The notes below the pieces were generated by a model. The model ran no database searches, was not told where the DNA came from, and saw nothing but the letters and a program-made list of their open reading frames with translations. DNA of 64,000 nucleotides from Mucilaginibacter sp. (GTDB taxonomy: Bacteria; Bacteroidota; Bacteroidia; Sphingobacteriales; Sphingobacteriaceae), in the NCBI GenBank assembly GCA_965225845.1, contig CBDDBL010000001.1, positions 86,889 to 150,888 on the forward strand. Direction: 5' to 3'. Positions 1 through 64,000 of the stretch are shown piece by piece. The translations under genes and the position numbers were made by a program. How positions within the stretch are numbered: the first letter of the stretch is position 1; the number at the start of each line of letters is the position of its first letter.

Positions 1-3000
1 TCAGTATCGGCCTTAGCCTGATGGATGCACTGGTTACCGCGGCACGGGTGGAATCCTTAAACTCAAGCCGCAGGTACTCGGCGTTGGTTACAATCAATAT
101 CGCGTTGGCAACCGATACTCCGGTTGACATGATCATCCCCATATAGGATTGCAGATTTAGGGTTGACCCGGTAAGCAGCAACGCGGTTATAGAACCTAAA
201 ATTACCGCCGGAATAGTTACCAAAACAGTAAGTGATAATTTGAACGACTGATAATTTGCCGCCAACAGCAAAAAGATGACCAAAATGGCGAACGCCAGGC
301 CGTTTTGCAAACTGGTTAAGGTATCCGTCAATAAGTTCGACATACCCTCAATGGTTGCCACTAATCCCTTTGGCGGTGTGCCTAATGATTTTACCACCTT
401 CTGCACATCGGTGGTTGATGTACCCAAATCTTTTTTACTGATATTGGCACTAATGGTAATATATCGCCGCGGGCCGGTACGGTCATATTCAGCAGGGGTG
501 TAAACCTGTTTAAAGGTAGCAACATCAGCTAATGTTGGGCTGCTTTGGCCTTTTACCAGCGGGATCTCTTGCAAAGCGCTCATCGAATTCATGGCATATT
601 CCGGTATTTCGGCCTGTACCTGGTAGGTATAGGAGTTGTTCTCATCCAGCCATAAATTTTTGGTTGTATAACGGCTTGAGGAAGTACTCGCCGTAACCGA
701 CCGTGCTACATCACTTACATTTAACCCTAGTTGTGAGATCTTTAAACGGTCAAGCGTTATGGCGATCACCGGGTAATCCAATGGCTGATTGATCTGCACA
801 TCGCGCAAGTATGGGATCTTTTTCAACTTGGCCAAAACCTTATCACTATAGGTTTTTATCTGTTGCAGATCCTTCCCGGCAACCTGCACCTCAATTGGTG
901 TGTTCGCACCCTGGCTCATTATCTTCTCCGTCATGTCGATGGGCTCAAAGCTAATAGTCATTTCAGGTATAGCGGCGGCGATGTTTTTACGCAAAGCATC
1001 TTTCAGGTCATCCATATTTATATGGTAATCCTCGTCAAGGTTTACCTGTAAAACGGCTTCGTGCGTGCCTGTGTTAAATACATATAGGTTACTGCTACCG
1101 AAGCTGCTCGGCACCAAACCAATATATCCCGATGTGATCTTTACATGATGATTTACTGTTTTATCGATGATCTGTAAAACCTCTTTAAACTTATCTTCGG
1201 TAACTTCAAGGCGAGTACCCTGCGGTTCATCAAGCCGAACCTGGAATTGCCCGTTGTTCAGTTTTGGCATCATATCCTTACCAATGATCACAAAGCCAAC
1301 TGCGGCCAAACCGATAACCACAACCAAATAAACCAGAATAATAGATTTTTTCCTCGGCATCAGCTTATCCAAAATCAGGATAAATCGAAGTTTTACCCGT
1401 TCTAAAAAATCGTTATTCTCGGGTTCTTTTTCTTCTTTTTCCAAGTGCTCATTGATCTGGGCTTGTTCCATCACGTTAAAATCTTCGCCGGCATGCGCAT
1501 GCGGCTTGCCATGATGATATTGGTAACGTTCAGCCTTAATCATCCAGTTACTCAATATCGGCACCAAGGTTTGCGCTAATATGTACGATACGATCATCGT
1601 TAAACCTATCGACATGGAAAGCGGCAAAAACATGGCTTTAGGTACACCATTCATCATAAATGATGGTGCAAATACCGCGAGGATACATAGCAATATCAGT
1701 AATAAAGGGAACGAGATCTCTTCGCAGGCATCAAAAATGGCTTTTCGTTTGGGTTTCCCCATTTCCAAATGCTGGTGAATGTTTTCAATGGTCACCGTTG
1801 CCTGGTCGACGAGGATACCAATGGCAAGCGCCAAACCACTCAAAGTCATGATATTGATCGTCTGCCCGAATAAGCTTAACAATAAAACACCTATTAATAT
1901 AGAAACAGGAATCGTGATCACCACAATTAAACTGCTTCGCCAGTCGCGCAGAAAAAGCAGCACCATTAAGCCGGTTAGTAAAGCGCCCAGGCCACCTTCA
2001 GTCATTAAGCTTTTTACGGAGTTTACCACCGCTACAGATTGGTCAAACTCATAAGAAATCTTTACATCGTTCGGCAGCAAATTTTGCATTTCGGGTAATT
2101 TGCTTTTTAAATTCTGCACTACCGACCAGGTTGAAGCCGAAGCTGTTTTAACAACCGGGATATAAACCGAGCGCTTGCCGTTAATAAGCGCGTAATCCAC
2201 GGTAATATCTGCAGCATCGGTAACACGGGCCAGGTCTTTAATGTAGATAGGCACCCCATTTTTAGTGATAACCGGGATGTTACCAAAGTTGTCCGAGCTT
2301 TTGATCAGCGAGTTCATCGTGGTTAAAAACATCGTGTTATCTATCCTGATGTTGCCTGATGGTGCCATTACGTTGTATTTGGCTAAAGCATCTACCACCT
2401 GATCCGGCGTTAAATTAAAGCTGCGCAATTTATCAGGGTCGATGCTGAGGATAATAGACCGGGCATTGGAGCCAAATGGCGGCGGAGCTGATAAACCCGG
2501 AATAGTAGCAAACATCGGGCGGATGCGTGTTGCCGCCAAATCGTAAATATCCTTCAGGTTCTCTGTTTTACTATCCAGAACCAATTCACCAACGGGTAAG
2601 GATGACGCGTCATACCTGATCACCTGGGGTGGCAATGCCCCCGGCGGAAAGAAACTTTGCGCACGGTTGACCTGCAAGGCTACCTGTGCCGAGGCTTCGG
2701 CCATATTGGTGCTTTCGTAAAATGAGATCTTTACAATAGTTAAACCCTGTATGCTTTTACTGCTGATGTTTTTTACTCCATCAACATATAAAAACTGGTT
2801 TTGCAAACCGGTGGCAAAAAAGCCCTCCATTTGCTGCGGCGACATGCCACCGTATGATTCGATTACATAAATTGTAGGAAGGTTAAGCTTCGGGAAAATA
2901 TCTATCGGTATATTGATTGCACTGAGCACTGCAAAAATTAAAAGGCTCGCGGTTATCACAATAACGGTGATAGGCCTTTTCAGTGCGGATGTGACCATTG

Positions 3001-3004
3001 ACAT
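1..3004 (-). CDS. Efflux RND transporter permease subunit (AcrB/CusA family); the 3' end runs off the window
   Basis: Not in the ORF track because there is no stop in the window. Manual translation from ATG 3004: MSMVTSALKRPITVIVITASLLIFAVLSAINIPIDIFPKLNLPTIYV...; TM4-type motif LALAIGILVDQATVTIENIHQHL; directly follows a TolC gene. Confidence 0.95.
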   Translation of the reverse strand, partial: MSMVTSALKRPITVIVITASLLIFAVLSAINIPIDIFPKLNLPTIYVIESYGGMSPQQMEGFFATGLQNQFLYVDGVKNISSKSIQGLTIVKISFYESTNMAEASAQVALQVNRAQSFFPPGALPPQVIRYDASSLPVGELVLDSKTENLKDIYDLAATRIRPMFATIPGLSAPPPFGSNARSIILSIDPDKLRSFNLTPDQVVDALAKYNVMAPSGNIRIDNTMFLTTMNSLIKSSDNFGNIPVITKNGVPIYIKDLARVTDAADITVDYALINGKRSVYIPVVKTASASTWSVVQNLKSKLPEMQNLLPNDVKISYEFDQSVAVVNSVKSLMTEGGLGALLTGLMVLLFLRDWRSSLIVVITIPVSILIGVLLLSLFGQTINIMTLSGLALAIGILVDQATVTIENIHQHLEMGKPKRKAIFDACEEISFPLLLILLCILAVFAPSFMMNGVPKAMFLPLSMSIGLTMIVSYILAQTLVPILSNWMIKAERYQYHHGKPHAHAGEDFNVMEQAQINEHLEKEEKEPENNDFLERVKLRFILILDKLMPRKKSIILVYLVVVIGLAAVGFVIIGKDMMPKLNNGQFQVRLDEPQGTRLEVTEDKFKEVLQIIDKTVNHHVKITSGYIGLVPSSFGSSNLYVFNTGTHEAVLQVNLDEDYHINMDDLKDALRKNIAAAIPEMTISFEPIDMTEKIMSQGANTPIEVQVAGKDLQQIKTYSDKVLAKLKKIPYLRDVQINQPLDYPVIAITLDRLKISQLGLNVSDVARSVTASTSSSRYTTKNLWLDENNSYTYQVQAEIPEYAMNSMSALQEIPLVKGQSSPTLADVATFKQVYTPAEYDRTGPRRYITISANISKKDLGTSTTDVQKVVKSLGTPPKGLVATIEGMSNLLTDTLTSLQNGLAFAILVIFLLLAANYQSFKLSLTVLVTIPAVILGSITALLLTGSTLNLQSYMGMIMSTGVSVANAILIVTNAEYLRLEFKDSTRAAVTSASIRLRPIL

Positions 3005-3010
3005 AGTTAA

Positions 3011-4393
3011 TTATTTTAATAAGTTTAAAACTGTATTTACCTGGTTCTCGGTAATGGCTTTTTGGAAAAGCGCATTCGAGTAATCATATTTGGCCTGCAT
3101 GTAATCCGTCTCAGCACGATAAAGAATATTCAGCGAAGCATCCAACGTTATAATATCTGACAATCCATTTTTATAAAGCGATAGATTTTGTCTATAACTA
3201 TCATTCGCCGCTTTAAGCTGTTTAGGAATTTCCTTCAACCTGTTTATAGCTGTTTCCATTTCAACATCTGCCTGGTTGGCGCTAACATCCAGCAACTGCT
3301 GTTGTTCCTGCAATTTTTTAAGCGAGTAATCGGTGCTGGCTTGCTGCGTGCGCAATTTTAATTGCCTGCGGCGAAGATCAAACAGGTTATAGGATATACC
3401 GATCCCTACCAGGTAATTACCTCGCTGATAACCGTAGCCTGATGAAAGGCTGTTATACTGCCCGGCATCATCCACACTTGAAGCCCGTCCCCACGCTGCA
3501 GCCAGGAGCGAGATCTTAGGATTATACATTTTCTTAACCAAATCCTCGCGTTGCAGGTTATTTTGATACACAGAACGGTAGTAATTAATCAATGGATGAT
3601 TACTGGTATCAACAGGGAATAAGTTAGCGCTGGGCTGACCAATTAAGGTTACCTCAACTGTGGTATCCGGCAAAATTGATTGATACGGAAAACCGCTAAC
3701 CGATGAAAGCTGCAATTGTACTTGTTTAAGCTGGTTAACCACTTCGATATAATTTAACCGTGCTTTGGATAGTTCAGCTTGCGCGATGCTGGTATCAACA
3801 CCGGCCCTCACACCGCTTTTAGCCAGCGACATGATGGAGCGTAAGATTTGCTGTGTGCGATCTACATTCCGGAACTGAATGCTTAATAAATCCTGCAAAC
3901 GCAGCAATTGCAAATAATTGCTGATGGTATAAGCCCGCAGATCATATTTTGATTGCGCGTATTGGTTTTGCTGAACGGTCACATCCGAATTGGCAACCTT
4001 GTTTTGCGCGCCATATTTGCCGAAATTGTAAACTTCCCAGTTCAATTCGGCTATACCCAGGTTATCTGACATGGCAGTGTTAACGCTTGTGCTATGAATA
4101 CCACCAGAACTTGAAGGAATAACACCAAAGCCAAAATATGGCCCGGTTACGTTATTGCTGGAGCCAATATCGGCCTGGTAATTTAAATTAAGATCGGGCA
4201 ACCAGTTGCTGCGCGTTTCAGCCGCCTGGTCCTGCCTTATTTTTATTGCCGCTGAATCGGTGATCAGTTGCGGCGCCCTTTGATCAACGCTGTTTAATAA
4301 TTGCCTTAGCGTTATGGCAGGTTGCTGTGCATTTGAGGCTAAAGCCATAGTAAATAACAGCAGCGCGCAAAAGCATTTTTTTAAAATATGCAT
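3011..4393 (-). CDS. TolC family outer-membrane efflux protein
   Basis: Signal peptide; two helical OEP-like repeats (SNWLPDLNL..., YKNGLSDIITL...); 6 bp upstream of the RND permease. Confidence 0.9.
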   Translation of the reverse strand: MHILKKCFCALLLFTMALASNAQQPAITLRQLLNSVDQRAPQLITDSAAIKIRQDQAAETRSNWLPDLNLNYQADIGSSNNVTGPYFGFGVIPSSSGGIHSTSVNTAMSDNLGIAELNWEVYNFGKYGAQNKVANSDVTVQQNQYAQSKYDLRAYTISNYLQLLRLQDLLSIQFRNVDRTQQILRSIMSLAKSGVRAGVDTSIAQAELSKARLNYIEVVNQLKQVQLQLSSVSGFPYQSILPDTTVEVTLIGQPSANLFPVDTSNHPLINYYRSVYQNNLQREDLVKKMYNPKISLLAAAWGRASSVDDAGQYNSLSSGYGYQRGNYLVGIGISYNLFDLRRRQLKLRTQQASTDYSLKKLQEQQQLLDVSANQADVEMETAINRLKEIPKQLKAANDSYRQNLSLYKNGLSDIITLDASLNILYRAETDYMQAKYDYSNALFQKAITENQVNTVLNLLK

Positions 4394-4563
4394 GATTTTG
4401 TTAAATAAATCACTTACAGCTAGTTACAAGCTTAATTATGCTTATAAACTATCGGATAAATAAAGTTGTTATGGAAATTAAAGGCATGTTTTTTAATGCC
4501 CTGTTCTGATAAATCTTTGGAGTTTTTCTGCGCATGGATTGTTTAATCGGCAGAAATAAAATA

Positions 4564-4953
4564 TCAGATCCGGAAGGTGCAGAGTGTTAAGTAAGCGTAT
4601 TGTTTGTTTTGGAATTTATAAGAATCCCATGCAAAAAGAGTTTTTTTACGCTTTAAAGCATCAAAAAATAAAATAAGCAGTAAAAAAGAGTTGCCTAAAA
4701 CAAAACATACAGCAGCAAACGACAGCGTTTTTTCATCAATTGTGCATTTATCAATGCGCCTGATCTGGAAAATAACCGGTATTGCTGAAGCAACAGCGTT
4801 ATTTTTAACAACGGCAGCGTGAGTAATTTTTACAGAATAATCGCCTCCGCCATGCGGAGCCAGCAGCAAAATATGCGTTGCAGTTATAAAAACATAAACA
4901 AGCAGCAAAAACATTACTTGCCAGTTAAATCCATTTATGCCTTTATTTTTCAT
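4564..4953 (-). CDS. Small hypothetical membrane protein upstream of the efflux operon
   Basis: 129 aa; two hydrophobic segments; C-terminus AYLTLCTFRI; co-oriented with tolC/RND. Confidence 0.65.
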   Translation of the reverse strand: MKNKGINGFNWQVMFLLLVYVFITATHILLLAPHGGGDYSVKITHAAVVKNNAVASAIPVIFQIRRIDKCTIDEKTLSFAAVCFVLGNSFLLLILFFDALKRKKTLFAWDSYKFQNKQYAYLTLCTFRI

Positions 4954-5043
4954 TACGCCTTTTAAACGACTTTGATGTACAAATGTGTTACCAAATCAGC
5001 TAATTAACCAATTGTATCAATAAAGTTACATATAAATTAGACC

Positions 5044-5072
5044 AAAAAAAAGCCCTCCGTAATACGGAAGGC
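5044..5072 (-). terminator. Rho-independent terminator of the OmpA-family gene
   Basis: Minus strand reads GCCTTCCGTATTACGGAGGGC followed by a run of 8 T, about 25 bp after the stop at 5097. Confidence 0.8.
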
Positions 5073-5096
5073 CTCAATTATTTTTTTTAACTACTA

Positions 5097-6824
5097 TTAG
5101 TTCTGAGCTAATTTAGTCATCCTGGTGTCGGTTTCTTTTACTGTAAATTCCACACGCCTGTTTAACTGCCTGCCGTCTGGATTATCCTGGCCATTTGGCA
5201 ATGTGTTGGGAGCAATTGGTTTAGCTTTTCCATAACCTATTGCCGAGATACGCGCATTGCTGATGCCTTTTCTGATCAAGTACTCAGAGCATAGTTTAGC
5301 TCTTTCCTGTGACAATTTCAAGTTGTAAGCGTCGCTGCCTACTGAATCTGTATGCGCTGTAAGTATAACTGTTAATTTAGGCTGATCTTGTAATTGCTTA
5401 ACCAATGAGTCAAGTACAGGTATGGCTTCTGCTCTTAAGCTTGCGTGGCCAAAATCATACAGGATTTTGTTTTCCATAACAACTGACTGGCCGTTGCCAT
5501 CGATGCCCGGATTAGCCGCCATTGACGATTGTTGTGACATAATTGGCTCCAGGCTAACAGCCGGGCTTAAAAATGTACCGCCTGTAGCTGATCCCGAACC
5601 CATACCGTCAGCAGACATGCCGCTCGTGGCATATGCGCCCGAATTCATTGCTGATGCTGAACCTGTATTTGAATTACCTGTCGATGAACCAGAACTGTTT
5701 CCATTACCAGATACTGAACCATTGTTCAAATTACCTGCTGACGAACCTGAACCATTTCCAGTAGCAGAACCGTTGTTTGCAGCAAAGCCTGAACCAACTC
5801 CCTGGCCTGCACCAATTGCAGCACCATTAATTGAATTGGCACCTACACCTGCGCCTTGTGCTAAGCTTTTAGTGATAAAGCCCTTTTTCTCAACCCTGAT
5901 GCTAAATGGACGATTATTTTCTACCAGGAACTGATATACACCATTTACATCTGTTAAGGTTTGTTTAACTGTTTGTTGTGTTAATGAATCAACATAAGTT
6001 ATAGTAACATCTGTCTCAGGTGTGTGTAATGTACTGTTGATTACAGTACCTTTAAATATATATGGTTTAAAATGAGCAATTGCGTTTGGAGTTGGCTGGT
6101 CAAGCTCCGGATTATTGATATGATCGTAATCATTAAATGCAGCTATAATACCTTTAGATTCTTTTTGAGAAGTGAAGATCGTACGCTTGCAAAGCGTTGC
6201 GATCCTGTCATATAAGGAAGCGCCGTCAACAGTTGGTTCGTTGCCGTATGATCCGTCATGATATTTTTGCAGTACCTGCGGAGTATCTTTAAAATATGCT
6301 GATAAGCCATAACCATACGCGTTGTGGAAATGCTTAGCACCATCTTTTTTAAATAATATTCTGTATTTGATTGATTGGCCATCGTTAGCAACTTCTGTTC
6401 GTTCGCCTGTTTTATCGCCAAAATCAAATATTTCAGGAGGATAAGAATAATATATATAAGATACAATACGGCCGTTTGACACACGCTCTAACATGTGGTA
6501 GTTGTTAACCAATGTTCTTAGATTGATATAAGACTGATCAATGTAATGTACACGTACAAATGTGCGCGACCCAACCTGGTAGGATTTCATCTGAGATGAA
6601 AAATATTTTTTTGCATGAGTTTTAGGATCAGCGGCATATGCGGCAGAATCTTTAAACCAAATAAAACGCTGGTTTTTCCATGGCGCATTTTTATAGAGCT
6701 TAATTAAGCCACTAACTTGTTTACCATCTTTTAAGATGATGTAACCCGGCTGGTAATCATCTGCCTTGCAGACAGCCAAAAAGAGTGTGAATAATAAGAC
6801 CGTTAAAAAGTAAATTTTTTTCAT
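5097..6824 (-). CDS. OmpA family protein: unknown N-terminal domain, carboxypeptidase-regulatory-like domain, G/S/N-rich linker and C-terminal OmpA peptidoglycan-binding domain
   Basis: Signal peptide; C-terminal motifs ILYDFGHASLR, HTDSVGSDAYNLKLSQERA, GYGKAKP, NRRVEF. Confidence 0.9.
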   Translation of the reverse strand: MKKIYFLTVLLFTLFLAVCKADDYQPGYIILKDGKQVSGLIKLYKNAPWKNQRFIWFKDSAAYAADPKTHAKKYFSSQMKSYQVGSRTFVRVHYIDQSYINLRTLVNNYHMLERVSNGRIVSYIYYSYPPEIFDFGDKTGERTEVANDGQSIKYRILFKKDGAKHFHNAYGYGLSAYFKDTPQVLQKYHDGSYGNEPTVDGASLYDRIATLCKRTIFTSQKESKGIIAAFNDYDHINNPELDQPTPNAIAHFKPYIFKGTVINSTLHTPETDVTITYVDSLTQQTVKQTLTDVNGVYQFLVENNRPFSIRVEKKGFITKSLAQGAGVGANSINGAAIGAGQGVGSGFAANNGSATGNGSGSSAGNLNNGSVSGNGNSSGSSTGNSNTGSASAMNSGAYATSGMSADGMGSGSATGGTFLSPAVSLEPIMSQQSSMAANPGIDGNGQSVVMENKILYDFGHASLRAEAIPVLDSLVKQLQDQPKLTVILTAHTDSVGSDAYNLKLSQERAKLCSEYLIRKGISNARISAIGYGKAKPIAPNTLPNGQDNPDGRQLNRRVEFTVKETDTRMTKLAQN

Positions 6825-6867
6825 GTTAAAGTTGGTTGGTACGCAATAAGCAATTATCTTATCTATT

Positions 6868-6892
6868 TACGATGTATTAAATTTCTCGTTTC
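6868..6892 (-). promoter_or_regulatory. Putative ECF-sigma promoter GAAAC-N16-CGTA
   Basis: GAAAC (6892-6888), 16-nt spacer, CGTA (6871-6868), 43 nt before the ATG of the OmpA gene. Confidence 0.45.
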
Positions 6893-7427
6893 TACGTGTT
6901 AACAAACTCAAAAGTTACTAACAAATTAACATGGCTTTAACTTTTCGTAATATGATCACATAAAACCTGCTGTAAACGTTGATTCTTCCTTACACATCAA
7001 TAGAATTTAAATGTTAAAAACTTCTAACATAAAACTTGAAATATAGCCGACAGTAATTTATTTAAAGCCGGGCGAAGCTAAAAACATTGGGATAAATTTC
7101 AGTAATGAAATGTGAAGCGGAATCCGTTTGAATAAAAATCATTAAAAATTACCGGTTATTCTTTGAATATGGCTCATTTTTAATATCCGTGGGCACATGT
7201 ATTTGTACAAAAAAATAATGGTCAGCAACATATCTTTATCAATAAATCCTTCTCTATAGCTAAACAAGTGCTATTTTTAATATTACCACAATAGCGTGGC
7301 TGCATCAGCATGCCTTACAGATATTTAAACGAAAAATGTAACAGCTTAGTTACTCAGATTTTATTTTATTTATCTCTAGATTTTTAGCTTCGGCCATTGT
7401 ATTTGAATAACCAAAACCCTTGGCTTA

Positions 7428-7455
7428 AATAAATGAGGCCAAGCCCTCATTTATT
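7428..7455. terminator. Hairpin/terminator downstream of tatC
   Basis: Perfect 11-bp stem AATAAATGAGG-ccaagc-CCTCATTTATT, about 30 bp after the tatC stop. Confidence 0.65.
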
Positions 7456-7486
7456 ACGGAGTATAATTTAAAAAAAGATTTCCGGA

Positions 7487-8338
7487 TTAGGACTCCATGA
7501 TCTCTTCGTGCTTTTTAAGGCGGCGTTTTTCAACAACAGAGGCTACAACAATCCCTACTTCGTATAATGCGAATAATGGCACCGTCGCGATCATCGTAGT
7601 TAAAAAATCTGGTGAAGGAGATATGATGGCACCAATGATAAGCAATATCACAACAGAATACCGGCGCGTTTTACGCATAAATGTACCTGTTAGTATGCCA
7701 ATGGAAGCCAGGATATAGATAAGGATAGGAAGCTCGAAAACAATGCCTATAATGAGCGTAATGGTGGCTACCATGGATAGGTAGGAACTAATAGTGAACT
7801 GGTTTTGAATAATAGGGCTAATACTGTAACCGGCTAAAAATGCAATTGACTCTGGCGCGATAACATAATAGCCAAATAAAATACCGACAACAAAAAGTAT
7901 AGAGGCATAAAATACAAAACCGCTGGCTGCCCGGCGTTCTTTATCCAACAAGGCTGGTTTTATAAAGCGCCATAGTTCCCACAAAATATAAGGCACAGCT
8001 ACAATAATGCCCATTAGTATGGTTGAGTTCAGCTTCATCATAAACTGGCCCGCCATATCGGTATTGATGATGTTACCATTAATGTGCGTAATGCAAAATG
8101 AGTTGCCGAACTTACACATCATACGATAGGTCCAAAAATCACCACTGAACGGAGCCATGATGATCTTGTTAAAGATAAAATCGTAATAATACCAGGCTAA
8201 ACCGGTAAAAATAACAACACTTATGGCGGCGCGCATCAAATGCCAGCGTAAAGCCTCCAAATGATCGAAGAAAGACATTTCTGCCTCTAACGTAGTACCT
8301 TTTTCCTTTACTGCTTTTATCAGATCTTGTCCGGCCAT
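7487..8338 (-). CDS. tatC: Twin-arginine translocase subunit TatC
   Basis: MSFFDHLEALRWHL, ELWRFIKPALL, VFELP, AIISPSPD, LYE motifs. Confidence 0.97.
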   Translation of the reverse strand: MAGQDLIKAVKEKGTTLEAEMSFFDHLEALRWHLMRAAISVVIFTGLAWYYYDFIFNKIIMAPFSGDFWTYRMMCKFGNSFCITHINGNIINTDMAGQFMMKLNSTILMGIIVAVPYILWELWRFIKPALLDKERRAASGFVFYASILFVVGILFGYYVIAPESIAFLAGYSISPIIQNQFTISSYLSMVATITLIIGIVFELPILIYILASIGILTGTFMRKTRRYSVVILLIIGAIISPSPDFLTTMIATVPLFALYEVGIVVASVVEKRRLKKHEEIMES

Positions 8339-8409
8339 TTGGTTTTGTTGAATTCTTCTGTATAACGTTAAAACGTTACTTACGTTTTAACTGAACGCTT
8401 CAGTTTTAA

Positions 8410-9750
8410 TTATTCCGAGTATTCAAATGTTTCCATAAATTTGGTCGTAAAATTACCCGCGCGGAAGTTAGGGTCCTGCAGTAATTTTAAATGGAAAGGA
8501 ATAGTTGTTTTAACACCCTCGATAACAAATTCGCTTAAGGCGCGTTCCATCGTGCTCAGTGCTTCTTCGCGGGTTTGTGCCACGCAAATAACCTTTGCTA
8601 TCATGGAATCGTAATTAGGCGGGATAACATAGCCAGTATATACGTGAGTATCTATACGCACGCCGTGACCACCAGGTGAGTGGAAATTAGTGATCTTACC
8701 CGGTGAAGGGCGGAAGTTATTAAACGGGTCTTCGGCATTGATACGGCACTCAATAGCATGCATGGTGGGCTCGTAGTTTTTCCCTGATATTGGGATGCCG
8801 GCGGCAACCTTAATTTGTTCTTTTATTAAATCGAAGTTGATCACCTCTTCAGTAACCGGGTGTTCCACCTGAATACGGGTATTCATTTCCATAAAATAAA
8901 AGTTTCGGTCTTTATCAACCAAAAACTCAACAGTACCGGCTCCTTCATACTTAACAGCTTTAGCACCTTTAATAGCAGCCTCACCCATTTTTTTACGAAG
9001 TTTTTCAGTCATGAATGGAGAAGGAGATTCTTCAACCAATTTTTGGTGACGGCGTTGTATAGAGCAATCGCGTTCAGACAAATGGCAAACTTTACCATAT
9101 TGATCACCTACGACCTGTATTTCGATATGGCGTGGATCCTGAACATATTTTTCAAGGTACATGCCATCGTTTCCGAATGCCGCGCCTGATTCTGCCCTGG
9201 CTGAATCCCAGGCAGCTTCAAATTCTTCGTCTTTCCAAACAATACGCATACCACGGCCACCGCCACCAGCAGTTGCTTTCAATATTACAGGGTAACCTAT
9301 TTTTTTAGAGATAGCGATACCTTCTTTTACACTGGTTAACAAACCATCAGAACCAGGAACGATAGGTACACCAGCCTTTTTCATGGTATCTTTAGCCGAA
9401 GCTTTATCACCCATAGAATTGATCTGCGCGGCGGTAGCTCCTATAAATTTGATACCGTATTCGGCACAAATAGCTGAAAATTTCGCATTTTCTGACAAGA
9501 AACCATAACCAGGATGGATCGCATCGGCATTGGTTAATTCAGCGGCTGAAATAATATTAGGAATATTTAAGTAAGAATCACGGCTTGGCGGCGGGCCGAT
9601 ACATACAGCCTCATCGGCAAAACGCACGTGCAGGCTATCGCGATCTGCAGTAGAATAAACAGCTACAGTTTTAATACCCATTTCCTTACAGGTACGAATA
9701 ATTCGTAAGGCTATTTCACCGCGGTTAGCTATTAATATTTTTTTAAACAT
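8410..9750 (-). CDS. accC: Acetyl-CoA carboxylase, biotin carboxylase subunit
   Basis: Start reassigned to ATG 9750 ([16 protein letters not shown]); [28 protein letters not shown] motifs. Confidence 0.98.
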
Positions 9751-9870
9751 AGTTTGATCATTTTTTACATCATCTACGGTTATTGATGTCATAGCTATTT
9801 TTTTAAGAACTAAATGAAATTATATTACCAATAAGCAGATGTTGTTCATCCTCAAATAAAAGGACAATAC

Positions 9871-10353
9871 TTATTTAGGCTCAACTAAAAACAACGGTTG
9901 GTCATACTCAACAGGCGAAGCATTATCGACCAAAATTTTAACAATACGGCCTGAAACTTCAGATTCGATCTCGTTAAACAGTTTCATCGCTTCGATGATA
10001 CAAAGTACATTTCCTTCGCTTATCTCATCGCCAACATTAACCAGCATTGGTTTTTCCGGGCTTGCTGAACGATAAAAAGTACCGATCATCGGAGATTTAA
10101 CGGTAATGTATTTTGATGTGTCATCAGCAGCAGGGGCTGCCGGTGCGGCGGCAGCAACATGCGCAATCGGATCAACGGGGGCAGGCGCGGCAGCCGCAGC
10201 TAAAGGCTGGGCATAAGGTACAGTAGCATTAACTATAGTAGCGGCCTGGTTAGTTTTAATGGTAATTTTAAACTCATTCTGCTCAATAGCAACTTCGTTT
10301 ACTCCAGATTTGGCAACAAAGCGAATTAGGTCTTGTATTTGTTTAATGTCCAT
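9871..10353 (-). CDS. accB: Acetyl-CoA carboxylase biotin carboxyl carrier protein
   Basis: EAMKLFNEI biotinyl-lysine motif; Ala/Pro linker; adjacent to accC. Confidence 0.98.
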
Positions 10354-10394
10354 GCTGAGGAATTGAATTTGGTTTTAGTTAAAATGCTATAATG

Positions 10395-10426
10395 ATTTGC
10401 AAATGTGCATAAGCAAATGTGCAAAT
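10395..10426. repeat. Short array of the degenerate octamer AT(G/T/A)TGCA(A/G)
   Basis: ATTTGCAA-ATGTGCAT-aagcaa-ATGTGCAA; the same unit occurs at 34519-34638 and 36295-36439. Confidence 0.6.
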
Positions 10427-10499
10427 TTTAAATAGTTTAATAATTAGTGTATTGCATTTAACAATGCAATTTTAATAATGTTTATAACAAAAGGCTGTA

Positions 10500-11498
10500 T
10501 TAAACAGCATCATAGGCCCATTTTAAATAAAGTGATCCCCAGGTAAAGCCGCCACCAAAGGCAGCAAATAACAGGTTATCGCCTTTTTTAAATTTAGTTT
10601 CCCACTCCCATAAACACAATGGGATGGTTGCATTGGTTGTATTTCCGTATTTTTCAATATTGATGATCACCTTATCAGCGCTTACACCTGTACGGTTAGC
10701 GGTTGCATCAATAATACGTTTGTTTGCCTGGTGTGGTACCAGCCATGCAATATCATCGGCTACAAGGTTGTTGCGCTCCATCACTTCGGCAGCAACATCG
10801 GCCATGTTGGTAACCGCAAATTTAAACACGGCCTGGCCTTCCTGGTAAGCATAATGCTCGCGGGCATCAACAGTGGCATGGCTTGCCGGTTTTAATGATC
10901 CGCCCGCTTTTTGGTGCAGATACGGAATACCTGAACCATCGCTTTTTAAAACAGAATCAATCAAGCCATAACCATCAGTATCCGGCTCAAGCAGCGCACA
11001 GCCCGCGCCATCACCAAAAATAATGCAGGTAGCACGGTCCTGGTAATCTATCATCGACGACATTTTGTCGGCGCCTACTACTAATACTTTTTTGTGTTTG
11101 CCGCTCTCAATAAACTGGGCTCCGGTAGTTAAACCGAATAAAAAGCCCGAGCAAGCTGCTTGCAGATCAAATCCCCAGGCGTTTTTAGCGCCTATCTTAT
11201 CTCCTAAAATATTTGCCGTTGCCGGGAAAGGCATATCAGGTGTCGTAGTACAAAAGATGATCAAATCGATCTCTTCTGCATTGATGCCGCGTTTTTTTAA
11301 TAAACCCTCAACAGCGGGGACTGCCATATCGGATGTTCCAAGGCCTTCGCCTTTTTGTATTCTCCGCTCTTTAATTCCAGTACGGCTTACAATCCATTCA
11401 TCATTGGTATCAACCATTGTTGCCAGCTCATCGTTAGTAAGGATGTAATCCGGTACGTAACCATTCACTGCGGTAATAGCGGCATGAATTTTACTCAT
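10500..11498 (-). CDS. fabH: 3-oxoacyl-ACP synthase III
   Basis: [34 protein letters not shown] catalytic motifs. Confidence 0.97.
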
Positions 11499-11510
11499 AG
11501 ATATTTTATA

Positions 11511-12446
11511 TTATTGAAACGCCTGCGTGATTTGATCAACCACACCGCTTTCAAATACTGTTTTCGACAAAAGTACCATATTTTTGATTGCCTCTGGCGG
11601 CGAAATTCCGTGGCCTACAACCACAGCGCCATTAACCCCTAAAATTGGGCTACCACCATATTGCTCGTAATTAAACATATCAAAAAAAGCATCATTGATA
11701 CCTTTTTGACGCGCAATCTCATAAAATGATTCTGAAAGTTTGATGATGGTGTTGCCCGTAAAACCGTCGCAAACCATTACATCAGCCACATCATCAAACA
11801 GATGGCGGCTCTCCACATTGCCCACAAAGTTTAAATGGCTTGCTGCCTTTAATAACGGGAATGTAGCTTGTGTAAGGATGTTACCTTTTTCTTCTTCCTC
11901 GCCTATGTTTACCAAACCAACCCGTGGGCTGGCAATTTTGTAAACATATTCTGCATACAAAGATCCCAGCATGGCAAACTGAACCAGCATATCAGGTTTG
12001 CAATCGGCATTGGCGCCAACATCAAGCAGGATACCTAATCCACCTTTAAGCTGTGGTACGATAGAAGTAATTGATGGGCGCAACACACCCGGTATAGCTT
12101 TTATGCTAAACATGGAACCAACAAGCATAGCACCGGTATTACCAGCTGATGAAAAGGCCTGTATGGCACCTTCCTTCAATAGTTTAAACCCAACACTAAT
12201 ACTTGAATCGGGTTTTTGAACAATGGCTTTTGTGGGATGCTCGCCCATGCCAATAACTTCGGTTGTATGTACAAACTCGAAATTATCGGGGCTATAGTTG
12301 TTTTCCTGAAGAATTTTTATGGCGCTGTCCTTATCACCTATAAGCACAAGCTTTGGGCCGGATAAGGCTTTATGGGCCAATATCGCGCCTAAAACGGCTG
12401 CCTCGGGAGCGAAATCACCCCCCATAATGTCTAAGCCGATCTTCAT
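11511..12446 (-). CDS. plsX: Phosphate acyltransferase PlsX
   Basis: MKIGLDIMGGDFAP, SAGNTGAM, LDVGANAD, DVMVCDGFTGN; located between rpmF and fabH. Confidence 0.97.
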   Translation of the reverse strand: MKIGLDIMGGDFAPEAAVLGAILAHKALSGPKLVLIGDKDSAIKILQENNYSPDNFEFVHTTEVIGMGEHPTKAIVQKPDSSISVGFKLLKEGAIQAFSSAGNTGAMLVGSMFSIKAIPGVLRPSITSIVPQLKGGLGILLDVGANADCKPDMLVQFAMLGSLYAEYVYKIASPRVGLVNIGEEEEKGNILTQATFPLLKAASHLNFVGNVESRHLFDDVADVMVCDGFTGNTIIKLSESFYEIARQKGINDAFFDMFNYEQYGGSPILGVNGAVVVGHGISPPEAIKNMVLLSKTVFESGVVDQITQAFQ

Positions 12447-12460
12447 TTGCAGAAAATTAC

Positions 12461-12652
12461 TTAGGCTACGGCTGCTTTTTCAATCAGTAGTTTACCATTG
12501 TAGTAAACGTTACCATCAACAGTATAAGCTCTGTGTGGCAAGTGTACCGCGCCGGTAGTGCTGCAAGTTGTTAAAGTAGGGGCAACAGCCTTGTAATGGG
12601 TCCTGCGTTTATCTCTTCTTGATTTGGATATTTTGCGCTTTGGATGTGGCAT
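12461..12652 (-). CDS. rpmF: 50S ribosomal protein L32
   Basis: [19 protein letters not shown]; conserved yceD-rpmF-plsX order. Confidence 0.98.
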
Positions 12653-12669
12653 AACTTATTTTATTAATC

Positions 12670-13200
12670 TTATTTAATTTTTTTGAGCGCTTCCCACCGT
12701 GGGTCAGCTATCTCATCTTCTTGTTCGTTATTATTATTAGCGGCAAGCTTTTCAAGGCTGTCCAGCATTTCTTTATCACAATATTCGGTGTTACCCTCAT
12801 CGCCACAAGTAGCTATAAATGGTACCGATACATTTATATACTCGTATATCAGCGGGGCTATGTTGATCTCGTGATCACTTTTACCTAACGTGATGATTTC
12901 TTCATCCTCGTCTATTTCTTCCTCGCTAAACTTAGCTATTTGCTGCTCTTTAATATCCAGCAATTGCGGATAAGGCGCTAAACAACGGTCGCAATTTAAA
13001 TCGATGTAGCCGGTGATATGAAAATTCAGGATAATTAATGTTTCCTGTTTTTCTAATTCAACAACACATTTCAGATTTCCTTTTTTTACTAACGAGTAAT
13101 CAAACTCATCAAAAAAACTATCTGTAACATCAAACTCAAATTGGTGCTTGCCTAACTTTAAACCCGTAAAAGGTATAGTATATATCCTAAGCGATTTCAC
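12670..13200 (-). CDS. yceD: YceD/DUF177 family protein
   Basis: Likely GTG start at 13200; CDRCL motif; C-terminal DPRWEALKK; upstream of rpmF. Confidence 0.93.
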   Translation of the reverse strand: MKSLRIYTIPFTGLKLGKHQFEFDVTDSFFDEFDYSLVKKGNLKCVVELEKQETLIILNFHITGYIDLNCDRCLAPYPQLLDIKEQQIAKFSEEEIDEDEEIITLGKSDHEINIAPLIYEYINVSVPFIATCGDEGNTEYCDKEMLDSLEKLAANNNNEQEDEIADPRWEALKKIK

Positions 13201-13218
13201 TGAGCAACAATTAGCCCG

Positions 13219-13226
13219 CAAATGTA
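13219..13226 (-). promoter_or_regulatory. Bacteroidota housekeeping -7 promoter box (TAnnTTTG) of the yceD operon
   Basis: TACATTTG on the minus strand, 18 nt before GTG 13200. Confidence 0.7.
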
Positions 13227-13370
13227 AGGGAAAAAATGGATATGTGAAAAGGGTTTTTAAAAATAGTGTGGATAAGTATTAACAATTGTTATCTGAACTC
13301 GAATTTCAAGAATTTATATGATTTTTATAATCCTGGCCATTAGTAATTCTATGAATCCAGTTTCAAAAAA

Positions 13371-13862
13371 CTATTCGCTTTTATTTTCCGACTGATTTTC
13401 ATCAATTGTTTGGTGAATTTGTTTTACATCGGTAACTTCTTTCATTTCTTCCAGCTCTTTATCCGATTCGGTTTTTAAACCTAGTTTTTGGTGGATCTCA
13501 TGCAGCATTTTCAGCATCATGGTAATTTCGTTTTCAGCGCGCACGTTAACTTCAAACTCAACCTGCTGGCGAGTTTTGTCCATCCGGCTTTGCCGGTTTT
13601 GGTTGATCAATACGGTTACCGATAGTACAATGGCAAATAACGAGACGGCCATCTCCAGTATGGGAAACGGAAATGGATCAAACGGATGAGCGCCAAAAAG
13701 GTTCCAGGTGATCCAGATCACAAAAAACATTATGCTGCCGATCAAAAAGCCCACGCTCCCCAATACGTTAGTGGTAAAGCCCGAAAAATGGTCAGTCCGG
13801 GTATGCCTGAACTCTAATGCCGATTTCAGCTCTTTTTCTGTAGGGATCTTTCTCTTAGCCAT
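13371..13862 (-). CDS. DUF1003 domain membrane protein
   Basis: WITWNL...PFDPFPFPILEM...VLINQNRQ...EFEVNVRAE pattern. Confidence 0.88.
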   Translation of the reverse strand: MAKRKIPTEKELKSALEFRHTRTDHFSGFTTNVLGSVGFLIGSIMFFVIWITWNLFGAHPFDPFPFPILEMAVSLFAIVLSVTVLINQNRQSRMDKTRQQVEFEVNVRAENEITMMLKMLHEIHQKLGLKTESDKELEEMKEVTDVKQIHQTIDENQSENKSE

Positions 13863-13868
13863 ATAACT

Positions 13869-13896
13869 AAAACATAGTTTAGCTTTTAAAGTTGTT
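13869..13896. promoter_or_regulatory. Symmetric bidirectional AAC-N17-GTT promoter-like element
   Basis: Plus strand: AAAAC(13869-73)-N17-GTTGTT(13891-96). Minus strand: CAAC-N17-GTTTT over the same spacer. Lies between the divergent DUF1003 and PRC-barrel genes. Confidence 0.5.
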
Positions 13897-13927
13897 TAAG
13901 TACCAATTTATTAATTAAACCAAGGTG

Positions 13928-14410
13928 ATGGAAGAACTAAAATACAGTGATTTTGAAATAGTACCCGGCGAGCCGGATATTACTGACTGGGAAGTAATGA
14001 ATGAGCAGGGCGAAAAAATAGGCGATGTGGACGATGTTTTATTTGACCCCGAAAGCCGTAAAGTGCGTTACCTGATCATCGATATGGAAATAAACACGCT
14101 AATGCTGGATAACCCTTACCAGGTTTTGATACCTATAGGCCTGGCAAAAATTGATGAAGAAGAGGACAAGGTGATACTTACTGATATTACCGAAAAGCAA
14201 TTAAATGAATTGCCAAAATATGAAAGAGGCATAGTTACGCCTGAGTACGAGATGGCCATAAGGAATATTATTGAAGAAAACATAGCTGTAGATTCGGTTG
14301 AGCAGTGGAAGGATTTTTACGAGCATGATCATTTTACCGAAAGCGGCTTCTTCAGGAATCATAACGATGAAAATCGTAATGAAAAGATACAACGAGTTTC
14401 GATCAATTAG
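13928..14410 (+). CDS. PRC-barrel domain protein
   Basis: DITDWEVMNEQGEKIGDVDDVLFDPESRKVRYLII; alternative GTG start at 13925. Confidence 0.9.
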   Translation: MEELKYSDFEIVPGEPDITDWEVMNEQGEKIGDVDDVLFDPESRKVRYLIIDMEINTLMLDNPYQVLIPIGLAKIDEEEDKVILTDITEKQLNELPKYERGIVTPEYEMAIRNIIEENIAVDSVEQWKDFYEHDHFTESGFFRNHNDENRNEKIQRVSIN

Positions 14411-14681
14411 AATATTAATTAAATGGATTGATCAGAACAAATTGTTAAACAATGTTTTAACTATTATGCAAACTATATTTTACAAAATCCGTACAAAAGC
14501 GGGTACTTTATAGGGGATTTATACGTTTAATAAAATATTTTAAGATAATCCGTTTGACAGAAATTATGCATACAGCAGGATTATAGGCAGGCATAACAGG
14601 ACCAAACAGCGAGTTTCGGAATAATTTTTCATTAATTCGACTGTACGTCATTAATTTACCTTCAGTCAACATAACTTTCAG

Positions 14682-14689
14682 TACCTTTG
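14682..14689 (+). promoter_or_regulatory. Housekeeping -7 box before the sigma-70 gene
   Basis: TACCTTTG, 10 nt before ATG 14700. Confidence 0.6.
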
Positions 14690-14699
14690 CAGGAATAAT

Positions 14700-15557
14700 A
14701 TGAGACAACTAAAGATAACCCAATCGATTACCAACCGCGAATCACAATCACTTGACAAATATTTAAGTGAGATTGCAAAGGTAGATTTGATAACTGCGCA
14801 GGAAGAAGTTATTCTGGCCCAAAAGATCCGCGAGGGTGACCAGGCCGCTTTGGAACGCCTTACCAAAACGAATTTGCGTTTTGTGGTGTCAGTAGCCAAA
14901 CAATATCAGAACCAGGGATTAACCCTTGGCGACCTTATTAATGAAGGCAACTTAGGATTAATTAAAGCAGCAAGGCGCTTTGACGAAACTAAAGGTTTTA
15001 AATTTATTTCATACGCCGTATGGTGGATCCGCCAATCAATTCTTTCTGCAGTTGCAGAGCAATCAAGAATTGTGCGCTTGCCACTAAATCAGGTAGGATC
15101 ATTAAGTAAAATACGTAAATCGCACTCTAAACTGGAGCAGCAATTTGAGCGTGAACCAACGCCAGAAGAAATGGCTGAGGATTTGGAAACTACTGCTGAT
15201 AAAATTTCGGACGCGCTATCAAATGCAGGCCGTCACGTATCAGTAGATGCACCTTTCATTACCGGCGAGGAAAACACTTTATTAGATGTTTTGCAAAGCG
15301 GCGATGCCGGTACAGATAGCGATCTGATCATTGATTCATTATCACAAGAGATTAAACGTTCATTAGGCATTTTAGCTGAACGCGAAAAGCAAGTATTAGT
15401 ACTATTCTTTGGATTAAACAGTACCGCGCCACATTCTTTAGAAGAGATCGGCGAGAAATTTAACTTAACCCGCGAACGTGTTCGCCAGATAAAAGATAAA
15501 GCATTATTACGCTTAAGGCAAAATTCAAAATCGAGGCTATTACAATCTTATTTGTAA
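14700..15557 (+). CDS. RNA polymerase sigma-70 factor, RpoD/SigA family (Bacteroidota type without region 1.1), probably a paralogue of the primary sigma
   Basis: [63 protein letters not shown]. Confidence 0.95.
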
Positions 15558-15609
15558 GAAGCTTGGTGTAGAACATAATCCTGCCTCTCAAGAGGGAAAC
15601 TGAGATAAC

Positions 15610-15641
15610 AAAAAAGCCAGACAATATTGTCTGGCTTTTTT
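15610..15641. terminator. Bidirectional terminator between the convergent sigma and DUF4142 genes
   Basis: Perfect 32-bp palindrome AAAAAAGCCAGACAAT|ATTGTCTGGCTTTTTT. Confidence 0.85.
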
Positions 15642-15659
15642 TATTGAGCAGGCTTTTGC

Positions 15660-16247
15660 CTATTTCATATTGTCTTTTATTTTATTGATAGCATCCAGGT
15701 GCTTTTGTACAACAGGTGCTGTGTTAGCAGCAAAAGCTTTTAATGTGCTGTCTTTACCATTTTTAGCTTCGTTGTTCATTAGGTCTAAGGTCTTTTTGTG
15801 GCCATCGATCATCGCGCTAACGTATTGTTTATTGAAATCAGGTTCGCTTAATTTACTTAGCTCATCCGCTTTTTTCAGGTGCGCGCTATCCGGTTGCATT
15901 GGAAGGGTAATGTTTTTAGCTTTTGCAATCGCCATCAATTCGTCATTAGCTTTACCATGATCTGTAACCATCATATTCGCAAAATCTTTAATAGCTGCAT
16001 TGGTAGTTTTAGTTAGGGCCAATTTACCCAAAGCAACTTCGGCAAGCCCGCCGTTGGCTGCTGCAGTAGCAAATTTCGCATCATCACTGCTTACAGCTAT
16101 TCCGCCTGTTGCAGCAACATTCGTTGTTGTATCTTTAGTTTTATTCAAACTATCCGCAGTTGATTTGGCGTCTTTTGCGCCATGGTTGCATGATTGGATA
16201 GCCAAAGCCGATACGGCGATCATCATTACGTAACTTAATTTTTTCAT
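15660..16247 (-). CDS. DUF4142 domain lipoprotein
   Basis: Lipobox AIQSC; AANGGLAEVALGKLA, FANMMVTDHGKAN, MIDGHKK, VQKHL (ferritin-like DUF4142 pattern). Confidence 0.92.
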   Translation of the reverse strand: MKKLSYVMMIAVSALAIQSCNHGAKDAKSTADSLNKTKDTTTNVAATGGIAVSSDDAKFATAAANGGLAEVALGKLALTKTTNAAIKDFANMMVTDHGKANDELMAIAKAKNITLPMQPDSAHLKKADELSKLSEPDFNKQYVSAMIDGHKKTLDLMNNEAKNGKDSTLKAFAANTAPVVQKHLDAINKIKDNMK

Positions 16248-16274
16248 GGTGTTATGTTATTGGTTTTTATAATT

Positions 16275-16301
16275 AACAACTTAAAGTATAATAAGTTTCA
16301 G
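16275..16301 (-). promoter_or_regulatory. GAAAC-N16-GTTGTT promoter-like motif before DUF4142
   Basis: GAAAC 16301-16297; GTTGTT 16280-16275; 27 nt to the ATG. Confidence 0.5.
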
Positions 16302-16340
16302 TTATTAATACCTGCTAAAAACAATTGGGTGCGTGATCTA

Positions 16341-16661
16341 TCAATCTAAACCCGGAGCCAACAGACCAGGATCTGTTTCGCCATCATTTGCATGTGTTAT
16401 TTTACTTAAATTATAGTGCATATCGCCATTAATAACCGATCCCTTTATATGGCCGGTATCAAACAATTGCTTTAATATTATAGCGGAGTCAATATTTGCC
16501 GATTTTTTTTTAAGCTCGTTATTTACATCTAAAGCTGTGCCTTCGCCAATTTGCGCCAGCGCGTACATCACTTTGTCCTGTTCGGTAGTCGCATCATTAT
16601 AATGCGCGGGGATATGTATCGGTTTATATTCTTCACGAAATTGCTCGTCGGTCATGCTCAT
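16341..16661 (-). CDS. Hypothetical protein, possible winged-helix fold
   Basis: 106 aa; KVMYALAQIGEGTALDV...ILKQLFDTGHI...YNL resembles a wHTH. Confidence 0.75.
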   Translation of the reverse strand: MSMTDEQFREEYKPIHIPAHYNDATTEQDKVMYALAQIGEGTALDVNNELKKKSANIDSAIILKQLFDTGHIKGSVINGDMHYNLSKITHANDGETDPGLLAPGLD

Positions 16662-16757
16662 AAATATTAAAGTATATTTGATGGCGAATGTTTTCTTTCT
16701 ACATTGAAAAGTTTTTTTACTTTTAATTATTATATCGTATCCAATAATCCCCTATTT

Positions 16758-17402
16758 ATGAGATCAACCTTTACTTTACTATTGGTTTTATTTACTTGTA
16801 CATTATTTGCTCAAAGTGCTGTTGGCACTTCTGTAGGCAGGGCGATTTTTTCGCATGGATCAACTCCTAAACACAGCGCTACGAAGGATACTGTTATAGA
16901 ATCAGATACTACCCGCGAGAACAAAGAACCCCAATATTTTTATATATCTGCCAATACTGATATTTTTGTAGCTGCAAAAGGCGGTGTAGCAAATCGCTTT
17001 TCACCTGCTATAGAATTTGGGCGCACTTATGGTATATTCGACCTTGGGCTGGCTTCCGGGGTAACAAATTCACTTGCCAAAGGCAACGATACCACACATT
17101 ATATAGAACTAAGGCCCACTATAAACATATTTTCCAAAGGCCGCTTTAACCAGGGGCTTTGCCTTGGCGCAGGTTATATATTTAATGCCAAACAAGCCTT
17201 TATGACGGAAATATGTAATAGTATAAACTTTAACATTACTACAACGGTAACTGTTGCAATTACACAAGGTTATTACTTTTTTGACGGTACCAATAATAGC
17301 CGGAGCACGCAATACGTTGGTTTCTCTTTAACCTATAATTTTTTGAAAAAACATAGCACTAACAGGCGCAGAAAGCGGGCGGCAATATTAAGTGATAATT
17401 AA
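16758..17402 (+). CDS. Hypothetical exported protein with a predicted beta-stranded (barrel-like) domain
   Basis: ATG 16758 gives the signal peptide MRSTFTLLLVLFTCTLFAQ; alternating-hydrophobic strands (GLCLGAGYIF, YVGFSLTYNF). Confidence 0.75.
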   Translation: MRSTFTLLLVLFTCTLFAQSAVGTSVGRAIFSHGSTPKHSATKDTVIESDTTRENKEPQYFYISANTDIFVAAKGGVANRFSPAIEFGRTYGIFDLGLASGVTNSLAKGNDTTHYIELRPTINIFSKGRFNQGLCLGAGYIFNAKQAFMTEICNSINFNITTTVTVAITQGYYFFDGTNNSRSTQYVGFSLTYNFLKKHSTNRRRKRAAILSDN

Positions 17403-17404
17403 GC

Positions 17405-18094
17405 TCAGGAATTAATTATAGGGAATGGGGCATGCCGCTTACCTAATACGTTGCCATCATATGCATCAATCATTAGGGTTACATATTCATCTTTACTAAA
17501 ATCAGGATAGGTTATTATCCACAGTTTTTTACCCTTTATTATTTTTTTATAAACTGTAGTAGCAGGCCCACTGGTGGTTTTGTTTAAGGAAATATTTCGC
17601 TTTAAACAAAATTTTAAAATATCTTCCCAGGTAAAAGCATAGTCATCATCAAAATCAGCAGTATTGGTTAACTTGCCTTTATTATCATAATAATACCATT
17701 TACCAACATAAAAGCCATACCAGCACCTTTTTCCTTTTTGTTTAAGGGCGCCATTAGGATAAAATTGCTTATAACTGTAAACATCCTCGTTCAGGTTATA
17801 ATCATATTCATTAATAGGCATACGTGATCCGGCCTGAATGTACTCTTTTAAGCCCTTACCTTTGCTCTGTTCTGTATAAATACGTATTTGGGCATGCGCG
17901 ATGATCGTATCGCCGCCTATGATAACTTTTTTATCCCTGGTTCTGTGGAGCCTGGAAGTATCGAAGCTTTCTAATCTGTCAGCTGCAGAAGGATGGTCCT
18001 GCACTTTTGCAGAATAGTTACCGCCGTGCTGAACTTTAACAGACGAGCATCCTATTATAAAGCATAATCCTATAACAAAGGCAAGCAGTTTCAT
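17405..18094 (-). CDS. Hypothetical lipoprotein with MORN-variant-like repeats and a PepSY-like C-terminus
   Basis: Lipobox IIGC; FYPNGALKQKG, WYYYDNKGKL; W-I-T-Y...LMIDAYDGNVL. Confidence 0.75.
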   Translation of the reverse strand: MKLLAFVIGLCFIIGCSSVKVQHGGNYSAKVQDHPSAADRLESFDTSRLHRTRDKKVIIGGDTIIAHAQIRIYTEQSKGKGLKEYIQAGSRMPINEYDYNLNEDVYSYKQFYPNGALKQKGKRCWYGFYVGKWYYYDNKGKLTNTADFDDDYAFTWEDILKFCLKRNISLNKTTSGPATTVYKKIIKGKKLWIITYPDFSKDEYVTLMIDAYDGNVLGKRHAPFPIINS

Positions 18095-18356
18095 TAATAA
18101 CTCAGTATTATGGCGATTTCACTATCCAAGGGTTCAATCTTACCACACACATCTCTACTTAACCCGCTGCAAATATAGGTGATTGCAACAAAGTTTCATA
18201 TAATTTGAGCCTTGGTATTATATAATTGTTACAACTTTTGGATTTATAACTGCCTGACAATCAATTAAATTAAAAGTTAAATTTTTCGTTTTAAGCATTT
18301 TTAGATATGGCTCTTAGTGTTGATTTAACTTTTGTAATGAAATTTATTTACATTCA

Positions 18357-18383
18357 TGCAACGTTGTTAAAATGATTGCGTCA
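18357..18383 (+). promoter_or_regulatory. Putative autoregulatory ECF promoter TGCAAC-N16-CGTCA
   Basis: Matches the general ECF AAC...CGT architecture; 22 nt before the ECF sigma start. Confidence 0.6.
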
Positions 18384-18405
18384 TATAACGTGAAAGCTGC
18401 AAAAT

Positions 18406-18966
18406 TTGGAATCCGTATACATCGATAAGCATTATAACCTGGTGGTTGAGTGTAAGCAGGGAAGTAAAAAAGCCTGCTACGAGCTTTATAAATTATATTC
18501 TAAGGCGATGTTGAACATCGCGTTTAGGATTGTTGGCAATATTGCCGAGGCGGAAGATGTATTACAGGAATCATTCCTGGATGCTTTTAATAAATTAAAA
18601 GATTTCAGGCAGGAAACTACTTTTGGCCTTTGGCTAAAACAAATTGTAGTTAACAAAGCCATTAACTTATTGCGCAAGCGCAAAATGGACCTGGTTGACC
18701 TGGAAGGTGAACAAATTGAAAATATAGCCGATGAGGAATTTGAAGATGATGAAGAAATACAATATAAAGCGGCATTAGTTAAGGATGCTATGAATGAATT
18801 GCCTGATGGATACCGCGTGGTATTGTCGCTTTATTTATTAGAGGGATATGATCATGAGGAAATTGGGCAGGTATTAAATATATCAGAAAATACCTCAAGG
18901 ACACAGTTTTTAAGAGCAAAAAGGAAATTGGTAGAGATTTTAAAAAGAAAAGGGATAGCACAATGA
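18406..18966 (+). CDS. ECF RNA polymerase sigma factor
   Basis: TTG start; AEAEDVLQESF, FGLWLKQIVVNKAI, LPDGYRVV...EGYDHEEIG...SRTQFLRAK. Confidence 0.95.
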   Translation: MESVYIDKHYNLVVECKQGSKKACYELYKLYSKAMLNIAFRIVGNIAEAEDVLQESFLDAFNKLKDFRQETTFGLWLKQIVVNKAINLLRKRKMDLVDLEGEQIENIADEEFEDDEEIQYKAALVKDAMNELPDGYRVVLSLYLLEGYDHEEIGQVLNISENTSRTQFLRAKRKLVEILKRKGIAQ

Positions 18967-19523
18967 GCAAGCGATTAGAAGATTTTATCAGGGCTAACCG
19001 GGAAAATTTTGATGAACTGGAACCTGATACGGAAATATGGGCAAAAATTGAAAAACAACTTTCTCCGCAGGAAGAGAAAAAAAAAGCTGATGCGAAAACA
19101 TTTTCGTTAGGCTTTGTGCTGCGCGTGGCTGCGTCGGTAATTATTGTAATGGGGATCAGCTTCGCTGTGTTTTTAAAAAGTGTCAATAAACCCGGGGTAG
19201 ACCTGGCCCGGATAAACCCGGAATATGCTAAGCAACAAGTGCACTACGCATCATTGGTTGAAACCAAACGCACCGAGCTTAAACAACTGGCAAAAACAGA
19301 CCCCGCTCTTTACCAGGAGTTTAGCAAAGAAATAGCCCAAATGGATTCAACCTATAAAAAACTGAATAATGATTTAGCGACCAGCCCTAACCAGGAACTT
19401 GTTCTTCGCGCGATGATCAGGAACCTGGAAACACAAACAGAAGTGCTAAACCAGCAATTAAGCGTAATTGAACGCTATAACCAAAGTAAAATCGAACAGA
19501 AAAATGAAACTAAAAGCATATAA
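18963..19523 (+). CDS. Putative anti-sigma factor (single TM, periplasmic coiled coil)
   Basis: Overlaps the sigma stop (ATGA); N-terminal LEDFIRANRENFD...IWAKI; one TM segment (VAASVIIVMGISF). Confidence 0.75.
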   Translation: MSKRLEDFIRANRENFDELEPDTEIWAKIEKQLSPQEEKKKADAKTFSLGFVLRVAASVIIVMGISFAVFLKSVNKPGVDLARINPEYAKQQVHYASLVETKRTELKQLAKTDPALYQEFSKEIAQMDSTYKKLNNDLATSPNQELVLRAMIRNLETQTEVLNQQLSVIERYNQSKIEQKNETKSI

Positions 19524-20781
19524 GGCTATTACTTTAATCGCGGCCTGCCTGGCAGGCAACATCGTAATTGGGCAAACTACAGTTAATACTGTTGCCCTTG
19601 CAGATTCTTCTGCCCAAACTGTAACATCCGTACAAATTAATACCGAACCTGTTGAATTAACCAATGCTGGCTCTCTTGTTAATGTTAAAAACTTTAAAGT
19701 ACAGCTTAACAAGTTAAAAACACAGTTACAAAAAATCAGTGTGCAAACAAATGTTCAGGTTATATCAGCGCTTAATAATATTAATGTTGATGCTGATGTA
19801 GATGCTGTTGCCCCGCAAATCAATTCTATTATAAGGAATGCAACCGTAAGCGTTAATAGTGACAAATACGATGATGCCGAAGCTGTAAAAACCTATGCTA
19901 AAACATATTCTGCTGATGCAAATGATGTATTGTCAATTGAAAACAAGTATGGTAATGTTACCGTAAATACCTGGAACAGGAATGAGTTTAAGGTTGAGGT
20001 TCAAATAAAGGTATCGGCAGGAAGCGATGACCAGGCAAAAAAAATATTGGATAATGTCAGGATCAGCGATGCTAAAAATGGCTCGACCGTTGCTTTCCGA
20101 ACAATTATTGAGGAAGTTAAAAGTTCATGGTTCTCATCCTTAACAGGCAGCGGGGCAAAAAAGATGGAAATAAACTATACTGTTTACATGCCGGTGAAAA
20201 ATGATTTTGTTGTTGATGACCGTTATGGCGCTATCATCCTGCCTGATTTGATGGGAAAAGTAACAATAAACAGTGCTTATGGCAGCCTGAGTGCCAAATC
20301 ATTAACTAATGAAAGCGTAATCAGGGTTAAATATGGCAATGCCGTTATTGAAAACCTGGGGAACTGTACCCTTGATTTGGGTTATGGCGATCTTAATCTT
20401 GGATCAGTAAACTCACTTACTGCCGATGTTGGCTATAGTCCTGTTAAAATCAGCAAATTACACAGCGCCGGTACCGTTAACATAAAATACGGCAGTTTGC
20501 AGATTGGTGATTTAGACAAGAACGTAAAAAATTTAGCTATAAACGCGTCCTACACTAACGTTGATATTGGCTTAAGCGGTGATGAAAATGCAACCCTTTC
20601 CGTTGTAACACATTACGCCGATTTTGGCTATGGGAATAACCCGGTAACAATTACCAGCAAAACCGGTGATGATGAAAGAGGATTTCATCCTACTAAAAGC
20701 TACAAAGGTTATATAGGCAAAGGCAACAACGATAAAAATATTACTATAAGCTCCAACTATGGTAATGTGAAATTCAATTAG
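19504..20781 (+). CDS. DUF4097/adhesin-like beta-strand repeat protein
   Basis: ATG 19504 with signal peptide; repeated (N/K/A/S)YG motifs (NKYGNV, DRYGAI, SAYGSL, VKYGNA, IKYGSL, SNYGNV). Confidence 0.8.
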   Translation: MKLKAYKAITLIAACLAGNIVIGQTTVNTVALADSSAQTVTSVQINTEPVELTNAGSLVNVKNFKVQLNKLKTQLQKISVQTNVQVISALNNINVDADVDAVAPQINSIIRNATVSVNSDKYDDAEAVKTYAKTYSADANDVLSIENKYGNVTVNTWNRNEFKVEVQIKVSAGSDDQAKKILDNVRISDAKNGSTVAFRTIIEEVKSSWFSSLTGSGAKKMEINYTVYMPVKNDFVVDDRYGAIILPDLMGKVTINSAYGSLSAKSLTNESVIRVKYGNAVIENLGNCTLDLGYGDLNLGSVNSLTADVGYSPVKISKLHSAGTVNIKYGSLQIGDLDKNVKNLAINASYTNVDIGLSGDENATLSVVTHYADFGYGNNPVTITSKTGDDERGFHPTKSYKGYIGKGNNDKNITISSNYGNVKFN

Positions 20782-20845
20782 TTATTGGTGAGTATGTTGA
20801 TTAAGTGAATAGTTTAACCAGTTACTAATCAGCTTAATGAAACAC

Positions 20846-22036
20846 TTAACCAACTAACCGGCACAATAAACCTTTCAAATATTCCCCCTCCGGAAAAGAT
20901 GCCCTTACCGGGTGATCTTCTGGCTGGCAAAACTGGTGAATAAACTGCACCTGTTTACCGGCATCAAGCGCGGCCCAGGCTAAAACTTGCTTAAAGGTCT
21001 CCATATTCATAGCGCCGGAGCAAGAATAGGTAGCCAGCAACCCGCCATCATTTAACAACAAAATAGCAAGGCGGTTTAAATCTTTATAAGCACGGGATGC
21101 CCTATCCAATGCAGAACGCGATGGCGCGTATTTAGGCGGATCCAGTACAATAATGTCAAATTTTTCTTCCTGCTCCCTAAAGGCCCTTAACTGCTTGTTA
21201 ACGTCGGATTGTATGGCGATATGTTTGGCTGCATTCAGGTTATTTAGCTTGATATTTTCTCGCAATGTTTCAATCGCAAGTGCGGAACTATCCACACTGG
21301 TAACTGAAGACGCGCCATTATTTAAGCTATTTAATGTAAAGCCGCCTGTATAGCTGAAGCAATCCAGCACTTTTTTGCCTTTGGCATAGCTTGCCAGTAT
21401 TTTACGGTTACCACGCTGATCGCAATAGAAGCCTGATTTTTGGCCTTCGGCGATGTTGATATTATAGATGATGCCGTTTTCCTTAACTTCCACATTTTCA
21501 GGCGGACTGGTTAAAGTTAGCGCAACGTTTGAAGTTTGCAAACCTTCATGCTCGCGCGATGAGGCATCGCTTTTATCAAAAATGCTTTCGGGTTTTAACA
21601 GGTTGTTCAACTCATCAATAATTACCGGCATTACTTTTTCAATACCCGAAGTAAGGATCTGCACCGCTAAATGATTGTTGTATTTATCCACAATCAGCCC
21701 CGGCAAATAATCCGATTCGCTAAAAATCAATCGGCAGGTATTGGTTGAGCCATCAGCTAAAATATTGCCGCGGCTATTTACAGCGATAGCAACTTTTTCA
21801 CGGAACCAGTTATCATCAACCACAGCTTTTTCATCCCATTCTAACAAACGCAAAGCCACGCGCGACTGATCATTATAAAAACCGTAGGCCATAAAGTCGC
21901 CTTTAGCATTAATCAGCCGTACAATATCTCCATTAGCCGGATTTCCTTTCACTTTTTCGATCGCTCCGGAAAACACCCACGGATGGCGTTGCAACACCGC
22001 TTTTTCTTTGCCTTTTTTTAGAATTACCTCGAACAT
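20846..22036 (-). CDS. rlmI: 23S rRNA (cytosine-C5) methyltransferase, RlmI family
   Basis: Start reassigned to ATG 22036; RHPWVFSGAI PUA domain, GQKSGFYCDQR, LDCFSYTGGF, IVLDPP, EGEYLKG. Confidence 0.9.
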   Translation of the reverse strand: MFEVILKKGKEKAVLQRHPWVFSGAIEKVKGNPANGDIVRLINAKGDFMAYGFYNDQSRVALRLLEWDEKAVVDDNWFREKVAIAVNSRGNILADGSTNTCRLIFSESDYLPGLIVDKYNNHLAVQILTSGIEKVMPVIIDELNNLLKPESIFDKSDASSREHEGLQTSNVALTLTSPPENVEVKENGIIYNINIAEGQKSGFYCDQRGNRKILASYAKGKKVLDCFSYTGGFTLNSLNNGASSVTSVDSSALAIETLRENIKLNNLNAAKHIAIQSDVNKQLRAFREQEEKFDIIVLDPPKYAPSRSALDRASRAYKDLNRLAILLLNDGGLLATYSCSGAMNMETFKQVLAWAALDAGKQVQFIHQFCQPEDHPVRASFPEGEYLKGLLCRLVG

Positions 22037-22041
22037 AGGTG

Positions 22042-22049
22042 CAAAGGTA
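22042..22049 (-). promoter_or_regulatory. Housekeeping -7 box of rlmI
   Basis: TACCTTTG just before ATG 22036; supports the shorter start. Confidence 0.65.
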
Positions 22050-22401
22050 AGAAACTTCATAAAAAAGCCCTGCTCCGATGGCAACCGGGCAAGGCTCAAA
22101 TAATTAACTTATAAACTGAACACTATATCCAGGGGTTGAAACCTGAATATTAGTCCGCGGGAAATTGTGGTTAGAATTTATCAAGGGCTCAATCAAATAT
22201 AATATTCTGCATAATATAATTCCATTTGGAGTTTTCCACATAGTTAAGTAAGGTGGCCTGATTTCATATTCAGATTAATAATATGGTTGTTTATGTTAAG
22301 TGTATGTGTTGATAAATAGAGGTTGGGGCCATTTGGAGATACCATTCGCTTATCTCATGTAATAATACCGAATGCCCGTCTCTGGTATCGCTGCGCTAAG
22401 C

Positions 22402-22434
22402 GTTACTTTCTTTTGGCCGTCAAAAGAAAGTAAC
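22402..22434. repeat. Perfect 14-bp inverted repeat within a GC-richer intergenic element
   Basis: GTTACTTTCTTTTG-gccgt-CAAAAGAAAGTAAC. Confidence 0.8.
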
Positions 22435-22575
22435 CAAAGAAAACTCCGGGCTACGTTCTGATCCTACTTTGGGTTGTGCTTTGGCAGGGACAGTGGTTGC
22501 CGGATCAGCCCTGATGCCGATTTCTTTTTAGGGGAACGGCTGGTGTGCTTTTGCATGGTGGAAAATTGGGTTTAT

Positions 22576-22607
22576 AAAAAAAGCCTGCATGTTTAGTGCA
22601 GGCTTTT
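22576..22607. terminator. Terminator of the bacilliredoxin gene
   Basis: AAAAAAA-GCCTGCA-tgtttag-TGCAGGC-TTTT. Confidence 0.8.
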
Positions 22608-22634
22608 GGTATTTTATTTCTGTTATCTTAATAC

Positions 22635-23045
22635 TTAGCAATATTGCTCGAATGCACCGATTAGGTTATCAGCTATCATTTGTGCAGGGCGGCCTTCAAT
22701 TTGGTGGCGCTCAATAATATGTACCAATTTGCCGTCTTTAAACAAAGCCATAGCAGGCGATGACGGCGGGTAAGGTAACATGTAGTTACGGGCAGTGTTT
22801 ACTGCATCAGCTTCCATACCGGCAAATACAGTAACAAATTTATCCGGGTGTTTATCACTTTGGGTAGCCATACGTGCAGCCGGCCGTGCGTTGGCAGCCG
22901 CGCATCCGCAAACAGAATTTACCATAACAAATACAGTTCCTTCGCTTTCAATAGCCTTTTTTACCGACTCTGAATCTTTTAATTCTTCAAAACCAACGTT
23001 GGTCAATTCGGCCCGCATAGGGGCAACTAAATATTCTGGGTACAT
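22635..23045 (-). CDS. BrxA/BrxB family bacilliredoxin (YphP/YqiW, DUF1094)
   Basis: MYPEYLVAPMRAEL, NSVCGCAAANARP (CGC motif), PYPPSSP, IERHQIEGR. Confidence 0.95.
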   Translation of the reverse strand: MYPEYLVAPMRAELTNVGFEELKDSESVKKAIESEGTVFVMVNSVCGCAAANARPAARMATQSDKHPDKFVTVFAGMEADAVNTARNYMLPYPPSSPAMALFKDGKLVHIIERHQIEGRPAQMIADNLIGAFEQYC

Positions 23046-23279
23046 CTTTATCTAATTTAATTGGCTACAAAAATAATAAATGCTATTGGCTTAACACCTA
23101 CAAATAAGAATAATAACAATTTACTGACGCAATAATCCTTTTTTATAACAGTTATTAGAAAGCATCAGGAACAAAATTCCTGATTTTTACGTATAAATTT
23201 AAGCCAGGGTTAAATGCATGTTGTATTTGCATTGATACAAAGGCTTTTATATATTGCAATCCCTAATTGACTAATTTAA

Positions 23280-24152
23280 ATGAAATTTAAACCATCCGGT
23301 GTAAGTACGGTGATCATTGTTGACAAAAACAAAGGCGCCTCCAAAACACTGCAGGTAAAAACAAAGCACATTAGCCGTTTAAAGCATTATGCAGCAGGTG
23401 TGTTATCATTAATTGTGATACTTGCAGGCTCCATCATATACCTAAATAACGAAAACAATAAGCAGCAAGCTGAAAAAGCAATCTTATTAAAGCAAATAAC
23501 ACAGCTTAAAACGCAGGTTCCTCCGCCTGTCAGCACACAGGTAAAGGCTCCTGAAAACAAAGCACAAACTTATATCCAGGAAATTGAAGCCAAGCTACAA
23601 ACCATTAATACTTATTTAAAGAAACGCGGTTTAAAAGGCTTTTCAACCAAAAGCGTCGGTGGTAATGGCGATGCCGAAACCGGCAAATTTACCGACGAAG
23701 AAAAATACTCGCTGTACGATGATTATTTAAGCCGCTTTTTAAACGCGGTTGCATTTACCCCAATGGGTTACCCACGTATAAGTTCATTAACCTCCTATTT
23801 CGGTTACCGAAGCGACCCTTTTGATTCCGGGCATGCTGAATTTCACCCGGGGATTGATTTTAAAGGCGAACGTGGCGACGCAGCAAAATGTACCGCCAAC
23901 GGCAGGGTGGTTTTTACAGGCTGGTTTGGCGGTTATGGTAATTGCGTCCGCATTCAGCATAAAAACAACTTCGAGACATTATACGGCCATCTTTCAAAAA
24001 TTGTGGTAAGGGTTGGACAGGAAGTGACCGCCGGAGAAAAAATAGGCGAAATTGGCTCAACAGGCCGCTCAACAGGTAACCATTTGCACTACGAAGTACG
24101 TAAAAATGGCAAGCCGGTAAATCCGATCGCTTACTTGTCCTTAAACAACTAA
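23280..24152 (+). CDS. M23 family metallopeptidase with N-terminal TM and coiled coil
   Basis: HPGID, GGYGN, YGHL, GRSTGNHLHYEV (HxxxD and HxH zinc motifs). Confidence 0.95.
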   Translation: MKFKPSGVSTVIIVDKNKGASKTLQVKTKHISRLKHYAAGVLSLIVILAGSIIYLNNENNKQQAEKAILLKQITQLKTQVPPPVSTQVKAPENKAQTYIQEIEAKLQTINTYLKKRGLKGFSTKSVGGNGDAETGKFTDEEKYSLYDDYLSRFLNAVAFTPMGYPRISSLTSYFGYRSDPFDSGHAEFHPGIDFKGERGDAAKCTANGRVVFTGWFGGYGNCVRIQHKNNFETLYGHLSKIVVRVGQEVTAGEKIGEIGSTGRSTGNHLHYEVRKNGKPVNPIAYLSLNN

Positions 24153-24164
24153 AAACCTCTGAAT

Positions 24165-24581
24165 ATGTCTCTTTTCAAAAAAGAAAAAGTTTCCCTGGAT
24201 ATGCAATCCATTTCAACCCTGATTAGCGAAGGTTGCATTTTTGACGGCAACCTTAAAGCGCCCGACTTTGCCCGCATAGACGGACAAATTACCGGCGATG
24301 TAATGGTTGATGAAGGCTTGATCTTAGGTGAAAAAGGATCAATCTTAGGCAATGTGGTTACCAAAGAGTTAGTGGTTTATGGGGTTATCAACGGCAACCT
24401 GCAAGTAAATTCGCTGGAAATTAAGGCGACCGGAAAAGTAACCGGCGAAATCCGCACTCAAACTTTACAGGTCGACAACGGCGCTGTGTATAACGGCAGC
24501 CTATCCATGACTCAAAATAACAAGTTAGCGCAAAGCCAATCATCAACCAAAACAGCAAAACCTAAACTGATAGAAGTTTAG
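24165..24581 (+). CDS. Bactofilin (polymer-forming cytoskeletal protein)
   Basis: TLISEGCIFDGNL, RIDGQITGDV, VVYGVINGNL, LEIKATGKVTGEI, GAVYNGSLSM. Confidence 0.93.
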   Translation: MSLFKKEKVSLDMQSISTLISEGCIFDGNLKAPDFARIDGQITGDVMVDEGLILGEKGSILGNVVTKELVVYGVINGNLQVNSLEIKATGKVTGEIRTQTLQVDNGAVYNGSLSMTQNNKLAQSQSSTKTAKPKLIEV

Positions 24582-24922
24582 TTACCATTATTCTGATCAT
24601 TTCCTTTAGTAAAAATACCGTCCTTAATATCAATAAAAAGCACGGATAGCACACCCATGCCAGCTGCTGTGCCAATGGTAAGCAGCCAGTCTACAAACGA
24701 CAACCTGAAAAATAACAGATACATAATTGTCCCGTAATAGGGCGTCATACAAATGGGGCAACCATAAATTGGTTTGTACAGATGCCCCTCCGGCTTAATC
24801 AGTTTTTTTATCCCTTCAAATATCATCCCTTTCCAGCTACAGGCATGAATAAAAAGTACGGTCATGGCGATAATGAAGGCGTGTTCGATGATGAGTGATG
24901 GCATAATATGTTTGTTATTCAA
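24578..24922 (-). CDS. Hypothetical membrane protein with a CxxC motif (DUF1360-like)
   Basis: Three hydrophobic segments; KPIYGCPICMTPYY. Confidence 0.7.
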   Translation of the reverse strand: MNNKHIMPSLIIEHAFIIAMTVLFIHACSWKGMIFEGIKKLIKPEGHLYKPIYGCPICMTPYYGTIMYLLFFRLSFVDWLLTIGTAAGMGVLSVLFIDIKDGIFTKGNDQNNGN

Positions 24923-25184
24923 TAGGAAAATGTTTTTTGGCTGAAAAGGTTTGATTTGTTTTCGGTTTTGACGGGATAGTGAAATTATCTGAACCTAAAT
25001 TGGAGGAATAAGTGATAACTGTCATTTTTTTGTTTGTGAAAACTGCGTTGAGGTTGGGGACGTATACATTTAACACCAGAACCCTCTCCTGAAAAGGAGA
25101 ACAAAAAAAATAGAGATACAGTCTGCCCTACTGTAACAAATTTAGAGGGGCTTTTATCAAATTTTATTTCACATATATATTACT

Positions 25185-25192
25185 TAATTTTG
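25185..25192 (+). promoter_or_regulatory. Housekeeping -7 box of ahcY
   Basis: TAATTTTG, 24 nt before ATG 25217. Confidence 0.65.
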
Positions 25193-25216
25193 CAACCAAA
25201 TAATAATCAAAACAAT

Positions 25217-26533
25217 ATGTCATCAGTAGAGACTGCATTCACCAAGTACAAAGTAAAAGACCTTTCATTAGCTGAATGGGGCCGCAAGGAAATTGAGTTA
25301 GCCGAAGCAGAAATGCCGGGGTTAATGGCCTTACGCAAAGAGTACGGACCATCAAAGGCGTTAAAAGGTGCGCGTATTGCAGGCTGCCTGCACATGACCA
25401 TTCAAACCGCTGTTTTGATCGAAACATTGATCGAGCTGGGTGCTGAAGTTACCTGGTCGTCATGTAATATATTTTCAACCCAGGATCATGCTGCCGCGGC
25501 TATTGCTGCTGTCGGAACTTCGGTTTATGCCTGGAAAGGTATGAATGCGGAAGAGTTCGACTGGTGTATTGAGCAAACATTATTCTTTGGCGAAGACCGC
25601 CAGCCATTAAACATGATCCTTGATGATGGCGGCGACTTAACCAATATGGTTTTGGATAAATATCCTGAGCTGATTGCCGGTATTAAAGGCTTATCAGAAG
25701 AAACCACCACCGGTGTGCACCGTTTATACGAGCGCATGAAAGCTGGCACATTACCGATGCCGGCTATTAACGTGAACGATTCGGTTACCAAATCAAAATT
25801 TGATAACAAATACGGCTGCCGCGAGTCGTTGGTTGATGCGATCCGTCGTGCTACTGACGTTATGATGGCCGGTAAGGTTGCTGTTGTTTGCGGATATGGC
25901 GATGTGGGCAAAGGCTCGGCAGATTCATTGCGCAATGCCGGTGTACGTGTTATCGTTACCGAGATCGACCCGATCTGCGCTTTACAGGCAGCTATGGAAG
26001 GTTTCGAAGTGAAAAAATTAGGCACGGCTATTAAAGAAGCTGACATAGTGGTTACTGCTACCGGCAACATGAACATTGTTCGCGAGGAACATTTCCGCGC
26101 TTTGAAGGATAAAGCTATTGTTTGTAACATCGGCCACTTTGATAACGAGATTGACATGGCTTGGTTAAACGACGCTTATGGCAATACCAAAATTGAAATT
26201 AAACCACAGGTAGATAAATATACCATCGAAGGCAGCGACATTATTATTTTGGCTGAAGGTCGTTTAGTTAACTTAGGTTGCGCAACAGGCCACCCAAGCT
26301 TTGTGATGAGCGCATCGTTCACCAACCAAACTTTGGCCCAGCTGGAGCTTTGGAACAATGGCGACAAATACGAAAACAAAGTATACACCCTGCCTAAACA
26401 CCTTGACGAAAAGGTTGCACGTTTGCACCTTGCCAAAATTGGTGTTGAGCTGGAAGTTTTAGATACCGACCAGGCTGAATACATCGGTGTAACGGTTGAA
26501 GGTCCGTTTAAACCTGAATACTACAGGTATTAA
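25217..26533 (+). CDS. ahcY: Adenosylhomocysteinase
   Basis: Start reassigned to ATG 25217; [51 protein letters not shown]. Confidence 0.99.
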
Positions 26534-26561
26534 TTCAAAAGTTAAAAGTCAAAATTCAAAA
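26534..26561. repeat. Heptamer tandem repeat (T/G)T(C/T)AAAA x4
   Basis: TTCAAAA GTTAAAA GTCAAAA TTCAAAA immediately after the ahcY stop; the same unit occurs at 38177-38252. Confidence 0.65.
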
Positions 26562-26592
26562 GGGCATGGTTTTAGGATTATGCCCTTTTTTT
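26558..26592 (+). terminator. Rho-independent terminator of ahcY
   Basis: AAAAGGGCAT...ATGCCCTTTTTTT. Confidence 0.85.
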
Positions 26593-26934
26593 GTGCCGTA
26601 CTGTTTCATGTTTCGGATGAAACAGGTGTATACTTAGTACACTTTTTGGGCATAAAAAGCCCTAAATAGAGGGAAAATGAGCGTTATTAGATTAATTTAG
26701 AATACTTTTTGGGCTAAAAACAGTTGTTTTTGACCTGAAAACGATTGAAAAATGATAAACTTTGTGCACTTTTTGATAGGTTTTGATGAGAAAACAAGGG
26801 TTTTTGTGCCGTTTTGAATGCGTAGTTAAACAGTAAAGATTTAAAAGAATATGGATTTAGGACTATGCCCCACTGGCATCAGTTTTTATAACTCAGGATA
26901 TTTAATAGACAGTTACAAACTGTTATCATCCCTG

Positions 26935-26955
26935 GTTTCAGTCTGAGACTGAAAC
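26935..26955. repeat. REP-like palindrome
   Basis: GTTTCAGTC-tga-GACTGAAAC; a related hairpin CTGTTTCAT-N7-ATGAAACAG lies at 26601-26625. Confidence 0.55.
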
Positions 26956-27066
26956 TAGTATAAAACAGCCTGGCAACGCAACTTCAAATTATAATCAATA
27001 TTCGTTTATATATTTACTATGCTTTCTATACTCAAATAAAAAATCAATTAGTTTAAACCTGCTCTT

Positions 27067-27621
27067 ATGAAAACGAAATCCACTTCTATAATAGCGTTAC
27101 TACTTTGCTTATCTGTTTTTAGTTACGCGCAGCATTTAACGCCAATACAGCAATCTTCATTGGTGCAATTCCAGGTATCGCACAAGATGGTTTTTCGCAG
27201 CACGGTAACAGGTTCGTTTAGCGGCCTGAAAGGGAATATTGTATTTGATACCAGGGACGTAAGCCAGTCTTTTTTCGATGTATCTGTAAATGCTGAAAGC
27301 ATCAATACCGGGATAGGCATGAGGGATAGCCATTTAAAAGATGAAGATTATTTTAACGCGCAGAAATATCCTTTAATCGTTATTAAATCGCAAAAAATAA
27401 ATAAAGAAAAAGGGGATGACGCTTATCTGTTTACAGGAACAATAACCATGAAAGGTGTTACAAAAGCCATCTCATTCCCTTTCACTATCAAGGCCATACC
27501 CGGCGGCTATCAATTTAAGGGGAATTTTAACATTAACAGGTTAGATTTCGAGGTTGGCCCCGAAAATTCCATCGACAAGGATGTTTTAATCCAGCTTTCG
27601 GTTTCCACTAAACAGGAATAG
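27067..27621 (+). CDS. YceI family protein
   Basis: Signal peptide; VQFQVSH, SINTGIGMRDSHLK..DYF, GTITMKGVTK, NRLDFEVG. Confidence 0.93.
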   Translation: MKTKSTSIIALLLCLSVFSYAQHLTPIQQSSLVQFQVSHKMVFRSTVTGSFSGLKGNIVFDTRDVSQSFFDVSVNAESINTGIGMRDSHLKDEDYFNAQKYPLIVIKSQKINKEKGDDAYLFTGTITMKGVTKAISFPFTIKAIPGGYQFKGNFNINRLDFEVGPENSIDKDVLIQLSVSTKQE

Positions 27622-27686
27622 TTTTCTAGTTTAACGACCTGAAGATATACACGAAAGAACATAATACTTTTTCAAAACTTAAAGTA

Positions 27687-28250
27687 ATGAGCAAATTAGT
27701 CTTCGCGATCAACACCACCCTGGATGGTTGCTGCGATCATACCAAGTTTTTTCCCAGTGAAGATACGATGGCCTATTTTATGAAGCTTCTGCAAGATACA
27801 GGTACATTCCTTTACGGCCGAAAAACTTATGAACTGATGGTTCCCTACTGGCCCGATGTAGCGAAAAGCCCCGGCACGGAGGATAGAGAGGTTGACATCG
27901 CATATGCCCAAGCCTATATTGCCGTCGATAAAATTGTTGTTTTCTCCAGGTCATTACAAAATGTTGAGGACGAAAAAACCACAATTTTTCATACAAACCT
28001 GCAAAACGAAGTACTTAAACTAAAACAGGAACCCGGTAAAAATATTTTAGCCGGCGGTATAGATCTCGCTTCGCAACTGGCTGAATTAGATTTGATAGAT
28101 GAATACCATATTGTGGTTCACCCGCTAATTGCAGGCGAAGGGAAAAGATTGTTTGATGGCATCAAACTGCAGCAGAAATTACAATTAAAATTTGTTGGGT
28201 CGAAGGTTTTTGATTCGGGGGCTGTTGCGCTTCGGTATACGAAAGAATGA
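27687..28250 (+). CDS. Dihydrofolate reductase family protein (RibD C-terminal-like)
   Basis: INTTLDG, LYGRKTYE, VVFSRSL, GG..LASQL..LDLIDEY..VVHP.IAGEGKRLF. Confidence 0.9.
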   Translation: MSKLVFAINTTLDGCCDHTKFFPSEDTMAYFMKLLQDTGTFLYGRKTYELMVPYWPDVAKSPGTEDREVDIAYAQAYIAVDKIVVFSRSLQNVEDEKTTIFHTNLQNEVLKLKQEPGKNILAGGIDLASQLAELDLIDEYHIVVHPLIAGEGKRLFDGIKLQQKLQLKFVGSKVFDSGAVALRYTKE

Positions 28251-28344
28251 ATAGCTTCATTAACATCCGCTGAATAATAGTAAGCAGATCTTATGGCATA
28301 GGAAGCATTTCACGGATCATTTAAAACAACTCGGCGCCTGCCAG

Positions 28345-29142
28345 TTAAGGTTTCTTAAAAACCGAACTTTCCCCCGGTTTATAATCTTTAATAAACTGCG
28401 CATAGCTCTCTTTTATATATATCAATATTTCGTAATCCGTCATTTGTTTAAGTGTAGTAATGGCCGGGCGGTAGGCGGTAACAAAATCTTGTAACGAGTC
28501 ACCTTGCATGTGGGTGATCAATTCTACTTTCGATTTGGAAAATCGGTAATTAAGATAGTTGGCCTCTTCATCGTCTTTCAGCTGTTTTTGAAGCTTGGCC
28601 TGGTTGCTCTTGTTCCTGCCAAAAAGGCTGACAACATCCAGCAGGTTTAGCCCACCAAAATCATTACCACTGTTTATCGCAGGCCCATGGTCGGGTATAG
28701 ACGTCGGCAGGTTTGTTTTCAGGAAATCCTTTATCGCCGGTTTTTGATAGCCGAACTGAGCCGCAAAGTCTTTGCGGGTGCTAAGCGAATCTGCCTTATA
28801 ACTACGGGTATATACATGGATGTCCTGCAATTCTATAATAACAGGTTCAACATAAATAGTATCAGTGTGGATGTTATATACAGTATAAGTTAAAGGCACA
28901 TAACCTACATGTGTTATCCTGATGGTATCATTAAAAGGAATATTATATAAACTGAATTTACCCTCGATAGAAGTAGAAGTTACATATTGGCCCGTACGAA
29001 TGGTTGCATATTCAACAGGTTTATGCGAAAGTTTGTCCAATACCAACCCGCTTAAAAGCTGTGCAAATGCACCTGCCGCTATCAGTAGAAATAAAAAGGT
29101 AAGGAGTAGATATTTTGCCACACTGTGATTACTTGTTAACAA
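28345..29142 (-). CDS. Carboxypeptidase-like regulatory domain protein
   Basis: Signal peptide; LSGLVLD...PVEYATI...TSTSIEGKFSL...THVGY; helical C-terminal domain. Confidence 0.85.
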   Translation of the reverse strand: MLTSNHSVAKYLLLTFLFLLIAAGAFAQLLSGLVLDKLSHKPVEYATIRTGQYVTSTSIEGKFSLYNIPFNDTIRITHVGYVPLTYTVYNIHTDTIYVEPVIIELQDIHVYTRSYKADSLSTRKDFAAQFGYQKPAIKDFLKTNLPTSIPDHGPAINSGNDFGGLNLLDVVSLFGRNKSNQAKLQKQLKDDEEANYLNYRFSKSKVELITHMQGDSLQDFVTAYRPAITTLKQMTDYEILIYIKESYAQFIKDYKPGESSVFKKP

Positions 29143-29239
29143 GATAGCTGTTTATATAGTTGCTCAACAAAAGTTTAACATTCGTTAACAATTAAGCTAT
29201 CGGGCAGATCTGTATTATTTACCATCTTGTAATGTTTTA

Positions 29240-29644
29240 TTACAACAAAAGGTATGAATTCTTGATCATGCCGAAAAGCTCCGTCGTCAATTCAGTAAGT
29301 AGCGAAATCCGGGTACTGTTCTCGTACTTGCCTGCTTGAAAAGTACTTTTCATAATGATCGGCGATTCCGGCTTGGTTTTAGAATAAAATTTCAGGTCAA
29401 GTTGTTTTTGCATCGGCCTGATCACAAAAAAAGTGCGCTTGTGAACAAACACGATACAGTTTTTACTAGTGCTGATCAGCACATTATCCCAACCAGCAAC
29501 CTCGGCTAATATTTTGTCAAAAACCAATTCCAATTCAGCCGGCCGTCCCTCAAACAAACTATCCAAACTTACCTTAACACAATTGTGAAACTGGTTAACG
29601 TTCCTAAGCTCACGTTCGCATTTGGGGCATATCCAGCTCATCAA
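29240..29644 (-). CDS. DUF5655-like protein with an N-terminal CxxC knuckle
   Basis: WICPKCER...NQFHNC; HKRTFFVIRP. Confidence 0.75.
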   Translation of the reverse strand: MMSWICPKCERELRNVNQFHNCVKVSLDSLFEGRPAELELVFDKILAEVAGWDNVLISTSKNCIVFVHKRTFFVIRPMQKQLDLKFYSKTKPESPIIMKSTFQAGKYENSTRISLLTELTTELFGMIKNSYLLL

Positions 29645-29661
29645 CTAAATATACTGATTTG

Positions 29662-30681
29662 TTATTTCTTTCCCGGCTTTGCAATCGTATCCGGCGTTTC
29701 AAACTCCTCATCCACACTTTGGCGCAAATCATACAGCAGCCATTGCTTTTTGGCAACTTCCGGCGCTTTTTGTTTCAGCAGGGCGATAAAATCATTCACG
29801 CCAACAGGTTCATTGCCATTACCATGAATCAGCACAATACTGCCCGACTGCGGCGCTTGTCCTTTAGCCAGCCAGGCATCCGTGCCTATCGGTATCAACC
29901 CAAAATCAGTGATCTTATACACCAGTTGCTGGTCCGATACCAACCCCGGGAACCGGAAAAATACAGACGGCAGCAGGCCGTTTTTCAGCATGGCTTTTTC
30001 GGTTTCGAGTACTTCGTAATTAATATCAGTACCGGGCTCCAATAAAAAGTTTTCCTTTAAAGGCGCTTTTAGGCTTACGCGATGGTTAAAGGAATGATTG
30101 ATCCAGGTAACATAGATCTCGTTGTTGGCCTGCAATTGCTTCAGCCACTGCAGATCCTCCTGGTGATCGCGCATCCATATGCCGGTTATAGAAAGGGCAA
30201 CCGGGACAGGTGTTTCCACCTTTTTAAATTCAGCTATGATATCGGTAAATATGCGGCGGTCCAGCGGTTTATGTGAGGGACAAAGATCGGCCGTTAAACT
30301 AATCCCTGTTTCTTTCGGCATACCGCTTTCAATTCCGGCATCCTGTATCATAACGGATGCTTTTTCAGCTTTCTTAAGCGCATCCTGGTAAGGAGAAGTA
30401 CTAAAGAATGCGCGCGCCTGGGCAATGCTCATTTCTTTGATTTGGTAGAAGTTGCTTTCGTCTACCCGGGTATCAAGCGTTTGCGGGTTAACTAATAAAA
30501 GATAATGTTTGCCGTAGTTATCAAACTTGCGCAATATCATCCATTCCTGCGGAAAGTGGCGGGCGTAACCGTAACAAACCTGGTAGTTCTCTATTTTAGT
30601 ATAATTGGCCTGTGCATTAGCCATTTTACTAATGGCGGATATTATTAATAAGAATAATAAGCTGAGTAATATTTTTTTCAT
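29662..30681 (-). CDS. Polysaccharide deacetylase (NodB-like) family exported protein
   Basis: Signal peptide; LTADLC, NHSFNH, FFRFPGL, IVLIHGNG. Confidence 0.85.
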   Translation of the reverse strand: MKKILLSLLFLLIISAISKMANAQANYTKIENYQVCYGYARHFPQEWMILRKFDNYGKHYLLLVNPQTLDTRVDESNFYQIKEMSIAQARAFFSTSPYQDALKKAEKASVMIQDAGIESGMPKETGISLTADLCPSHKPLDRRIFTDIIAEFKKVETPVPVALSITGIWMRDHQEDLQWLKQLQANNEIYVTWINHSFNHRVSLKAPLKENFLLEPGTDINYEVLETEKAMLKNGLLPSVFFRFPGLVSDQQLVYKITDFGLIPIGTDAWLAKGQAPQSGSIVLIHGNGNEPVGVNDFIALLKQKAPEVAKKQWLLYDLRQSVDEEFETPDTIAKPGKK

Positions 30682-30770
30682 ACTTGGATGTAAATAAAAT
30701 CAATCATAAAAATGTTTTAGATGTTTTAAAGTATTAATGATATTTACGGAAGTAAAAGTATACATTCAAT

Positions 30771-31490
30771 ATGACCCGATTATCCGTCAACATAAATAAA
30801 ATCGCCACGCTGCGTAATTCGCGCGGAGGCAATAACCCCGACCTGATCCAAGTGGCAAAGGATTGTGAGCGGTTTGGTGCACAAGGCATAACTGTACACC
30901 CCCGCCCGGATGAAAGACATATCCGCTATGCGGATGTGGTTAACCTGAAAAAGATCGTAACAACGGAGTTTAATATTGAAGGAAATTGCCAGGAGCAAAA
31001 ATTTATTGACCTGGTGCTGGCCAACAAGCCTGCGCAGGTTACGCTAGTGCCTGATATTTTGGGTCAAATCACATCCAACCACGGCTGGGATACCATCACC
31101 AACCAGGCTTACCTGAAATATACCATCGCCATTTTTAAAGCCGCGGGTATACGGGTTTCTATTTTTGTTGACCCGGTACCCGAAATGGTTGCCGCCGCTG
31201 CCACCACCGGCACCGACCGTATTGAACTTTATACCGAAGGCTACGCCACCAACTTCCCCAAAGGAAAAGAGGCGGCAATAGCGCCTTATGTTGAAGCGGC
31301 TAAAGTTGCGCAACAATACGGTTTAGGTATCAACGCGGGCCACGACCTTGACCTGCACAATCTAAAATATTTTGTTGAAAATGTTCCCGGCCTGGATGAA
31401 GTAAGTATAGGGCATGCCTTAATAAGCGATGCTTTATATTTCGGGCTGGAGAATACGATACAAATGTATTTGCGGGCTTGCGCCGTTTAA
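30771..31490 (+). CDS. pdxJ: Pyridoxine 5'-phosphate synthase
   Basis: [40 protein letters not shown]. Confidence 0.98.
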
Positions 31491-31566
31491 AAATTTATTG
31501 ACAGCTTCGGGTTGTAAATCCATTGTCAATATACAGTTAGCTAATTGTTACTCATGCGGAAAGTTG

Positions 31567-31574
31567 TACCTTTG
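31567..31574 (+). promoter_or_regulatory. Housekeeping -7 box of gcvP
   Basis: TACCTTTG, 29 nt before ATG 31604. Confidence 0.65.
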
Positions 31575-31603
31575 CGTCAATTTTAATTGCCCGCTAATTC
31601 CAC

Positions 31604-34513
31604 ATGAAGCTGAACATCGATTACCAGGAGAAATTCCAGTCGCGACATATAGCCCCGAACGAGGCTGATACCGCTAAAATGCTAAAAACCATCGGCGTTA
31701 GTTCGCTTGATGAATTAATTGATCAAACTGTTCCTGCGGGAATCAGGCTTAAAAATCCGCTTAATTTACCCGATGCAAAAAGCGAGTTTGATTACCTGAA
31801 AACGCTGAAGCAAACCGCCTCAAAAAACAAGGTTTTCAAATCATTTATCGGCCAGGGTTATTACGATGTTATCGTGCCGGGCGTAATTCAGCGTAACATA
31901 CTTGAAAATCCCGGATGGTATACGCAATATACGCCGTACCAGGCCGAAATTGCACAAGGCCGTTTACAGGCCTTGTTAAACTTCCAAACCATGGTTATCG
32001 ACCTTACCGGTATGGAAATTGCCAATGCATCCTTATTAGACGAAGGTACCGCTGCTGCCGAGGCCATGTTTATGCAATACAGCTTGCGTAAAAATCAGCA
32101 GGCGAACACATTCTTCGTTTCGCAGGAATTGTTCCCGCAAACTATTGATATTTTAAAAACCCGTTCAGAGCCTTATGGCATAGAGTTGCAAATAGGCGAC
32201 CACAAAACGGTCGAGCTAACCGAAAACATGTTCGGCGCCATCGTACAATATCCGGCAGGTGATGGCGAAGTTTATAACTATAAAGATTTCGCTGCCAGTG
32301 CACATGAAAAAGGCATTAAGCTAACCGTTGTTGCTGATTTGATGAGCCTGGTGCTGTTAACGCCTCCAGGCGAATGGGGTGCCGATATTGTAGTTGGCAA
32401 TACCCAGCGTTTTGGCGTGCCGATGGGCTTTGGTGGCCCGCATGCGGCATTTTTCGCTACTAAGGAAGAATATAAGCGCTCTTTACCGGGTCGTATCATC
32501 GGTGTAACTATTGATAGCGCGGGTGATTATGCTTTGCGTATGGCTTTGCAAACCCGCGAGCAACACATCCGCAGGGATAAAGCAACCTCAAACATTTGTA
32601 CCGCGCAGGCATTATTGGCTATTATGGCTGGCATGTATGCCGTTTACCATGGTCCGCAAGGGTTGAAACTGATCGCTGAGCGCATCCACGGTTTAACTGT
32701 TTTGCTGGCTGATTCATTAAATGAGTTAGGTTATAAACAATTAAATGAGTCTTATTTCGATACGATCAAATTTGATCTTGGTGTTTTAGCAGGACCATTG
32801 CATGGTGAAGCTTTGAATAACGAAATAAACCTGAACTATAAAGGTTCAGAAGTTACTATTTCTGTTGACGAAACTACTTCACCTGAAGATATTAAAACCA
32901 TAGTTCGCTTTTTTGCCAAGGTTAAAGGCAAAAGCTTAAATGATGTGAACTTTGACGAGCTGAAAGGTAATATACAAACCGTTATACCTTCTGAATTACA
33001 GCGTACATCTACATATTTAACACATAAACTCTTCAATACGCATCATTCAGAACATGAAATGCTGCGATATATCAAATCATTAGAAGCAAGGGATCTTTCG
33101 CTCTGCCACTCGATGATCGCTTTAGGTTCATGTACCATGAAGTTGAACGCGACTACTGAAATGGTACCGGTTACCTGGGCGGAGTTCAGCAAGATGCACC
33201 CCTTTGCGCCAGCCGACCAAACCGGCGGTTACATGCAGCTATTTGATGAACTGAATAAATGGTTAAGCGAAATTACCGGCTTTGCATCGATGAGTTTACA
33301 ACCGAACTCGGGCGCACAAGGTGAATACGCAGGCTTAATGGTGATCCGCGCTTATCACGAGGATAGGGGCGATTTTCACCGTAACATCGCGTTGATCCCA
33401 TCATCGGCACACGGTACCAACCCGGCATCCGGCGCTATGGCAGGGATGAAGATCGTAGTGGTGAAATGCGATGATAATGGAAACATTGACGTTGCCGACC
33501 TGAAAGCTAAAGCCGAGCAATATAACAATGAGTTATCATGTTTAATGGTTACTTATCCATCAACACATGGTGTTTTTGAGGAGTCGATCATTGAGATCTG
33601 TGAGATCATCCACCAAAACGGCGGACAGGTTTACATGGACGGCGCTAACATGAACGCGCAGGTGGGCTTAACCAGTCCGGCTAATATTGGCGCCGACGTT
33701 TGCCACCTCAATTTACATAAAACTTTTTGCATCCCGCACGGTGGTGGTGGCCCGGGTATGGGCCCGATTGGTGTGGCTAAACATCTGGTACCATTTTTAC
33801 CGGGACATGCAGTGGTTGACATCGACAAAGGAAAATCCATCCACGCGGTGTCATCGGCCCCATGGGGATCAGCGTCTATATTGATCATTTCACATGCTTA
33901 CATCGCTATGATGGGCGGCGATGGCTTAACGAATGCTACCCGTTATGCCATCTTAAATGCCAATTATATTAAAGCCCGTTTGCATCACCATTACCCGGTA
34001 TTATATACCGGCTCACATGGTCGTTGCGCACACGAAATGATACTGGATTGCCGCGCGTTTAAAAACTTCGGCATCGAGGTTACAGATATAGCTAAGCGTT
34101 TAATGGATTATGGTTTCCACGCGCCTACTGTTTCTTTCCCGGTTGCGGGTACGGTAATGGTTGAGCCCACAGAATCAGAGCCTAAGCACGAGCTTGACCG
34201 CTTTTGTGATGCGATGATCTCAATCCGCCATGAAATTGATGATGTTGAAAAAGGCTTATCCGATAAAGTAAATAACCCGTTGAAGAATTCACCGCACACC
34301 GCGGCTGTAATTACCGCCAACGAGTGGGAGCATCCGTATACCCGCCAAAAAGCAGCATTTCCGCTGCCTTACGTAGTAGAGTACAAATTCTGGCCATCGG
34401 TGGGTCGTGTAAACGATACTTACGGCGACCGGACGCTGATCTGTTCATGCCCGCCGCTAAGTGATTACGAGTTTGAAGAAAGCGAAGTAACCACCCCGGA
34501 ATACGGAACGTGA
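31604..34513 (+). CDS. gcvP: Glycine dehydrogenase (decarboxylating), glycine cleavage P protein
   Basis: [50 protein letters not shown] (PLP lysine), EPTESE. Confidence 0.99.
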
Positions 34514-34518
34514 TTTTA

Positions 34519-34638
34519 ATTTGCAAATGCGTGAATATGCACATATGCAAATAACTTTGAATTAACCTGATATGCAGATGCGTGGCTATATAGTATAGTC
34601 AAACATCTGCATATTGCATATACGCACAATTTCACATC
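34519..34638. repeat. Octamer AT(A/G/T)TGCA(A/G/C) arrays in inverted arrangement
   Basis: Forward units at 34519-34550 and 34570-34585; reverse-complement units (CTGCATAT, TGCATAT...) at 34607-34638. Confidence 0.65.
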
Positions 34639-34643
34639 AAAAT

Positions 34644-34955
34644 ATGATAGCGGAAACTCCTCAACCCCATATTATGCCGTAATCTTTACCTCATTTAGAA
34701 CGGAAGGCGATAATGGTTACGAAACCATGTCTGAATAGATGGTGAAGCTAGCCAAACAACAGGAAGGTTACTTAGGAATTGAATCTGCGCGGAACGAGAT
34801 CGGGATAACCGTATCCTATTGGCAATCCTTAAAAGCTGTTTAAAATATGGAAGGCAAATACCGACCATTTATTTGCGCAAAAGCATGGCCGGGAGCAATG
34901 GTATGAGCATTACAAAGTGCGAATTTGCCAAGTTGAGCGCGACTACGAATTTTAA
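34644..34955 (+). pseudogene. Antibiotic-biosynthesis-monooxygenase (ABM) family pseudogene
   Basis: Reconstructs as MIAETPQP(P)YYAVIFTSFRTEGDNGYETMSE*MVKLAKQQEGYLGIESARNEIGITVSYWQSLKAV/KIWKANTDHLFAQKHGREQWYEHYKVRICQVERDYEF. Lesions: a frameshift near 34668, an in-frame TAG at 34736-34738, and a second frameshift near 34841. Confidence 0.85.
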
Positions 34956-35095
34956 CTGTTGCGAAATACTGTTCGCAGGAATTTTTATAGCTAAATTTAT
35001 TTTCGATTAAAAAAACAATAACTATAAATTACAACTTATAAGAATATAACCTTTTTTTAGCAGCCCCCGTATAAGGAAGACGAACACGAACACTC

Positions 35096-35515
35096 ATGAA
35101 CAATATTAATCAGGCAGTAAGCATTTTGTTGGTTGACGATGATGAAATTAACAACTTCATTTCCATCAAGTTGATAAAAAAAGCGTTGTTAACTACCGAG
35201 ATCATGGCTTGCCTTAACGGTAAATTTGCCATTGATCAGCTGGTAGAGATCCAACGCAAGGACCCGAGTAAACTTCCCGACTATATTTTGTTAGACATTA
35301 ACATGCCGATAATGAACGGATGGGAGTTTTTAGATGAGTACAAACGCCTGAACATTGATCCATTGGGTAAGAGCAAAATCTTTATTATATCATCATCAGT
35401 TTTTAGCAACGACATTAATAAAGCAAGATCATACCCGCTTGTGCACAGCTTTATTTCGAAACCATTAAGCGTTGAGAAAATAAAAGAATTGTTTGAGTCG
35501 GATAAAGCTTTTTAA
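35096..35515 (+). CDS. Single-domain response regulator (receiver only)
   Basis: ILLVDDD, LLDINMPIMNGWEF, IISSS, FISKPL. Confidence 0.95.
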   Translation: MNNINQAVSILLVDDDEINNFISIKLIKKALLTTEIMACLNGKFAIDQLVEIQRKDPSKLPDYILLDINMPIMNGWEFLDEYKRLNIDPLGKSKIFIISSSVFSNDINKARSYPLVHSFISKPLSVEKIKELFESDKAF

Positions 35516-36282
35516 GCCTGACTTACGGTAAAATGCTCGTCTGCATATTTAACCTTCCCCTCGGTTATTGATTTTGCGTGATAAAATAAACAAGTCCAGT
35601 TTTCAGCAGCTGCAATTTTTCCATAATCTTCGCGTAACTGCATCGCCTTACGGCCATCATAATCATATTTTGCAATAAACTTCCGGATCAATTGTTCAGG
35701 CTCAGGTAGCTCATCGCCACCAAAAAATACTTTTTCATCGCCATCCTCAATCCACAATACCTGGTGATAAGGGCAATGCCCGCCTGATAATTCATACCGG
35801 ATGCCGGGTTTTAATTCACCGGAACCATTCAAAAAATGAATATCTATTTTGCCTTGCAGCGCTTCGAAGATCTCTTGGTGATAAGATGATGTTTTACCGC
35901 TAATGGCAAAATCCCATTCCTGTTCTTGTATCACATGTGTAGCCAATGGAAAGCTTGGCTCTAATTTGCCGTTTCGCTCTACCACTAACCCGCCGGAATG
36001 GTCGTAATGCAGGTGCGACATCAAAACAAGGGTAACATCCTCCGGGTCAAAGCCCGCGTTACGGATATGCTGGTGCAGGTAAAGTTCGTCACGGGTATCT
36101 TTAAAGCCTAAACCTGTGTCTAATAGTATCAGGTCGGTGCCGGTTTTAACCAGGAAAGGATTTACATGGATGAATAAAGATGCCGGGCGGTCTTTAGGGT
36201 TATCGGTTTGAGGATCAAAGGGAACAAACTTTTTTGATGCATCAACTGAATACGAGCCTTCGCCGAGAGTGAAAATTTGCAT
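35512..36282 (-). CDS. MBL-fold metallo-hydrolase
   Basis: LLDTG, SHLHYDHSGG (HxHxDH), GGHCPYH, GGDE, FYH. Confidence 0.93.
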   Translation of the reverse strand: MQIFTLGEGSYSVDASKKFVPFDPQTDNPKDRPASLFIHVNPFLVKTGTDLILLDTGLGFKDTRDELYLHQHIRNAGFDPEDVTLVLMSHLHYDHSGGLVVERNGKLEPSFPLATHVIQEQEWDFAISGKTSSYHQEIFEALQGKIDIHFLNGSGELKPGIRYELSGGHCPYHQVLWIEDGDEKVFFGGDELPEPEQLIRKFIAKYDYDGRKAMQLREDYGKIAAAENWTCLFYHAKSITEGKVKYADEHFTVSQA

Positions 36283-36294
36283 AGTACTATTATA

Positions 36295-36439
36295 ATTTGC
36301 AGATGTGCAAATATGCAGATAATGATTTCATATGATATAAGGATGATTTTCAAATTATTACATTCGTAATTAACCTGCACATTTGCACACTTGCATATTT
36401 GCACATCAAAAACATCTGCACATCAGCATATCTGCACAT
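36295..36439. repeat. Inverted octamer arrays between the divergent MBL and recJ genes
   Basis: Three forward units at 36295-36318 (ATTTGCAG ATGTGCAA ATATGCAG); seven reverse units at 36375-36406 and 36416-36439 (CTGCACAT, TTGCACAC, TTGCATAT...). Confidence 0.8.
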
Positions 36440-36478
36440 CAAAAAATCGTTATATTTACTGTTTAAAGCAACAAAGAT

Positions 36479-38176
36479 ATGCAAAAACGGTGGTGGATAA
36501 AGGAGAATGCAGACGAGGGAACTATAGCCCAGTTAGCCACCGCATTAACTATCGACCCGGTTTTGAGCAAGCTACTGATCCAGCGCGGCATAGATAATTT
36601 TGAGGATGCCCGCTACTTCTTCAGGCCCGACCACCGCCACCTGCATGATCCATTCCTGATGAAGGATATGGAGAAAGCTATTGAACGAATTGAAGAGGCG
36701 CTTAAAGCCAATGAAAAAGTGTTAATATACGGTGATTACGATGTGGATGGAACCACCGCGGTATCTGTTGTTTATGGTTTCTTTAAAAAATATCACCGCT
36801 ATTTAGAGTATTATATCCCTGATCGTTACAAGGAAGGCTACGGCATATCAACCCAGGGAATTGATTATGCTGCTGAGCATGGTTATACGCTCATCATCGC
36901 GTTAGATTGCGGCATCAAATCAGTTGATAAGATCGCTTATGCCAATGAACTGGGTATCGATTTTATTATTTGCGATCACCACACTCCCGGGGATACAATC
37001 CCGGATGCAGTTGCCGTGCTAGATCCCAAGCGTGCGGATTGCGGATATCCTTACAAAGAATTATCAGGTTGCGGAATCGGCTTTAAGCTGATCCAGGCGT
37101 TTGCCGAAAAAAATGAGATCCCTTTTGAAGAAGTTAGCTGTTATTTTGATTTGGTAGCGATAAGCATCGCCTGTGATATTGTACACATTACCGGCGAGAA
37201 CCGTGTACTTGCTTATTATGGCTTACATAAACTGAATAACAACCCCTGCATTGGTGTAAAAACGCTGATGGAGGTCTCGGGCAAGACCACAAATTATACC
37301 ATATCCGATATTGTGTTTTCATTAGGTCCACGCATAAATGCCGCCGGGCGTATCGATGACGCCAAGCACTCCGTTGAGTTGCTGAGTGCCTGTACAGAGG
37401 AACAAGCCAAAATAAAAAGTGACCTCATCAATATTAAAAACACCGAGCGTAAAGGCCATGATCTGTCGATGACGGATGAGGCTTTGACAATGATTGACAG
37501 TGATGCGGTACTGATGGGCCGAAAATCAACTGTGGTTTTTAATGAGAATTGGCATAAAGGTGTAATCGGTATTGTAGCATCAAGGTTAACAGAAAAATAC
37601 TACCGCCCTACGGTTGTACTTACCCGGTCTAACGGGCATGTGGCAGGCTCGGCGCGCTCGGTTTTGGGTTATGACCTATATGAAGCCTTGTGCGGCTGCA
37701 GTGATTTGCTTACCCAGTTTGGCGGGCATAAATACGCGGCAGGATTAACTATGCCACCGGAAAATGTTGCTGCTTTTATTGATAAGTTTGAGGAAGTGGT
37801 TAGCGCCAGTATTACCGAAGAACAACTGATCCAGCAAATAGCCATTGATGCCGAGTTGGAGCTTAAACAGATCCAGCCGAAATTCTTCCGGATATTAAAC
37901 CAGTTCGCGCCTTTTGGGCCCGAGAACATGGCGCCGGTTTTCATAAGCAAAAATGTGTATGTTAGTGGCTACCCGGCACTGGTCGGCGAAAAACATTTAA
38001 AAATGTCGGTAGTGCAAAACGGATCGCAACTATTTGATTGTATTGCATTTAGCCAGGGCGAATATCTCGACAAAATAAAGAAAGACAAACCTTTTGATAT
38101 TTGTTACACAATAGAAGAAAATATTTGGCGCGATAAGCGTTCTATACAATTAAATATTAAAGGTATACGTGCGTAA
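36479..38176 (+). CDS. recJ: Single-stranded-DNA-specific exonuclease RecJ
   Basis: YGDYDVDG, YIPDRYKEGYG, DCG, CDHH (DHH), PRINAAGR, GSARS, FGGHKYAAG, PFGPEN. Confidence 0.98.
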   Translation: MQKRWWIKENADEGTIAQLATALTIDPVLSKLLIQRGIDNFEDARYFFRPDHRHLHDPFLMKDMEKAIERIEEALKANEKVLIYGDYDVDGTTAVSVVYGFFKKYHRYLEYYIPDRYKEGYGISTQGIDYAAEHGYTLIIALDCGIKSVDKIAYANELGIDFIICDHHTPGDTIPDAVAVLDPKRADCGYPYKELSGCGIGFKLIQAFAEKNEIPFEEVSCYFDLVAISIACDIVHITGENRVLAYYGLHKLNNNPCIGVKTLMEVSGKTTNYTISDIVFSLGPRINAAGRIDDAKHSVELLSACTEEQAKIKSDLINIKNTERKGHDLSMTDEALTMIDSDAVLMGRKSTVVFNENWHKGVIGIVASRLTEKYYRPTVVLTRSNGHVAGSARSVLGYDLYEALCGCSDLLTQFGGHKYAAGLTMPPENVAAFIDKFEEVVSASITEEQLIQQIAIDAELELKQIQPKFFRILNQFAPFGPENMAPVFISKNVYVSGYPALVGEKHLKMSVVQNGSQLFDCIAFSQGEYLDKIKKDKPFDICYTIEENIWRDKRSIQLNIKGIRA

Positions 38177-38252
38177 ATCAAAAGTCAAAATTAAAAAGTC
38201 AAACTCATGGTGCGATTGACTTCATTTTTGAATTTTGATTTTAACTTTTGAA
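38177..38252. repeat. Inverted heptamer arrays between recJ and lptB
   Basis: ATCAAAA GTCAAAA TTAAAAA GTCAAAC (38177-38204), then TTTTTGA ATTTTGA TTTTAAC TTTTGAA (38225-38252). Confidence 0.75.
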
Positions 38253-38257
38253 TTAGA

Positions 38258-38998
38258 ATGAACCTAAGAGCAGATAATTTACTTAAAAAATATAAGCAGC
38301 GCACTGTGGTGAACGATGTGTCGTTCAACGTGTCGCAGGGCGAGATCGTGGGGTTGCTGGGGCCGAACGGCGCGGGTAAAACCACATCGTTTTACATGAT
38401 TGTTGGTTTGATAAAACCTAATGAGGGCAAGATATTTTTAGATGACCAGGACATCACCACCGACCCGATGTACCGCCGTGCTAAAAAAGGCATCGGTTAT
38501 TTGGCGCAGGAAGCCTCGGTTTTCAGGAAATTAACTGTTGAAGATAATATCAAAGCGGTTTTGGAAATGGGTGACATGACCAAAGAACGACAAAAGGAAA
38601 AGTTAGAGGAATTGATAGACGAATTCAGCTTACATAAAGTGCGCCGCAACCGTGGCGACCTGCTCTCGGGTGGTGAACGCCGCCGTACCGAAATAGCGCG
38701 CGCCCTTGCTGCAGAACCTAATTTTATTCTGCTGGATGAACCCTTTGCAGGGGTTGACCCGATTGCGGTTGAAGAGATCCAGGCAATGGTTGCCAAGCTA
38801 AGGCACCGCAACATCGGCATTTTGATCACCGACCACAACGTGCAGGAAACTTTGTCGATTACCGACAGGGCCTATTTGCTGTTCGAGGGAAAGATATTAG
38901 AATCGGGTGTACCCGAAGTACTTGCAGCTAATGAAATGGTGCGTAAGGTTTACCTGGGTGCCAACTTCGTGCTGAAAAGAAAAACATTCGCTCAATAA
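38258..38998 (+). CDS. lptB: LPS export ABC transporter ATP-binding protein
   Basis: [61 protein letters not shown]. Confidence 0.97.
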
Positions 38999-39007
38999 AA
39001 TATCCCT

Positions 39008-40528
39008 ATGGCCATTTTTAACTCTGTTTTTACCTGGTTCATGAAAAAGCGCATCCACCAGATAGAGCTTTTTATGAAATACCCGAATGAAGTACAGGAA
39101 GAATGGTTTGAGCAACTCATATCCGGCGCGGAGCAAACCGAATGGGGCAAGCTGTATCAATACAAAAGCATCAGTACGCTTACGCAATTTAAGCAACGCG
39201 TACCCATACAGAATTATGATACCCTGAAGCCTTACATCGAGCGCATGCTTAAAGGTGAGCAGAACGTATTATGGCACTCAGGTATCCGCTGGTTTGCCAA
39301 ATCATCAGGCACCACCAGCGACCGCAGCAAGTTTATCCCCGTTAGCGAGGAATCATTAGAGGAATGCCATTTTAAAGGCGGTAAGGATATGCTTACGCTT
39401 TATTTTAATGAGCGGCCCGATGCCCGTATCTTCACCGGGAAAAGTTTAACGCTTGGTGGAAGCAACCAGGTAAATCAGCTCCATCCAGATGCTTCCTTTG
39501 GCGATCTTTCCGCGGTGATCATGAAAAACCTGCCGCTTTGGGCGGAGTTTTACCGTACCCCACATTTGGATATCGCCCTGATAGAAAATTTCGAGGAGAA
39601 GATCGAAAAAATGGCTTACGCCACCAAAGACGTGAATGTGACCAGCATCAGCGGCGTACCCACCTGGAATATTTTATTGTTCAAGCGTATTTTAGAAATT
39701 ACCGGCAAAAAGAATTTGCTGGAAGTTTGGCCAAATCTCGAATTGTATTTTCACGGCGCGGTTAACTTTACCCCATACCGCGACCAGTTTAAAAGGCTGA
39801 TCCCAAACGATGAAATGTACTACCTGGAAACCTATAATGCCTCTGAAGGCTTCTTCGGCATACAGGATAGCTTTGATTCAGGCGACATGCTGCTGATGCT
39901 CGACTATGGTATCTTCTACGAGTTCTTGCCGTTGGAGGATCTGCATGATGATCAACCTAAAACACTTACACTTGATGAAGTGCATCTGGATAAGAACTAC
40001 GCACTTATTATAAGTACCAATGCCGGCTTGTGGCGATACATGATTGGCGATACAATCCGTTTTACTTCACTCTCACCTTTCCGCATACAGATCACCGGGC
40101 GCACCAAGCACTTTATCAACGCCTTCGGCGAAGAGCTGATCATCGACAATGCGGAGCGTGCCTTAGCCGAAGCATGCAGCCAAACCGGCGCCATCATTCG
40201 CGATTATACCGCTGCGCCGGTTTACTTTAATGGTGACGAATGCGGTGCCCACGAATGGATAATAGAATTTGAACAAAAACCTGCCGAATTTGAGCGTTTT
40301 GTCGACCTGCTGGATGAAACCCTCCGCCGCATTAATTCTGATTATGATGCCAAGCGGTTTAAGGATATGGCGCTGCGCCGCCCTATTGTTCGTAAAGCGC
40401 CGTCAGGAACATTCTTTAACTGGTTGAGGGAAAAAGGCAAACTGGGCGGGCAAAATAAAGTGCCACGCCTTGCCAATAACCGCGAATACATTGATAGTAT
40501 TTTGAAGATGATGGAATTGGTAAGGTAG
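39008..40528 (+). CDS. GH3 auxin-responsive-promoter family protein (acyl-acid amido synthetase-like)
   Basis: AKSSGTT..RSKFIP, ETYNASEG, GLWRYMIGD, GRTKHFINAFGEE, GGQNKVPRL. Confidence 0.93.
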   Translation: MAIFNSVFTWFMKKRIHQIELFMKYPNEVQEEWFEQLISGAEQTEWGKLYQYKSISTLTQFKQRVPIQNYDTLKPYIERMLKGEQNVLWHSGIRWFAKSSGTTSDRSKFIPVSEESLEECHFKGGKDMLTLYFNERPDARIFTGKSLTLGGSNQVNQLHPDASFGDLSAVIMKNLPLWAEFYRTPHLDIALIENFEEKIEKMAYATKDVNVTSISGVPTWNILLFKRILEITGKKNLLEVWPNLELYFHGAVNFTPYRDQFKRLIPNDEMYYLETYNASEGFFGIQDSFDSGDMLLMLDYGIFYEFLPLEDLHDDQPKTLTLDEVHLDKNYALIISTNAGLWRYMIGDTIRFTSLSPFRIQITGRTKHFINAFGEELIIDNAERALAEACSQTGAIIRDYTAAPVYFNGDECGAHEWIIEFEQKPAEFERFVDLLDETLRRINSDYDAKRFKDMALRRPIVRKAPSGTFFNWLREKGKLGGQNKVPRLANNREYIDSILKMMELVR

Positions 40529-40582
40529 ATAAACCCAATTCTACTTCGGCATAGTTATAAAACCTAAATGATATTCAATAAT

Positions 40583-41344
40583 ATGAAAAAGCTGCTGTTA
40601 GTGTTTTTATTTATCCCATGCATAAGTTTTGCCCAAGCCGCAAAAGACACATCAAATGAAAAAACTTACATAATACAAGCTAATAGTGCCTTATTTAATA
40701 AAGATTATAAAAGCAGCATTGCGTATTATACTGATGCTATTCGTGCAGCTCCAACAAAAGCACTTTACTACGCCAACCGGGCAACTGCGGAATGGGATCT
40801 GAAGGATTATGAAGCTGCTGTTAAAGACCTCGACACCGCTATCTCGCTCCCCGATAAGTATGCGTGGATAGATTATAATCAAATTGGCCTTATTAAAATG
40901 GAAGAGAAAGATAATAAAGGAGCCATTAAAGCATTTACCAGGTCGATTAAATTACGGCCAGATGAATCAGTATATAATAACCGGGCCCTGGCAGAATTGG
41001 CAATCGAAGAGTACCAAAGTTCTATTAACGATTTTACTGTAGCTATCAATTATAATAATGCCAGCCGAACACTTAAAAAAGGCCACATGTATAATACGAT
41101 CGTAGGAAACCAGTATGAATTAAGGGGCAAGGCCAAATTATTAAAGGGAGACTATAAAGATGCGGTTATCGACCTAGACTCTGCTATAATTATTAACCCT
41201 CAATTGGCTTTGGCTTACAATATTCGCGGTGAGGCCAAAATTAAAATAGGCGATAAAATAGGCGCTTTTGCCGACTGGCAAACCGCAAGCAATATGAATT
41301 GTGAACCTGCCAAAGAAAATCTTGAAAAATATTGCGGTAAATAA
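40583..41344 (+). CDS. Tetratricopeptide-repeat exported protein
   Basis: Signal peptide from ATG 40583 (alternative start 40568); repeated YYANRA/YNNRA/AYNIRG TPR helices. Confidence 0.9.
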   Translation: MKKLLLVFLFIPCISFAQAAKDTSNEKTYIIQANSALFNKDYKSSIAYYTDAIRAAPTKALYYANRATAEWDLKDYEAAVKDLDTAISLPDKYAWIDYNQIGLIKMEEKDNKGAIKAFTRSIKLRPDESVYNNRALAELAIEEYQSSINDFTVAINYNNASRTLKKGHMYNTIVGNQYELRGKAKLLKGDYKDAVIDLDSAIIINPQLALAYNIRGEAKIKIGDKIGAFADWQTASNMNCEPAKENLEKYCGK

Positions 41345-41438
41345 TGCTAAATTTTACCGCTAATTTGCAGGTTAAGTATTATATCATAATTCGTTTTTAA
41401 CCGATATTTATACTCAATCAATCAGCTCGTCTACCTGC

Positions 41439-43184
41439 ATGAAATTTCTTTTTTCAATTATATTCCTGCTGCTTATGCAGCAAGCTTTTGCTCAACAGCA
41501 AACCGCTAACAGCGCCAGCCTCATCCGTTTAAACCAGCTCGGATTTTATCCTGACGGCCCCAAAATCGCTATCATATTGGCTGATAAAAAAAGTGCTTTT
41601 TACCTGGAATCAACCGACGGAAAGACCGTTTTCACAGGCAAGTTAAGTAAATCTGCTAATCCCAACTTTGCAGGCAAACCAACTTATATTGCGGATTTTG
41701 GGGCATATACCCAATCCGGAAAATATATTTTAAACGTTCCAGGGATTGGAAATTCCTACCCATTTGAGATTAAGCCGGATGCCTATCAAAAAGTTGCTGA
41801 TGCATCCATTAAAGCTTATTACTTTATGCGTGCTTCAACACCATTATTGGAAAAATACGCCGGTAAATGGCACAGGGCCGAGGGTCACCCGGATACGGCT
41901 ATTTTGGTACATGCTTCGGCGGCTACAGCAATAAGGCCAATAAACACTATAATTTCCGCCCCGCGGGGATGGTATGACGCCGGGGATTATAATAAATATG
42001 TGGTTAACAGTGGCATTAGTACCAGCACCTTATTATCGCTTTACGAAGATTTCCCTGTCTACATGAAAACGGTGAAGTTGAATATCCCCGAAAGCGGGAA
42101 TGGAGTGCCTGATATCCTGAATGAAGTTTTATGGAACCTGCGCTGGATGATGTTTATGCAGGACGTTGACGGCGGCGTTTACCACAAACTCACCAATGCC
42201 GCGTTCGATAAGTTTGAAATGCCGGACAGTGCTAAGGCTCCCCGCTATGTAGTACAAAAAGGCACGGCAGCTACACTTGATTTCGCCGCGGTGATGGCAC
42301 AGGCGAGCCGCATTTTCAGGGCGTATCCTAAGGAATTACCGGGTCTGGCTGATTCATGTTTAAGCCAGTCGAAAAGAGCCTGGGAATGGGCGATAAATAA
42401 CCCCAATGTGGCTTACGACCAGGATAAAATGAATAAAATCTTTTCGCCGCCAATAACTACAGGTGCCTATGGCGATAATAGTTTCGGCGATGAATTTATC
42501 TGGGCCGCATCGGAGTTGTTTGTAACCACACAACAGCCGGAATATTTAAAGGCAGTAAACCTGATGCCGGATAATGATATGCCATTACCAGGCTGGAGCA
42601 ATGTGCGGCTTTTAGGTTATTATACGCTGATAAAGCATAGCACCACGTTAGGAAGTAATGCACCTAAAGAATTACCGGAATTGAAACAAAGGCTATTAGC
42701 TTACGCCGATAACCTCATCAGCGGAGCTGATGAAACAGCTTATAAAACGGTAATGGATAAATCGGCGCGTAACTTTAACTGGGGAAGTAACTCGATTGCC
42801 GCTAACGAGAGTGTGGCATTGATACAGGCTTACAAACTTTCTTTAAATAAAAAGTATCTATTATATGCCTTGAGTAACCTCGATTATATTTTAGGCCGAA
42901 ACGGTACTGGTTACTCTTACATCACCGGTTATGGCAGCAAAACGCCTATGCATCCGCATCATCGTCCGTCCAAATCAGATGGCGTTGTTGAGCCGGTACC
43001 CGGACTGTTAGTCGGAGGTCCAAACCCAGGCATGCAGGACCATATACAGGTACCATCCACCGTGCCCGATGAAGCTTATATTGACGATGACCGCGCCTAT
43101 GCCGTAAATGAGATTGCGATAAATTGGAATGCGCCGTTTGCCTATTTAGCTAATGCTATGGAGGCTTTGCAGGGGGGATTATAG
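41439..43184 (+). CDS. Glycoside hydrolase family 9 with N-terminal Ig-like (CelD_N) domain
   Basis: IRLNQLGFYP, GWYDAGDYNKY, HPHHRP, VGGPN, NEIAINWNA catalytic motifs. Confidence 0.95.
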   Translation: MKFLFSIIFLLLMQQAFAQQQTANSASLIRLNQLGFYPDGPKIAIILADKKSAFYLESTDGKTVFTGKLSKSANPNFAGKPTYIADFGAYTQSGKYILNVPGIGNSYPFEIKPDAYQKVADASIKAYYFMRASTPLLEKYAGKWHRAEGHPDTAILVHASAATAIRPINTIISAPRGWYDAGDYNKYVVNSGISTSTLLSLYEDFPVYMKTVKLNIPESGNGVPDILNEVLWNLRWMMFMQDVDGGVYHKLTNAAFDKFEMPDSAKAPRYVVQKGTAATLDFAAVMAQASRIFRAYPKELPGLADSCLSQSKRAWEWAINNPNVAYDQDKMNKIFSPPITTGAYGDNSFGDEFIWAASELFVTTQQPEYLKAVNLMPDNDMPLPGWSNVRLLGYYTLIKHSTTLGSNAPKELPELKQRLLAYADNLISGADETAYKTVMDKSARNFNWGSNSIAANESVALIQAYKLSLNKKYLLYALSNLDYILGRNGTGYSYITGYGSKTPMHPHHRPSKSDGVVEPVPGLLVGGPNPGMQDHIQVPSTVPDEAYIDDDRAYAVNEIAINWNAPFAYLANAMEALQGGL

Positions 43185-43277
43185 TGGGGTAGCCTTATAC
43201 TTCAGTCATAGTCTTTCAAAGTTAGAAATTTCTAATAGTGGGGGGAAAATAACAACTCGATAGTAGATAGGTGTAAT

Positions 43278-43589
43278 TTACATCGCGATATCATGTCCCG
43301 GCCTTGGATCATCGGGCAGGATCTCCATATCAGGCACGCCAATATAATCAGCATACCATTGGATAGCGCCTACAACGTCGAGGGCGTCTTCGGCTACAAT
43401 GTTAATGGTTTCAAAAGCATATAGTTTGTTGTGGGCATAACCATACAACTGGATCTCATTGTCGTTCGCACTAAACTTTTCTTCGCTCAGGCAAAATACC
43501 CTGATCTTTAATGCGGTGTCACGCGAATGTATTACGTCTCGGCACGAGTTTTTAGGATCGGTAGCTAGCAAATATACATTGTGGTCCAT
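43278..43589 (-). CDS. Hypothetical acidic protein
   Basis: 103-aa ORF with ATG start and protein-like composition; no recognised family. Confidence 0.7.
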   Translation of the reverse strand: MDHNVYLLATDPKNSCRDVIHSRDTALKIRVFCLSEEKFSANDNEIQLYGYAHNKLYAFETINIVAEDALDVVGAIQWYADYIGVPDMEILPDDPRPGHDIAM

Positions 43590-43653
43590 AAAACCTCAAC
43601 AATGCTTTTTGCAGATAGTTTCAGTAAATTACATTAAGGTTAATATTTAACAA

Positions 43654-44193
43654 TTATAGGTCTTGGTGTTTAGTAGCTATTAAAGCTTGCAAACCTTCAA
43701 CACTGAGGTTTATTCCATCCGCAATATGGCTTGCCTGTAGATAAAAACTTTCCCGTTCTGCTAATTTTTCGGTGATGAACTGAAGCAGTTCATCACCATG
43801 TTTATCGGCCAGCAAAGGGCGTTTGGCTTTCCCTTTTTCCAACCGGTCAACCAATGTTTTGGGCGATAATTTAATATACACAGTTTTGCCGTTGGCATTC
43901 ATCCATTCCATATGGTCAAAAAAGCAGGGCAATCCGCCACCGGTTGAAATGATGGTATTATGGGCGAATTCGGTTTGCTTCAGGATCTCAGATTCCAGTT
44001 TGCGAAACGCATCCTCACCGAAACTGGAGAAATATTCCGCTATGGTCATGCCCAATTGCTCTTCCAGCAGATGGTCAAGGTCAACAAAAGTATAACCCAA
44101 ATGATTAGCCAGCTTGCGGCTCCAGGTGGTTTTACCGCAACCCATAAAGCCAATAAAGAATATTAAATTAGGTTTATCTGTTTCCTTACTCAT
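43654..44193 (-). CDS. aroK: Shikimate kinase
   Basis: IGFMGCGKTT P-loop, DLD, GEDAFRKLE, STGGG, KRPLL. Confidence 0.96.
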   Translation of the reverse strand: MSKETDKPNLIFFIGFMGCGKTTWSRKLANHLGYTFVDLDHLLEEQLGMTIAEYFSSFGEDAFRKLESEILKQTEFAHNTIISTGGGLPCFFDHMEWMNANGKTVYIKLSPKTLVDRLEKGKAKRPLLADKHGDELLQFITEKLAERESFYLQASHIADGINLSVEGLQALIATKHQDL

Positions 44194-44210
44194 TTTTTAC
44201 TATATAATTA

Positions 44211-44303
44211 TCATTGAGAGGTACGAAGCAACCTCTACTTAAGCAGATCGGACAAACTAGTTTTCTCTCTACAGTATAGAGATTGCTTCGTACCTCGCAA
44301 TGA
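44211..44303. repeat. REP-type long inverted repeat (REPIN-like)
   Basis: 27-bp arms TCATTGAGAGGTACGAAGCAACCTCTA (44211-37) and TAGAGATTGCTTCGTACCTCGCAATGA (44277-303); 2 mismatches; 39-nt spacer. Confidence 0.8.
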
Positions 44304-44307
44304 CGGA

Positions 44308-45366
44308 TTAACCTAACTTCACCCTCGGGTCGATCCAAACATAAGCAACATCTACCAAAATATTGATCACTACGAAAATAAATGCAATAAAAAGTATGGA
44401 TCCCATCACTACCGGAAAATCCGACATTTCCAGCGCATCCACCGTAGTTTTGCCTAAACCGTTGTAGCCAAACACGTATTCCACAAAAAAGGAACCTGCC
44501 ATTAAACCTGCAAACCAGTTGGCCACAGCGGTAACCACCGGGTTAAGCGCGTTTTTCAGTGCATGCCGATAGATAATGGCATTATTGCTCAATCCTTTTG
44601 CTTTGGCGGTACGGATATAATCCTGGCTCAAAACATCCAGCATGGCGCTGCGGGTTAGTTGTACGATGATCGCCAGCGGGCGCAAGCCCAGCGTGATCAT
44701 CGGCAGGATCAGGTTCTTAAGCGTGATCACCTCGCCGCGAAAAGGGTCATAGCTAAACAGACTACCCGACATGTTGAGCCCGGTATATTTACTCAATACA
44801 AACCCAAAGATCCAGGCGATGATTATACCCGCGAAGAATGATGGTGCGGAAATCCCCACGATCGAAAACCCGACTGCAAACCTGTCGACCCAAGTATTTT
44901 GATGTACTGCGCTCATGATGCCCAAAAAGCCACCGATGATAATAGCAAACAGCATAGCCGTTGTAGCCAATACCAGCGTGTTAGGCACAACCTCTATCAA
45001 AAGCGACGTAACGTCCTTACGGGTTTGATACGAGCGCCGCAGGTAAGGCCATTTTAGGGCGATAATATTCGTGGCTGAAACCGGAAATAGCTTTACGTAG
45101 TGATAACGATGTTGTTCCCCGATATTATTGGCATGGATACCAATTGGCGAAAGATCATTCAAATAATAAGCGAATTGTACCGGGACGGGCTTATCTAACC
45201 CAAATTCCTTACGAACATTGGCTAAAGATTGCACATCGGCGCGCTGGCCCTGTGTCATCCGGGCAGGATCAACCGGCAACACGTTGAACAGGAAAAATAC
45301 CACCACCACAATACCCAGCATTACTGCTATTCCATAGCCCAGTTTGCGCAGCAGATAGGCGGTCAT
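44308..45366 (-). CDS. ABC transporter permease, DppB/OppB family
   Basis: EFGLDKP, TRSAMLDVLSQDYIRTAKAKGL EAA motif, HALKNAL, VWIDPRVK. Confidence 0.93.
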   Translation of the reverse strand: MTAYLLRKLGYGIAVMLGIVVVVFFLFNVLPVDPARMTQGQRADVQSLANVRKEFGLDKPVPVQFAYYLNDLSPIGIHANNIGEQHRYHYVKLFPVSATNIIALKWPYLRRSYQTRKDVTSLLIEVVPNTLVLATTAMLFAIIIGGFLGIMSAVHQNTWVDRFAVGFSIVGISAPSFFAGIIIAWIFGFVLSKYTGLNMSGSLFSYDPFRGEVITLKNLILPMITLGLRPLAIIVQLTRSAMLDVLSQDYIRTAKAKGLSNNAIIYRHALKNALNPVVTAVANWFAGLMAGSFFVEYVFGYNGLGKTTVDALEMSDFPVVMGSILFIAFIFVVINILVDVAYVWIDPRVKLG

Positions 45367-45369
45367 TAT

Positions 45370-46542
45370 TTATTGGTTTTGGAAATATTGTTTTACCATT
45401 TCATCATAGGTAGGCACTGTGTGGTAATGCCATTTGTTGATGATAGTGCCGTTTTTCAACAACATTACGCCCGGGTTAGCACGCACCATTGATTTTAGCG
45501 GAACGCCATCTACATAATAAATTTCGCTTACCAATTTGTGCGCTTTGGCAAAAGCTTCGGCATCCGCAGCGGAATTTGAGGTAAGTATGATGGTGCGCAT
45601 GTTATAGTTTTGGATCAGGTTGATGCAAAGCGCATTCAGGCTGCTTAGTGCAGTCAAATTTGATTTATGGAGATCATCGGTTACAATAACTAAACTATAG
45701 AATGGGTTCGATAACAATTCTTTGGTATAATCATTCCGCTGTGCATCCTGGATTGAAAGATCCTGGATCTTTGGCGTAAAACCCTTCTTCACCAAACGCG
45801 ACTCCGGGTTGCCGATAACCTGCCAGTTGGCATCTTTCCAAATATTGCTTTTTATGTACTCCTTATCATTCATGGATTTGGTGGCTCCGGTAGCTTTATT
45901 CTTTAGCTGGTAGATTTCCTCGTACTCATCCACAGGCGCACCCGACGGGATCTTCATTTCATCCGCTATATTAGCGCCTACTTTATATGGCAGGAAATCA
46001 AATACAGGCAAATAGTTGTAGGTATAAAACCCAACACCTAAGAATATAACTGTTGCTATCACCAATAAATAATCGCCTGTTTTGGGTTTGAACAGGGGAT
46101 TTATGCTGTCGCGGTTGCGGAATAGGATGATGATCAGCAACAATAAAATCAGGTCCTTGCTAAACGACTGCCATGGTGTGAGCACTATCGCATCGCCAAA
46201 GCAACCACAAGTAGTTACCACCTTAAATACGGCAGAGTAAAAGGTTAAAAACGCAAAGAAAATAATCAGCAAAAGCAATCCCCAGGCTACCTGTTTAGCG
46301 CGTACACCGATGAGCAGTGCGAAACCTAAGATCATCTCAAATGCGCATAAAATAATCGCCATGCTCAGGGCAAGGTTATTTAAAAAAGTGACATGGAAAA
46401 CTTCAAAATATTCTTCAAGCTTATACGAAAAACCAAGTGGGTCGTTAGCTTTTATCAGCCCTGAAAAAATAAACAGCAGGCCCACTAATATGCGCGATAC
46501 CCATATAATTGACGAACTATTACCTGCCTTAGTTTTTGCCAT
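45370..46542 (-). CDS. BT_3928 family protein (DoxX/MauE-like TM domain plus periplasmic thioredoxin-like domain)
   Basis: FIFSGLIKANDPLGF, TCGCFGDA, VRANPGVMLLKNGTI..KW. Confidence 0.85.
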   Translation of the reverse strand: MAKTKAGNSSSIIWVSRILVGLLFIFSGLIKANDPLGFSYKLEEYFEVFHVTFLNNLALSMAIILCAFEMILGFALLIGVRAKQVAWGLLLLIIFFAFLTFYSAVFKVVTTCGCFGDAIVLTPWQSFSKDLILLLLIIILFRNRDSINPLFKPKTGDYLLVIATVIFLGVGFYTYNYLPVFDFLPYKVGANIADEMKIPSGAPVDEYEEIYQLKNKATGATKSMNDKEYIKSNIWKDANWQVIGNPESRLVKKGFTPKIQDLSIQDAQRNDYTKELLSNPFYSLVIVTDDLHKSNLTALSSLNALCINLIQNYNMRTIILTSNSAADAEAFAKAHKLVSEIYYVDGVPLKSMVRANPGVMLLKNGTIINKWHYHTVPTYDEMVKQYFQNQ

Positions 46543-46546
46543 GATG

Positions 46547-47089
46547 TTACGAAACGGGGGTAAGCTTTATTAACGCAAAAACCGCATAGTTTAGCATATC
46601 CTGGTAGTTAGCCTTAATGCCTTCGGATGCAAGCGTTTGGCCTTTGTTATCCTCGATCTGTTTTACACGTAAAAGCTTCATCAGGATCAAATCGGTTAGG
46701 GAGCTGATGCGCATATCGCGCCAGGCCTCGCCATAATCGTGGTTTTTGGCGAGCATCAGGTCTTTAGTTTCTTTAACATTGGCATCAAACATGTTCCCGG
46801 CCTGATTTGCAGGCAGCTCAAGTGGTGTTTCTGTAGTTGATTCCAGCTGCATCATGGCAATCACGCAATAATTTACAATGCCGATGTATTCGCTGGTGAT
46901 ATCTTCATCAACTTTGGATACCTTTTTTTCTTCGAGGGTACGGATACGCTGCGCCTTGATAAATATCTGGTCGGTTATGGATTCCGGGCGAAGGATGCGC
47001 CAGGCCGTGCCATAATCATGGGTTTTTTTGATGAAAAGCCCTTTACAAATGTTAATTACCGCGTCGTATTCTATTGATGTATTGCTCAA
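46547..47089 (-). CDS. DUF1599 domain protein (two tandem copies of the domain)
   Basis: KKTHDYGTAWR...DQIFIKAQRI and AKNHDYGEAWR...DLILMKLLRV; D..NY motifs. Confidence 0.9.
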   Translation of the reverse strand: MSNTSIEYDAVINICKGLFIKKTHDYGTAWRILRPESITDQIFIKAQRIRTLEEKKVSKVDEDITSEYIGIVNYCVIAMMQLESTTETPLELPANQAGNMFDANVKETKDLMLAKNHDYGEAWRDMRISSLTDLILMKLLRVKQIEDNKGQTLASEGIKANYQDMLNYAVFALIKLTPVS

Positions 47090-47160
47090 AGTATTGTAAT
47101 GTATGTTTTGTTACCGATATCAATTTATAAAGATATAATTACCTTTACAATAAAAAATCT

Positions 47161-48012
47161 GTGGCTAAAGATACGTTTTTTCATAAAAAGGTAACCCTAA
47201 ATGCAGGGGGCAAATTGATAGATTTGAGCAGCCCAAAGGTTATGGGCATTATCAACCTTACGCCCGATTCTTTTTACGCCGGTAGCCGAAAGCAGGATGT
47301 TGAAGCAGTTTTAGCGCAGGCAGGCAAGATGTTAAGCGAAGGAGCCGCATTCTTAGACCTCGGCGCCTACTCATCTCGCCCCGGCGCAAAGGATATATCG
47401 GCACAGGAAGAAACTGACCGCCTGATACCTGCAATTGAAGCAATTACAGCAATTTTTCCGGATGCTGTTTTATCGATAGATACTTTTAGGGCACGGGTTG
47501 CGGAAGCGGCGATTAAAGCAGGGGCGCATATTGTCAATGATATTTCCGGCGGTGAACTGGACCCGGATATGTTTGCGACCGTTGCTAAATTACAGGTGCC
47601 CTATATTTTAATGCACATGAAAGGCACGCCGCAAAACATGGTGCAGCAGGCGGAATATGAAGATGTATTTGCCGAAGTGTTTGATTATTTCAATACCAAA
47701 TATCATCAGCTACTCAAATTGGGCGTAAAAGATGTAATTCTTGATCCCGGTTATGGTTTTGCCAAGAAAGCAATGCACAGCTATGAGTTGATTAAACGAT
47801 TACAGGATTTTAATGTGCTGCAATTGCCACTACTGGTGGGGATATCGCGCAAGCGGATGATCTATAATGAATTGGGCACTACCGCCGAAGATGCTTTAAA
47901 CGGAACAACCGCATTGAATACCATTGCCCTAACCAAAGGTGCCAATATTTTGCGTGTGCATGATGTGAAGGAAGCTTTGGAGGCTGTGAAGATTTGGGAG
48001 ATGAGTAATTAA
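47161..48012 (+). CDS. folP: Dihydropteroate synthase
   Basis: GTG start; MGIINLTPDSF, SSRPG, SIDTF, NDISGG, DPGYGFAK, SRKR, RVHDV. Confidence 0.97.
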   Translation: MAKDTFFHKKVTLNAGGKLIDLSSPKVMGIINLTPDSFYAGSRKQDVEAVLAQAGKMLSEGAAFLDLGAYSSRPGAKDISAQEETDRLIPAIEAITAIFPDAVLSIDTFRARVAEAAIKAGAHIVNDISGGELDPDMFATVAKLQVPYILMHMKGTPQNMVQQAEYEDVFAEVFDYFNTKYHQLLKLGVKDVILDPGYGFAKKAMHSYELIKRLQDFNVLQLPLLVGISRKRMIYNELGTTAEDALNGTTALNTIALTKGANILRVHDVKEALEAVKIWEMSN

Positions 48013-48067
48013 TATTAATCCCCTATTACCTTTTTAAATTTTTCTAAATTATTGACTTTCAAAAGCG

Positions 48068-48075
48068 TACCTTTG
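48068..48075 (+). promoter_or_regulatory. Housekeeping -7 box before the J-KTSC gene
   Basis: TACCTTTG, 79 nt before ATG 48155. Confidence 0.55.
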
Positions 48076-48154
48076 CAAAATTATTTTTGGAAAGGCCTGG
48101 ATCAATAATTGGTATCTGTTCATCAATAAAATTTAATACAAGCGAATAGATATT

Positions 48155-48604
48155 ATGAAAAAAATTGTTGACTACAGGAAACTTTTAGGTGTAACCAAGG
48201 AAGCGGAATTACAGGAACTGAAAACCGTTTACCGCGGAATGATGAAAACCTGGCACCCCGATAAATTCCAGGAAAGCCCTGAAGCTAAGCTGGAAGCCGA
48301 AGAAAAAAGCAAAACCATTATTGAGGCTTACCACTTTTTGGTGAGCATAGCCCCTGAGACCGTTGAATCATCTTCAGAAGAATATAACAACACCACCGCT
48401 AATGCTGGTATTGTTGATTTTGAATATAAATCACAAGTACTGAAGATCTATTTCAGCGATGAGAATGTGTACGAATACTTCGATGTACCAAAAGAAACCT
48501 ACCGCAAACTAATCAACGCCGATTCGCCGGGACGCTTTGCGCGCAGGCACATATTTAACACTTTTGTTTACAGGAGTGTAAATAAATTGGTGGCTAACGG
48601 GTAA
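48155..48604 (+). CDS. J-domain (DnaJ-like) plus KTSC domain protein
   Basis: DYRKLLGV...YRGMMKTWHPDKF (HPD); C-terminal KTSC pattern LKIYF...VYEYFDVP...L..ADSPGRF. Confidence 0.88.
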   Translation: MKKIVDYRKLLGVTKEAELQELKTVYRGMMKTWHPDKFQESPEAKLEAEEKSKTIIEAYHFLVSIAPETVESSSEEYNNTTANAGIVDFEYKSQVLKIYFSDENVYEYFDVPKETYRKLINADSPGRFARRHIFNTFVYRSVNKLVANG

Positions 48605-48805
48605 GCGATTATAAGACCATTTGAATGGTAGTTTTATAGCTATAAACACATTGAAGACCCGGCTCCGGTGCCAAGCAGCAAGGGCGAATCCGCTATATTT
48701 ACCCGGGCAGTTCAACCAGCATTATAAATGCTACTCCTATCCTCGCATAAAAATCCAGGGCCGGTTTATCGCCGGCATTTAACGTCTTCAATTATTAAAC
48801 CCGCC

Positions 48806-48994
48806 TTAAAAAAACAAAGGCCCGTGGCTGCTTCCGAACGGAAATTTATTTACCCGGCCATGTGTATGTGTGTGGCAATCAAACACATTATGGTTGCGGT
48901 AAATTTTGGGGTTTGAATTTTGGACGATTAACAGTTCAATGTTACTAGTTTCGGCCTTATCGGGCTGAGAAACCTGGGCAGTTTTCTTTTTCAT
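48806..48994 (-). CDS. Putative small peptide, 62 aa, unknown function
   Basis: ATG start after AT-rich sequence; ...ELLIVQNSNPKIYRNHNVFDCHTHTHGRVNKFPFGSSHGPLFF; no recognised family. Confidence 0.45.
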   Translation of the reverse strand: MKKKTAQVSQPDKAETSNIELLIVQNSNPKIYRNHNVFDCHTHTHGRVNKFPFGSSHGPLFF

Positions 48995-49112
48995 AACAAT
49001 TCTCCTGAAACTTAGGTTAAAGCCTAATTGGTAGTATAAATTTACATAATAAACATCCTCATTTGCAAGTAATTAGTTATAAATTTTTTTATGGATGGAA
49101 TGAATAAAACAA

Positions 49113-50165
49113 CTAATATTTAGCCAATTCAGCGTTGAATAAGTTGAGCCATATGCCTGCGCCCGTATTATTCCAATGGGTGTCTGATCTGTAATAAACT
49201 TTATTTTTGTTTTTAGTAAGTACAGGTATCAGGTTTATATAGGTAACATGCAATTGAGGCGAGTTTTGAAAACGCGCTGTTAAGTGGTTATATTTTAATT
49301 TTAAGTAACCCGGCTCTAAAATTGAAACAGGGTTAGGTACAATAGTAAGATATACTTTATCAAATCCCATCTTTATAGCTTGCGCGCTTACCTTATTTAA
49401 ATTATCGACTAAAAAGTTGATACGTTTATCCGAAAACAACTTGAATGAACTTGTAGTCTGGCTTGAATCCGTAGTGATCACATAAAATAATTGTTTACGG
49501 TTTGATGCCACTACAACATCCTTATCAACTATGTTAAACAGCTTATAATTAATCCAGGCTTTAAATTCCTTTATCGGGGAAAATATAGAATAGTCCCACA
49601 AGTTTAGCTGAATATTATCACTAACTTTTCTATTGAATACAGAATTATTAATAAATGACTTCAGATTAAATATATTGGTTTTGGGCAAAACATCTGAGCC
49701 GGATGCTATAAGCATATTTTTAACATAATTGGTATCTGATAAAACCATATCAAGGTTCCTTTCGGAAAATTCCAGCAACAATATATTTTTTTTGGAACGA
49801 TCCAGATCAGCCACGATGGATTGTTTGATATTGGTTTTAGCGATTGTTAGCTTGTTAACCCCAACAAAAAAATCTTTACTCTTATAAAATCCCCAAAAAT
49901 AGCTATCGCAAATTGTGTACAGGTTGATGTTTTTAGCATGTGTAGCTTCGGGCAGCGGAATGGGGTTTTCTGTTGGATAAGTCTTCCTGAAATAAGGCAA
50001 ATAACTCATCCCGTACAGGTCGCCGTATTTAAACCTGTCTGATCCTAAAATCGCACCCGGCTGAAATCTATCTGCACTCAATATATTTGTTAAATTATCG
50101 CTAAGGCTTATTGCATAAATTACTATGCAGATAATTAATACCGATAAACCAAAAAATTTAGCCAT
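49113..50165 (-). CDS. AlgX/AlgJ-like SGNH-fold periplasmic O-acyltransferase
   Basis: N-terminal TM; ICDSY nucleophile-like motif; C-terminal YYRSDTHWN (DxHW); 2 bp from the MBOAT gene. Confidence 0.75.
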   Translation of the reverse strand: MAKFFGLSVLIICIVIYAISLSDNLTNILSADRFQPGAILGSDRFKYGDLYGMSYLPYFRKTYPTENPIPLPEATHAKNINLYTICDSYFWGFYKSKDFFVGVNKLTIAKTNIKQSIVADLDRSKKNILLLEFSERNLDMVLSDTNYVKNMLIASGSDVLPKTNIFNLKSFINNSVFNRKVSDNIQLNLWDYSIFSPIKEFKAWINYKLFNIVDKDVVVASNRKQLFYVITTDSSQTTSSFKLFSDKRINFLVDNLNKVSAQAIKMGFDKVYLTIVPNPVSILEPGYLKLKYNHLTARFQNSPQLHVTYINLIPVLTKNKNKVYYRSDTHWNNTGAGIWLNLFNAELAKY

Positions 50166-50167
50166 AA

Positions 50168-51583
50168 TTAAAACTGAAAATAGATAAATTCTTTATTATC
50201 AAATACACCAAAAATGTAGCAAGTCATCAGCAATAAGCTGATGGATAAAAAAAACAAACGGGTATTTGCGGTAGGAATAACCAGCATAAAGCGCTCCTTT
50301 ACAAGCAAAACTACAATTAACAGCGCCGTAAAACACAACATATTACCACTAACCAGGGCAAAATTAAACTTGCCGAAAAACGACTTGCTAAATATCTCAG
50401 CAAATACCACACTTGCGGTATGCAGATCCGGCGAGCGGAAAAATATCCAGGCAAAGGATACCAGCAAAAATATACTTATGGTTTGCGTAAGCCTGATGAA
50501 AGGGTTTGAGCGAATAACCAACCGCATTTTTTTAAAGATCGAATTTTTAGCGTTCTCTATCATTAAAAGCACCCCGTGAAATAACCCCCAGATCATAAAG
50601 GTCCAGTTGGCGCCATGCCAAAGGCCACTGATCAAAAACACCACCATTATATTAAAACACCTCCTTGCAGTACCTACCCGGTTACCGCCTAGAGGGATAT
50701 ATAAATAATCCCTGAACCAGGTGGACAGCGACATATGCCAGCGGCTCCAAAATTCACCTATGGAACGGGACAAATAAGGCACATTAAAATTTTCAACCAG
50801 CTTAATACCCATTGTTTTGGCCGCGCCAATACCAATATCGGTATAACCCGAAAAGTCGCAATAGATCTGAAAGGAATACAATAGGCTGATAATAAAGAAC
50901 GTAAACCCATTTTGCGATTTTGGGTCGGCGTAGGCTTTATCTATAATCCCAGCCAGCCTATCGGCAATCACTACTTTTTTAAATAACCCAAAAGCCATCT
51001 GCATTAAACCGCTTTTTAACTTCTCAAAATCAAAATCGTGATTTTTGTGAAATTGCCATAAAATATTTTGCGGCCTCTCAATTGGCCCTGCAACCAGTTG
51101 CGGGTAAAACATTACGTACAGGCTATAAATACCAAAATGCTTTTCAGCTTTATGGTTGCCCCTGTAAACTTCAATTGTATAACTCATGGCCTGGAAAGTA
51201 TGAAACGACAAGCCAATCGGCAGCAACATGGTAACAAACGGGAACGGCGTATGATGGCCCGAAAGATGCAGCAGGTGATCAAGCGCGCCATTAAAAAAAT
51301 TGAAGTATTTGAAGAATACCAATACGCCAATATTAGATACCAGGCTTATGATCAGCAGCAACTTTCGCAACGGTTTATTGGCTGCTTTTTCTATACAGAT
51401 GCCTGCTATATAATCTATAACGATGGTAAAGCCAATAATGAGGATATAGGATGGCACAAAAACCATGTAAAAGTAACAGCTCCCAATCAGTAATAATAAG
51501 TACCGGTGCTTATTAGGTAAATACCAATAAGTTATGGTTATGATAATATAGAACAGCAGGAACTGGAGGGAATTATAAAGCAT
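50168..51583 (-). CDS. MBOAT family O-acyltransferase (AlgI/DltB/PatA-like)
   Basis: FFKYFNF, LPIGLSFHTFQAMSY, FYPQLVAGPIER, YCDFSGY, ENFNVPY, FWSRWHMSL, SGLWHGANWTF. Confidence 0.95.
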   Translation of the reverse strand: MLYNSLQFLLFYIIITITYWYLPNKHRYLLLLIGSCYFYMVFVPSYILIIGFTIVIDYIAGICIEKAANKPLRKLLLIISLVSNIGVLVFFKYFNFFNGALDHLLHLSGHHTPFPFVTMLLPIGLSFHTFQAMSYTIEVYRGNHKAEKHFGIYSLYVMFYPQLVAGPIERPQNILWQFHKNHDFDFEKLKSGLMQMAFGLFKKVVIADRLAGIIDKAYADPKSQNGFTFFIISLLYSFQIYCDFSGYTDIGIGAAKTMGIKLVENFNVPYLSRSIGEFWSRWHMSLSTWFRDYLYIPLGGNRVGTARRCFNIMVVFLISGLWHGANWTFMIWGLFHGVLLMIENAKNSIFKKMRLVIRSNPFIRLTQTISIFLLVSFAWIFFRSPDLHTASVVFAEIFSKSFFGKFNFALVSGNMLCFTALLIVVLLVKERFMLVIPTANTRLFFLSISLLLMTCYIFGVFDNKEFIYFQF

Positions 51584-51726
51584 TAACCATGATAATTAAG
51601 GATAAATATATACCATTCTGAATGGATTACACCTCGTTGTTAAAAAAATTCGCTAACAAATCCATTAGCAATTTTAATGGGAATATGATATGTTTGGGTT
51701 TGCTTTAATTTAAACTATCCAAAACC

Positions 51727-53007
51727 ATGAGCAATACAGGAAACCCGGTAAGGCGCATACTTACAGCCAGCCTCATTGGCACCACTATTGAGTTTTTCGA
51801 CTTTTATATTTATGCCACCGCCGCGGTGCTGGTTTTTCCAAAATTGTTTTTCCCTGCGGGTAATCCTGCCGCCGCTATATTGGCTTCATTTGCCACATTT
51901 GCCATAGCATTTATTGCCAGGCCCATCGGCGCGGCGCTTTTCGGCCACTTCGGTGATCGCAAAGGGCGTAAAGCTACACTTGTTGCCGCATTAATGACTA
52001 TGGGACCATCAACCGTAGCTATTGGTTTGTTACCTTCGTATCATTCAATTGGCATTGCTGCACCGCTTTTACTGGCGCTATTCCGTTTTGGGCAAGGATT
52101 AGGATTAGGGGGCGAATGGGGCGGAGCTGTTTTATTGGCTACCGAAAATGCGCCTGAAGGCAAAAAATCCTGGTACGGTATGTTCCCCCAATTGGGCGCT
52201 CCAATCGGTTTTTTATTATCAAGCGGAACATTTCTTTTATTAAGCAAAAACCTGACCGAACAGCAATTTATTGATTTTGGCTGGAGAATACCCTTTATTG
52301 CCAGCGCGTTATTAGTTTGGATAGGTTTATACGTTCGTTTAAAAATAACCGAAACTCCGGAATTTTTAAAGGTAGAAAAGAGCGACGCCTTTGTTAAACT
52401 CCCGATATCTGATGTTTTTGCCAGGCATACTAAGGCCGTTATATTAGGCACTTTAGCAACTGTTACCACGTTTTTACTATTTTATTTGATGACCGTTTTT
52501 ACCTTGAGTTGGGCGACCACGGCACTACATTACTCAAAGAGCAGTTTTTTAATAGCGCAGATGATCTCGATGATATTTTTTGGTATAGGCATCCCGCTAT
52601 CCGCGGTAATTGCCGATCGCCTTGGGAGGGCTAATATGCTGATGTTTGCCAGTGCAGCTATTTTGCTGTTCGGTTTATTTTTTGCGCCGTTTTTTAACAC
52701 AGGTAATTTTTATATAACAGTCGCGTTCCAGGTTGTAGGTATGTTTTTAATGGGCTTAACTTATGGGCCGATTGGCACTACATTGGCCGAAATTTTTCCG
52801 CCAGCTGTGCGTTACACAGGGGCATCATTATGTTTTACCCTGGCGGGGATATTAGGCGCATCATTCACGCCATACCTGGCTACCATGCTGGCAAAAAGCT
52901 ATGGATTACCTTACGTAGGCTATTACTTAGCTTTCGCGGCGGCAGTAAGTTTACTGGCTTTGATCTTGGCTAATAGCTTAATCAGAGGAAATAAACAGAC
53001 GGCATAA
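51727..53007 (+). CDS. MFS metabolite:H+ symporter (ShiA/ProP-like)
   Basis: IGTTIEFFDFYIY, ARPIGAALFGHFGDRKGRK, GLGGEWGGA, EIFPPAVRYTG. Confidence 0.95.
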   Translation: MSNTGNPVRRILTASLIGTTIEFFDFYIYATAAVLVFPKLFFPAGNPAAAILASFATFAIAFIARPIGAALFGHFGDRKGRKATLVAALMTMGPSTVAIGLLPSYHSIGIAAPLLLALFRFGQGLGLGGEWGGAVLLATENAPEGKKSWYGMFPQLGAPIGFLLSSGTFLLLSKNLTEQQFIDFGWRIPFIASALLVWIGLYVRLKITETPEFLKVEKSDAFVKLPISDVFARHTKAVILGTLATVTTFLLFYLMTVFTLSWATTALHYSKSSFLIAQMISMIFFGIGIPLSAVIADRLGRANMLMFASAAILLFGLFFAPFFNTGNFYITVAFQVVGMFLMGLTYGPIGTTLAEIFPPAVRYTGASLCFTLAGILGASFTPYLATMLAKSYGLPYVGYYLAFAAAVSLLALILANSLIRGNKQTA

Positions 53008-53103
53008 GTTATTATTCGCGAGAAAGAGCTCCAGCTTGTGCCCATACTCACCCGCACTAAACCCTAACAGGCAGAATGGGAATAAATATTATCCATTAGT
53101 ATT

Positions 53104-53130
53104 CAAACTATAATGGACAGGCAATGTTGT
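53104..53130 (+). promoter_or_regulatory. CAAAC-N17-GTTGT promoter-like motif before the DUF3606 pair
   Basis: CAAAC 53104-08; GTTGT 53126-30; 25 nt to ATG 53156. Confidence 0.5.
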
Positions 53131-53155
53131 AAAATAATTAATTATAAATTAAATT

Positions 53156-53329
53156 ATGGACAACAAGGAAAACATCAGCTCCCCCGACAGGGACCTTATC
53201 AATACCAGTGAAAATTATGAAGTGAAATACTGGTCGACAAAGTTTGGCGTAAGTACAGAGCGTTTAAAAACAGCTGTAAAAGCAGTTGGTAACTCTGCGG
53301 CCGCAATTGAAACATACTTAGAAAAATAA
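53156..53329 (+). CDS. DUF3606 domain small protein (57 aa; not in the ORF track)
   Basis: Manual translation MDNKENISSPDRDLINTSENYEVKYWSTKFGVSTERLKTAVKAVGNSAAAIETYLEK. Confidence 0.88.
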   Translation: MDNKENISSPDRDLINTSENYEVKYWSTKFGVSTERLKTAVKAVGNSAAAIETYLEK

Positions 53330-53335
53330 TATCAA

Positions 53336-53509
53336 ATGGAACGAAAAATTAAACCTTCGATAGCCGACACCCGTACTATTGATATTGAAGATGATTACGC
53401 GCTCGATTTTTGGGCAGGCACATTTGGTGTAACGCCCGAAAGATTGAGAGCGGCTATAAATGTTGCCGGCGATTTGGCTAAGGATGTTAAAAAGGAATTA
53501 AAGAAATAA
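53336..53509 (+). CDS. DUF3606 domain small protein (57 aa; not in the ORF track)
   Basis: Manual translation MERKIKPSIADTRTIDIEDDYALDFWAGTFGVTPERLRAAINVAGDLAKDVKKELKK. Confidence 0.85.
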   Translation: MERKIKPSIADTRTIDIEDDYALDFWAGTFGVTPERLRAAINVAGDLAKDVKKELKK

Positions 53510-53625
53510 AGATGTGATTTGTTCTTCGTGAGCACTATAGCTATTTGAATTTGGTAAACTATGGATTGATATTTGCAACTATCGGTAGCATATGCCTATA
53601 GTTTTGTTATCAAATAATATCAATC

Positions 53626-53994
53626 ATGATCATCAAAATAATCAGCGGCATTCTTATCCTTATCTCTGCCTTTATGGGAACCCGGGTTGGATTAAAAGGT
53701 TTGAATATTAAACACGGCGATACCGGACCTTTTGTTCAACTCAAGGATAAATTAAAGTTTAGTGAGCGTACATTAACTATACTTGCTGTTTTAACCATAC
53801 TAGCCGGCATACTCTTATTACTGCCACAAACATTTTTGTTTGCTAATATTTTAAACATCTGCCTGTTTTTATTTTTGATCGTCCGCTGGTTAATGATCGG
53901 CGATATGAAGTCGGCATTATCAGAAGTACCTTTTCTACTGATACCTGTATTATTGATATTTCTTAAACATCCGTTCGCTGCAAATCCATCATAA
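53626..53994 (+). CDS. DoxX-like small membrane protein
   Basis: 122 aa, four hydrophobic helices, C-terminal LIFLKHPF. Confidence 0.75.
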   Translation: MIIKIISGILILISAFMGTRVGLKGLNIKHGDTGPFVQLKDKLKFSERTLTILAVLTILAGILLLLPQTFLFANILNICLFLFLIVRWLMIGDMKSALSEVPFLLIPVLLIFLKHPFAANPS

Positions 53995-54146
53995 AATTCG
54001 TCTTATAGCACATAGTAATTTTCGTGGCTTAATAAAGTCGGCGACGTTCACGCAGCGTACGGATACTTTTCTGTGTATATACGGGAATCAAAAAATGGCG
54101 TGTAAATGATGCTTATCCTTATATTTAAACCATAAACTGATGCCAA

Positions 54147-55004
54147 ATGAGTTTTACCAATTCAAGATTCACCTTTTTATTATTTGCGGTGCTTTTATTA
54201 AGCTCTTTTAAAACCCGGGAAATTACCTGGGTGGCAATCGGTGATTCCATCACTTACTTAAATGACCACACCAATGAAACCGGCAATCGTGTAAGCAAAG
54301 GCTATTTAACCAGGGTGGTGGAACATTTTAATAATTTGCATTACATTAATAAAGGATATAATGGTTGGACATCGGGTAACATCGCCCAGCAAATAGATAG
54401 CCTGGGGCTGGTGAAAGCGGATATCTACACTATTTTTTTAGGAACTAATGATTGGTGGCAAGGCAGGCCTCTTGGCAATTTGAAAGATTATATTAAAAAC
54501 AAGGGCAACAAGTCGGTATATGCCTCATTCCGCATAATTATTAATAAGATCCGCACCTTAAATCCGCAGGCAAAAATAGTGTTGATCACACCGATGCAAA
54601 GGGCAGATTTTGTTTATATCAATGATCCAAAAAACAATTCATATGGATCATACAAAGCCAAAAACGGCCAATATTTGGAATCATTTGCCAACGCGATAGA
54701 TTCCATAGACCATTACGAACACATCCCGGTTATTGACCTGTACCACAACCCTGCACTAAGCTTTAATAAACTGGTTAATTTTAAACGCTTAAAAGATCCC
54801 GCTACCGGCCAATATGTAAATTATCAATATCCCGAAGCCGCCAAAATCCCATTCAATCCTTCCAACGACGATTATCCCTACCCCAAAAAAGCAATTGGAT
54901 TAACCTATGACGGCCTGCATCCATCGGACAAAGGAAATTCGATAATTGCCGCCGAGGTTGTGAAAACATTTTCACAATTAGGTTTGCCGATTACTTATAA
55001 ATAG
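54147..55004 (+). CDS. SGNH/GDSL hydrolase family protein
   Basis: IGDSIT (block I), GYNG (II), LGTND (III), DGLHP (V). Confidence 0.93.
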   Translation: MSFTNSRFTFLLFAVLLLSSFKTREITWVAIGDSITYLNDHTNETGNRVSKGYLTRVVEHFNNLHYINKGYNGWTSGNIAQQIDSLGLVKADIYTIFLGTNDWWQGRPLGNLKDYIKNKGNKSVYASFRIIINKIRTLNPQAKIVLITPMQRADFVYINDPKNNSYGSYKAKNGQYLESFANAIDSIDHYEHIPVIDLYHNPALSFNKLVNFKRLKDPATGQYVNYQYPEAAKIPFNPSNDDYPYPKKAIGLTYDGLHPSDKGNSIIAAEVVKTFSQLGLPITYK

Positions 55005-55113
55005 CCTCAATTAATTCAACGTTAATTCCATTACCTAAACTAAGCATGTCAATTGTATTTCGCAATTTTGCCGGGAGGCTATGCGAAACACAAATTTAAT
55101 TAATTGTTTATTG

Positions 55114-58100
55114 CTATCGTTGTGCCTGGCTCAATACACTGGCAAACTTACCCGCGTAGTCTTTATACTGCGCGGCATACTTGTCAGATAGTTCGTTTTG
55201 GTGACCATCCTTAGTAAACTGGGCCAAACCACCTAGAACCTGAACGCCGATCTCTATAGTTTCCGGATCTATCTGTCCGCTGTTATTTTGCAGCAGGTAA
55301 TAGTTATAATCCAGCTGATCTGTCAGGTAATCGTCAATGTCTTTAGAGATCTTATTGCCGATCACTACATCATTCAGCCGGTACGCCGCCTGGGCCAGGT
55401 ACAACTTTTTACCCTCAATCTGTATATACGGGTTAAGGTCGGGTAGCTCCTGGTCATATTTGGCTAATACTTTTAACGCCAGGTCGGGGCGTTTTTGCGC
55501 CGTTAATGCCTGTGTAAGATCAAGGAAAGCGGAGAGCAAACTGGTATACGACATAAATTTGGCTTCATGATCCAGGTATTTGGCGGTTTTAAAATTACCC
55601 CACTTAAATTTGTTCATTACATTATCGTACATCACCATGGCGTTCACATTTTCCCTTTGATTTTTTAAGGTGGTATCCGGCGTAAAAGGTATTAAATGAT
55701 AGGCAAAACCTTCTTTATACAAATAGGGCTCTAAGCCGATCATATTTTCATCGCCAACGGTTGATGTAAAACAGATAGGGCGTTTCCAGTGGTTATGCGC
55801 CAGGATATCGATCATGGCTAAATTCTCCTTGGTAACATAATTAGGCGGGAACTTAAATTTCAAAGTATCCGTCAATCTCGCCCTGTCGCTATCCGGCACT
55901 ACGCCACTTTTGATAACCTCATCCTTATTAATCGTGATCTTAAAGTTTTTTGTAGGCAGATAATTAGCCGACTCGCCGTTTTGGTACTGCGCCATGGTAG
56001 CCGGGTTATCCGATGTAATGAAATCAAACACGTCACTTAACTCGGTATAGCCGGGAATTTTCCTGTCATCAAAATAGATCACATCGCGCACGCCATCCTC
56101 ATATTTTTCATACGGCATGGTGATCGGCAGCGGTGCGGATTCATTCATCTTGCGTGTCATTTGCCTGATATACCAGCTGCCCGAGAACAAACTCAGGTTT
56201 ACAATGCGCACATCCGGGCGAATGCCTTCCACTTCCTGATCATACCATAGCGAGTAGGTATCATTATCGCCATAACAAAACAAAATGGCATTTTTTGGGC
56301 ACGAGTTCAGGTAATTATAAGCCATATCATGCGGAACCATTTTGGTGGAGCGGTCATGGTCTTTCCATTCTTCTTTAGCTAATACAACCGGGCCAGCCAA
56401 CAGGCAAACTGCCGTGGCGGCAAAAGCAGCAACTTTAGCGCTAAGTTTTTTGCGCAATACATCAGCAATGGCAACAACGCCAATCCCTATCCAAATAGCG
56501 AAGGCGTAAAAGGAGCCCACATAACTGTAATCGCGTTCGCGGGGTTGTATGTTGGGCTGGTTCACATAAAGCACAATCGCGATTCCGGTGAAGAACCATA
56601 GCAGTGTAACCACCAGCGCGTCTTCCTTGCGGCGGTTAAAATGGTATATCAACCCAAACAACCCAATAATTAACGGCAGGGCGAATAGTGGCGTATAAGT
56701 AACACCTTCCAAAGGCCTTGATGGGTCGCCGCCTATTACTGATTTTGGCAGATGCTTACTGCCATCAAAAATCCCCGACGTCCAGTTGCCATCAATACTG
56801 GTCATGCTGGCCATGCCTTCGGCATCATTGTAACGGCCCACAAAATTCCAGAAGAAATAGCGCCAGTACATCTGGTAGATCTGCCAGCTGAACAGGAATT
56901 TCAGGTTATCGCCAAAAGTTGGCGACTGCCCCTGCGGCAGGTTTAACCACGACGTATAAAACTGTACAGCGCTCGCGTAATCCTGGTCTCCCTGGGTAAT
57001 GTACATGCGTGGCAGTATGGTGTTATGATCATAAATAAGCTTTTGTTTTTTACCGGCAACCTCATATTGGGTTTTTCCTTTACGGTAAATTGTAGCGCCG
57101 TCGGTTTGGTCGATAGCCTTCGCATCAAAATACGGACCGTACAGTAATGGCGTTTCACCATATTGCTCGCGGTTTAAATAACTATTCAGGATAAAGGCAT
57201 TATCCGGGTGGTTATTATCCAGATCAGTGTTGGCGGTGGCGCGGATAGGAATATAAGCAAACGAACTATAACCCAGGTAAATAAATGTGCAGCACAAAAA
57301 CGCTAAATTAAGCATTGGCTTTTTGTATTTAGTGGTATAGTATAAGCCCGCGATCAGTAACGCGATCAGCAATACGATAAATACTGCCGCGCCGCTGCCG
57401 AAGCCCATCCCTAATGTATTCACAAAAAACAGATCGAAATAAGCTATACCGATAACCGTATAATTCCTGATACCATATTGCACAAATACCAGGATAACAA
57501 TACCCGTCAAAATGGCTAAAAGCGCGTTTTTAAGGGTGATCCTTTGCGTTCGGCGCAGGTAATAAACCAGTGCCAAGGCCGGGATTGTGAGCAAATTCAA
57601 TAAGTGGATCCCAATGGATAAACCAATTACGTAAGCAATAAAAACGATCCATTTATCGGCGCCCGGATCATCGGCATGGGCATCCCATTTTAATATTGCC
57701 CAAAATACCAGCGCAGTGCAGAATGACGACCAGGCAAACACGATAGTTTCCACAGCAGAGAACCAAAAGGTATCGGTATAAGCGAAAGCCAGAGCGCCAA
57801 CCAAACCCGCACCCATAATAAGGTATACTTTTGACTGATCCGCATCTTCTTCGCCTTTATAAGCAATCAGTTTTCTACATAGCGCGGTGATAGACCAGAA
57901 CAGCAGCATAATAGTACTGCCGCTTGCCAATGCCGAACCCATATTGGTAAAATAAGGCACTTTAGCATTGTTACCCATCGACAAGAGCGAGAATGCCTTG
58001 CCCAGCATGGCGAAAACCGGATAACCGGGCTCGTGGGCCACTTGCAGGCGGTAAGCGCAGGCAATGAATTCCCCGCAATCCCAAAAGCTTACAGAAGGTT

Positions 58101-58179
58101 CGAGAGTGAGGATATAACTGATGGAAGCGATGGCGAAACACAGCCAGCCTAATAAAGTATTAATTTTTCTATACTGCAT
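55114..58179 (-). CDS. DUF2723 domain GT-C glycosyltransferase (TMEM260-like)
   Basis: Start likely ATG 58179; PSVSFWDCGEFIA, HEPGYP, AVETIV, GIHLLNLL, YGDNDTY, RPDVRIVNLSL. Confidence 0.92.
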   Translation of the reverse strand: MQYRKINTLLGWLCFAIASISYILTLEPSVSFWDCGEFIACAYRLQVAHEPGYPVFAMLGKAFSLLSMGNNAKVPYFTNMGSALASGSTIMLLFWSITALCRKLIAYKGEEDADQSKVYLIMGAGLVGALAFAYTDTFWFSAVETIVFAWSSFCTALVFWAILKWDAHADDPGADKWIVFIAYVIGLSIGIHLLNLLTIPALALVYYLRRTQRITLKNALLAILTGIVILVFVQYGIRNYTVIGIAYFDLFFVNTLGMGFGSGAAVFIVLLIALLIAGLYYTTKYKKPMLNLAFLCCTFIYLGYSSFAYIPIRATANTDLDNNHPDNAFILNSYLNREQYGETPLLYGPYFDAKAIDQTDGATIYRKGKTQYEVAGKKQKLIYDHNTILPRMYITQGDQDYASAVQFYTSWLNLPQGQSPTFGDNLKFLFSWQIYQMYWRYFFWNFVGRYNDAEGMASMTSIDGNWTSGIFDGSKHLPKSVIGGDPSRPLEGVTYTPLFALPLIIGLFGLIYHFNRRKEDALVVTLLWFFTGIAIVLYVNQPNIQPRERDYSYVGSFYAFAIWIGIGVVAIADVLRKKLSAKVAAFAATAVCLLAGPVVLAKEEWKDHDRSTKMVPHDMAYNYLNSCPKNAILFCYGDNDTYSLWYDQEVEGIRPDVRIVNLSLFSGSWYIRQMTRKMNESAPLPITMPYEKYEDGVRDVIYFDDRKIPGYTELSDVFDFITSDNPATMAQYQNGESANYLPTKNFKITINKDEVIKSGVVPDSDRARLTDTLKFKFPPNYVTKENLAMIDILAHNHWKRPICFTSTVGDENMIGLEPYLYKEGFAYHLIPFTPDTTLKNQRENVNAMVMYDNVMNKFKWGNFKTAKYLDHEAKFMSYTSLLSAFLDLTQALTAQKRPDLALKVLAKYDQELPDLNPYIQIEGKKLYLAQAAYRLNDVVIGNKISKDIDDYLTDQLDYNYYLLQNNSGQIDPETIEIGVQVLGGLAQFTKDGHQNELSDKYAAQYKDYAGKFASVLSQAQR

Positions 58180-58344
58180 TGATTTAAGTTTTCGATATGT
58201 AAATATCAAATTTTAGGCGCGCAACAGGCAAACTAATTACACACTTTAACATACTTTAGCATAAAACCATTAAGTACAGCCATTTAACTTATTAGGTTTG
58301 TGTACCCCCATTAGTATTTAATATATGATGAGGAATTAAAAGCA

Positions 58345-58378
58345 AAAAGGTCCCGAACAGCGATTGTGAGGGACTTTT
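58345..58378 (-). terminator. Possible terminator between the collagen-like gene and DUF2723
   Basis: Minus strand reads GTCCC...GGGAC followed by CTTTTT; long loop and short stem. Confidence 0.4.
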
Positions 58379-58395
58379 AATTCTTGTTGACGTTT

Positions 58396-58496
58396 TGGCC
58401 TACCCCGCCGATAGAAGCGGGCCGGGGTTATCCGTTCTTTATGCCTGCAGGCTTTAGGCGCGAAGGCCGGTATCCACTTTTATCCCTTACGCGGGG
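58396..58496. repeat. GC-rich intergenic REP/MITE-like element
   Basis: About 100 bp GC-rich island in AT-rich DNA with an imperfect hairpin CCCCGCCG-atagaag-CGGGCCGGGG and a repeated TATCC motif. Confidence 0.5.
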
Positions 58497-58634
58497 GAAT
58501 TTGATAGCGCAGCAAATCTGAATTCGGTGAGTGATCAATAATTGTAATCGCAGGATCTTCTTCAACAGACCCTGCGATTACTTAATAGCCGCTTAATTAT
58601 TTATAATTGTTACGCTATAGCTAATTAATTTATG

Positions 58635-61600
58635 TTAAAACGCATACCATTTGTTCACGCCATCACTTACCAGGCGAATAACACCAAATATTGTGTCAGA
58701 AGTACTATTAACAACCTGGTAAGCCGGGTCATATATTCTGTCGGCTGCTGCTGACGTAATTATCGTAATGCCTGAATTTGGAGTGACTGTTTGCATAATT
58801 ATGACAACCTGCCCTGCCACGAATGAAGATGCGGCAGGCAATCCTACATAATATGTAGGGCCATCCTGACTGATTAAATATAAGCTTTTCGCATTTGTTG
58901 ATGGTATATAAAAACTTGATGAAGAAACAGGATTTATAGTCAATATAGGTGAGGGAGGAGCCCACGCAACGCTGGTGCCATTATAAGTAAGTGCATTACC
59001 GGTTGCAGCACCTGTTGTTGATATATCGCCCGTAGCTACTTTACTAAATGTCAGGTTCCCACCTCCGCTGCCATGCAATACACTGTTAGTGCCAGCACCC
59101 TGGCCAGCAAATTGCGCGGAGGTAAGGCTAAGCGTAGTATTTGTCGCCGAGGTGACACGGCCTTTGGCGTCTACCGTAAAAAGTGATGCTCCCCCCAAAA
59201 TACCATAACTACCAGCTGTAACCCCTGTTGTAGCAAGTGAAACAGCTCCTGTACTGGAAACACTGCTTACATCGCCTGATAAGCTTGTTGGCGCAGTTGG
59301 TATAGCCCCACCCGTACCTGTTATGTATACCTGGCCTGCAGTATTGGTTGTGCTTGCTGTTAGACCTGCTCCGGTAGCACCTGCATTTCCTGGTGAACCT
59401 ACCGCACCCGTATTTCCGGTTGAGCCCGGATTTCCTGCTATATTTAAATTCCACGAGGTATAGGTAGGATTTCCCGGGCCGTGATAGGTATCTATAGTAA
59501 GCGTAATGCTTGCACCGATTATGTTCGTGACAATACCTTCCACATAGTCACTAGGAGTTGTGGACGATGTGAATCGAATACGTGAACCGACTGTATATGC
59601 AAATGGGTATGTGGAGACCGTGAAAGTTTTTGAGCCATAACTTGTACTGTTTGCGGAAGCAGAAGTAAAAGGGCCGTAACCATTACCGGTTGTACCTGTT
59701 GCGCCGGTCACGCCAGTAGCACCGGTCACGCCAGTTGCACCGGTCACACCAGTAATACCTTGTGAACCCGTAACACCAGTTGCACCAATAGCGCCGGTTG
59801 CTCCGGTAGTGCCCGTAACGCCGGTTGCACCAACAGAACCTGTAACACCGGTTGCACCCTGTAGGCCCTGCGCACCTGTAACACCGGTTGCTCCCGTAGC
59901 ACCAACTACACCTGTATTACCAGTAATGCCTTGAATACCTTGTGAACCAGTAACCCCAGTTACACCTTGGATACCCTGTGCTCCGGTAGAACCCGTTACA
60001 CCCGTAGCACCAATATCACCCGTATTGCCGGTAATGCCCTGAATACCTTGTAAACCAGTAGCGCCTGTAACCCCGGTTACACCTTGGATACCCTGTGCGC
60101 CGGTAGAACCAGTTACCCCGGTAGACCCTGTTGCGCCAGTAACCCCGGTTACACCCTGGATACCCTGCGCTCCGGTAGAACCAGTTACCCCGGTAGACCC
60201 AGTTGCGCCTGTAATACCCTGGATACCCTGAATGCCGGTAGAACCAGTTACCCCGGTAGACCCTGTTGCGCCAGTTGCGCCTGTATTGCCAGTAACGCCT
60301 TGAATACCCTGTAAACCTGTAACCCCAGTTACACCCTGGATACCCTGAATGCCTTGAGCACCTGTATTTCCTGTTATGCCCTGAATTCCTTGAGCGCCTG
60401 TTACTCCGGTTACACCCTGAATGCCTTGAATACCCTGTGAACCTGTAACCCCAGTTACACCCTGGATACCCTGAATACCGGTAGAACCTGTATTTCCAGT
60501 TATGCCTTGAATTCCTTGAGCGCCTGTTACTCCGGTTACACCCTGAATGCCTTGAGCACCTGTATTTCCTGTTATGCCCTGAATGCCTTGAGCGCCCGTT
60601 ACTCCGGTTACACCTTGTATTCCCTGGATACCTTGTGAGCCTGTAACCCCGGTTACACCTTGGATACCCTCTGCTCCAGTAACCCCAGTTGTACCCTGAA
60701 TGCCCTGTGCTCCGGTAGAACCAGTCGCACCAGTTATACCTTGAGCGCCTGTCAATCCGGTTACACCCTGAATACCCTGTGAGCCTGTAACCCCGGTTAC
60801 ACCCTGAATACCCTCTGCTCCAGTAACCCCAGTTGTACCCTGAATGCCCTGTGCTCCGGTAGAACCAGTCGCACCAGTTATACCTTGAGCGCCTGTCAAT
60901 CCGGTTACACCCTGAATACCCTGTGAGCCTGTAACCCCGGTTACACCCTGAATACCCTGAATACCTTGTGCTCCCGTAACACCCGTTGCGCCCTGTATGC
61001 CTTGAATACCCTGCAAACCAGTATTGCCCGTCGCACCAACAGCACCTGCAGTACCGGTTACACCCTGTATTCCCTGGATACCTTGTGCACCCGTAACGCC
61101 TGTTGCACCCTGTATGCCTTGAATACCCTGCAAACCTGTTGCTCCTGTAACACCGGTTGCACCCTGTATGCCTTGAGCACCTGTAACACCTGTTACACCC
61201 TGTATGCCCTGCAATCCTGTAACACCCTGAACACCTTGAGCTCCTGTATTTCCTGTTATGCCCTGAATACCCTGTGCACCGGTGTTTCCCGTAATGCCCT
61301 GTATCCCTTGTGACCCCGTAACGCCTGTTGCACCCTGTACACCTTGAATACCCTGCAAACCTGTTACTCCTGTAACACCGGTTGCACCCTGTATGCCTTG
61401 AATACCTTGTGACCCCGTAACACCTGTTGCGCCGGTAGCTCCCGTAACACCAGTTGCACCTTGTAGGCCCTGCGCACCGGCCGGGCCTACAGGGCCTATT
61501 GCTCCGGGTGTTCCCGGAATTCCCTGTGCGCCATTGGTACCTGCTGGTCCCTGCGGGCCTGTAGCGCCTGTTGCCCCGGTAACTCCTTTGGATCCGCCCG

Positions 61601-61994
61601 GGTTAAACGAATAGATAGCATAGGGGACACTCAATAACTCTGATGCACCCAGCAGCACATAACCTGACCCCAGGTCAACCTCTGTTTGAATATATTTTTG
61701 GCCCGATGCCCAGTTGATGCCGGCATAACTCCCCTGGGTAACATTGCCGTTGCCCACACTAATGACAAACAGGCCGTAGGTATCCGTAGTTACCGTTTGT
61801 GTTTCCTGGTACTCAACCGTGCCTGTCGGCGAGCCTGTAAGAATGGACAGCCTGACATTAATCTGCTTATTGGTGAGCAAGGCTCCGTTTGAGCCACGCA
61901 CGATCGCCTGGTACTTAAAGGCCTGCGATTGCGCTAATGACTTTCCGCCACAGATGAAGATGAAGAGTATTACAAGAAGTAAAAGTTTTTTCAT
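58635..61994 (-). CDS. Exported collagen-like fibre protein (N-terminal YQA...SVPYA domain, 212 Gly-X-Y triplets, tail-fibre-like C-terminal modules)
   Basis: Signal peptide; residues 134-769 are uninterrupted Gly-X-Y; a second short GXY run follows; [12 protein letters not shown] motif. Confidence 0.93.
59688..61595 (-). repeat. Collagen triple-helix repeat region (9-bp periodicity)
   Basis: 1908 bp = 636 codons = 212 triplets, dominated by GVT, GAT, GIQ, GAQ, GSQ, GST, GNT, GIT, GLQ. Confidence 0.97.
60664..60951. repeat. Perfect 144-bp tandem duplication inside the collagen region
   Basis: 60664-60807 and 60808-60951 are identical base for base (48 aa, 16 triplets). Confidence 0.95.
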
Positions 61995-62038
61995 ATATCC
62001 CTATATAATTGTGATAGTTCGTTCAGTTTTATGTTTTT

Positions 62039-62590
62039 TTAATATTTAACCAGTTTAACCTCGCCGTGGAAAAGGGTTGGGTTGACTACCTGTACAAAAT
62101 AAACACCGCCCGCGTAATGGGATATATTAATCGGGAAGTAATAATAATTTATAGCTTTATAATCTACGGTTTGCGATTGGAGGATCCTGCCCATGGCATC
62201 AAACACGTTGATCGTGTAAACTCCGTCGGGTACATGGTTAAAGGCAAGTTTAACTACCCCGCCATTGGCCGGGTTAGGAAAAATACTCAGTGATTTGGGC
62301 GAGTTTGCCAAAACCTGCGATACTTCAAGGTCGGGCTGCTCAAAGCCGGTGGTTAAATATAAGTGGGGGTTGATCTCTGTATTGGATAACAGGCCGCCTA
62401 TAGCTTCGCCCGCAACAAAACTTAACGTAACATCAGCATTTTTGTAGGTATCACCCGCTGAAGACACTACCGAACGGGTTATATATTGCGCATGAGAAGC
62501 ACGTACTGCAAATACAGTTACGCCAATCATTAGGAAATTGCGCGTTAAATTTTTCAACGCCATAAAGATAAACTTATTGCAATTATTCAT
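62039..62590 (-). CDS. Small T9SS type A sorting-domain protein
   Basis: Signal peptide (alternative start 62563); VVSSAG...LSFVAGE...TGFEQP core; C-terminal domain IFPNPANG...GVYTINVFDAMGRIL...GGVYFVQV...KLVKY. Confidence 0.9.
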   Translation of the reverse strand: MNNCNKFIFMALKNLTRNFLMIGVTVFAVRASHAQYITRSVVSSAGDTYKNADVTLSFVAGEAIGGLLSNTEINPHLYLTTGFEQPDLEVSQVLANSPKSLSIFPNPANGGVVKLAFNHVPDGVYTINVFDAMGRILQSQTVDYKAINYYYFPINISHYAGGVYFVQVVNPTLFHGEVKLVKY

Positions 62591-62633
62591 AGAAAATATT
62601 TCACAACCCTGGGCTATGGATATCTCTTAGAAT

Positions 62634-62658
62634 ACAACTATTGCTTTTTTTGCAGTTA
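62634..62658 (-). promoter_or_regulatory. TAAC-N16-GTTGT promoter-like motif before the T9SS/collagen operon
   Basis: TAAC 62658-55; GTTGT 62638-34; 43 nt to ATG 62590. Confidence 0.4.
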
Positions 62659-62864
62659 TAAACTTTGTACTGGCGGATGGGTGCCGCGTTTATTAGCAAA
62701 AAGCCCCAAACAGCGATTTTAAAGGACTTTTAAATTTATTTTTAATAACGATGCCCTTTGTTAAGGCTATGCCGGCACAGCATAACTTAATTTTTGACTT
62801 GTTGACGAACCTTGCCCGCTGAGAGAAATGAGAATAGGTTTTGAAGATTAAATTATCTTGTTTT

Positions 62865-64000
62865 TTATTTCAAATAGATGAGGCCTGCTATTGTAAAGTA
62901 GATGATCAACCCGGTAACATCTACAAGTGTGGCTACAAAAGGTGCAGATGAAGTTGCAGGGTCAAACTTTAATTTTTTTAATATGATTGGGATCATTGAG
63001 CCGCTTAACGTACCCCACATCACAATGCCTATCAATGAGAAAAAGATAGTGGTACCCATCAATAAATATCTTGCACCGTAATTATACCAATGCAGGTACT
63101 GCCAGGTAATAATCCTTAAAAAGCCTATAGCGCCTAAAATAATACCTAAAATCAGGCCTGAAAATAATTCGCGCCTCATTACGTACCACCAGTCTTTTAT
63201 AGTAAGTTCTCTTACGGCTAATGCACGTATAATTAAAGTTGCCGCCTGCGAGCCGCAGTTCCCCCCGCTTGATATGACCAGCGGCACAAATAACGCTAAT
63301 ACAACCGCTGTCGCTATCTCATCCTCAAAATGGCCCATTGCAGTGGCTGTCAGCATTTCGCTCAAGAATAAAATGATCAGCCAGCCGGCTCTTTTACGTA
63401 TCAATGAAAATAAAGGCGTCTTTACATAAGGGTATTCTAAAGATTCAACCCCGCCAAACTTCTGCATTTCTTTTGTACTTTTTTGTTCAGCAACATCAAT
63501 CAGATCATCAATAGTGACAATTCCCAGCAAAACGTTATCCGTATTGGTTACGGGTAATACAGTACGGTTGTATTGCTTAAATTTAGCTATAGCATCATCA
63601 ACGGAATTATCGATCACCAATTTGATATAATGATCATCCATTATTTCCCTTATTGTTTTGGAATTTTCATTAAGCACCAGTTTTCTTATCGGGATGTCAT
63701 CAATCAGCTTGCCCTCCCCGTCCGTTACATAAACTACGTCAGCAATGTCATTATCTTCATGATGCAAACGAAGGTATTCTGTTGCCTGTGCGATGGTCAT
63801 ATCTTTATTAATGGTACAAAAGGAAGTATTAATCAAACGGGCCACACTTTGCGCCGGATAACCCAGCATATCCTCTGTGTCTTTACGGTTCTTATCATCC
63901 AATAATTTTAATAGCGTGCTTCGCTGCAGACCGTTGATGGAAGAAAAAAAAGAATACCTATCGGTTGAATTTAAATTATTGAGGAGAAATGTTGCTTGAT
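62865..64000 (-). CDS. mgtE: Magnesium transporter MgtE; the 5' end lies outside the window
   Basis: The frame stays open to the window edge; CBS pair (VYVTD...; LPVTN...LLGIVTIDD), RAGWLIILF, FVPLVISSGGNCGSQ, DPATSSAPFVATLVDVTG. Confidence 0.96.
   Translation of the reverse strand, partial: QATFLLNNLNSTDRYSFFSSINGLQRSTLLKLLDDKNRKDTEDMLGYPAQSVARLINTSFCTINKDMTIAQATEYLRLHHEDNDIADVVYVTDGEGKLIDDIPIRKLVLNENSKTIREIMDDHYIKLVIDNSVDDAIAKFKQYNRTVLPVTNTDNVLLGIVTIDDLIDVAEQKSTKEMQKFGGVESLEYPYVKTPLFSLIRKRAGWLIILFLSEMLTATAMGHFEDEIATAVVLALFVPLVISSGGNCGSQAATLIIRALAVRELTIKDWWYVMRRELFSGLILGIILGAIGFLRIITWQYLHWYNYGARYLLMGTTIFFSLIGIVMWGTLSGSMIPIILKKLKFDPATSSAPFVATLVDVTGLIIYFTIAGLIYLK

Follow-up and report, generated by a model that had tools for sequence, protein, structure and literature searches.

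The motif AAC-N17-GTT, which recurs upstream of genes in a 64,000-nucleotide stretch of a Mucilaginibacter sp. genome (hereafter, the window) and throughout that genome, probably (at roughly 75%) serves as core promoter for an alternative holoenzyme of the ECF type, which would control approximately 110-130 transcription units, with the putative sigma factor encoded on contig 2. In the proposed mechanism, AAC would serve as the -30/-35 element and GTT as the -10 element of the ECF-type RNA polymerase holoenzyme, transcription would start on about the ninth base after GTT, and the units driven would be rich in genes for DNA repair, redox enzymes, sensor kinases and small proteins of the stress type. 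Predicted targets in the window are the PRC-barrel and DUF1003 genes (sharing one palindromic core), a DUF4142 gene, a DUF3606 gene pair and a hypothetical gene at 43278-43589. This reading builds on the motif as such, on the spacing and position that it keeps, on the fact that coding DNA avoids it, and on its family-level conservation at DUF3606 loci.

An unbiased scan of 64 × 64 × 16 dyad combinations over the 2297 upstream regions of the whole genome returned AAC-N17-GTT as the top dyad (190 occurrences as compared to 77.5 expected; z = 12.8). The recurrent signal described in the earlier note as AAC-N16/17-GTTG(T), and the enrichment over background that it called for, are thus borne out genome-wide for the N17 form, while the N16 form and the fourth G are unsupported. 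Between 19 and 45 nt before the ATG, 89 N17 sites were observed as compared to 24 expected; in the same region the N18 form was weakly enriched (41 sites) and the N16 form showed no clear enrichment (32 sites vs. approx. 24). The fourth base of "GTTG" was not enriched for G among genomic motif sites (0.18 vs. 0.17), T showed no clear preference before GTT (0.42 vs. 0.39), and the spacer showed no sequence conservation among sites. The promoter motif is AAC-N17-GTT, often with AAAC and occasionally with N18; an initial PWM based on GTTG worked but over-specified the motif, and the bare core was used instead. This core has only six fixed bases and is its own reverse complement. Despite the palindromic core, the motif is directional, with asymmetric flanks (AAAC vs. 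GTT(A)): of the sites in co-directional spacers, 64% have an A directly before AAC, whereas T is found at the mirror position behind GTT in just 28%.

Across the genome, the core was overrepresented in non-coding DNA (230 vs. 152±10) and depleted in coding DNA (936 vs. 1236±49, approx. 6 SD under other spacers), and the depletion within genes fits avoidance of spurious promoters. The loose pattern AAC-N16/17-GTTG was not above chance inside the window (22 matches; other spacers 6-19 each). The previously voiced caution that short AT-rich motifs arise by chance is therefore justified for the loose pattern in the window, but not for the N17 form at genome scale, where counts are far above background; approximately one third of individual AAC-N17-GTT sites is still expected to arise by chance.

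Positional humps upstream of genes were seen for N17 alone among the spacers (spike P values from 3e-13 to 2e-24). Twenty-five N17 sites were located 8-11 nt before the ATG as compared to 3.7 expected (P = 3e-13, Poisson), and 11 of these were located at exactly 8 nt. The spike at 8 nt indicates probable leaderless mRNAs, and approximately one fifth of the motif-driven units look leaderless in sequence. If so, the +1 would be the ninth base after GTT, which would put GTT at about -11 to -9 (i.e., the -10 element) and AAC at about -31 to -29, an in silico arrangement consistent with -30/-10 elements. This predicted start, the seventh nucleotide after GTTGT, agrees with the earlier expectation of a +1 located 5-8 nt after GTTGT. 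The leaderless mRNAs hence act as a "ruler" that finds the start site from sequence alone; this approach, as well as the use of core depletion in coding DNA as a signal of promoter function, is reusable on other genomes.

Within the window, one palindromic core (13871..13893) lies in the 65-nt divergent spacer between two predicted regulon members, i.e., the genes for a PRC-barrel protein (PF05239; 13928..14410, forward strand) and a DUF1003 membrane protein (PF06210; 13371..13862, reverse strand). The core is located 34 nt before the PRC-barrel ATG, with a predicted +1 near 13902, and, on the reverse strand, 8 nt before the DUF1003 ATG, which predicts a leaderless mRNA (+1 = 13862). The PRC-barrel site had been read correctly as AAAAC-N17-GTTGTT (13869-13896). 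DUF1003, assigned earlier to a "GTTTT variant", does fit the motif; because AAC-N17-GTT equals its own reverse complement, however, this is no separate site but the PRC-barrel core on the opposite strand. The predicted regulon member DUF4142 (15660..16247, reverse strand) has its core at 16275..16297 on the same strand, where it precedes the start codon by 27 nt and puts the predicted +1 near 16266; the spacing in the previous reading, GAAAC-N16-GTTGTT, was miscounted and is really N14, but the second GTT yields AAC-N17-GTT (16297-16275). On the forward strand, the core at 53106..53128 is located 27 nt before the first gene of the tandem DUF3606 pair (53156..53509, comprising 53156-53329 and 53336-53509), with a predicted +1 near 53137, and CAAAC-N17-GTTGT (53104-53130) was correct as read. 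The distances of 25-31 nt given from the motif end to the start codon for PRC-barrel, DUF4142 and DUF3606 were also right.

The hypothetical gene (43278..43589, reverse strand; 103 aa, without a Pfam or NCBIfam match) is another predicted regulon member, with a core at 43598..43620 (reverse strand) exactly 8 nt from the ATG and thus a predicted leaderless mRNA (+1 = 43589); its site, GAAAC-N17-GTTG (43622-43597), had been read accurately. The letters of TAAC-N16-GTTGT (62658-62634) before the T9SS/collagen operon are likewise correct, but its N16 spacing and the membership of this operon are unsupported. An additional AAC-N17-GTT site, absent from the earlier note, was found at 8364..8386 (reverse strand), 25 nt before tatC (7487-8338); its position fits, but the gene is a housekeeping gene and the site may be a chance match.

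The genes downstream of the motif look, from their annotation, like a general-stress set associated with stress and stationary phase. The motif precedes three of the five genomic copies of DUF4142 (23-30 nt before the ATG), both DUF3606 loci and 3 of 11 aldo/keto reductase genes, as well as four short-chain dehydrogenase, four PAS protein and four response regulator genes and genes for WXXGXW repeat proteins, YCII, DUF308, MscS, TspO, thioredoxin and ferritin; csbD, previously suggested as a marker gene for motif enrichment, was not found in this genome. Of 10 orthologous DUF3606 loci from six further genomes of the Sphingobacteriaceae, 7 carried AAC-N17/18-GTT 21-26 nt before the ATG, a distance range that also holds for the second DUF3606 locus of this genome. 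Outside the family, the motif was mostly absent from DUF4142 orthologues across the phylum and ferritin orthologues across the class, even where the ECF is present, suggesting that regulon membership is lineage-specific; PRC-barrel orthologues were too diverged for footprinting (≤51% identity) and were often inside operons. Overall, the proposal of a non-housekeeping, ECF-like promoter common to a dispersed stress regulon gains support from the N17 enrichment and the orientation and position bias, and further from the leaderless spike, the coding depletion, the stress-type genes and the conservation of DUF3606 sites across genera.

As judged by sequence comparison, AAC-N17-GTT matches a known promoter class, the Bacteroides PM2 / SigH-1 (BT1197) motif, and is a new example of it. 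In B. thetaiotaomicron, PM2 forms near-palindromic -30/-10 boxes of mapped start sites and has been connected with stress and the stationary phase; the supplement of Ryan et al. 2020 gives PM2 tags and coordinates, without sequences (PMC7366714). The BtModulome supplement gives a consensus, ...RAAMAAW...TWTGTT (i.e., AAM-N17-GTT), for the motif of SigH-1 (BT1197, ECF114) / Cur-regulon, lists SigH-1 target 51-mers with AAC-N18-GTT located 9-10 nt from the 3' end, and ties PM2-like motifs to SigW-1 as well as SigH-1 (PMC12596196). The two systems share a bipartite, near-palindromic -30/-10 architecture with 17-18 nt between AAC and (T)GTT, a start approximately 9-10 nt after GTT (for Bacteroides, if the 51-mers end at the TSS), and stress, stationary-phase and starvation genes, including thioredoxins, Dps, an MscS-type channel and YtxH-type proteins. 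Moreover, a BT1197-family ECF is encoded in this genome too, and N17 enrichment and coding depletion also occur in a Bacteroides xylanisolvens sample. On the other hand, the motif in this genome lacks a clear T before GTT, N17 dominates over N18, approximately one fifth of the units look leaderless (known here from sequence alone), and the downstream genes are those of a soil aerobe (DUF4142, DUF3606, PRC-barrel, aldo/keto reductases, PAS kinases); the ECF is present in one copy, as compared to approximately five paralogues in Bacteroides.

We infer that the sigma factor reading AAC-N17-GTT is the single BT1197 (SigH-1)/ECF114-family ECF of the genome (contig 2, 2728353-2728892, outside the window). 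The Bacteroides query was anchored by the published sgRNA_1197 spacer, which maps to the beginning of an ECF gene (167 aa) at Bacteroides loci; the contig 2 ECF matched it with 40% identity over 166 aa (E = 2e-43; next best, E = 7e-18), with regions 2.3-2.4 and 4.2 closely matching BT1197. In another Sphingobacteriaceae genus, the ECF again occurs as a single copy and shares 87% identity; its neighbours differ in genome G033. In the reverse search it matched approximately five Bacteroides paralogues almost equally, and its orthology to BT1197 specifically therefore stays ambiguous. The upstream N17 count was 23 (vs. approx. 11.5) in the B. xylanisolvens sample, with coding depletion at N17 and N18, and 22 (vs. 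approx. 10) in an equal-sized sample of this genome; the one genome sampled without an ECF match at E ≤ 1e-28 (G182) showed no motif signature (8 vs. approx. 7.5). There is no canonical anti-sigma factor adjacent to the contig 2 ECF; the downstream ORF, 123 nt away, has a signal-peptide-like start. Members of the ECF114 group (Casas-Pastor 2021) reportedly have no canonical anti-sigma factor beside the sigma gene. In NCBIfam naming of the ECFs no match reached the curated cut-off, and the best match of the contig 2 ECF, an actinobacterial SigH model, was far below it. The earlier idea that an uncharacterised sigma factor drives the regulon thus stands as to a sigma-type reading, but the sigma factor is not entirely uncharacterised: the motif has known counterparts (PM2, SigH-1/BT1197) and a candidate ECF is encoded outside the window. 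Two other candidates were rejected: the sigma-70 paralogue in the window (14700-15557) shares 82% identity with the primary sigma factor, with an identical region 4.2 helix and differences at Q->S and I->V in region 2.4, and a stand-alone ECF (contig 1, 633435-634001) belongs to a multi-copy expansion.

A genuine alternative-sigma promoter could instead be read by another of the 15 ECFs, or by several with overlapping specificity, a reading that we consider unlikely but worth weighing. No convincing motif was found upstream of any of the 15 ECF genes, candidate included, so that no autoregulatory site favours a single ECF; BtModulome assigns PM2-like motifs to SigH-1 and SigW-1 alike, and one possible reader is the ECF at 18394-18966 next to the stress island, which has a probable anti-sigma factor and is located approximately 2 kb from the DUF4142/PRC cluster. 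Furthermore, the candidate ECF is associated with carotenoid genes in other families, where at six loci it shares an operon with crtI and a different inverted repeat precedes that operon. In this genome, the motif was not found upstream of crtI. Against these points stand the clear lead of the contig 2 ECF in the BT1197 search, its matching regions 2.3-2.4 and 4.2, its conservation as a single copy, the missing motif signature in G182, and the TGTAAC...CGTATCT-type upstream motifs that three other ECFs have of their own.

A dimeric activator or repressor binding AAC-N17-GTT as an inverted-repeat operator at sigma-A promoters is considerably less probable. The core forms a perfect palindrome whose half-sites are spaced by approximately two helical turns, PM2 is also described as near-palindromic (PMC7366714), and motif genes show no strong depletion of exact TAnnTTTG boxes, which are only slightly rarer there (27/132 vs. 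526/1981). However, the flanks are asymmetric, the spacer is not conserved, the depletion of the bare core within genes fits spurious-promoter avoidance, and the motif occupies -30/-10 of mapped start sites in Bacteroides. The housekeeping sigma-A promoter of Bacteroidota has TAnnTTTG at -7 and TTTG at -33. With GTT set at -11 to -9 by the 8-nt spike, no space is left for TAnnTTTG, and no TTTG signal was found within the 8 nt that separate GTT from the predicted start (G ≤0.16 there), which upholds the previously claimed difference from the housekeeping box. That a short AT-rich pattern has simply turned up by chance at these sites, without common function, as the six fixed bases, the background level of the loose pattern in the window and the approximately 77 of 190 upstream matches expected by chance might suggest, is refuted at genome scale by the spacer-specific enrichment, the positional spikes, the coding depletion and the recurrence in DUF3606 promoters of other genera, and is highly improbable overall, but may still apply to single sites (e.g., tatC, 8364-8386, and the N16 T9SS site).

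To our knowledge, Bacteroidota lack RpoS, and little is understood of their general stress response beyond the gut Bacteroides. It is tempting, if doubtful, to hypothesize that the single ECF114-family sigma factor of Sphingobacteriaceae is the master general-stress sigma factor of aerobic Bacteroidota, a functional counterpart of RpoS, SigB or EcfG, with a core that fires both ways. If true, this would explain the purge of the core from coding DNA and the leaderless fifth of the regulon, and a bidirectional six-base core, as at the PRC/DUF1003 spacer, would explain the frequency of PM2 at antisense and internal starts in B. thetaiotaomicron. A promoter rule (AAC-N17-GTT with a start 9 nt downstream), a list of approximately 110-130 candidate units and one candidate sigma gene are now supplied for soil-type Sphingobacteriaceae, making the stress-response question directly testable.

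Actinobacterial SigR/SigH (ECF12) promoters have the form GGAAT-N18-GTT. They share with AAC-N17-GTT the ECF architecture, GTT as -10 element, and targets that include thioredoxin and redox enzymes; here, however, the -35 element is AAC/AAAC rather than GGAAT, and the candidate ECF has no adjacent zinc anti-sigma factor and would belong to a different ECF group (ECF114). The alphaproteobacterial general stress response uses EcfG, with GGAAC-N16/17-CGTT promoters and the PhyR-NepR partner-switch regulators. EcfG is reportedly restricted to Alphaproteobacteria (PMC3892343). The resemblance to EcfG noted earlier holds for the ECF-like geometry (AAC as -35, GTT as -10) but is just generic: genomic sites show no enrichment of G before AAC and no preference for C before GTT (0.16 vs. 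0.16 background), and thus differ from GGAAC-N16/17-CGTT. In both cases, small stress proteins (PRC-barrel, DUF4142, DUF3606 and the like) make up a large regulon, and the Caulobacter control genome likewise contains PF13628 and PF12244.

An unbiased dyad scan covering all pairs of 3-mers at spacers of 8 to 23 nt in 2297 upstream regions of the Mucilaginibacter sp. genome (3.6 Mb, 40% GC; genes called by a greedy long-ORF method) ranked AAC-N17-GTT first, with 190 occurrences as compared to 77.5 at other spacers (z = 12.8). As the base following GTT was not enriched for G (0.18 as compared to a background of 0.17) and the 17-nt spacer showed no strong preference for any base, AAC-N17-GTT represents the true core. 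In the whole genome, this core was enriched in non-coding DNA (230 as compared to 152 ± 10) and depleted by about 6 SD in coding DNA (936 as compared to 1236 ± 49), where the dyad with an 18-nt spacer was likewise depleted (1039 occurrences). The excess of the class with a 16-nt spacer was marginal at most (32 as compared to about 24, at 19 to 45 nt from the start codon). An earlier note, made from the sequence of the window, had proposed an AAC-N16/17-GTTG(T) promoter motif for a stress regulon and a genome scan for its enrichment; enrichment of the N17 core was found both upstream of genes and in non-coding DNA, while the GTTG and N16 parts of the motif were not supported. Within the window, the loose form AAC-N16/17-GTTG was not above chance (22 matches as compared to 6 - 19 for each of the other spacers). 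Overall, the observation is partly confirmed, i.e., the motif is real but needs correction, and its interpretation as the non-housekeeping, ECF-like promoter of a dispersed stress regulon is supported.

The distance between GTT and the start codon showed sharp structure for N17 only. Eleven N17 sites were located exactly 8 nt from the start codon and 25 were located at 8 to 11 nt (3.7 expected; P = 3 × 10-13), with a second hump of 89 sites at 19 to 45 nt (about 24 expected; P = 2 × 10-24). Leaderless mRNAs that begin with the A of ATG offer the best explanation for the 8-nt spike; on this reading, +1 would be the 9th base downstream of GTT, with AAC covering about -31 to -29 and GTT about -11 to -9. 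Four DNA-repair-type genes outside the window, i.e., those for a large DEXH-type helicase (contig 1, 30841-33429), an MBL-fold exonuclease (contig 2, 286073-287149), endonuclease V (contig 2, 1385918-1386622) and a topoisomerase IB-like protein (contig 2, 1388158-1389243), carry the motif exactly 8 - 9 nt before ATG, and their mRNAs are predicted to be leaderless; the helicase, exonuclease and topoisomerase IB-like genes were placed in this set by eye. The core is palindromic, and four divergent spacers genome-wide hold a core in range of both genes. Among co-directional spacers, the flanks are asymmetric, with A before AAC in 64% of sites as compared to only 28% with the mirrored T after GTT, and the TTTG of the housekeeping box (TAnnTTTG) was not found between GTT and the putative start. 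Together with the position structure, these data speak in favour of a directional promoter for a non-housekeeping holoenzyme and against an operator.

The window (contig 1, 86889-150888) contains six non-coding N17 cores, and Pfam matches in the window included PRC (PF05239), DUF4142, DUF3606, DUF1003 and one Por_Secre_tail protein. The core at 13871-13893 lies in the 65-nt divergent PRC/DUF1003 spacer, one of the four mentioned, and is palindromic; it is located 34 nt before the PRC gene (+ strand) and 8 nt before the DUF1003 gene (- strand), so that the GTTTT variant noted earlier for DUF1003 is really the same site as the PRC-barrel site, which reads as stated (AAAAC-N17-GTTGTT, 13869-13896). 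The sites of the DUF3606 pair (CAAAC-N17-GTTGT, 53104-53130; core at 53106-53128, 27 nt before the pair) and of the 43278-43589 gene (GAAAC-N17-GTTG; core at 43598-43620, 8 nt before the gene) were also read correctly. For DUF4142 the gap between GAAAC and GTTGTT had been miscounted (14 rather than 16 nt), and the site fits AAC-N17-GTT through a second GTT (16297-16275), giving a core at 16275-16297, 27 nt before the gene. The two remaining cores, at 8364-8386 (25 nt before tatC) and 10460-10482 (106 nt before accB), may be chance occurrences. TAAC-N16-GTTGT is present at the T9SS site (62658-62634), but with its 16-nt spacer this site was not counted as a regulon promoter. Near-identical repeats (e.g., AACCAGTTACCCCGGTAGACCC) occur at 60107-60268 and 59200-61400 on the opposite strand of a 1119-aa gene (58635-61994); these would fit a collagen-like protein with Gly-X-Y repeats, encoded downstream of the T9SS-tail gene.

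Genome-wide, 131 genes have a core 5 - 50 nt upstream, about a third of which are expected by chance. Classified by Pfam, they include redox enzymes (four short-chain dehydrogenases, three aldo/keto reductases, two zinc alcohol dehydrogenases), three DUF4142 proteins, two WXXGXW repeat proteins (with one more from a GTTG-based scan), four PAS proteins and four response regulators; YCII, a SpoIIAA-like protein, DUF308, MscS, TspO, thioredoxin and ferritin are among those represented once. CsbD, which had been expected among the motif genes, was not found anywhere in the genome. Of the five DUF4142 genes, three have the motif upstream, as do 3 of the 11 aldo/keto reductase genes and both DUF3606 loci; the distance to ATG is 21 - 30 nt in every case (chance rate about 0.02 per gene).

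AAC-N17-GTT corresponds to a known promoter class and is not a new kind of motif. PM2, the second, near-palindromic promoter motif mapped in Bacteroides thetaiotaomicron (with -30 and -10 boxes), is associated with genes of oxidative stress and of the stationary phase (Ryan et al. 2020, PMC7366714), and BtModulome links PM2-like motifs to the ECF sigma factors SigH-1 (BT1197, ECF114) and SigW-1 (PMC12596196). The consensus in its supplement (...RAAMAAWTHHHTBYHTNWTWTGTT...; PMC12596196) corresponds to AAM-N17-GTT, and the SigH-1 target sequences contain AAC-N18-GTT followed by 9 - 10 nt (PMC12596196 supplement). A TSS study of Flavobacterium psychrophilum reported no such motif (PMC9723704).

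A sigma-70 paralogue encoded between the PRC-barrel and DUF4142 genes (14700-15557, + strand; 285 aa) is not a plausible reader of the motif, as it shares 82% identity with the primary sigma factor (contig 2, 1233752-1234612), with an identical region 4.2 helix and two changes in region 2.4 (Q to S, I to V). AAC-N17-GTT is absent upstream of this gene, whose product may be a paralogue of the housekeeping sigma factor with a link to stress. None of the 15 ECF genes in the genome is preceded by the motif. Using the published sgRNA_1197 spacer as anchor, we fetched Bacteroides loci in which this spacer overlaps the start of a 167-aa ECF gene. Its best match in the genome (contig 2, 2728353-2728892) showed 40% identity over 166 aa (E = 2 × 10-43; next best, E = 7 × 10-18), with very similar regions 2.3-2.4 and 4.2. 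As the reverse search gave about five near-equal Bacteroides paralogues, this gene represents a co-orthologue of the group. No anti-sigma gene is adjacent to it. Of 101 genomes sampled from the phylum, 54 contain this BT1197-family ECF, in most cases as a single copy; it is 87% identical in another genus. At six loci from other families, the ECF gene is directly followed by crtI (phytoene desaturase) and preceded by an inverted repeat, TGTTTAAC-N(about 17)-TTAAACA, that differs from the motif and is probably the operator of a light or oxidative-stress regulator. In samples of 400 - 800 kb per genome, upstream N17 was overrepresented in B. xylanisolvens (23 as compared to about 11.5; N17 and N18 were also depleted in coding DNA) and in the present Mucilaginibacter sp. 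genome (22 as compared to about 10), while a comparison genome with no match to this ECF at E <= 1 × 10-28 showed no such signature (8 as compared to about 7.5). This comparison, with its one negative genome, supports the assignment of the BT1197-family ECF as the candidate reader.

In six other Sphingobacteriaceae genomes, AAC-N17/18-GTT was located 21 - 26 nt before ATG at 7 of 10 DUF3606 loci, and the motif preceded DUF4142 genes at 3 of 4 loci in another genus of the family. Outside the family, most orthologues of the DUF4142 and ferritin genes lacked it. It follows that the promoter type is conserved and that regulon membership is lineage-specific.

A further ECF sigma factor is encoded in the window (18394-18966, + strand), about 2 kb away from the island of stress genes; its gene is overlapped by 4 nt by an ORF (18963-19523, + strand) whose product is a probable anti-sigma factor; a third ORF (19504-20781, + strand; 425 aa) overlaps the second by 20 nt, and neither ORF has a Pfam match. 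Three paralogous ECFs of about 155 - 165 aa are encoded on contig 2 (663406-663882, 1894686-1895183 and 525422-525889); a partner ORF of about 195 aa lies downstream of at least two, namely the first two, for which neighbours were analysed. Upstream of each ECF gene is a TGTAAC/TGTAGC-N16-(CG)TATCT-like sequence that probably serves as its autoregulated promoter. The dyad scan also revealed upstream enrichment of a second ECF-type class (AAC-N16-CGT, 71 as compared to 27.7; AAC-N17-GTC, 40 as compared to 11.9), which suggests at least one further ECF regulon. TCT-N11-TCT, CTC-N11-CTC, CTT-N11-CTT and ACT-N11-ACT were strongly enriched as well (e.g., 94 as compared to 32), which is indicative of a periodic or repeated intergenic element of 14 nt.

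Follow-up and report, generated by a model that had tools for sequence, protein, structure and literature searches.

[quoted passage not shown] The initial annotation had described two co-oriented genes 44 bp apart, and the open reading frames bear this out. The intergenic spacer (61995..62038, minus strand) contains no terminator-like hairpin, and a hairpin of this kind with a 15-bp stem is found 54 nt past the fibre stop codon (58544..58581, minus strand), where it likely marks the end of a two-gene operon. The locus is present as a single copy in the 3.6-Mb genome. In a relative with 82% identity, the pair is kept between different flanking genes, and by this comparison the partner and fibre genes move as a unit. 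Here the pair stands between mgtE and a DUF2723 gene; the latter has two to four paralogues per genome, and its orthologues are at most 69% identical.

The small partner comprises a signal peptide, a conserved core of about 55 aa, and a T9SS type A CTD within a total of 173–183 aa, the range reflecting the choice of start codon: alignment with 27 close homologues suggests that the true start is Met11 (nt 62560), giving a protein of 173 aa. The Sec signal peptide (aa 11–34; 62489..62560, minus strand) was assigned from the sequence and the alignment, which also place cleavage between SHA and QY and predict an N-terminal Gln on the mature protein. An equivalent hydrophobic leader occurs in all 33 aligned members, and AlphaFold2 (AF2) predicts a helix at residues 3–19 of the 173-aa form. 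The core, delimited by family alignments (aa 35–90; 62321..62488, minus strand), follows the consensus Q..R.V..S.G....LS...GE......LTxGFxQP, reads QYITRSVVSSAGDTY...SFVAGEA...LTTGFEQPD in the partner here, and has no sequence match in Pfam, NCBIfam, or PDB. Although conserved, the core folded alone reaches an AF2 pLDDT of only 55–66, against >90 for the CTD.

The type A C-terminal sorting domain (aa 103–183; 62042..62284, minus strand) is identified by two models, Por_Secre_tail (PF18962; aa 103–170, E 1.8e-8, 35 bits against a cut-off of 27) and TIGR04183 (28.6 bits against a cut-off of 23). It is predicted by AF2 to form a beta sandwich, for which Foldseek returned the CTD of RemA in the T9SS translocon (8gl6_D, TMt 0.74). 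These matches and the alignment agree with the anatomy first proposed for the 183-aa product, namely a signal peptide, a core of roughly 55 aa, and a type A CTD. The partner family numbers 9,174 cluster representatives (E ≤ 0.001), and its core is always fused to a T9SS tag, either type A or type B. The type B fusions are proteins of 172–265 aa (CHU_C, E 1e-22 to 1e-25), some of which also adjoin fibre genes.

The fibre begins with its own Sec signal peptide, read from the sequence (aa 1–21; 61932..61994, minus strand; cleavage between SLA and QSQ), and 90 fibre relatives show at the same position a pattern in which AQ precedes and (A)PQ.F.YQ follows the cleavage site. There is no lipobox in the leader, whose sole Cys (Cys15) is preceded by F-I-F-I, and the fibre relatives have a consistent cleavage between A and Q with no Cys. 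The N-domain that follows (aa 22–132; 61599..61931, minus strand; FKYQAIVR...W..G...LLSVPYA) was delimited from relatives and from an AF2 model, which predicts a seven-strand beta sandwich (pLDDT 87.6, pTM 0.78). At least 160 length-matched relatives carry it, always directly after the signal peptide, and in nearly all of them it starts within residues 21–30. Sequence searches of Pfam and PDB gave no match to this domain, and Foldseek returned generic Ig-like and phage minor-tail matches only (TM ~0.4–0.56). A phage origin of the N-domain was ruled out, since 2.9 million viral contigs yielded only three loci and genomes yielded at least 595 confirmed ones. Homology between the N-domain and the small protein was likewise rejected (hhalign probability 0.7%). 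Across the phylum the N-domain is 40–55% identical while the rods and heads attached to it are unrelated (collagen, S74, Lcl_C, Fib_succ_major, or YadA), as expected of a common docking module.

The collagen-like rod (aa 137–772; 59679..61586, minus strand) consists of 212 uninterrupted Gly-X-Y triplets over 636 aa and would measure about 182 nm if fully triple-helical. Its X position is mostly Val, Ala, or Ile, at Y Thr occurs 116 times and Gln 80 times, and the rod contains only six Pro and three charged residues. From the collagen repeat, the fibre would be expected to trimerise. The C-terminal head (aa 773–1119, 347 aa; 58638..59678, minus strand) includes a second short Gly-X-Y run at aa 854–877, has a weak PHROG match (phrog_31840, E 3.9e-7) and no PDB sequence match, and ends in GVNKWYAF without a CTD.

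Searches of the fibre against Pfam and NCBIfam at E ≤ 0.1 gave collagen-type matches only; PF18962, PF13585, TIGR04183, and TIGR04131 were all without a match at this threshold, and no Pfam match to YadA_anchor or a related model indicates a trimeric-autotransporter barrel. When the family profile of the small protein was aligned with the C-terminal 200 aa of the fibre, hhalign gave a probability of 0.2%. The same holds among relatives, as neither Por_Secre_tail nor CHU_C was found in any of 78 complete fibres, of which 23 carry S74, 23 carry collagen, and others carry Lcl_C or Fib_succ_major; the fibre described here is of the collagen, non-S74 type. In the 23 S74 fibres, the C-terminal Peptidase_S74 chaperone is self-cleaving, so that any C-terminal tag on them would be removed. 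The fibre anatomy given in the initial annotation (signal peptide, N-domain of about 110 aa, 636-aa rod, GVNKWYAF end) is therefore upheld by the sequence, its view that the fibre has no CTD, lipobox, or autotransporter barrel is upheld by the Pfam and NCBIfam searches together with the context of Cys15, and the HMM check for a cryptic CTD that it had proposed found none in this fibre or in the 78 complete ones.

A fibre gene adjoins the small gene at 10 of 12 small-gene loci. Of 40 core genes drawn at random, 27 lie right beside an N-domain fibre gene, two more have one in the same cluster, and 11 are solitary; the observed adjacency of 68% compares with about 0.2% by chance, an estimate based on roughly three to four fibre genes per genome. 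Seen from the fibre, of 94 genes that could be evaluated about 48 have a partner gene in their cluster, in most cases as the next gene upstream and 0–130 bp away, while 46 have none within ~7 kb. The initial annotation had named near-universal upstream linkage as the outcome that would support it; the linkage observed is strong when counted from the core gene but not near-universal, as roughly one fibre gene in two has no partner close by. Order, orientation, and very short gaps are conserved across many families. At some loci, the small gene and the fibre gene are in frame with a stop codon between them.

Co-occurrence was also evaluated in 151 genomes, in which core and fibre genes were found together in 83, the core alone in four, the fibre alone in ten, and neither in 54 (odds ratio 112, Fisher p 1e-25, uncorrected for phylogeny). 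The core gene is accordingly present in 83 of 93 fibre-bearing genomes and absent from 11 per cent of them, one of which carries seven fibre genes. These ten genomes indicate that the fibre can exist without the partner. Copy numbers of core and fibre are correlated (Spearman 0.68), at roughly two fibres to each partner.

The pairing of core and fibre genes is not due to chance. This bears on an alternative in which the N-domain suffices for export or anchoring by way of some machinery independent of the small protein, and the small gene is an unrelated T9SS cargo that hitch-hikes in the genome. The 46 fibre genes with no nearby partner, the ten genomes with fibres and no core gene, and the solitary core genes would all fit such a scheme. 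It is nevertheless very improbable, as it leaves unexplained the excess of adjacency over chance, the genome-level odds ratio, the correlated copy numbers, and the order, orientation, and short gaps retained across many families.

The T9SS machinery of this genome includes SprA (2558 bits) and PorV (422.6 bits). A search with the PorU sortase model (NF033707) came up empty both here and across all 25 genomes of the genus, and no PorU-like open reading frame adjoins porV here, whereas 15 of 16 genomes of other families give a full-length match. Covalent anchoring to A-LPS is therefore doubtful in this genus. SprA is present in 146 of the 151 genomes, so a comparison of its co-occurrence with the fibre has no power.

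Because the pairing recurs across Bacteroidota, the small protein probably exports the fibre, moors it, or both. The reading that we favour, and consider fairly likely, gives the small protein the part of a docking partner that is dedicated to the fibre and addressed to the T9SS, and joins the two in a self-contained two-gene surface-fibre module. Both proteins would cross the inner membrane via Sec, having leaders of the signal-peptidase I type and a predicted mature N-terminal Gln, and the 636-aa collagen rod would bring the fibre chains together as a trimer in the periplasm. The 55-aa core at the N-terminus of the mature partner could then bind the 110-aa N-domain of the fibre, possibly by strand addition. 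Recognition of the type A CTD of the partner by SprA and PorV would take the tag-less fibre across the outer membrane as a hitch-hiker, after which the small protein may hold the base of the fibre at the cell surface with the rod and variable head facing outwards as an adhesin. The stronger version, in which the core docks the N-domain and the CTD also carries the fibre through the translocon, is a serious possibility that falls a little short of being probable.

We infer the binding of core to N-domain, the co-export, the surface anchoring, and the adhesive role from comparative evidence. Speaking for this mechanism are the linkage, the co-occurrence, the absence of a CTD from all 78 complete fibres, the invariable status of the core as a T9SS passenger, and the presence of SprA and PorV. 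An obligatory carrier and anchor is harder to reconcile with the half of fibre genes that lack an adjacent partner, the ten genomes with a fibre and no core gene, and the missing PorU of the genus; the solitary core genes (11 of 40 sampled) and the mismatch in stoichiometry between a monomeric tag and a trimeric fibre count against the favoured reading as a whole. In 27 pairs, core and N-domain distances correlate with r 0.585 (partial 0.48), while in the same pairs those of CTD and N-domain correlate with r 0.44 (partial 0.25), a difference that weakly favours docking through the core.

The small protein might instead serve as an anchor only, that is, as a T9SS-exported surface receptor for the N-domain, with the fibre crossing by another route or being released and recaptured. 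Linkage and co-occurrence fit this arrangement equally well, tags of both type A and type B lead to surface retention in the species studied so far (PMC9143113, PMC12618676), and for the MAT fibres of Bdellovibrio it was proposed that the equivalent N-terminal domain attaches to some element of the cell surface (PMC10769870). The ten fibre-bearing genomes with no partner point the same way, since these, at least, must use a different route or receptor. We consider an anchor without a carrier function unlikely, as no other way across the outer membrane can be seen for a 1119-aa Sec protein with no lipobox, barrel, or CTD, and the lack of PorU in the genus weakens the case for covalent anchoring of the small protein.

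A third explanation ties the small protein to the fibre as neither carrier nor anchor but in an accessory or assembly role: it might cap the base or the tip, help folding in the periplasm or outside the cell in the manner of the assembly proteins of phage tail fibres, or act as a secreted signal that reports fibre production. Tight operon linkage by itself leaves the role of the small protein unspecified, small non-enzymatic CTD proteins are known (such as PorA, a ligand of PorXY; PMC12152298), and fibres exceed partners about two to one. Yet the part common to all fibres is the N-domain and not the part that needs help in folding, S74 fibres bring their own chaperone, and a T9SS tag of one type or the other is kept in every architecture, which suggests that the protein acts at the outer membrane or outside it. 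An accessory role of this sort is accordingly quite unlikely.

Returning to the docking-partner reading, its broadest form would treat core and N-domain as a general docking pair by which the T9SS exports in trans, with a mini-protein lending its type A or type B CTD to trimeric fibres. In such a scheme, the fibres would be unable to carry a C-terminal tag themselves because their C-terminus is a receptor-binding head or a self-cleaving S74 chaperone. We put this generalisation forward tentatively and judge it possible. T9SS cargo is, to our knowledge, defined by its own C-terminal tag; the literature searched contained no precedent for cargo without its own CTD, and within the literature on T9SS piggy-back, hitch-hiking, and CTD-less cargo, the partner/fibre module was not found described. 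If correct, tag-less fibres genetically bound to a tagged mini-protein would add a trans-acting mode of export or anchoring to the T9SS, in a partner family of >9,000 clusters, and would account for the way in which Bacteroidota display exchangeable adhesive fibres, both collagen-like and phage-like, at the cell surface. Such fibres could serve in attachment to particles, prey, hosts, or phage decoys.

Among described systems, the mosaic adhesive trimer (MAT) fibres come closest; Caulton et al. (2024, PMC10769870) showed them on the surface of Bdellovibrio bacteriovorus cells, and their PDB entries cover the tips only. As compared through the description in PMC10769870, both have a signal peptide followed by a conserved, beta-rich N-domain of about 110–130 aa, and both have rods with interchangeable S74 or non-S74 tips (S74 in 23 of the 78 family fibres here). 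MAT fibres differ in belonging to another phylum without a T9SS, in having no described partner gene, and in their beta-helical rod, where the fibre here has collagen. If our reading is correct, the small protein would be a concrete candidate for the type of surface receptor that remains to be found for MAT-type fibres.

Within Bacteroidota, SprB/SprF modules (a type B cargo with its cognate PorP/SprF; PMC9143113, PMC12618676) resemble the present pair as two-gene modules in which a surface adhesin or filament relies, or here would rely, on a dedicated product of the neighbouring gene for T9SS export and surface retention. In those modules, the adhesin itself bears the CTD and its partner is an outer-membrane beta barrel, whereas here the fibre has no CTD and its partner is a soluble mini-protein that has one. 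The logic of one tagged subunit with which a folded partner is co-translocated is that of Tat hitch-hiking, as set out for E. coli PaoABC and for hydrogenase small and large subunits (PMC4273604); that process relies on an N-terminal twin-arginine signal for passage across the inner membrane and was demonstrated experimentally, while the present system is known from sequence. Nothing comparable was found for the T9SS in the literature searched, and export in trans would, if real, give type IX secretion its first hitch-hiker mechanism.

A similar architecture is known from the Bacillus exosporium, where the collagen-like filament BclA is anchored through its N-terminal domain to BxpB/ExsFA. Both are Thr-rich Gly-X-Y trimers in which an N-terminal segment docks onto a separate small protein at the base and the C-terminus forms a globular head (trimer and docking by prediction here). 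BclA differs in standing on a Gram-positive spore, where there is neither an outer membrane nor a T9SS. Lcl, Scl1/SclA, and Scl2/SclB likewise share the Gly-X-Y triple-helix rod; the fibre here has no LPXTG motif or Lcl_C domain and has a different N-domain, and their NCBIfam models match it via the collagen repeats, with scores of 318.7, 301.9, and 256 that fall under the respective cut-offs of 500, 325, and 400.

The small-protein gene (positions 62039-62590, minus strand; 183 aa) and the fibre gene (58635-61994, minus strand; 1119 aa) form the closely spaced pair described in the initial annotation, an arrangement confirmed by an ORF check: the two are separated by a 44-bp spacer with no hairpin inside, and a hairpin with a 15-bp stem lies 3′ of the fibre stop codon. 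The small protein carries a type A T9SS C-terminal sorting domain (CTD), with hits to PF18962 (Por_Secre_tail; 35 bits, cut-off 27, aa 103-170) and TIGR04183 (28.6 bits, cut-off 23). Alignment with 27 close homologues places its signal-peptide cleavage at SHA|QY and points to Met11 as the likely start, which would give a product of 173 aa. The locus is present in a single copy in the 3.6-Mb genome, and a full-length homologue of the small gene was found in only four of 25 genomes of the genus.

The fibre consists of a leader (cleavage SLA|QSQ), an N-domain (aa 22-132), a collagen rod (aa 137-772; positions 59679-61586, minus strand) and a C-terminal region of 347 aa. The rod is a single unbroken run of 212 Gly-X-Y triplets, with a computed length of about 182 nm assuming a full helix. 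Most triplets carry Val, Ala or Ile at the X position, while Thr occupies the Y position 116 times and Gln 80 times, and the 636 residues include just six prolines and three charged residues. This low-proline, low-charge composition is atypical relative to the known means of stabilising bacterial collagens. Directly downstream of the fibre gene, past the hairpin, lies a gene for a DUF2723/TMEM260-like GT-C glycosyltransferase (55114-58209, minus strand; 1031 aa; PF11028, E = 2.9e-67), which has an 83%-identical paralogue on another contig and occurs in two to four copies per genome in the genus. As a periplasm-facing enzyme encoded beside a Thr-rich collagen rod, it might glycosylate the rod; the neighbourhood is not kept in a close relative (locus L103).

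The fibre was claimed to lack a T9SS CTD, and this held in every comparison. Searches against Pfam and NCBIfam at E ≤ 0.1 returned collagen alone, with no type A or type B CTD and no autotransporter anchor, and a profile of the small-protein family, CTD included, did not match the last 200 residues of the fibre (hhalign probability 0.2%), so these searches uncovered no cryptic CTD. Likewise, searches of 78 complete N-domain fibres gave no hit to any T9SS sorting domain. Among these 78, 23 contain collagen and 23 end in a Peptidase_S74 chaperone, which is self-cleaving, so that an S74 fibre would shed any C-terminal tag along with that domain; where S74 is absent, the distal head forms the C-terminus. 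From this architecture we infer why the tag might be provided in trans, at the fibre's N-terminus.

The N-domain is widespread in Bacteroidota (at least 160 relatives in a search limited to proteins of similar length), where it sits directly behind the signal peptide and is followed by unrelated rods and heads, including collagen, Peptidase_S74, YadA head repeats, Lcl_C and Fib_succ_major. Neither this domain nor the conserved core of the small protein is covered by any Pfam, NCBIfam or PDB sequence match. AF2 models the N-domain with confidence as a beta sandwich of seven strands (pLDDT 87.6, pTM 0.78), which Foldseek relates to nothing more specific than generic Ig-like domains and phage minor-tail proteins (TM 0.4-0.56). 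A viral origin was rejected, and the domain is regarded as cellular, since 2.9 million viral contigs yielded three N-domain loci, compared with at least 595 confirmed ones from genomes. On the three IMG/VR contigs encoding an N-domain protein (L104, L105 and L106), the gene could belong to a phage proper or to the flank of a prophage. In one relative from the same genus, the fibre gene is followed by a gene (L012:11402-12025, minus strand) encoding an N-terminal motif, FVGQIQ.FGFNFAP.GW..C.GQ, which by eye looks like that of a phage-tail-collar or microcystin-dependent protein.

The core of the small protein (consensus Q...P.V..S.G.....LS.T.GE...ET......LTQGF.QP) defines a large uncurated family, with 9,174 cluster representatives at E ≤ 0.001, most of which are 155-170 aa long and have the core at residues ~20-68. 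Without exception, the core is a T9SS passenger: most members pair it with a type A CTD, and proteins of 172-265 aa with one of type B (CHU_C, E = 1e-22 to 1e-25), sometimes with a Cys-containing SprB-like repeat in between. Of these type B genes (L107, L109, L120, L122, L127, L128, L132, L135 and L137), some adjoin or follow fibre genes and several are solitary. This exchange of tag type while the core and its fibre neighbour stay argues that the core would be the functional end of the small protein and the CTD its address. A few larger proteins have further domains separating the core from the CTD: three products of 644-1046 aa (L024:11788-13722, L025:8319-11459 and L112:4252-6204) have an N-terminal core with domains inserted before the CTD. 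A 1537-aa CTD protein (L093:1514-6127) has the core immediately before the CTD. When the small protein was folded alone with AF2, the CTD was modelled with pLDDT above 90 and resembled the translocon-bound RemA CTD (8gl6_D, TMt 0.74), while the conserved core reached just 55-66, values compatible with a segment that may gain order upon partner binding.

In order to evaluate linkage from the partner side, two sets were used. An N-domain fibre gene lies directly beside 10 of the 12 full-length homologues of the small gene taken from other genera and families. Of 40 core-domain genes drawn at random from a class-wide search, 27 directly abut such a gene, two share a cluster with one and 11 are solitary; given about three to four fibre genes per genome, we estimate chance adjacency at ~0.2%. 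From the fibre side, 80 loci matching the N-domain profile, from one genome per species, yielded 98 fibre genes, 94 with sufficient flanks. A core gene is present in the cluster for ~48 of these 94, immediately upstream of ~31-33 (gaps of 0-130 bp), immediately downstream of ~7 and elsewhere in multi-fibre arrays for 10. Because the other 46 have no core gene within ~7 kb, the near-universal upstream linkage that the initial annotation named as support does not hold. Strong comparative-genomic evidence supports in part the proposed interpretation of a tag-bearing partner and a tag-less fibre.

Across 151 genomes of the class, both modules occur in 83, the core only in four, the N-domain only in 10 and neither in 54 (odds ratio 112, Fisher p = 1e-25, uncorrected for phylogeny), and the copy numbers of the two genes correlate (Spearman 0.68). 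The 83 genomes with both encode 167 core genes and 330 fibre genes, so one partner may serve several fibres with a common N-domain. No core gene was detectable in 10 fibre-bearing genomes (G053, G033, G052, G093, G117, G137, G147, G163, G165 and G174), the first of which encodes seven N-domain fibres, mostly of ~345 aa. Similar ~345-aa fibres with no partner within 7 kb occur at three soil Flavobacterium loci (L048, L072 and L079). In a mirror-tree comparison of 27 adjacent pairs, the core tracks the N-domain (r = 0.585, partial 0.48) more closely than the CTD does (r = 0.44, partial 0.25), a difference that hints weakly at a core/N-domain tie, given the greater saturation of the CTD. The pair behaves as a portable unit: in a metagenomic relative with an 82%-identical small protein it is preserved, but its neighbours there are SusC/SusD and DoxX genes, as opposed to the mgtE and DUF2723 genes that flank it in the window.

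Judged from sequence comparisons, the small protein is probably a dedicated T9SS-addressed docking partner of the fibre. Both proteins would be exported by Sec; both mature N-termini start with Gln, as the products of signal-peptidase I in Bacteroidota typically do (the Q-rule). The fibre would form a trimer in the periplasm, the small-protein core would bind its N-domain, and the CTD would engage SprA and PorV, such that the fibre crosses the outer membrane and/or has its base held on the surface. The hitch-hiker version, in which the small protein carries the fibre through T9SS, is more tentative, and we place it slightly short of an even chance.

This genome encodes SprA (2558 bits) and PorV (423 bits), and only five ORFs with a type A CTD. 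SprA occurs in 146 of the 151 genomes compared above, leaving almost no variation against which fibre presence could be set. The PorU sortase (NF033707) was found in none of 25 genomes of the genus, this one included, and is full-length in 15 of 16 genomes from other families. Retention of the small protein through an uncleaved CTD on PorV, or its release, is therefore more likely here than linkage to A-LPS. Published accounts describe type A CTDs as relying on the PorV shuttle and becoming linked to A-LPS, and PorP-like proteins as retaining type B cargo (PMC12618676, PMC9143113). T9SS substrates exit the translocon CTD-first, with PorV (PMC10994853).

The known kinds related to this module are T9SS surface adhesin systems and MAT-like fibres. 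The closest described system is that of the MAT fibres of Bdellovibrio bacteriovorus. [quoted passage not shown] The likeness to our fibre family is one of architecture. SprB/SprF-type pairs differ in that the adhesin itself bears the tag and the partner is a barrel, and Tat hitch-hiking follows an identical logic at a different membrane. Models of the Lcl and Scl collagen adhesins match the fibre through repeats only, below their cut-offs. BclA with BxpB on Bacillus spores is a further comparator. Full-text literature searches turned up no account of a CTD partner acting in trans or of piggy-back export by T9SS. Within this genome, the type A CTD with the highest score (54.9 bits) belongs to a second mini-protein without the core domain (G000:C2:730945-731184, minus strand; open frame of 179 aa).

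What the first reader, a model, noticed from the sequence alone, without database searches (positions are those of the whole stretch)
59688..61595. Very long, uninterrupted, almost Pro-free and uncharged Gly-X-Thr/Gln collagen
Seen: 212 consecutive triplets with no break. Pro occurs only in about the first 13 triplets, and charged residues are limited to one K, one D and two E. Y is almost always Thr or Gln, X is mostly V/I/A/S/L/N, and blocks of (GXT)n alternate with (GXQ)n. Established: Pro-rich (mammalian) and charge-stabilised (streptococcal Scl) collagens use neither strategy, while Thr-rich bacterial collagens such as Bacillus BclA are O-glycosylated. Inference: this is a rod of about 180 nm (0.29 nm per residue) stabilised by Thr glycosylation or hydrophobic/Gln packing. 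It could span the capsule or EPS and is of biomaterial interest.
Basis: partly seen in the sequence, partly recalled or inferred. Interest (0 to 1): 0.62.

Follow-up and report, generated by a model that had tools for sequence, protein, structure and literature searches.

The report
Collagen stalk of a Bacteroidota surface fibre
The long glycine-repeat stretch is real and is the roughly 180 nm stalk of a probably three-stranded cell-surface fibre of a soil-type Bacteroidota bacterium; it is near the top of the length range I sampled, but it belongs to a very large fibre family and its threonine/glutamine make-up is common in bacterial collagens.

Summary
A minus-strand ORF (58635-61994, 1119 aa) holds 213 uninterrupted Gly-X-Y triplets (59679-61595). 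Y is Thr or Gln in 92% of them, there are 6 Pro (all in triplets 5-13), and only 4 charged residues.

The rod is not a free-standing collagen. It is the stalk of a modular fibre: signal peptide, a 112-aa N-terminal beta-sandwich homologous to the N-domain of Bdellovibrio MAT (mosaic adhesive trimer) fibres, the rod, then a 347-aa modular head. A 183-aa protein that is little more than a type IX secretion (T9SS) tag lies 44 nt upstream. This pairing recurs in 4 of 4 genus relatives that carry the fibre and in 55 of 80 named Bacteroidota loci.

Long, Pro-poor, uncharged Thr/Gln rods are not unique. The closest relative has 219 triplets and a metagenome protein has 230.

The adjacent TMEM260-like glycosyltransferase is a ubiquitous multi-copy gene, is not linked to the fibre elsewhere, and no glycosyltransferase recurs near these genes. 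The glycosylation idea therefore has no genomic support, though it is not excluded.

This scan has already met the same fibre-plus-partner family on other DNA. Verdict: a new member of a known kind, of moderate interest.

The parts
62039..62590 (-). Mini T9SS partner gene (183 aa): signal peptide, about 60-aa conserved N-part (motif ...TTGFEQPD...), then a type A T9SS C-terminal sorting domain. Its stop is 44 nt upstream of the fibre start, with no hairpin between.
   Evidence: Pfam Por_Secre_tail 1.8e-08 and TIGR04183 1.1e-06. Orthologues lie directly upstream of the fibre gene in G021, G017 and G010. By HMM, a homologue sits directly upstream on the same strand of 51 of 98 fibre genes. By clustering, the partner family occurs in 55 of 80 loci.
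61932..61994 (-). Signal peptide of the fibre (aa 1-21, [21 protein letters not shown] | QSQ)
   Evidence: Read from the sequence. In 101 of 117 relatives the conserved domain starts at residue 20-29, straight after an ...AQ-type cleavage site.
61596..61931 (-). N-terminal domain (aa 22-133), a 7-strand beta-sandwich ending in the invariant motif LSVPYA. Inferred to be the cell-proximal docking domain.
   Evidence: All 40 of 40 family members hit NCBIfam NF053851 Bdello_MAT_N (best 2.7e-12; this protein 2.9e-07; below the 60-bit cut-off). AF2 model pLDDT 90.5. No PDB match at E <= 0.001. 27,293 database representatives.
59679..61595 (-). Collagen rod: 213 uninterrupted G-X-Y triplets (aa 134-772), built mostly of GVT, GIQ, GAT and GAQ in (GXT)2-3(GXQ)2-3 blocks. 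About 183 nm long if triple-helical.
59436..59678 (-). Head module 1 (aa 773-853): small beta domain YGPF...WNLNIAG. The same module is interspersed between collagen runs in other proteins. Candidate trimerisation or nucleation module.
   Evidence: AF2 pLDDT 72-90 for this part only. Repeated four times between collagen runs in P0003; also found in P0004, P0005, P0008 and L059. PHROG 31840 3.9e-07. One cyanophage hypothetical protein at 38% identity.
59364..59435 (-). Second, short collagen run (8 triplets, aa 854-877)
58965..59363 (-). Head module with the repeat type ...TGVTAGSYG...[12 protein letters not shown]... and ...[10 protein letters not shown]... This type occurs many times over in giant fibre proteins.
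   Evidence: Matches to P0001, P0002 (about 15 copies), P0006 and P0007. AF2 pLDDT 81-85 for aa 922-957 and low elsewhere.
58638..58964 (-). C-terminal tip (about aa 1011-1119, ending ...[13 protein letters not shown]). A rare, variable end domain, inferred to bind the ligand.
   Evidence: Found in only 1 of 40 relatives by whole-genome search (G021). jackhmmer adds G017, P0009, L046 and L097. No Pfam, NCBIfam or PDB match. The model here is of low confidence.
58544..58581 (-). Hairpin with a 15-bp stem, 54 nt after the fibre stop codon. Likely transcription terminator of the two-gene unit.
   Evidence: sequence.
58345..58380 (.). Downstream copy of a 36-nt hairpin-like direct repeat that flanks the two-gene cassette
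   Evidence: 83% identical to the copy at 62698-62733. These are the only two copies in the 3.6-Mb genome.
62698..62733 (.). Upstream copy of the same 36-nt repeat, between mgtE and the partner gene

Best explanation
The G-X-Y stretch is the stalk of a homotrimeric cell-surface fibre of a Bacteroidota bacterium. The fibre belongs to a very large mosaic family whose N-terminal domain is homologous to that of the Bdellovibrio MAT fibres.

Shown here:
- The domain order is signal peptide, conserved N-domain, 213-triplet rod, modular head.
- The N-domain is fused in relatives to quite different stalks (collagen, YadA-like repeats, other repeats) and tips (S74 chaperone, C1q/BclA-like by eye, others).
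- A mini protein carrying a T9SS sorting tag is encoded directly upstream in most related loci.
- The genome has the T9SS translocon SprA and the shuttle PorV.

Inferred:
- The chain is exported by Sec.
- Three chains trimerise at the C-terminal head, and the collagen helix zips from the C-terminus to the N-terminus.
- The N-domains dock on the mini partner, which takes the fibre through or to the T9SS and tethers it to the outer surface.
- The roughly 183 nm rod then holds the variable head away from the cell as an adhesin or receptor-binding tip.
- With almost no Pro or charge, the rod would be held together by the obligatory Gly packing, by hydration and hydrogen bonds of Thr/Gln in Y, by beta-branched or aliphatic Val/Ile/Ala in X, and by being clamped at both ends by folded trimeric domains.
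- Dedicated glycosylation is possible, but nothing in the genome points to it.
For: - Anatomy of the gene.
- N-domain homology to MAT: NF053851 is hit by 40 of 40 members, best 2.7e-12, without the signal peptide.
- N-domain fold: a confident beta-sandwich (pLDDT 90.5) with no PDB homologue. Caulton et al. 2024 (PMC10769870) say the same of the MAT N-domain, and propose that it sits next to the cell and binds an unidentified surface element.
- Mosaicism.
- Family size and taxonomy: at least 595 loci in genomes, nearly all labelled Bacteroidota; 27,293 representatives; only 4 hits in 2.9 million viral contigs, and 2 of those carry the T9SS partner too.
- Partner linkage: 4 of 4 genus members in different genomic contexts. 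By HMM, 51 of 98 fibre genes have it directly upstream. By unbiased clustering it is in 55 of 80 loci and is the only recurrent neighbour family.
- T9SS parts: SprA 2558 bits, PorV 423 bits.
- Strict Gly register: kept in orthologues with stalks of 127, 137 and 219 triplets. All tandem-repeat periods are multiples of 9 nt.
- No phage genes nearby: the neighbours are MgtE, a GDSL lipase, an MFS transporter, MBOAT/AlgX-like proteins and a TMEM260-like protein.
Against: - Nothing here shows expression, trimerisation, a triple helix or surface location.
- A Pro-free, uncharged G-X-Y sequence is expected to be a marginal triple helix. (Gly-Pro-Thr)10 is a random coil unless glycosylated (cited in PMC11923368).
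- The N-domain match to the MAT model is below NCBI's cut-off (30-34 bits against 60) and covers only model positions 15-79 of 162.
- The partner's role is inferred from gene linkage alone. About 45% of fibre genes have no detected partner directly upstream, although many of these sit in tandem arrays and my HMM was built from only four close sequences.
- PorU, which would cleave and anchor the tag, was not detected in this genome or in 8 relatives.
- The head model is poor (pLDDT 59).
Confidence: 0.68

Rival explanations
1. Glycosylation-dependent collagen. The Thr-rich rod folds only after O-glycosylation, as proposed for BclA-type collagens. The TMEM260-like GT-C enzyme encoded next door, or one of its paralogues, adds mannose to the rod in the periplasm.
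For: 116 Thr in Y positions. A TMEM260-like O-mannosyltransferase homologue starts 426 nt downstream on the same strand (Pfam 2.9e-67). Glycosylated Thr stabilises G-P-T peptides and BclA is glycosylated (PMC11923368 and PMC8968730).
Against: The enzyme is in 25 of 25 good genus genomes in 1-4 copies, whereas the fibre N-domain was found in only 3 of 24 genus relatives. In G021 it lies about 80 kb from the fibre, and G017 and G010 have other neighbours. A strong hairpin and a second terminator-like repeat separate the two genes. No glycosyltransferase family recurs within 6 kb of 80 related loci. The rod has no D-(S/T)-(A/I/L/V/M/T) motif; the only one is at aa 1100 in the tip. From memory, recombinant unglycosylated BclA still forms a triple helix (Boydston et al. 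2005).
Confidence: 0.15
2. Phage-derived tail fibre: a prophage or tailocin structural protein rather than a cellular surface fibre.
For: Head modules resemble repeats found in phage-like fibre proteins. PHROG 31840 scores 3.9e-07. One cyanophage protein has 38% identity to module 1. Relatives carry Peptidase_S74 and phage collar domains. The best, non-significant, fold matches include phage depolymerases and tailspikes.
Against: The protein has a Sec signal peptide. There are no phage genes in the neighbourhood. The N-domain occurs in at least 595 cellular loci against 4 of 2.9 million viral contigs, and 2 of those 4 carry the T9SS partner, which has no place in a virion. The head has no close relative in IMG/VR and only one weak hit in 50,697 phage genomes. 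The gene is single-copy in the genome.
Confidence: 0.05
3. Not a triple helix. The G-X-Y region is a flexible, low-complexity spacer, or adopts another structure, because it lacks Pro and charge pairs. Alternatively the gene is not expressed.
For: Pro makes up 0.9% and charged residues 0.6% of the rod. Short G-P-T peptides do not fold unaided (PMC11923368). There are no expression data.
Against: A disordered linker has no need for Gly at every third residue. Here the register is unbroken for 213 triplets, is conserved in orthologues of different length, and every repeat period is a multiple of 9 nt. Synonymous divergence among identical peptides shows selection on the protein. The rod is flanked by modules typical of trimeric fibres.
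Confidence: 0.1

Closest known systems
Bdellovibrio bacteriovorus MAT (mosaic adhesive trimer) fibres, non-S74 subgroup such as Bd2133 (Caulton et al. 2024, PMC10769870; NCBIfam NF053851)
   Same: The N-terminal domain follows straight after a signal peptide and is homologous (40 of 40 members hit NF053851), with no PDB homologue. Both have a long trimer-type stalk and a mosaic, swappable C-terminal head. In both, the family splits into members with and without an S74 chaperone.
   Different: The stalk here is a collagen triple-helix-type repeat rather than the intertwined beta-prisms reported for the MAT C-terminal regions. The organism is a Bacteroidota, not a predator. A T9SS-tagged mini partner is co-encoded; that Bdellovibrio has no T9SS is my own knowledge. 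The score is below the NCBIfam cut-off, so this is a sister group, not a member of that subfamily.
BclA exosporium glycoprotein of Bacillus anthracis/cereus
   Same: Both have a Thr-rich G-X-T collagen stalk without hydroxyproline that carries a C-terminal head at the far end of a surface filament. The stalk length varies between strains or species.
   Different: From memory, BclA repeats are mostly G-P-T (Pro in X) and much shorter. BclA has a C1q-like head and an exosporium-targeting N-terminus and is known to be glycosylated. The protein here has almost no Pro, 80 G-X-Q triplets, a different head and N-domain, and sits in a diderm cell envelope.
Streptococcal Scl1/Scl2 and Legionella Lcl collagen-like adhesins
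   Same: Both are bacterial surface proteins with a collagen-like stalk. The NCBIfam models match the rod.
   Different: All matches are below the cut-offs (302 against 325, 256 against 400, 319 against 500 bits) and cover only the G-X-Y part. Scl proteins are rich in charge and LPXTG-anchored, and Lcl has its own C-terminal domain. None of these features is present here.
Uncharacterised metagenomic Thr/Gln collagen proteins (for example P0139 with 230 triplets, P0130 with 187, and L042 with 219 + 45)
   Same: They share the same composition class: Y mostly T/Q, X mostly A/V/I, little Pro and little charge. Some carry the same N-domain and partner gene.
   Different: Their heads differ, and none has been studied experimentally as far as I could find.

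Membership tests
Collagen triple-helix repeat (Pfam PF01391) | Uninterrupted Gly-X-Y repeats matching the model above the gathering score | tested here: met
   E = 4.9e-101, 330.9 bits against a cut-off of 27.2; 213 consecutive triplets.
Collagen triple-helix repeat (Pfam PF01391) | Actual triple-helical conformation (CD band, cooperative melting, rod in EM) | not testable with these tools
   Needs purified protein.
MAT (mosaic adhesive trimer) fibre superfamily | Conserved N-terminal domain homologous to NF053851 | tested here: inconclusive
   The match is significant and consistent (this protein 2.9e-07; 40 of 40 relatives, best 2.7e-12). However, it is below the curated 60-bit subfamily cut-off and covers model positions 15-79 of 162.
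MAT (mosaic adhesive trimer) fibre superfamily | One N-domain combined with many different stalks and C-terminal tips (mosaicism), with S74 and non-S74 members | tested here: met
   Relatives carry collagen, YadA-like, S74, DUF1566/Lcl-type, Fib_succ, fn3, collar and other domains. The head of this protein was found in only 1 of 40 relatives.
MAT (mosaic adhesive trimer) fibre superfamily | Trimeric fibre displayed on the cell surface | not testable with these tools
   Inferred from the collagen repeat and the signal peptide only.
T9SS cargo protein | C-terminal sorting domain (type A TIGR04183 / PF18962, or type B) | tested here: not met
   No CTD was detected in the fibre with Pfam or NCBIfam, even at E <= 10 for the head. 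The CTD is in the upstream partner instead.
BclA-type exosporium collagen | C1q/TNF-like C-terminal domain and exosporium-targeting N-terminus | tested here: not met
   No family or PDB sequence match for the head, and the N-domain is of the MAT type. Some relatives (L007, L042) do have a head that looks BclA/C1q-like by eye, but I did not test this.
Scl1/Scl2 (LPXTG-anchored) and Lcl adhesins | Score above the equivalog cut-off; LPXTG anchor or Lcl C-terminal domain | tested here: not met
   301.9 against 325, 256 against 400, and 318.7 against 500 bits. The matches are confined to the G-X-Y region, and the sequence has no LPXTG motif.
Phage tail fibre with intramolecular chaperone (Peptidase_S74) | C-terminal S74 chaperone domain; phage structural gene neighbourhood | tested here: not met
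   No PF13884 match in this protein. The neighbours are cellular genes.
Trimeric autotransporter adhesin | C-terminal YadA-type membrane anchor | tested here: not met
   No anchor domain was found, and the protein ends in a soluble-looking tip.

The most novel reading that the evidence does not exclude
The rod is a natural collagen triple helix about 180 nm long that is essentially free of imino acids and charge, and that folds with no post-translational modification. It would be stabilised only by Thr/Gln hydration, by Val/Ile/Ala in X, and by end-clamping domains. That would be a third stabilisation regime beside the Pro/Hyp and charge-pair collagens. The whole trimer would reach the surface by riding on a mini T9SS-tagged partner that becomes its anchor, which would also name, at least for Bacteroidota, the still unidentified surface element to which MAT-type fibres attach.
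Probability: 0.25. Interest if true: 0.6.

Novelty: new member of a known kind. Interest (0 to 1): 0.36.

Why it matters
For collagen biophysics, this is a clean natural test case. It offers 639 residues with 0.9% Pro and 0.6% charged residues, built from about four triplet types (GVT, GIQ, GAT, GAQ). It can show whether Thr/Gln-type bacterial collagens need glycosylation to fold, which recent reviews still treat as open (PMC11923368).

For microbiology, the value lies in the context more than in the rod. The gene belongs to a family of more than 27,000 representative proteins, nearly all from Bacteroidota. No Pfam model covers the family's N-domain, and my paper searches found no description of it in Bacteroidota. 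The family is homologous to the Bdellovibrio MAT fibres and is genetically tied to a mini T9SS substrate, which makes the question of how these fibres are exported and anchored directly testable.

As a biomaterial lead it is one of many similar sequences. It has no special merit beyond its length and its lack of interruptions.

Tried and rejected
- Prophage origin: rejected. There are no phage genes nearby, the protein has a signal peptide, and viral collections are almost empty of the N-domain and of the head.
- Functional link to the adjacent TMEM260-like glycosyltransferase: rejected as unsupported.
- An empty-site test, asking whether mgtE lies next to the glycosyltransferase orthologue in 13 relatives: it does not, so this was uninformative.
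- A general X-Y pairing code (Val with Thr, Ile/Leu with Gln): it holds strongly in this rod. In 86 relatives only the Ile-Gln preference is general (odds ratio above 1 in 47 of 86). It therefore mostly reflects this protein's repeat history.
- Fold searches: the N-domain and the head gave no significant PDB match, and the head model is too poor (pLDDT 59) to interpret beyond module 1.
- PDB sequence searches: nothing.
- PorU search: no full-length hit in this genome or in 8 relatives. This is probably a limit of the search or a diverged gene, and it is unresolved.
- The search for related loci with the head alignment failed for lack of conserved columns.
- Literature searches for a described Bacteroidota collagen fibre or T9SS pairing found nothing relevant.
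Full report
**1. Observation**

The feature lies on the minus strand, inside a single intact ORF at 58635..61994 (1119 aa). A script found one unbroken run of 213 Gly-X-Y triplets, aa 134-772 = window 59679..61595.

- X residues: V54, A54, I53, S20, L10, N10, T7, P4, D1.
- Y residues: T116, Q80, plus 17 others.
- All six Pro lie in triplets 5-13.
- The only charged residues are K (triplet 1), E (87 and 103) and D (176).
- Four triplets make up two thirds of the rod: GVT 51, GIQ 41, GAT 29, GAQ 20.
- T-runs and Q-runs of two or three triplets alternate, and the autocorrelation peaks at 4 and 8 triplets.
- Pfam Collagen scores 4.9e-101.
- Every tandem-repeat period reported by TRF is a multiple of 9 nt.
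- Identical 12-residue peptides are encoded by DNA that is only 85-91% identical, and all four Gly codons are used. The pattern is therefore held by selection on the protein, not by recent slippage alone.

One caveat remains. A 144-nt unit repeated 2.3 times at 97% identity could in principle be mis-counted by an assembler.

**2. What the rod belongs to**

The protein has four parts:
- a signal peptide (aa 1-21);
- a 112-aa N-terminal domain ending in ...[11 protein letters not shown];
- the rod;
- a 347-aa C-terminal head, which contains a second 8-triplet collagen run.

*The N-terminal domain.* No Pfam family covers it. It hits the NCBIfam model NF053851, the N-domain of the Bdellovibrio mosaic adhesive trimer (MAT) fibres. 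Without the signal peptide the hit stays (2.9e-07), and all 40 of 40 relatives that I aligned hit the same model (best 2.7e-12), always below the curated 60-bit cut-off. AlphaFold2 on that alignment gives a confident 7-strand beta-sandwich (pLDDT 90.5), and no PDB structure matches it at E <= 0.001. Caulton et al. 2024 say the same of the MAT N-domain: invariable, without structural homologues, probably next to the cell surface and bound to a surface element not yet identified (PMC10769870).

*The family is very large and mosaic.*
- A profile of the N-domain finds 27,293 representatives at E <= 0.001 in 1.84 billion proteins. Among the 150 best hits listed, the domain nearly always starts at residue 21-37.
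The 80 loci listed are nearly all labelled Bacteroidota: Chitinophagaceae, Sphingobacteriaceae, Pedobacter, Flavobacterium, Chryseobacterium, Bacteroidales, Cyclobacteriaceae and others.
- Genomes carry from 0 to 11 copies.
- Behind the same N-domain come collagen runs, YadA-like NTAIG repeats or other repeats.
- The tips include Peptidase_S74 chaperones, DUF1566/Lcl-type, Fib_succ, fn3 and phage-collar domains, and (by eye) C1q/BclA-like heads.
- About a quarter to a third of the sampled members use a collagen stalk (24 of 128; 38 of 102).

*The head of this protein is rare.* By whole-genome search it was found in only one of 40 relatives, with weak, piecewise matches elsewhere. Its first module (aa 773-853) is a small beta domain that in other proteins sits between collagen runs, four times in P0003. 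It is the only part of the head that AlphaFold models with confidence. The middle part carries the widespread ...GVTAGSYG...[12 protein letters not shown]... repeat.

**3. The conserved partner**

A 183-aa ORF ends 44 nt upstream, on the same strand. It consists of a signal peptide, about 60 conserved residues (...TTGFEQPD...) and a type A T9SS C-terminal sorting domain. The fibre itself has no such domain.

- Three other species of the genus carry the fibre, and in all three the same small gene lies directly upstream. Their flanking genes differ: a histidine kinase, an HTH-pentapeptide protein and a GT2, against mgtE here.
- In 80 named loci, a crude HMM built from four sequences finds the partner directly upstream, on the same strand, of 51 of 98 fibre genes.
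- An unbiased all-against-all clustering of every neighbouring ORF shows that the fibre (80 of 80 loci) and the partner (55 of 80; 18 of 22 collagen-type loci) are the only widely recurrent families. The next are EF-G (8 loci) and PorP/SprF (5 loci).
- The genome has SprA (2558 bits) and PorV (423 bits). PorU was not detected here or in eight relatives, which I cannot explain.
- A 15-bp-stem hairpin follows the fibre stop codon.
- A 36-nt hairpin-like repeat, present only twice in the genome, brackets the two genes. This fits a self-contained, perhaps inserted, two-gene unit.

**4. How it most likely works**

Shown: the architecture, the family, the linkage to the partner, and the presence of T9SS parts. 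The rest is inference.

- After Sec export, three identical chains would trimerise at the C-terminal head.
- The triple helix would then zip towards the N-terminus, the direction described for collagens in general (PMC11923368).
- The three N-domains would dock on the mini partner. Its T9SS tag would take the complex to or through SprA and leave it tethered on the surface.
- The rod, 639 residues x 0.286-0.29 nm = 183-185 nm, would hold the variable head away from the outer membrane.

The periplasm cannot hold such a rod end-on, so export is the natural expectation. Stability without Pro or charge would have to come from the Gly packing, from Thr/Gln hydration, from aliphatic and beta-branched X residues, and from clamping at both ends. 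This is the weakest step. (Gly-Pro-Thr)10 does not fold unless glycosylated (cited in PMC11923368). From memory, however, full-length unglycosylated BclA with its trimerising head does fold.

**5. Glycosylation and the neighbouring glycosyltransferase**

The evidence goes the other way.
- Homologues are in 25 of 25 good genomes of the genus, in 1-4 copies, and twice in this genome (88% identical).
- The fibre N-domain was found in only 3 of 24 genus relatives.
- In G021 the two genes are about 80 kb apart on one contig.
- Two terminator-like hairpins lie between them here.
- No glycosyltransferase recurs near the 80 related loci.
- The rod has no D-(S/T)-(A/I/L/V/M/T) motif; the only one is at aa 1100. 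That this motif is the general Bacteroidota O-glycosylation sequon rests on my own knowledge.

Glycosylation by an unlinked enzyme is not excluded.

**6. How unusual is the rod?**

- Reviews state that Thr is the predominant Y residue in bacterial collagens (31.6% overall). They also state that Thr triplets are over-represented in bacteria, archaea and viruses, and that bacterial collagen chains reach 6000 residues (PMC8968730, PMC11923368).
- A search with the rod found 4612 proteins at E <= 1e-20 among only 8000 scored candidates.
- Of the best 120, two have uninterrupted runs of at least 213 triplets: P0139 with 230, all-Thr Y, 0.1% Pro and 0.3% charge; and P0224 with 213. Sixteen have runs of at least 150, and several are Pro-free.
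- The closest relative of this very protein has 219 + 45 triplets. It lies on a contig labelled Rhizobium sp. Q54 that is probably mis-binned (N-domain 63% identical, partner E = 3e-55).
- Within the genus the stalk is 127, 137 and 213 triplets long, so length is an evolving variable.
- Among N-domain proteins that I sampled, this rod is the second longest.

**7. Rivals**

- Prophage tail fibre: very unlikely (5%). It has a signal peptide and cellular neighbours, there are 4 viral against at least 595 cellular loci, and the T9SS partner is present even in those viral contigs.
- Non-helical spacer or silent gene: about 10%. The perfect, conserved Gly register argues against it.
- Glycosylation-dependent folding: about 15%; see section 5.

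**8. Earlier notes of this scan**

After I had reached the MAT link and the partner linkage, a word search showed that this scan has met the same fibre-plus-mini-T9SS-partner family several times on other genomes. One of those cases has an almost proline-free stalk. Two first-reader notes cover the same gene here. They agree with my results; I did not use them as evidence.

**9. Verdict**

It is partly unsupported: rarity, glycosylation and capsule-spanning. The thing itself is the collagen stalk of a MAT-like Bacteroidota surface fibre with a conserved T9SS-tagged partner. It is a new member of a known kind and of moderate interest. Its main value is as a clean experimental test case and as one more instance of a large fibre family for which I found no description in Bacteroidota.

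Noticed in passing
window 58345-58380 and 62698-62733: A 36-nt hairpin-like direct repeat (83% identical) brackets the partner-plus-fibre cassette and occurs only at these two places in the 3.6-Mb genome. It could be a duplicated terminator or a scar of cassette insertion.
   Followed up: partly
window 55114-58209 (minus strand): The TMEM260-like/DUF2723 GT-C glycosyltransferase has an 88%-identical paralogue on contig 2. The family is present in 1-4 copies in every good genome of the genus. I found no study of the bacterial homologues: DUF2723 appears in only one paper of the library, on human TMEM260.
   Followed up: partly
own genome (G000), whole: SprA and PorV are clearly present, but the PorU sortase models (NF033707, PF01364) find no full-length match in this genome or in eight genus relatives. 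PorU is not next to porV.
   Followed up: partly
L042 (CALRLQ020000008.1, 5409-9210): A MAG labelled 'Rhizobium sp. Q54' carries the closest relative of this cassette, with a mini T9SS partner and a 219 + 45-triplet fibre. A T9SS tag in a Rhizobium points to a mis-binned Bacteroidota contig.
   Followed up: no
L094 8551-9549 and four other loci: A PorP/SprF-family T9SS membrane protein gene lies within 6 kb of the fibre gene in 5 of 80 related loci.
   Followed up: no
P0249 (database protein, 916 aa): One protein has six tandem copies of the fibre N-terminal domain, an architecture unlike the usual single copy after the signal peptide.
   Followed up: no
window 59679-61595: Within the rod, X and Y are strongly coupled: Val goes with Thr (51:2) and Ile/Leu with Gln (49:13). 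In pooled relatives Ile also prefers Gln (266 T against 2345 Q), but Val does not prefer Thr.
   Followed up: yes
window 49113-51583 (minus strand): An MBOAT (AlgI-like) gene and an AlgX-like SGNH gene lie next to each other. This suggests a polysaccharide O-acetylation pair.
   Followed up: no
L023 11402-12025: In the genus relative G021 a 207-aa protein with a phage tail collar domain (Pfam 2.8e-28) lies just downstream of the fibre gene on the opposite strand.
   Followed up: no
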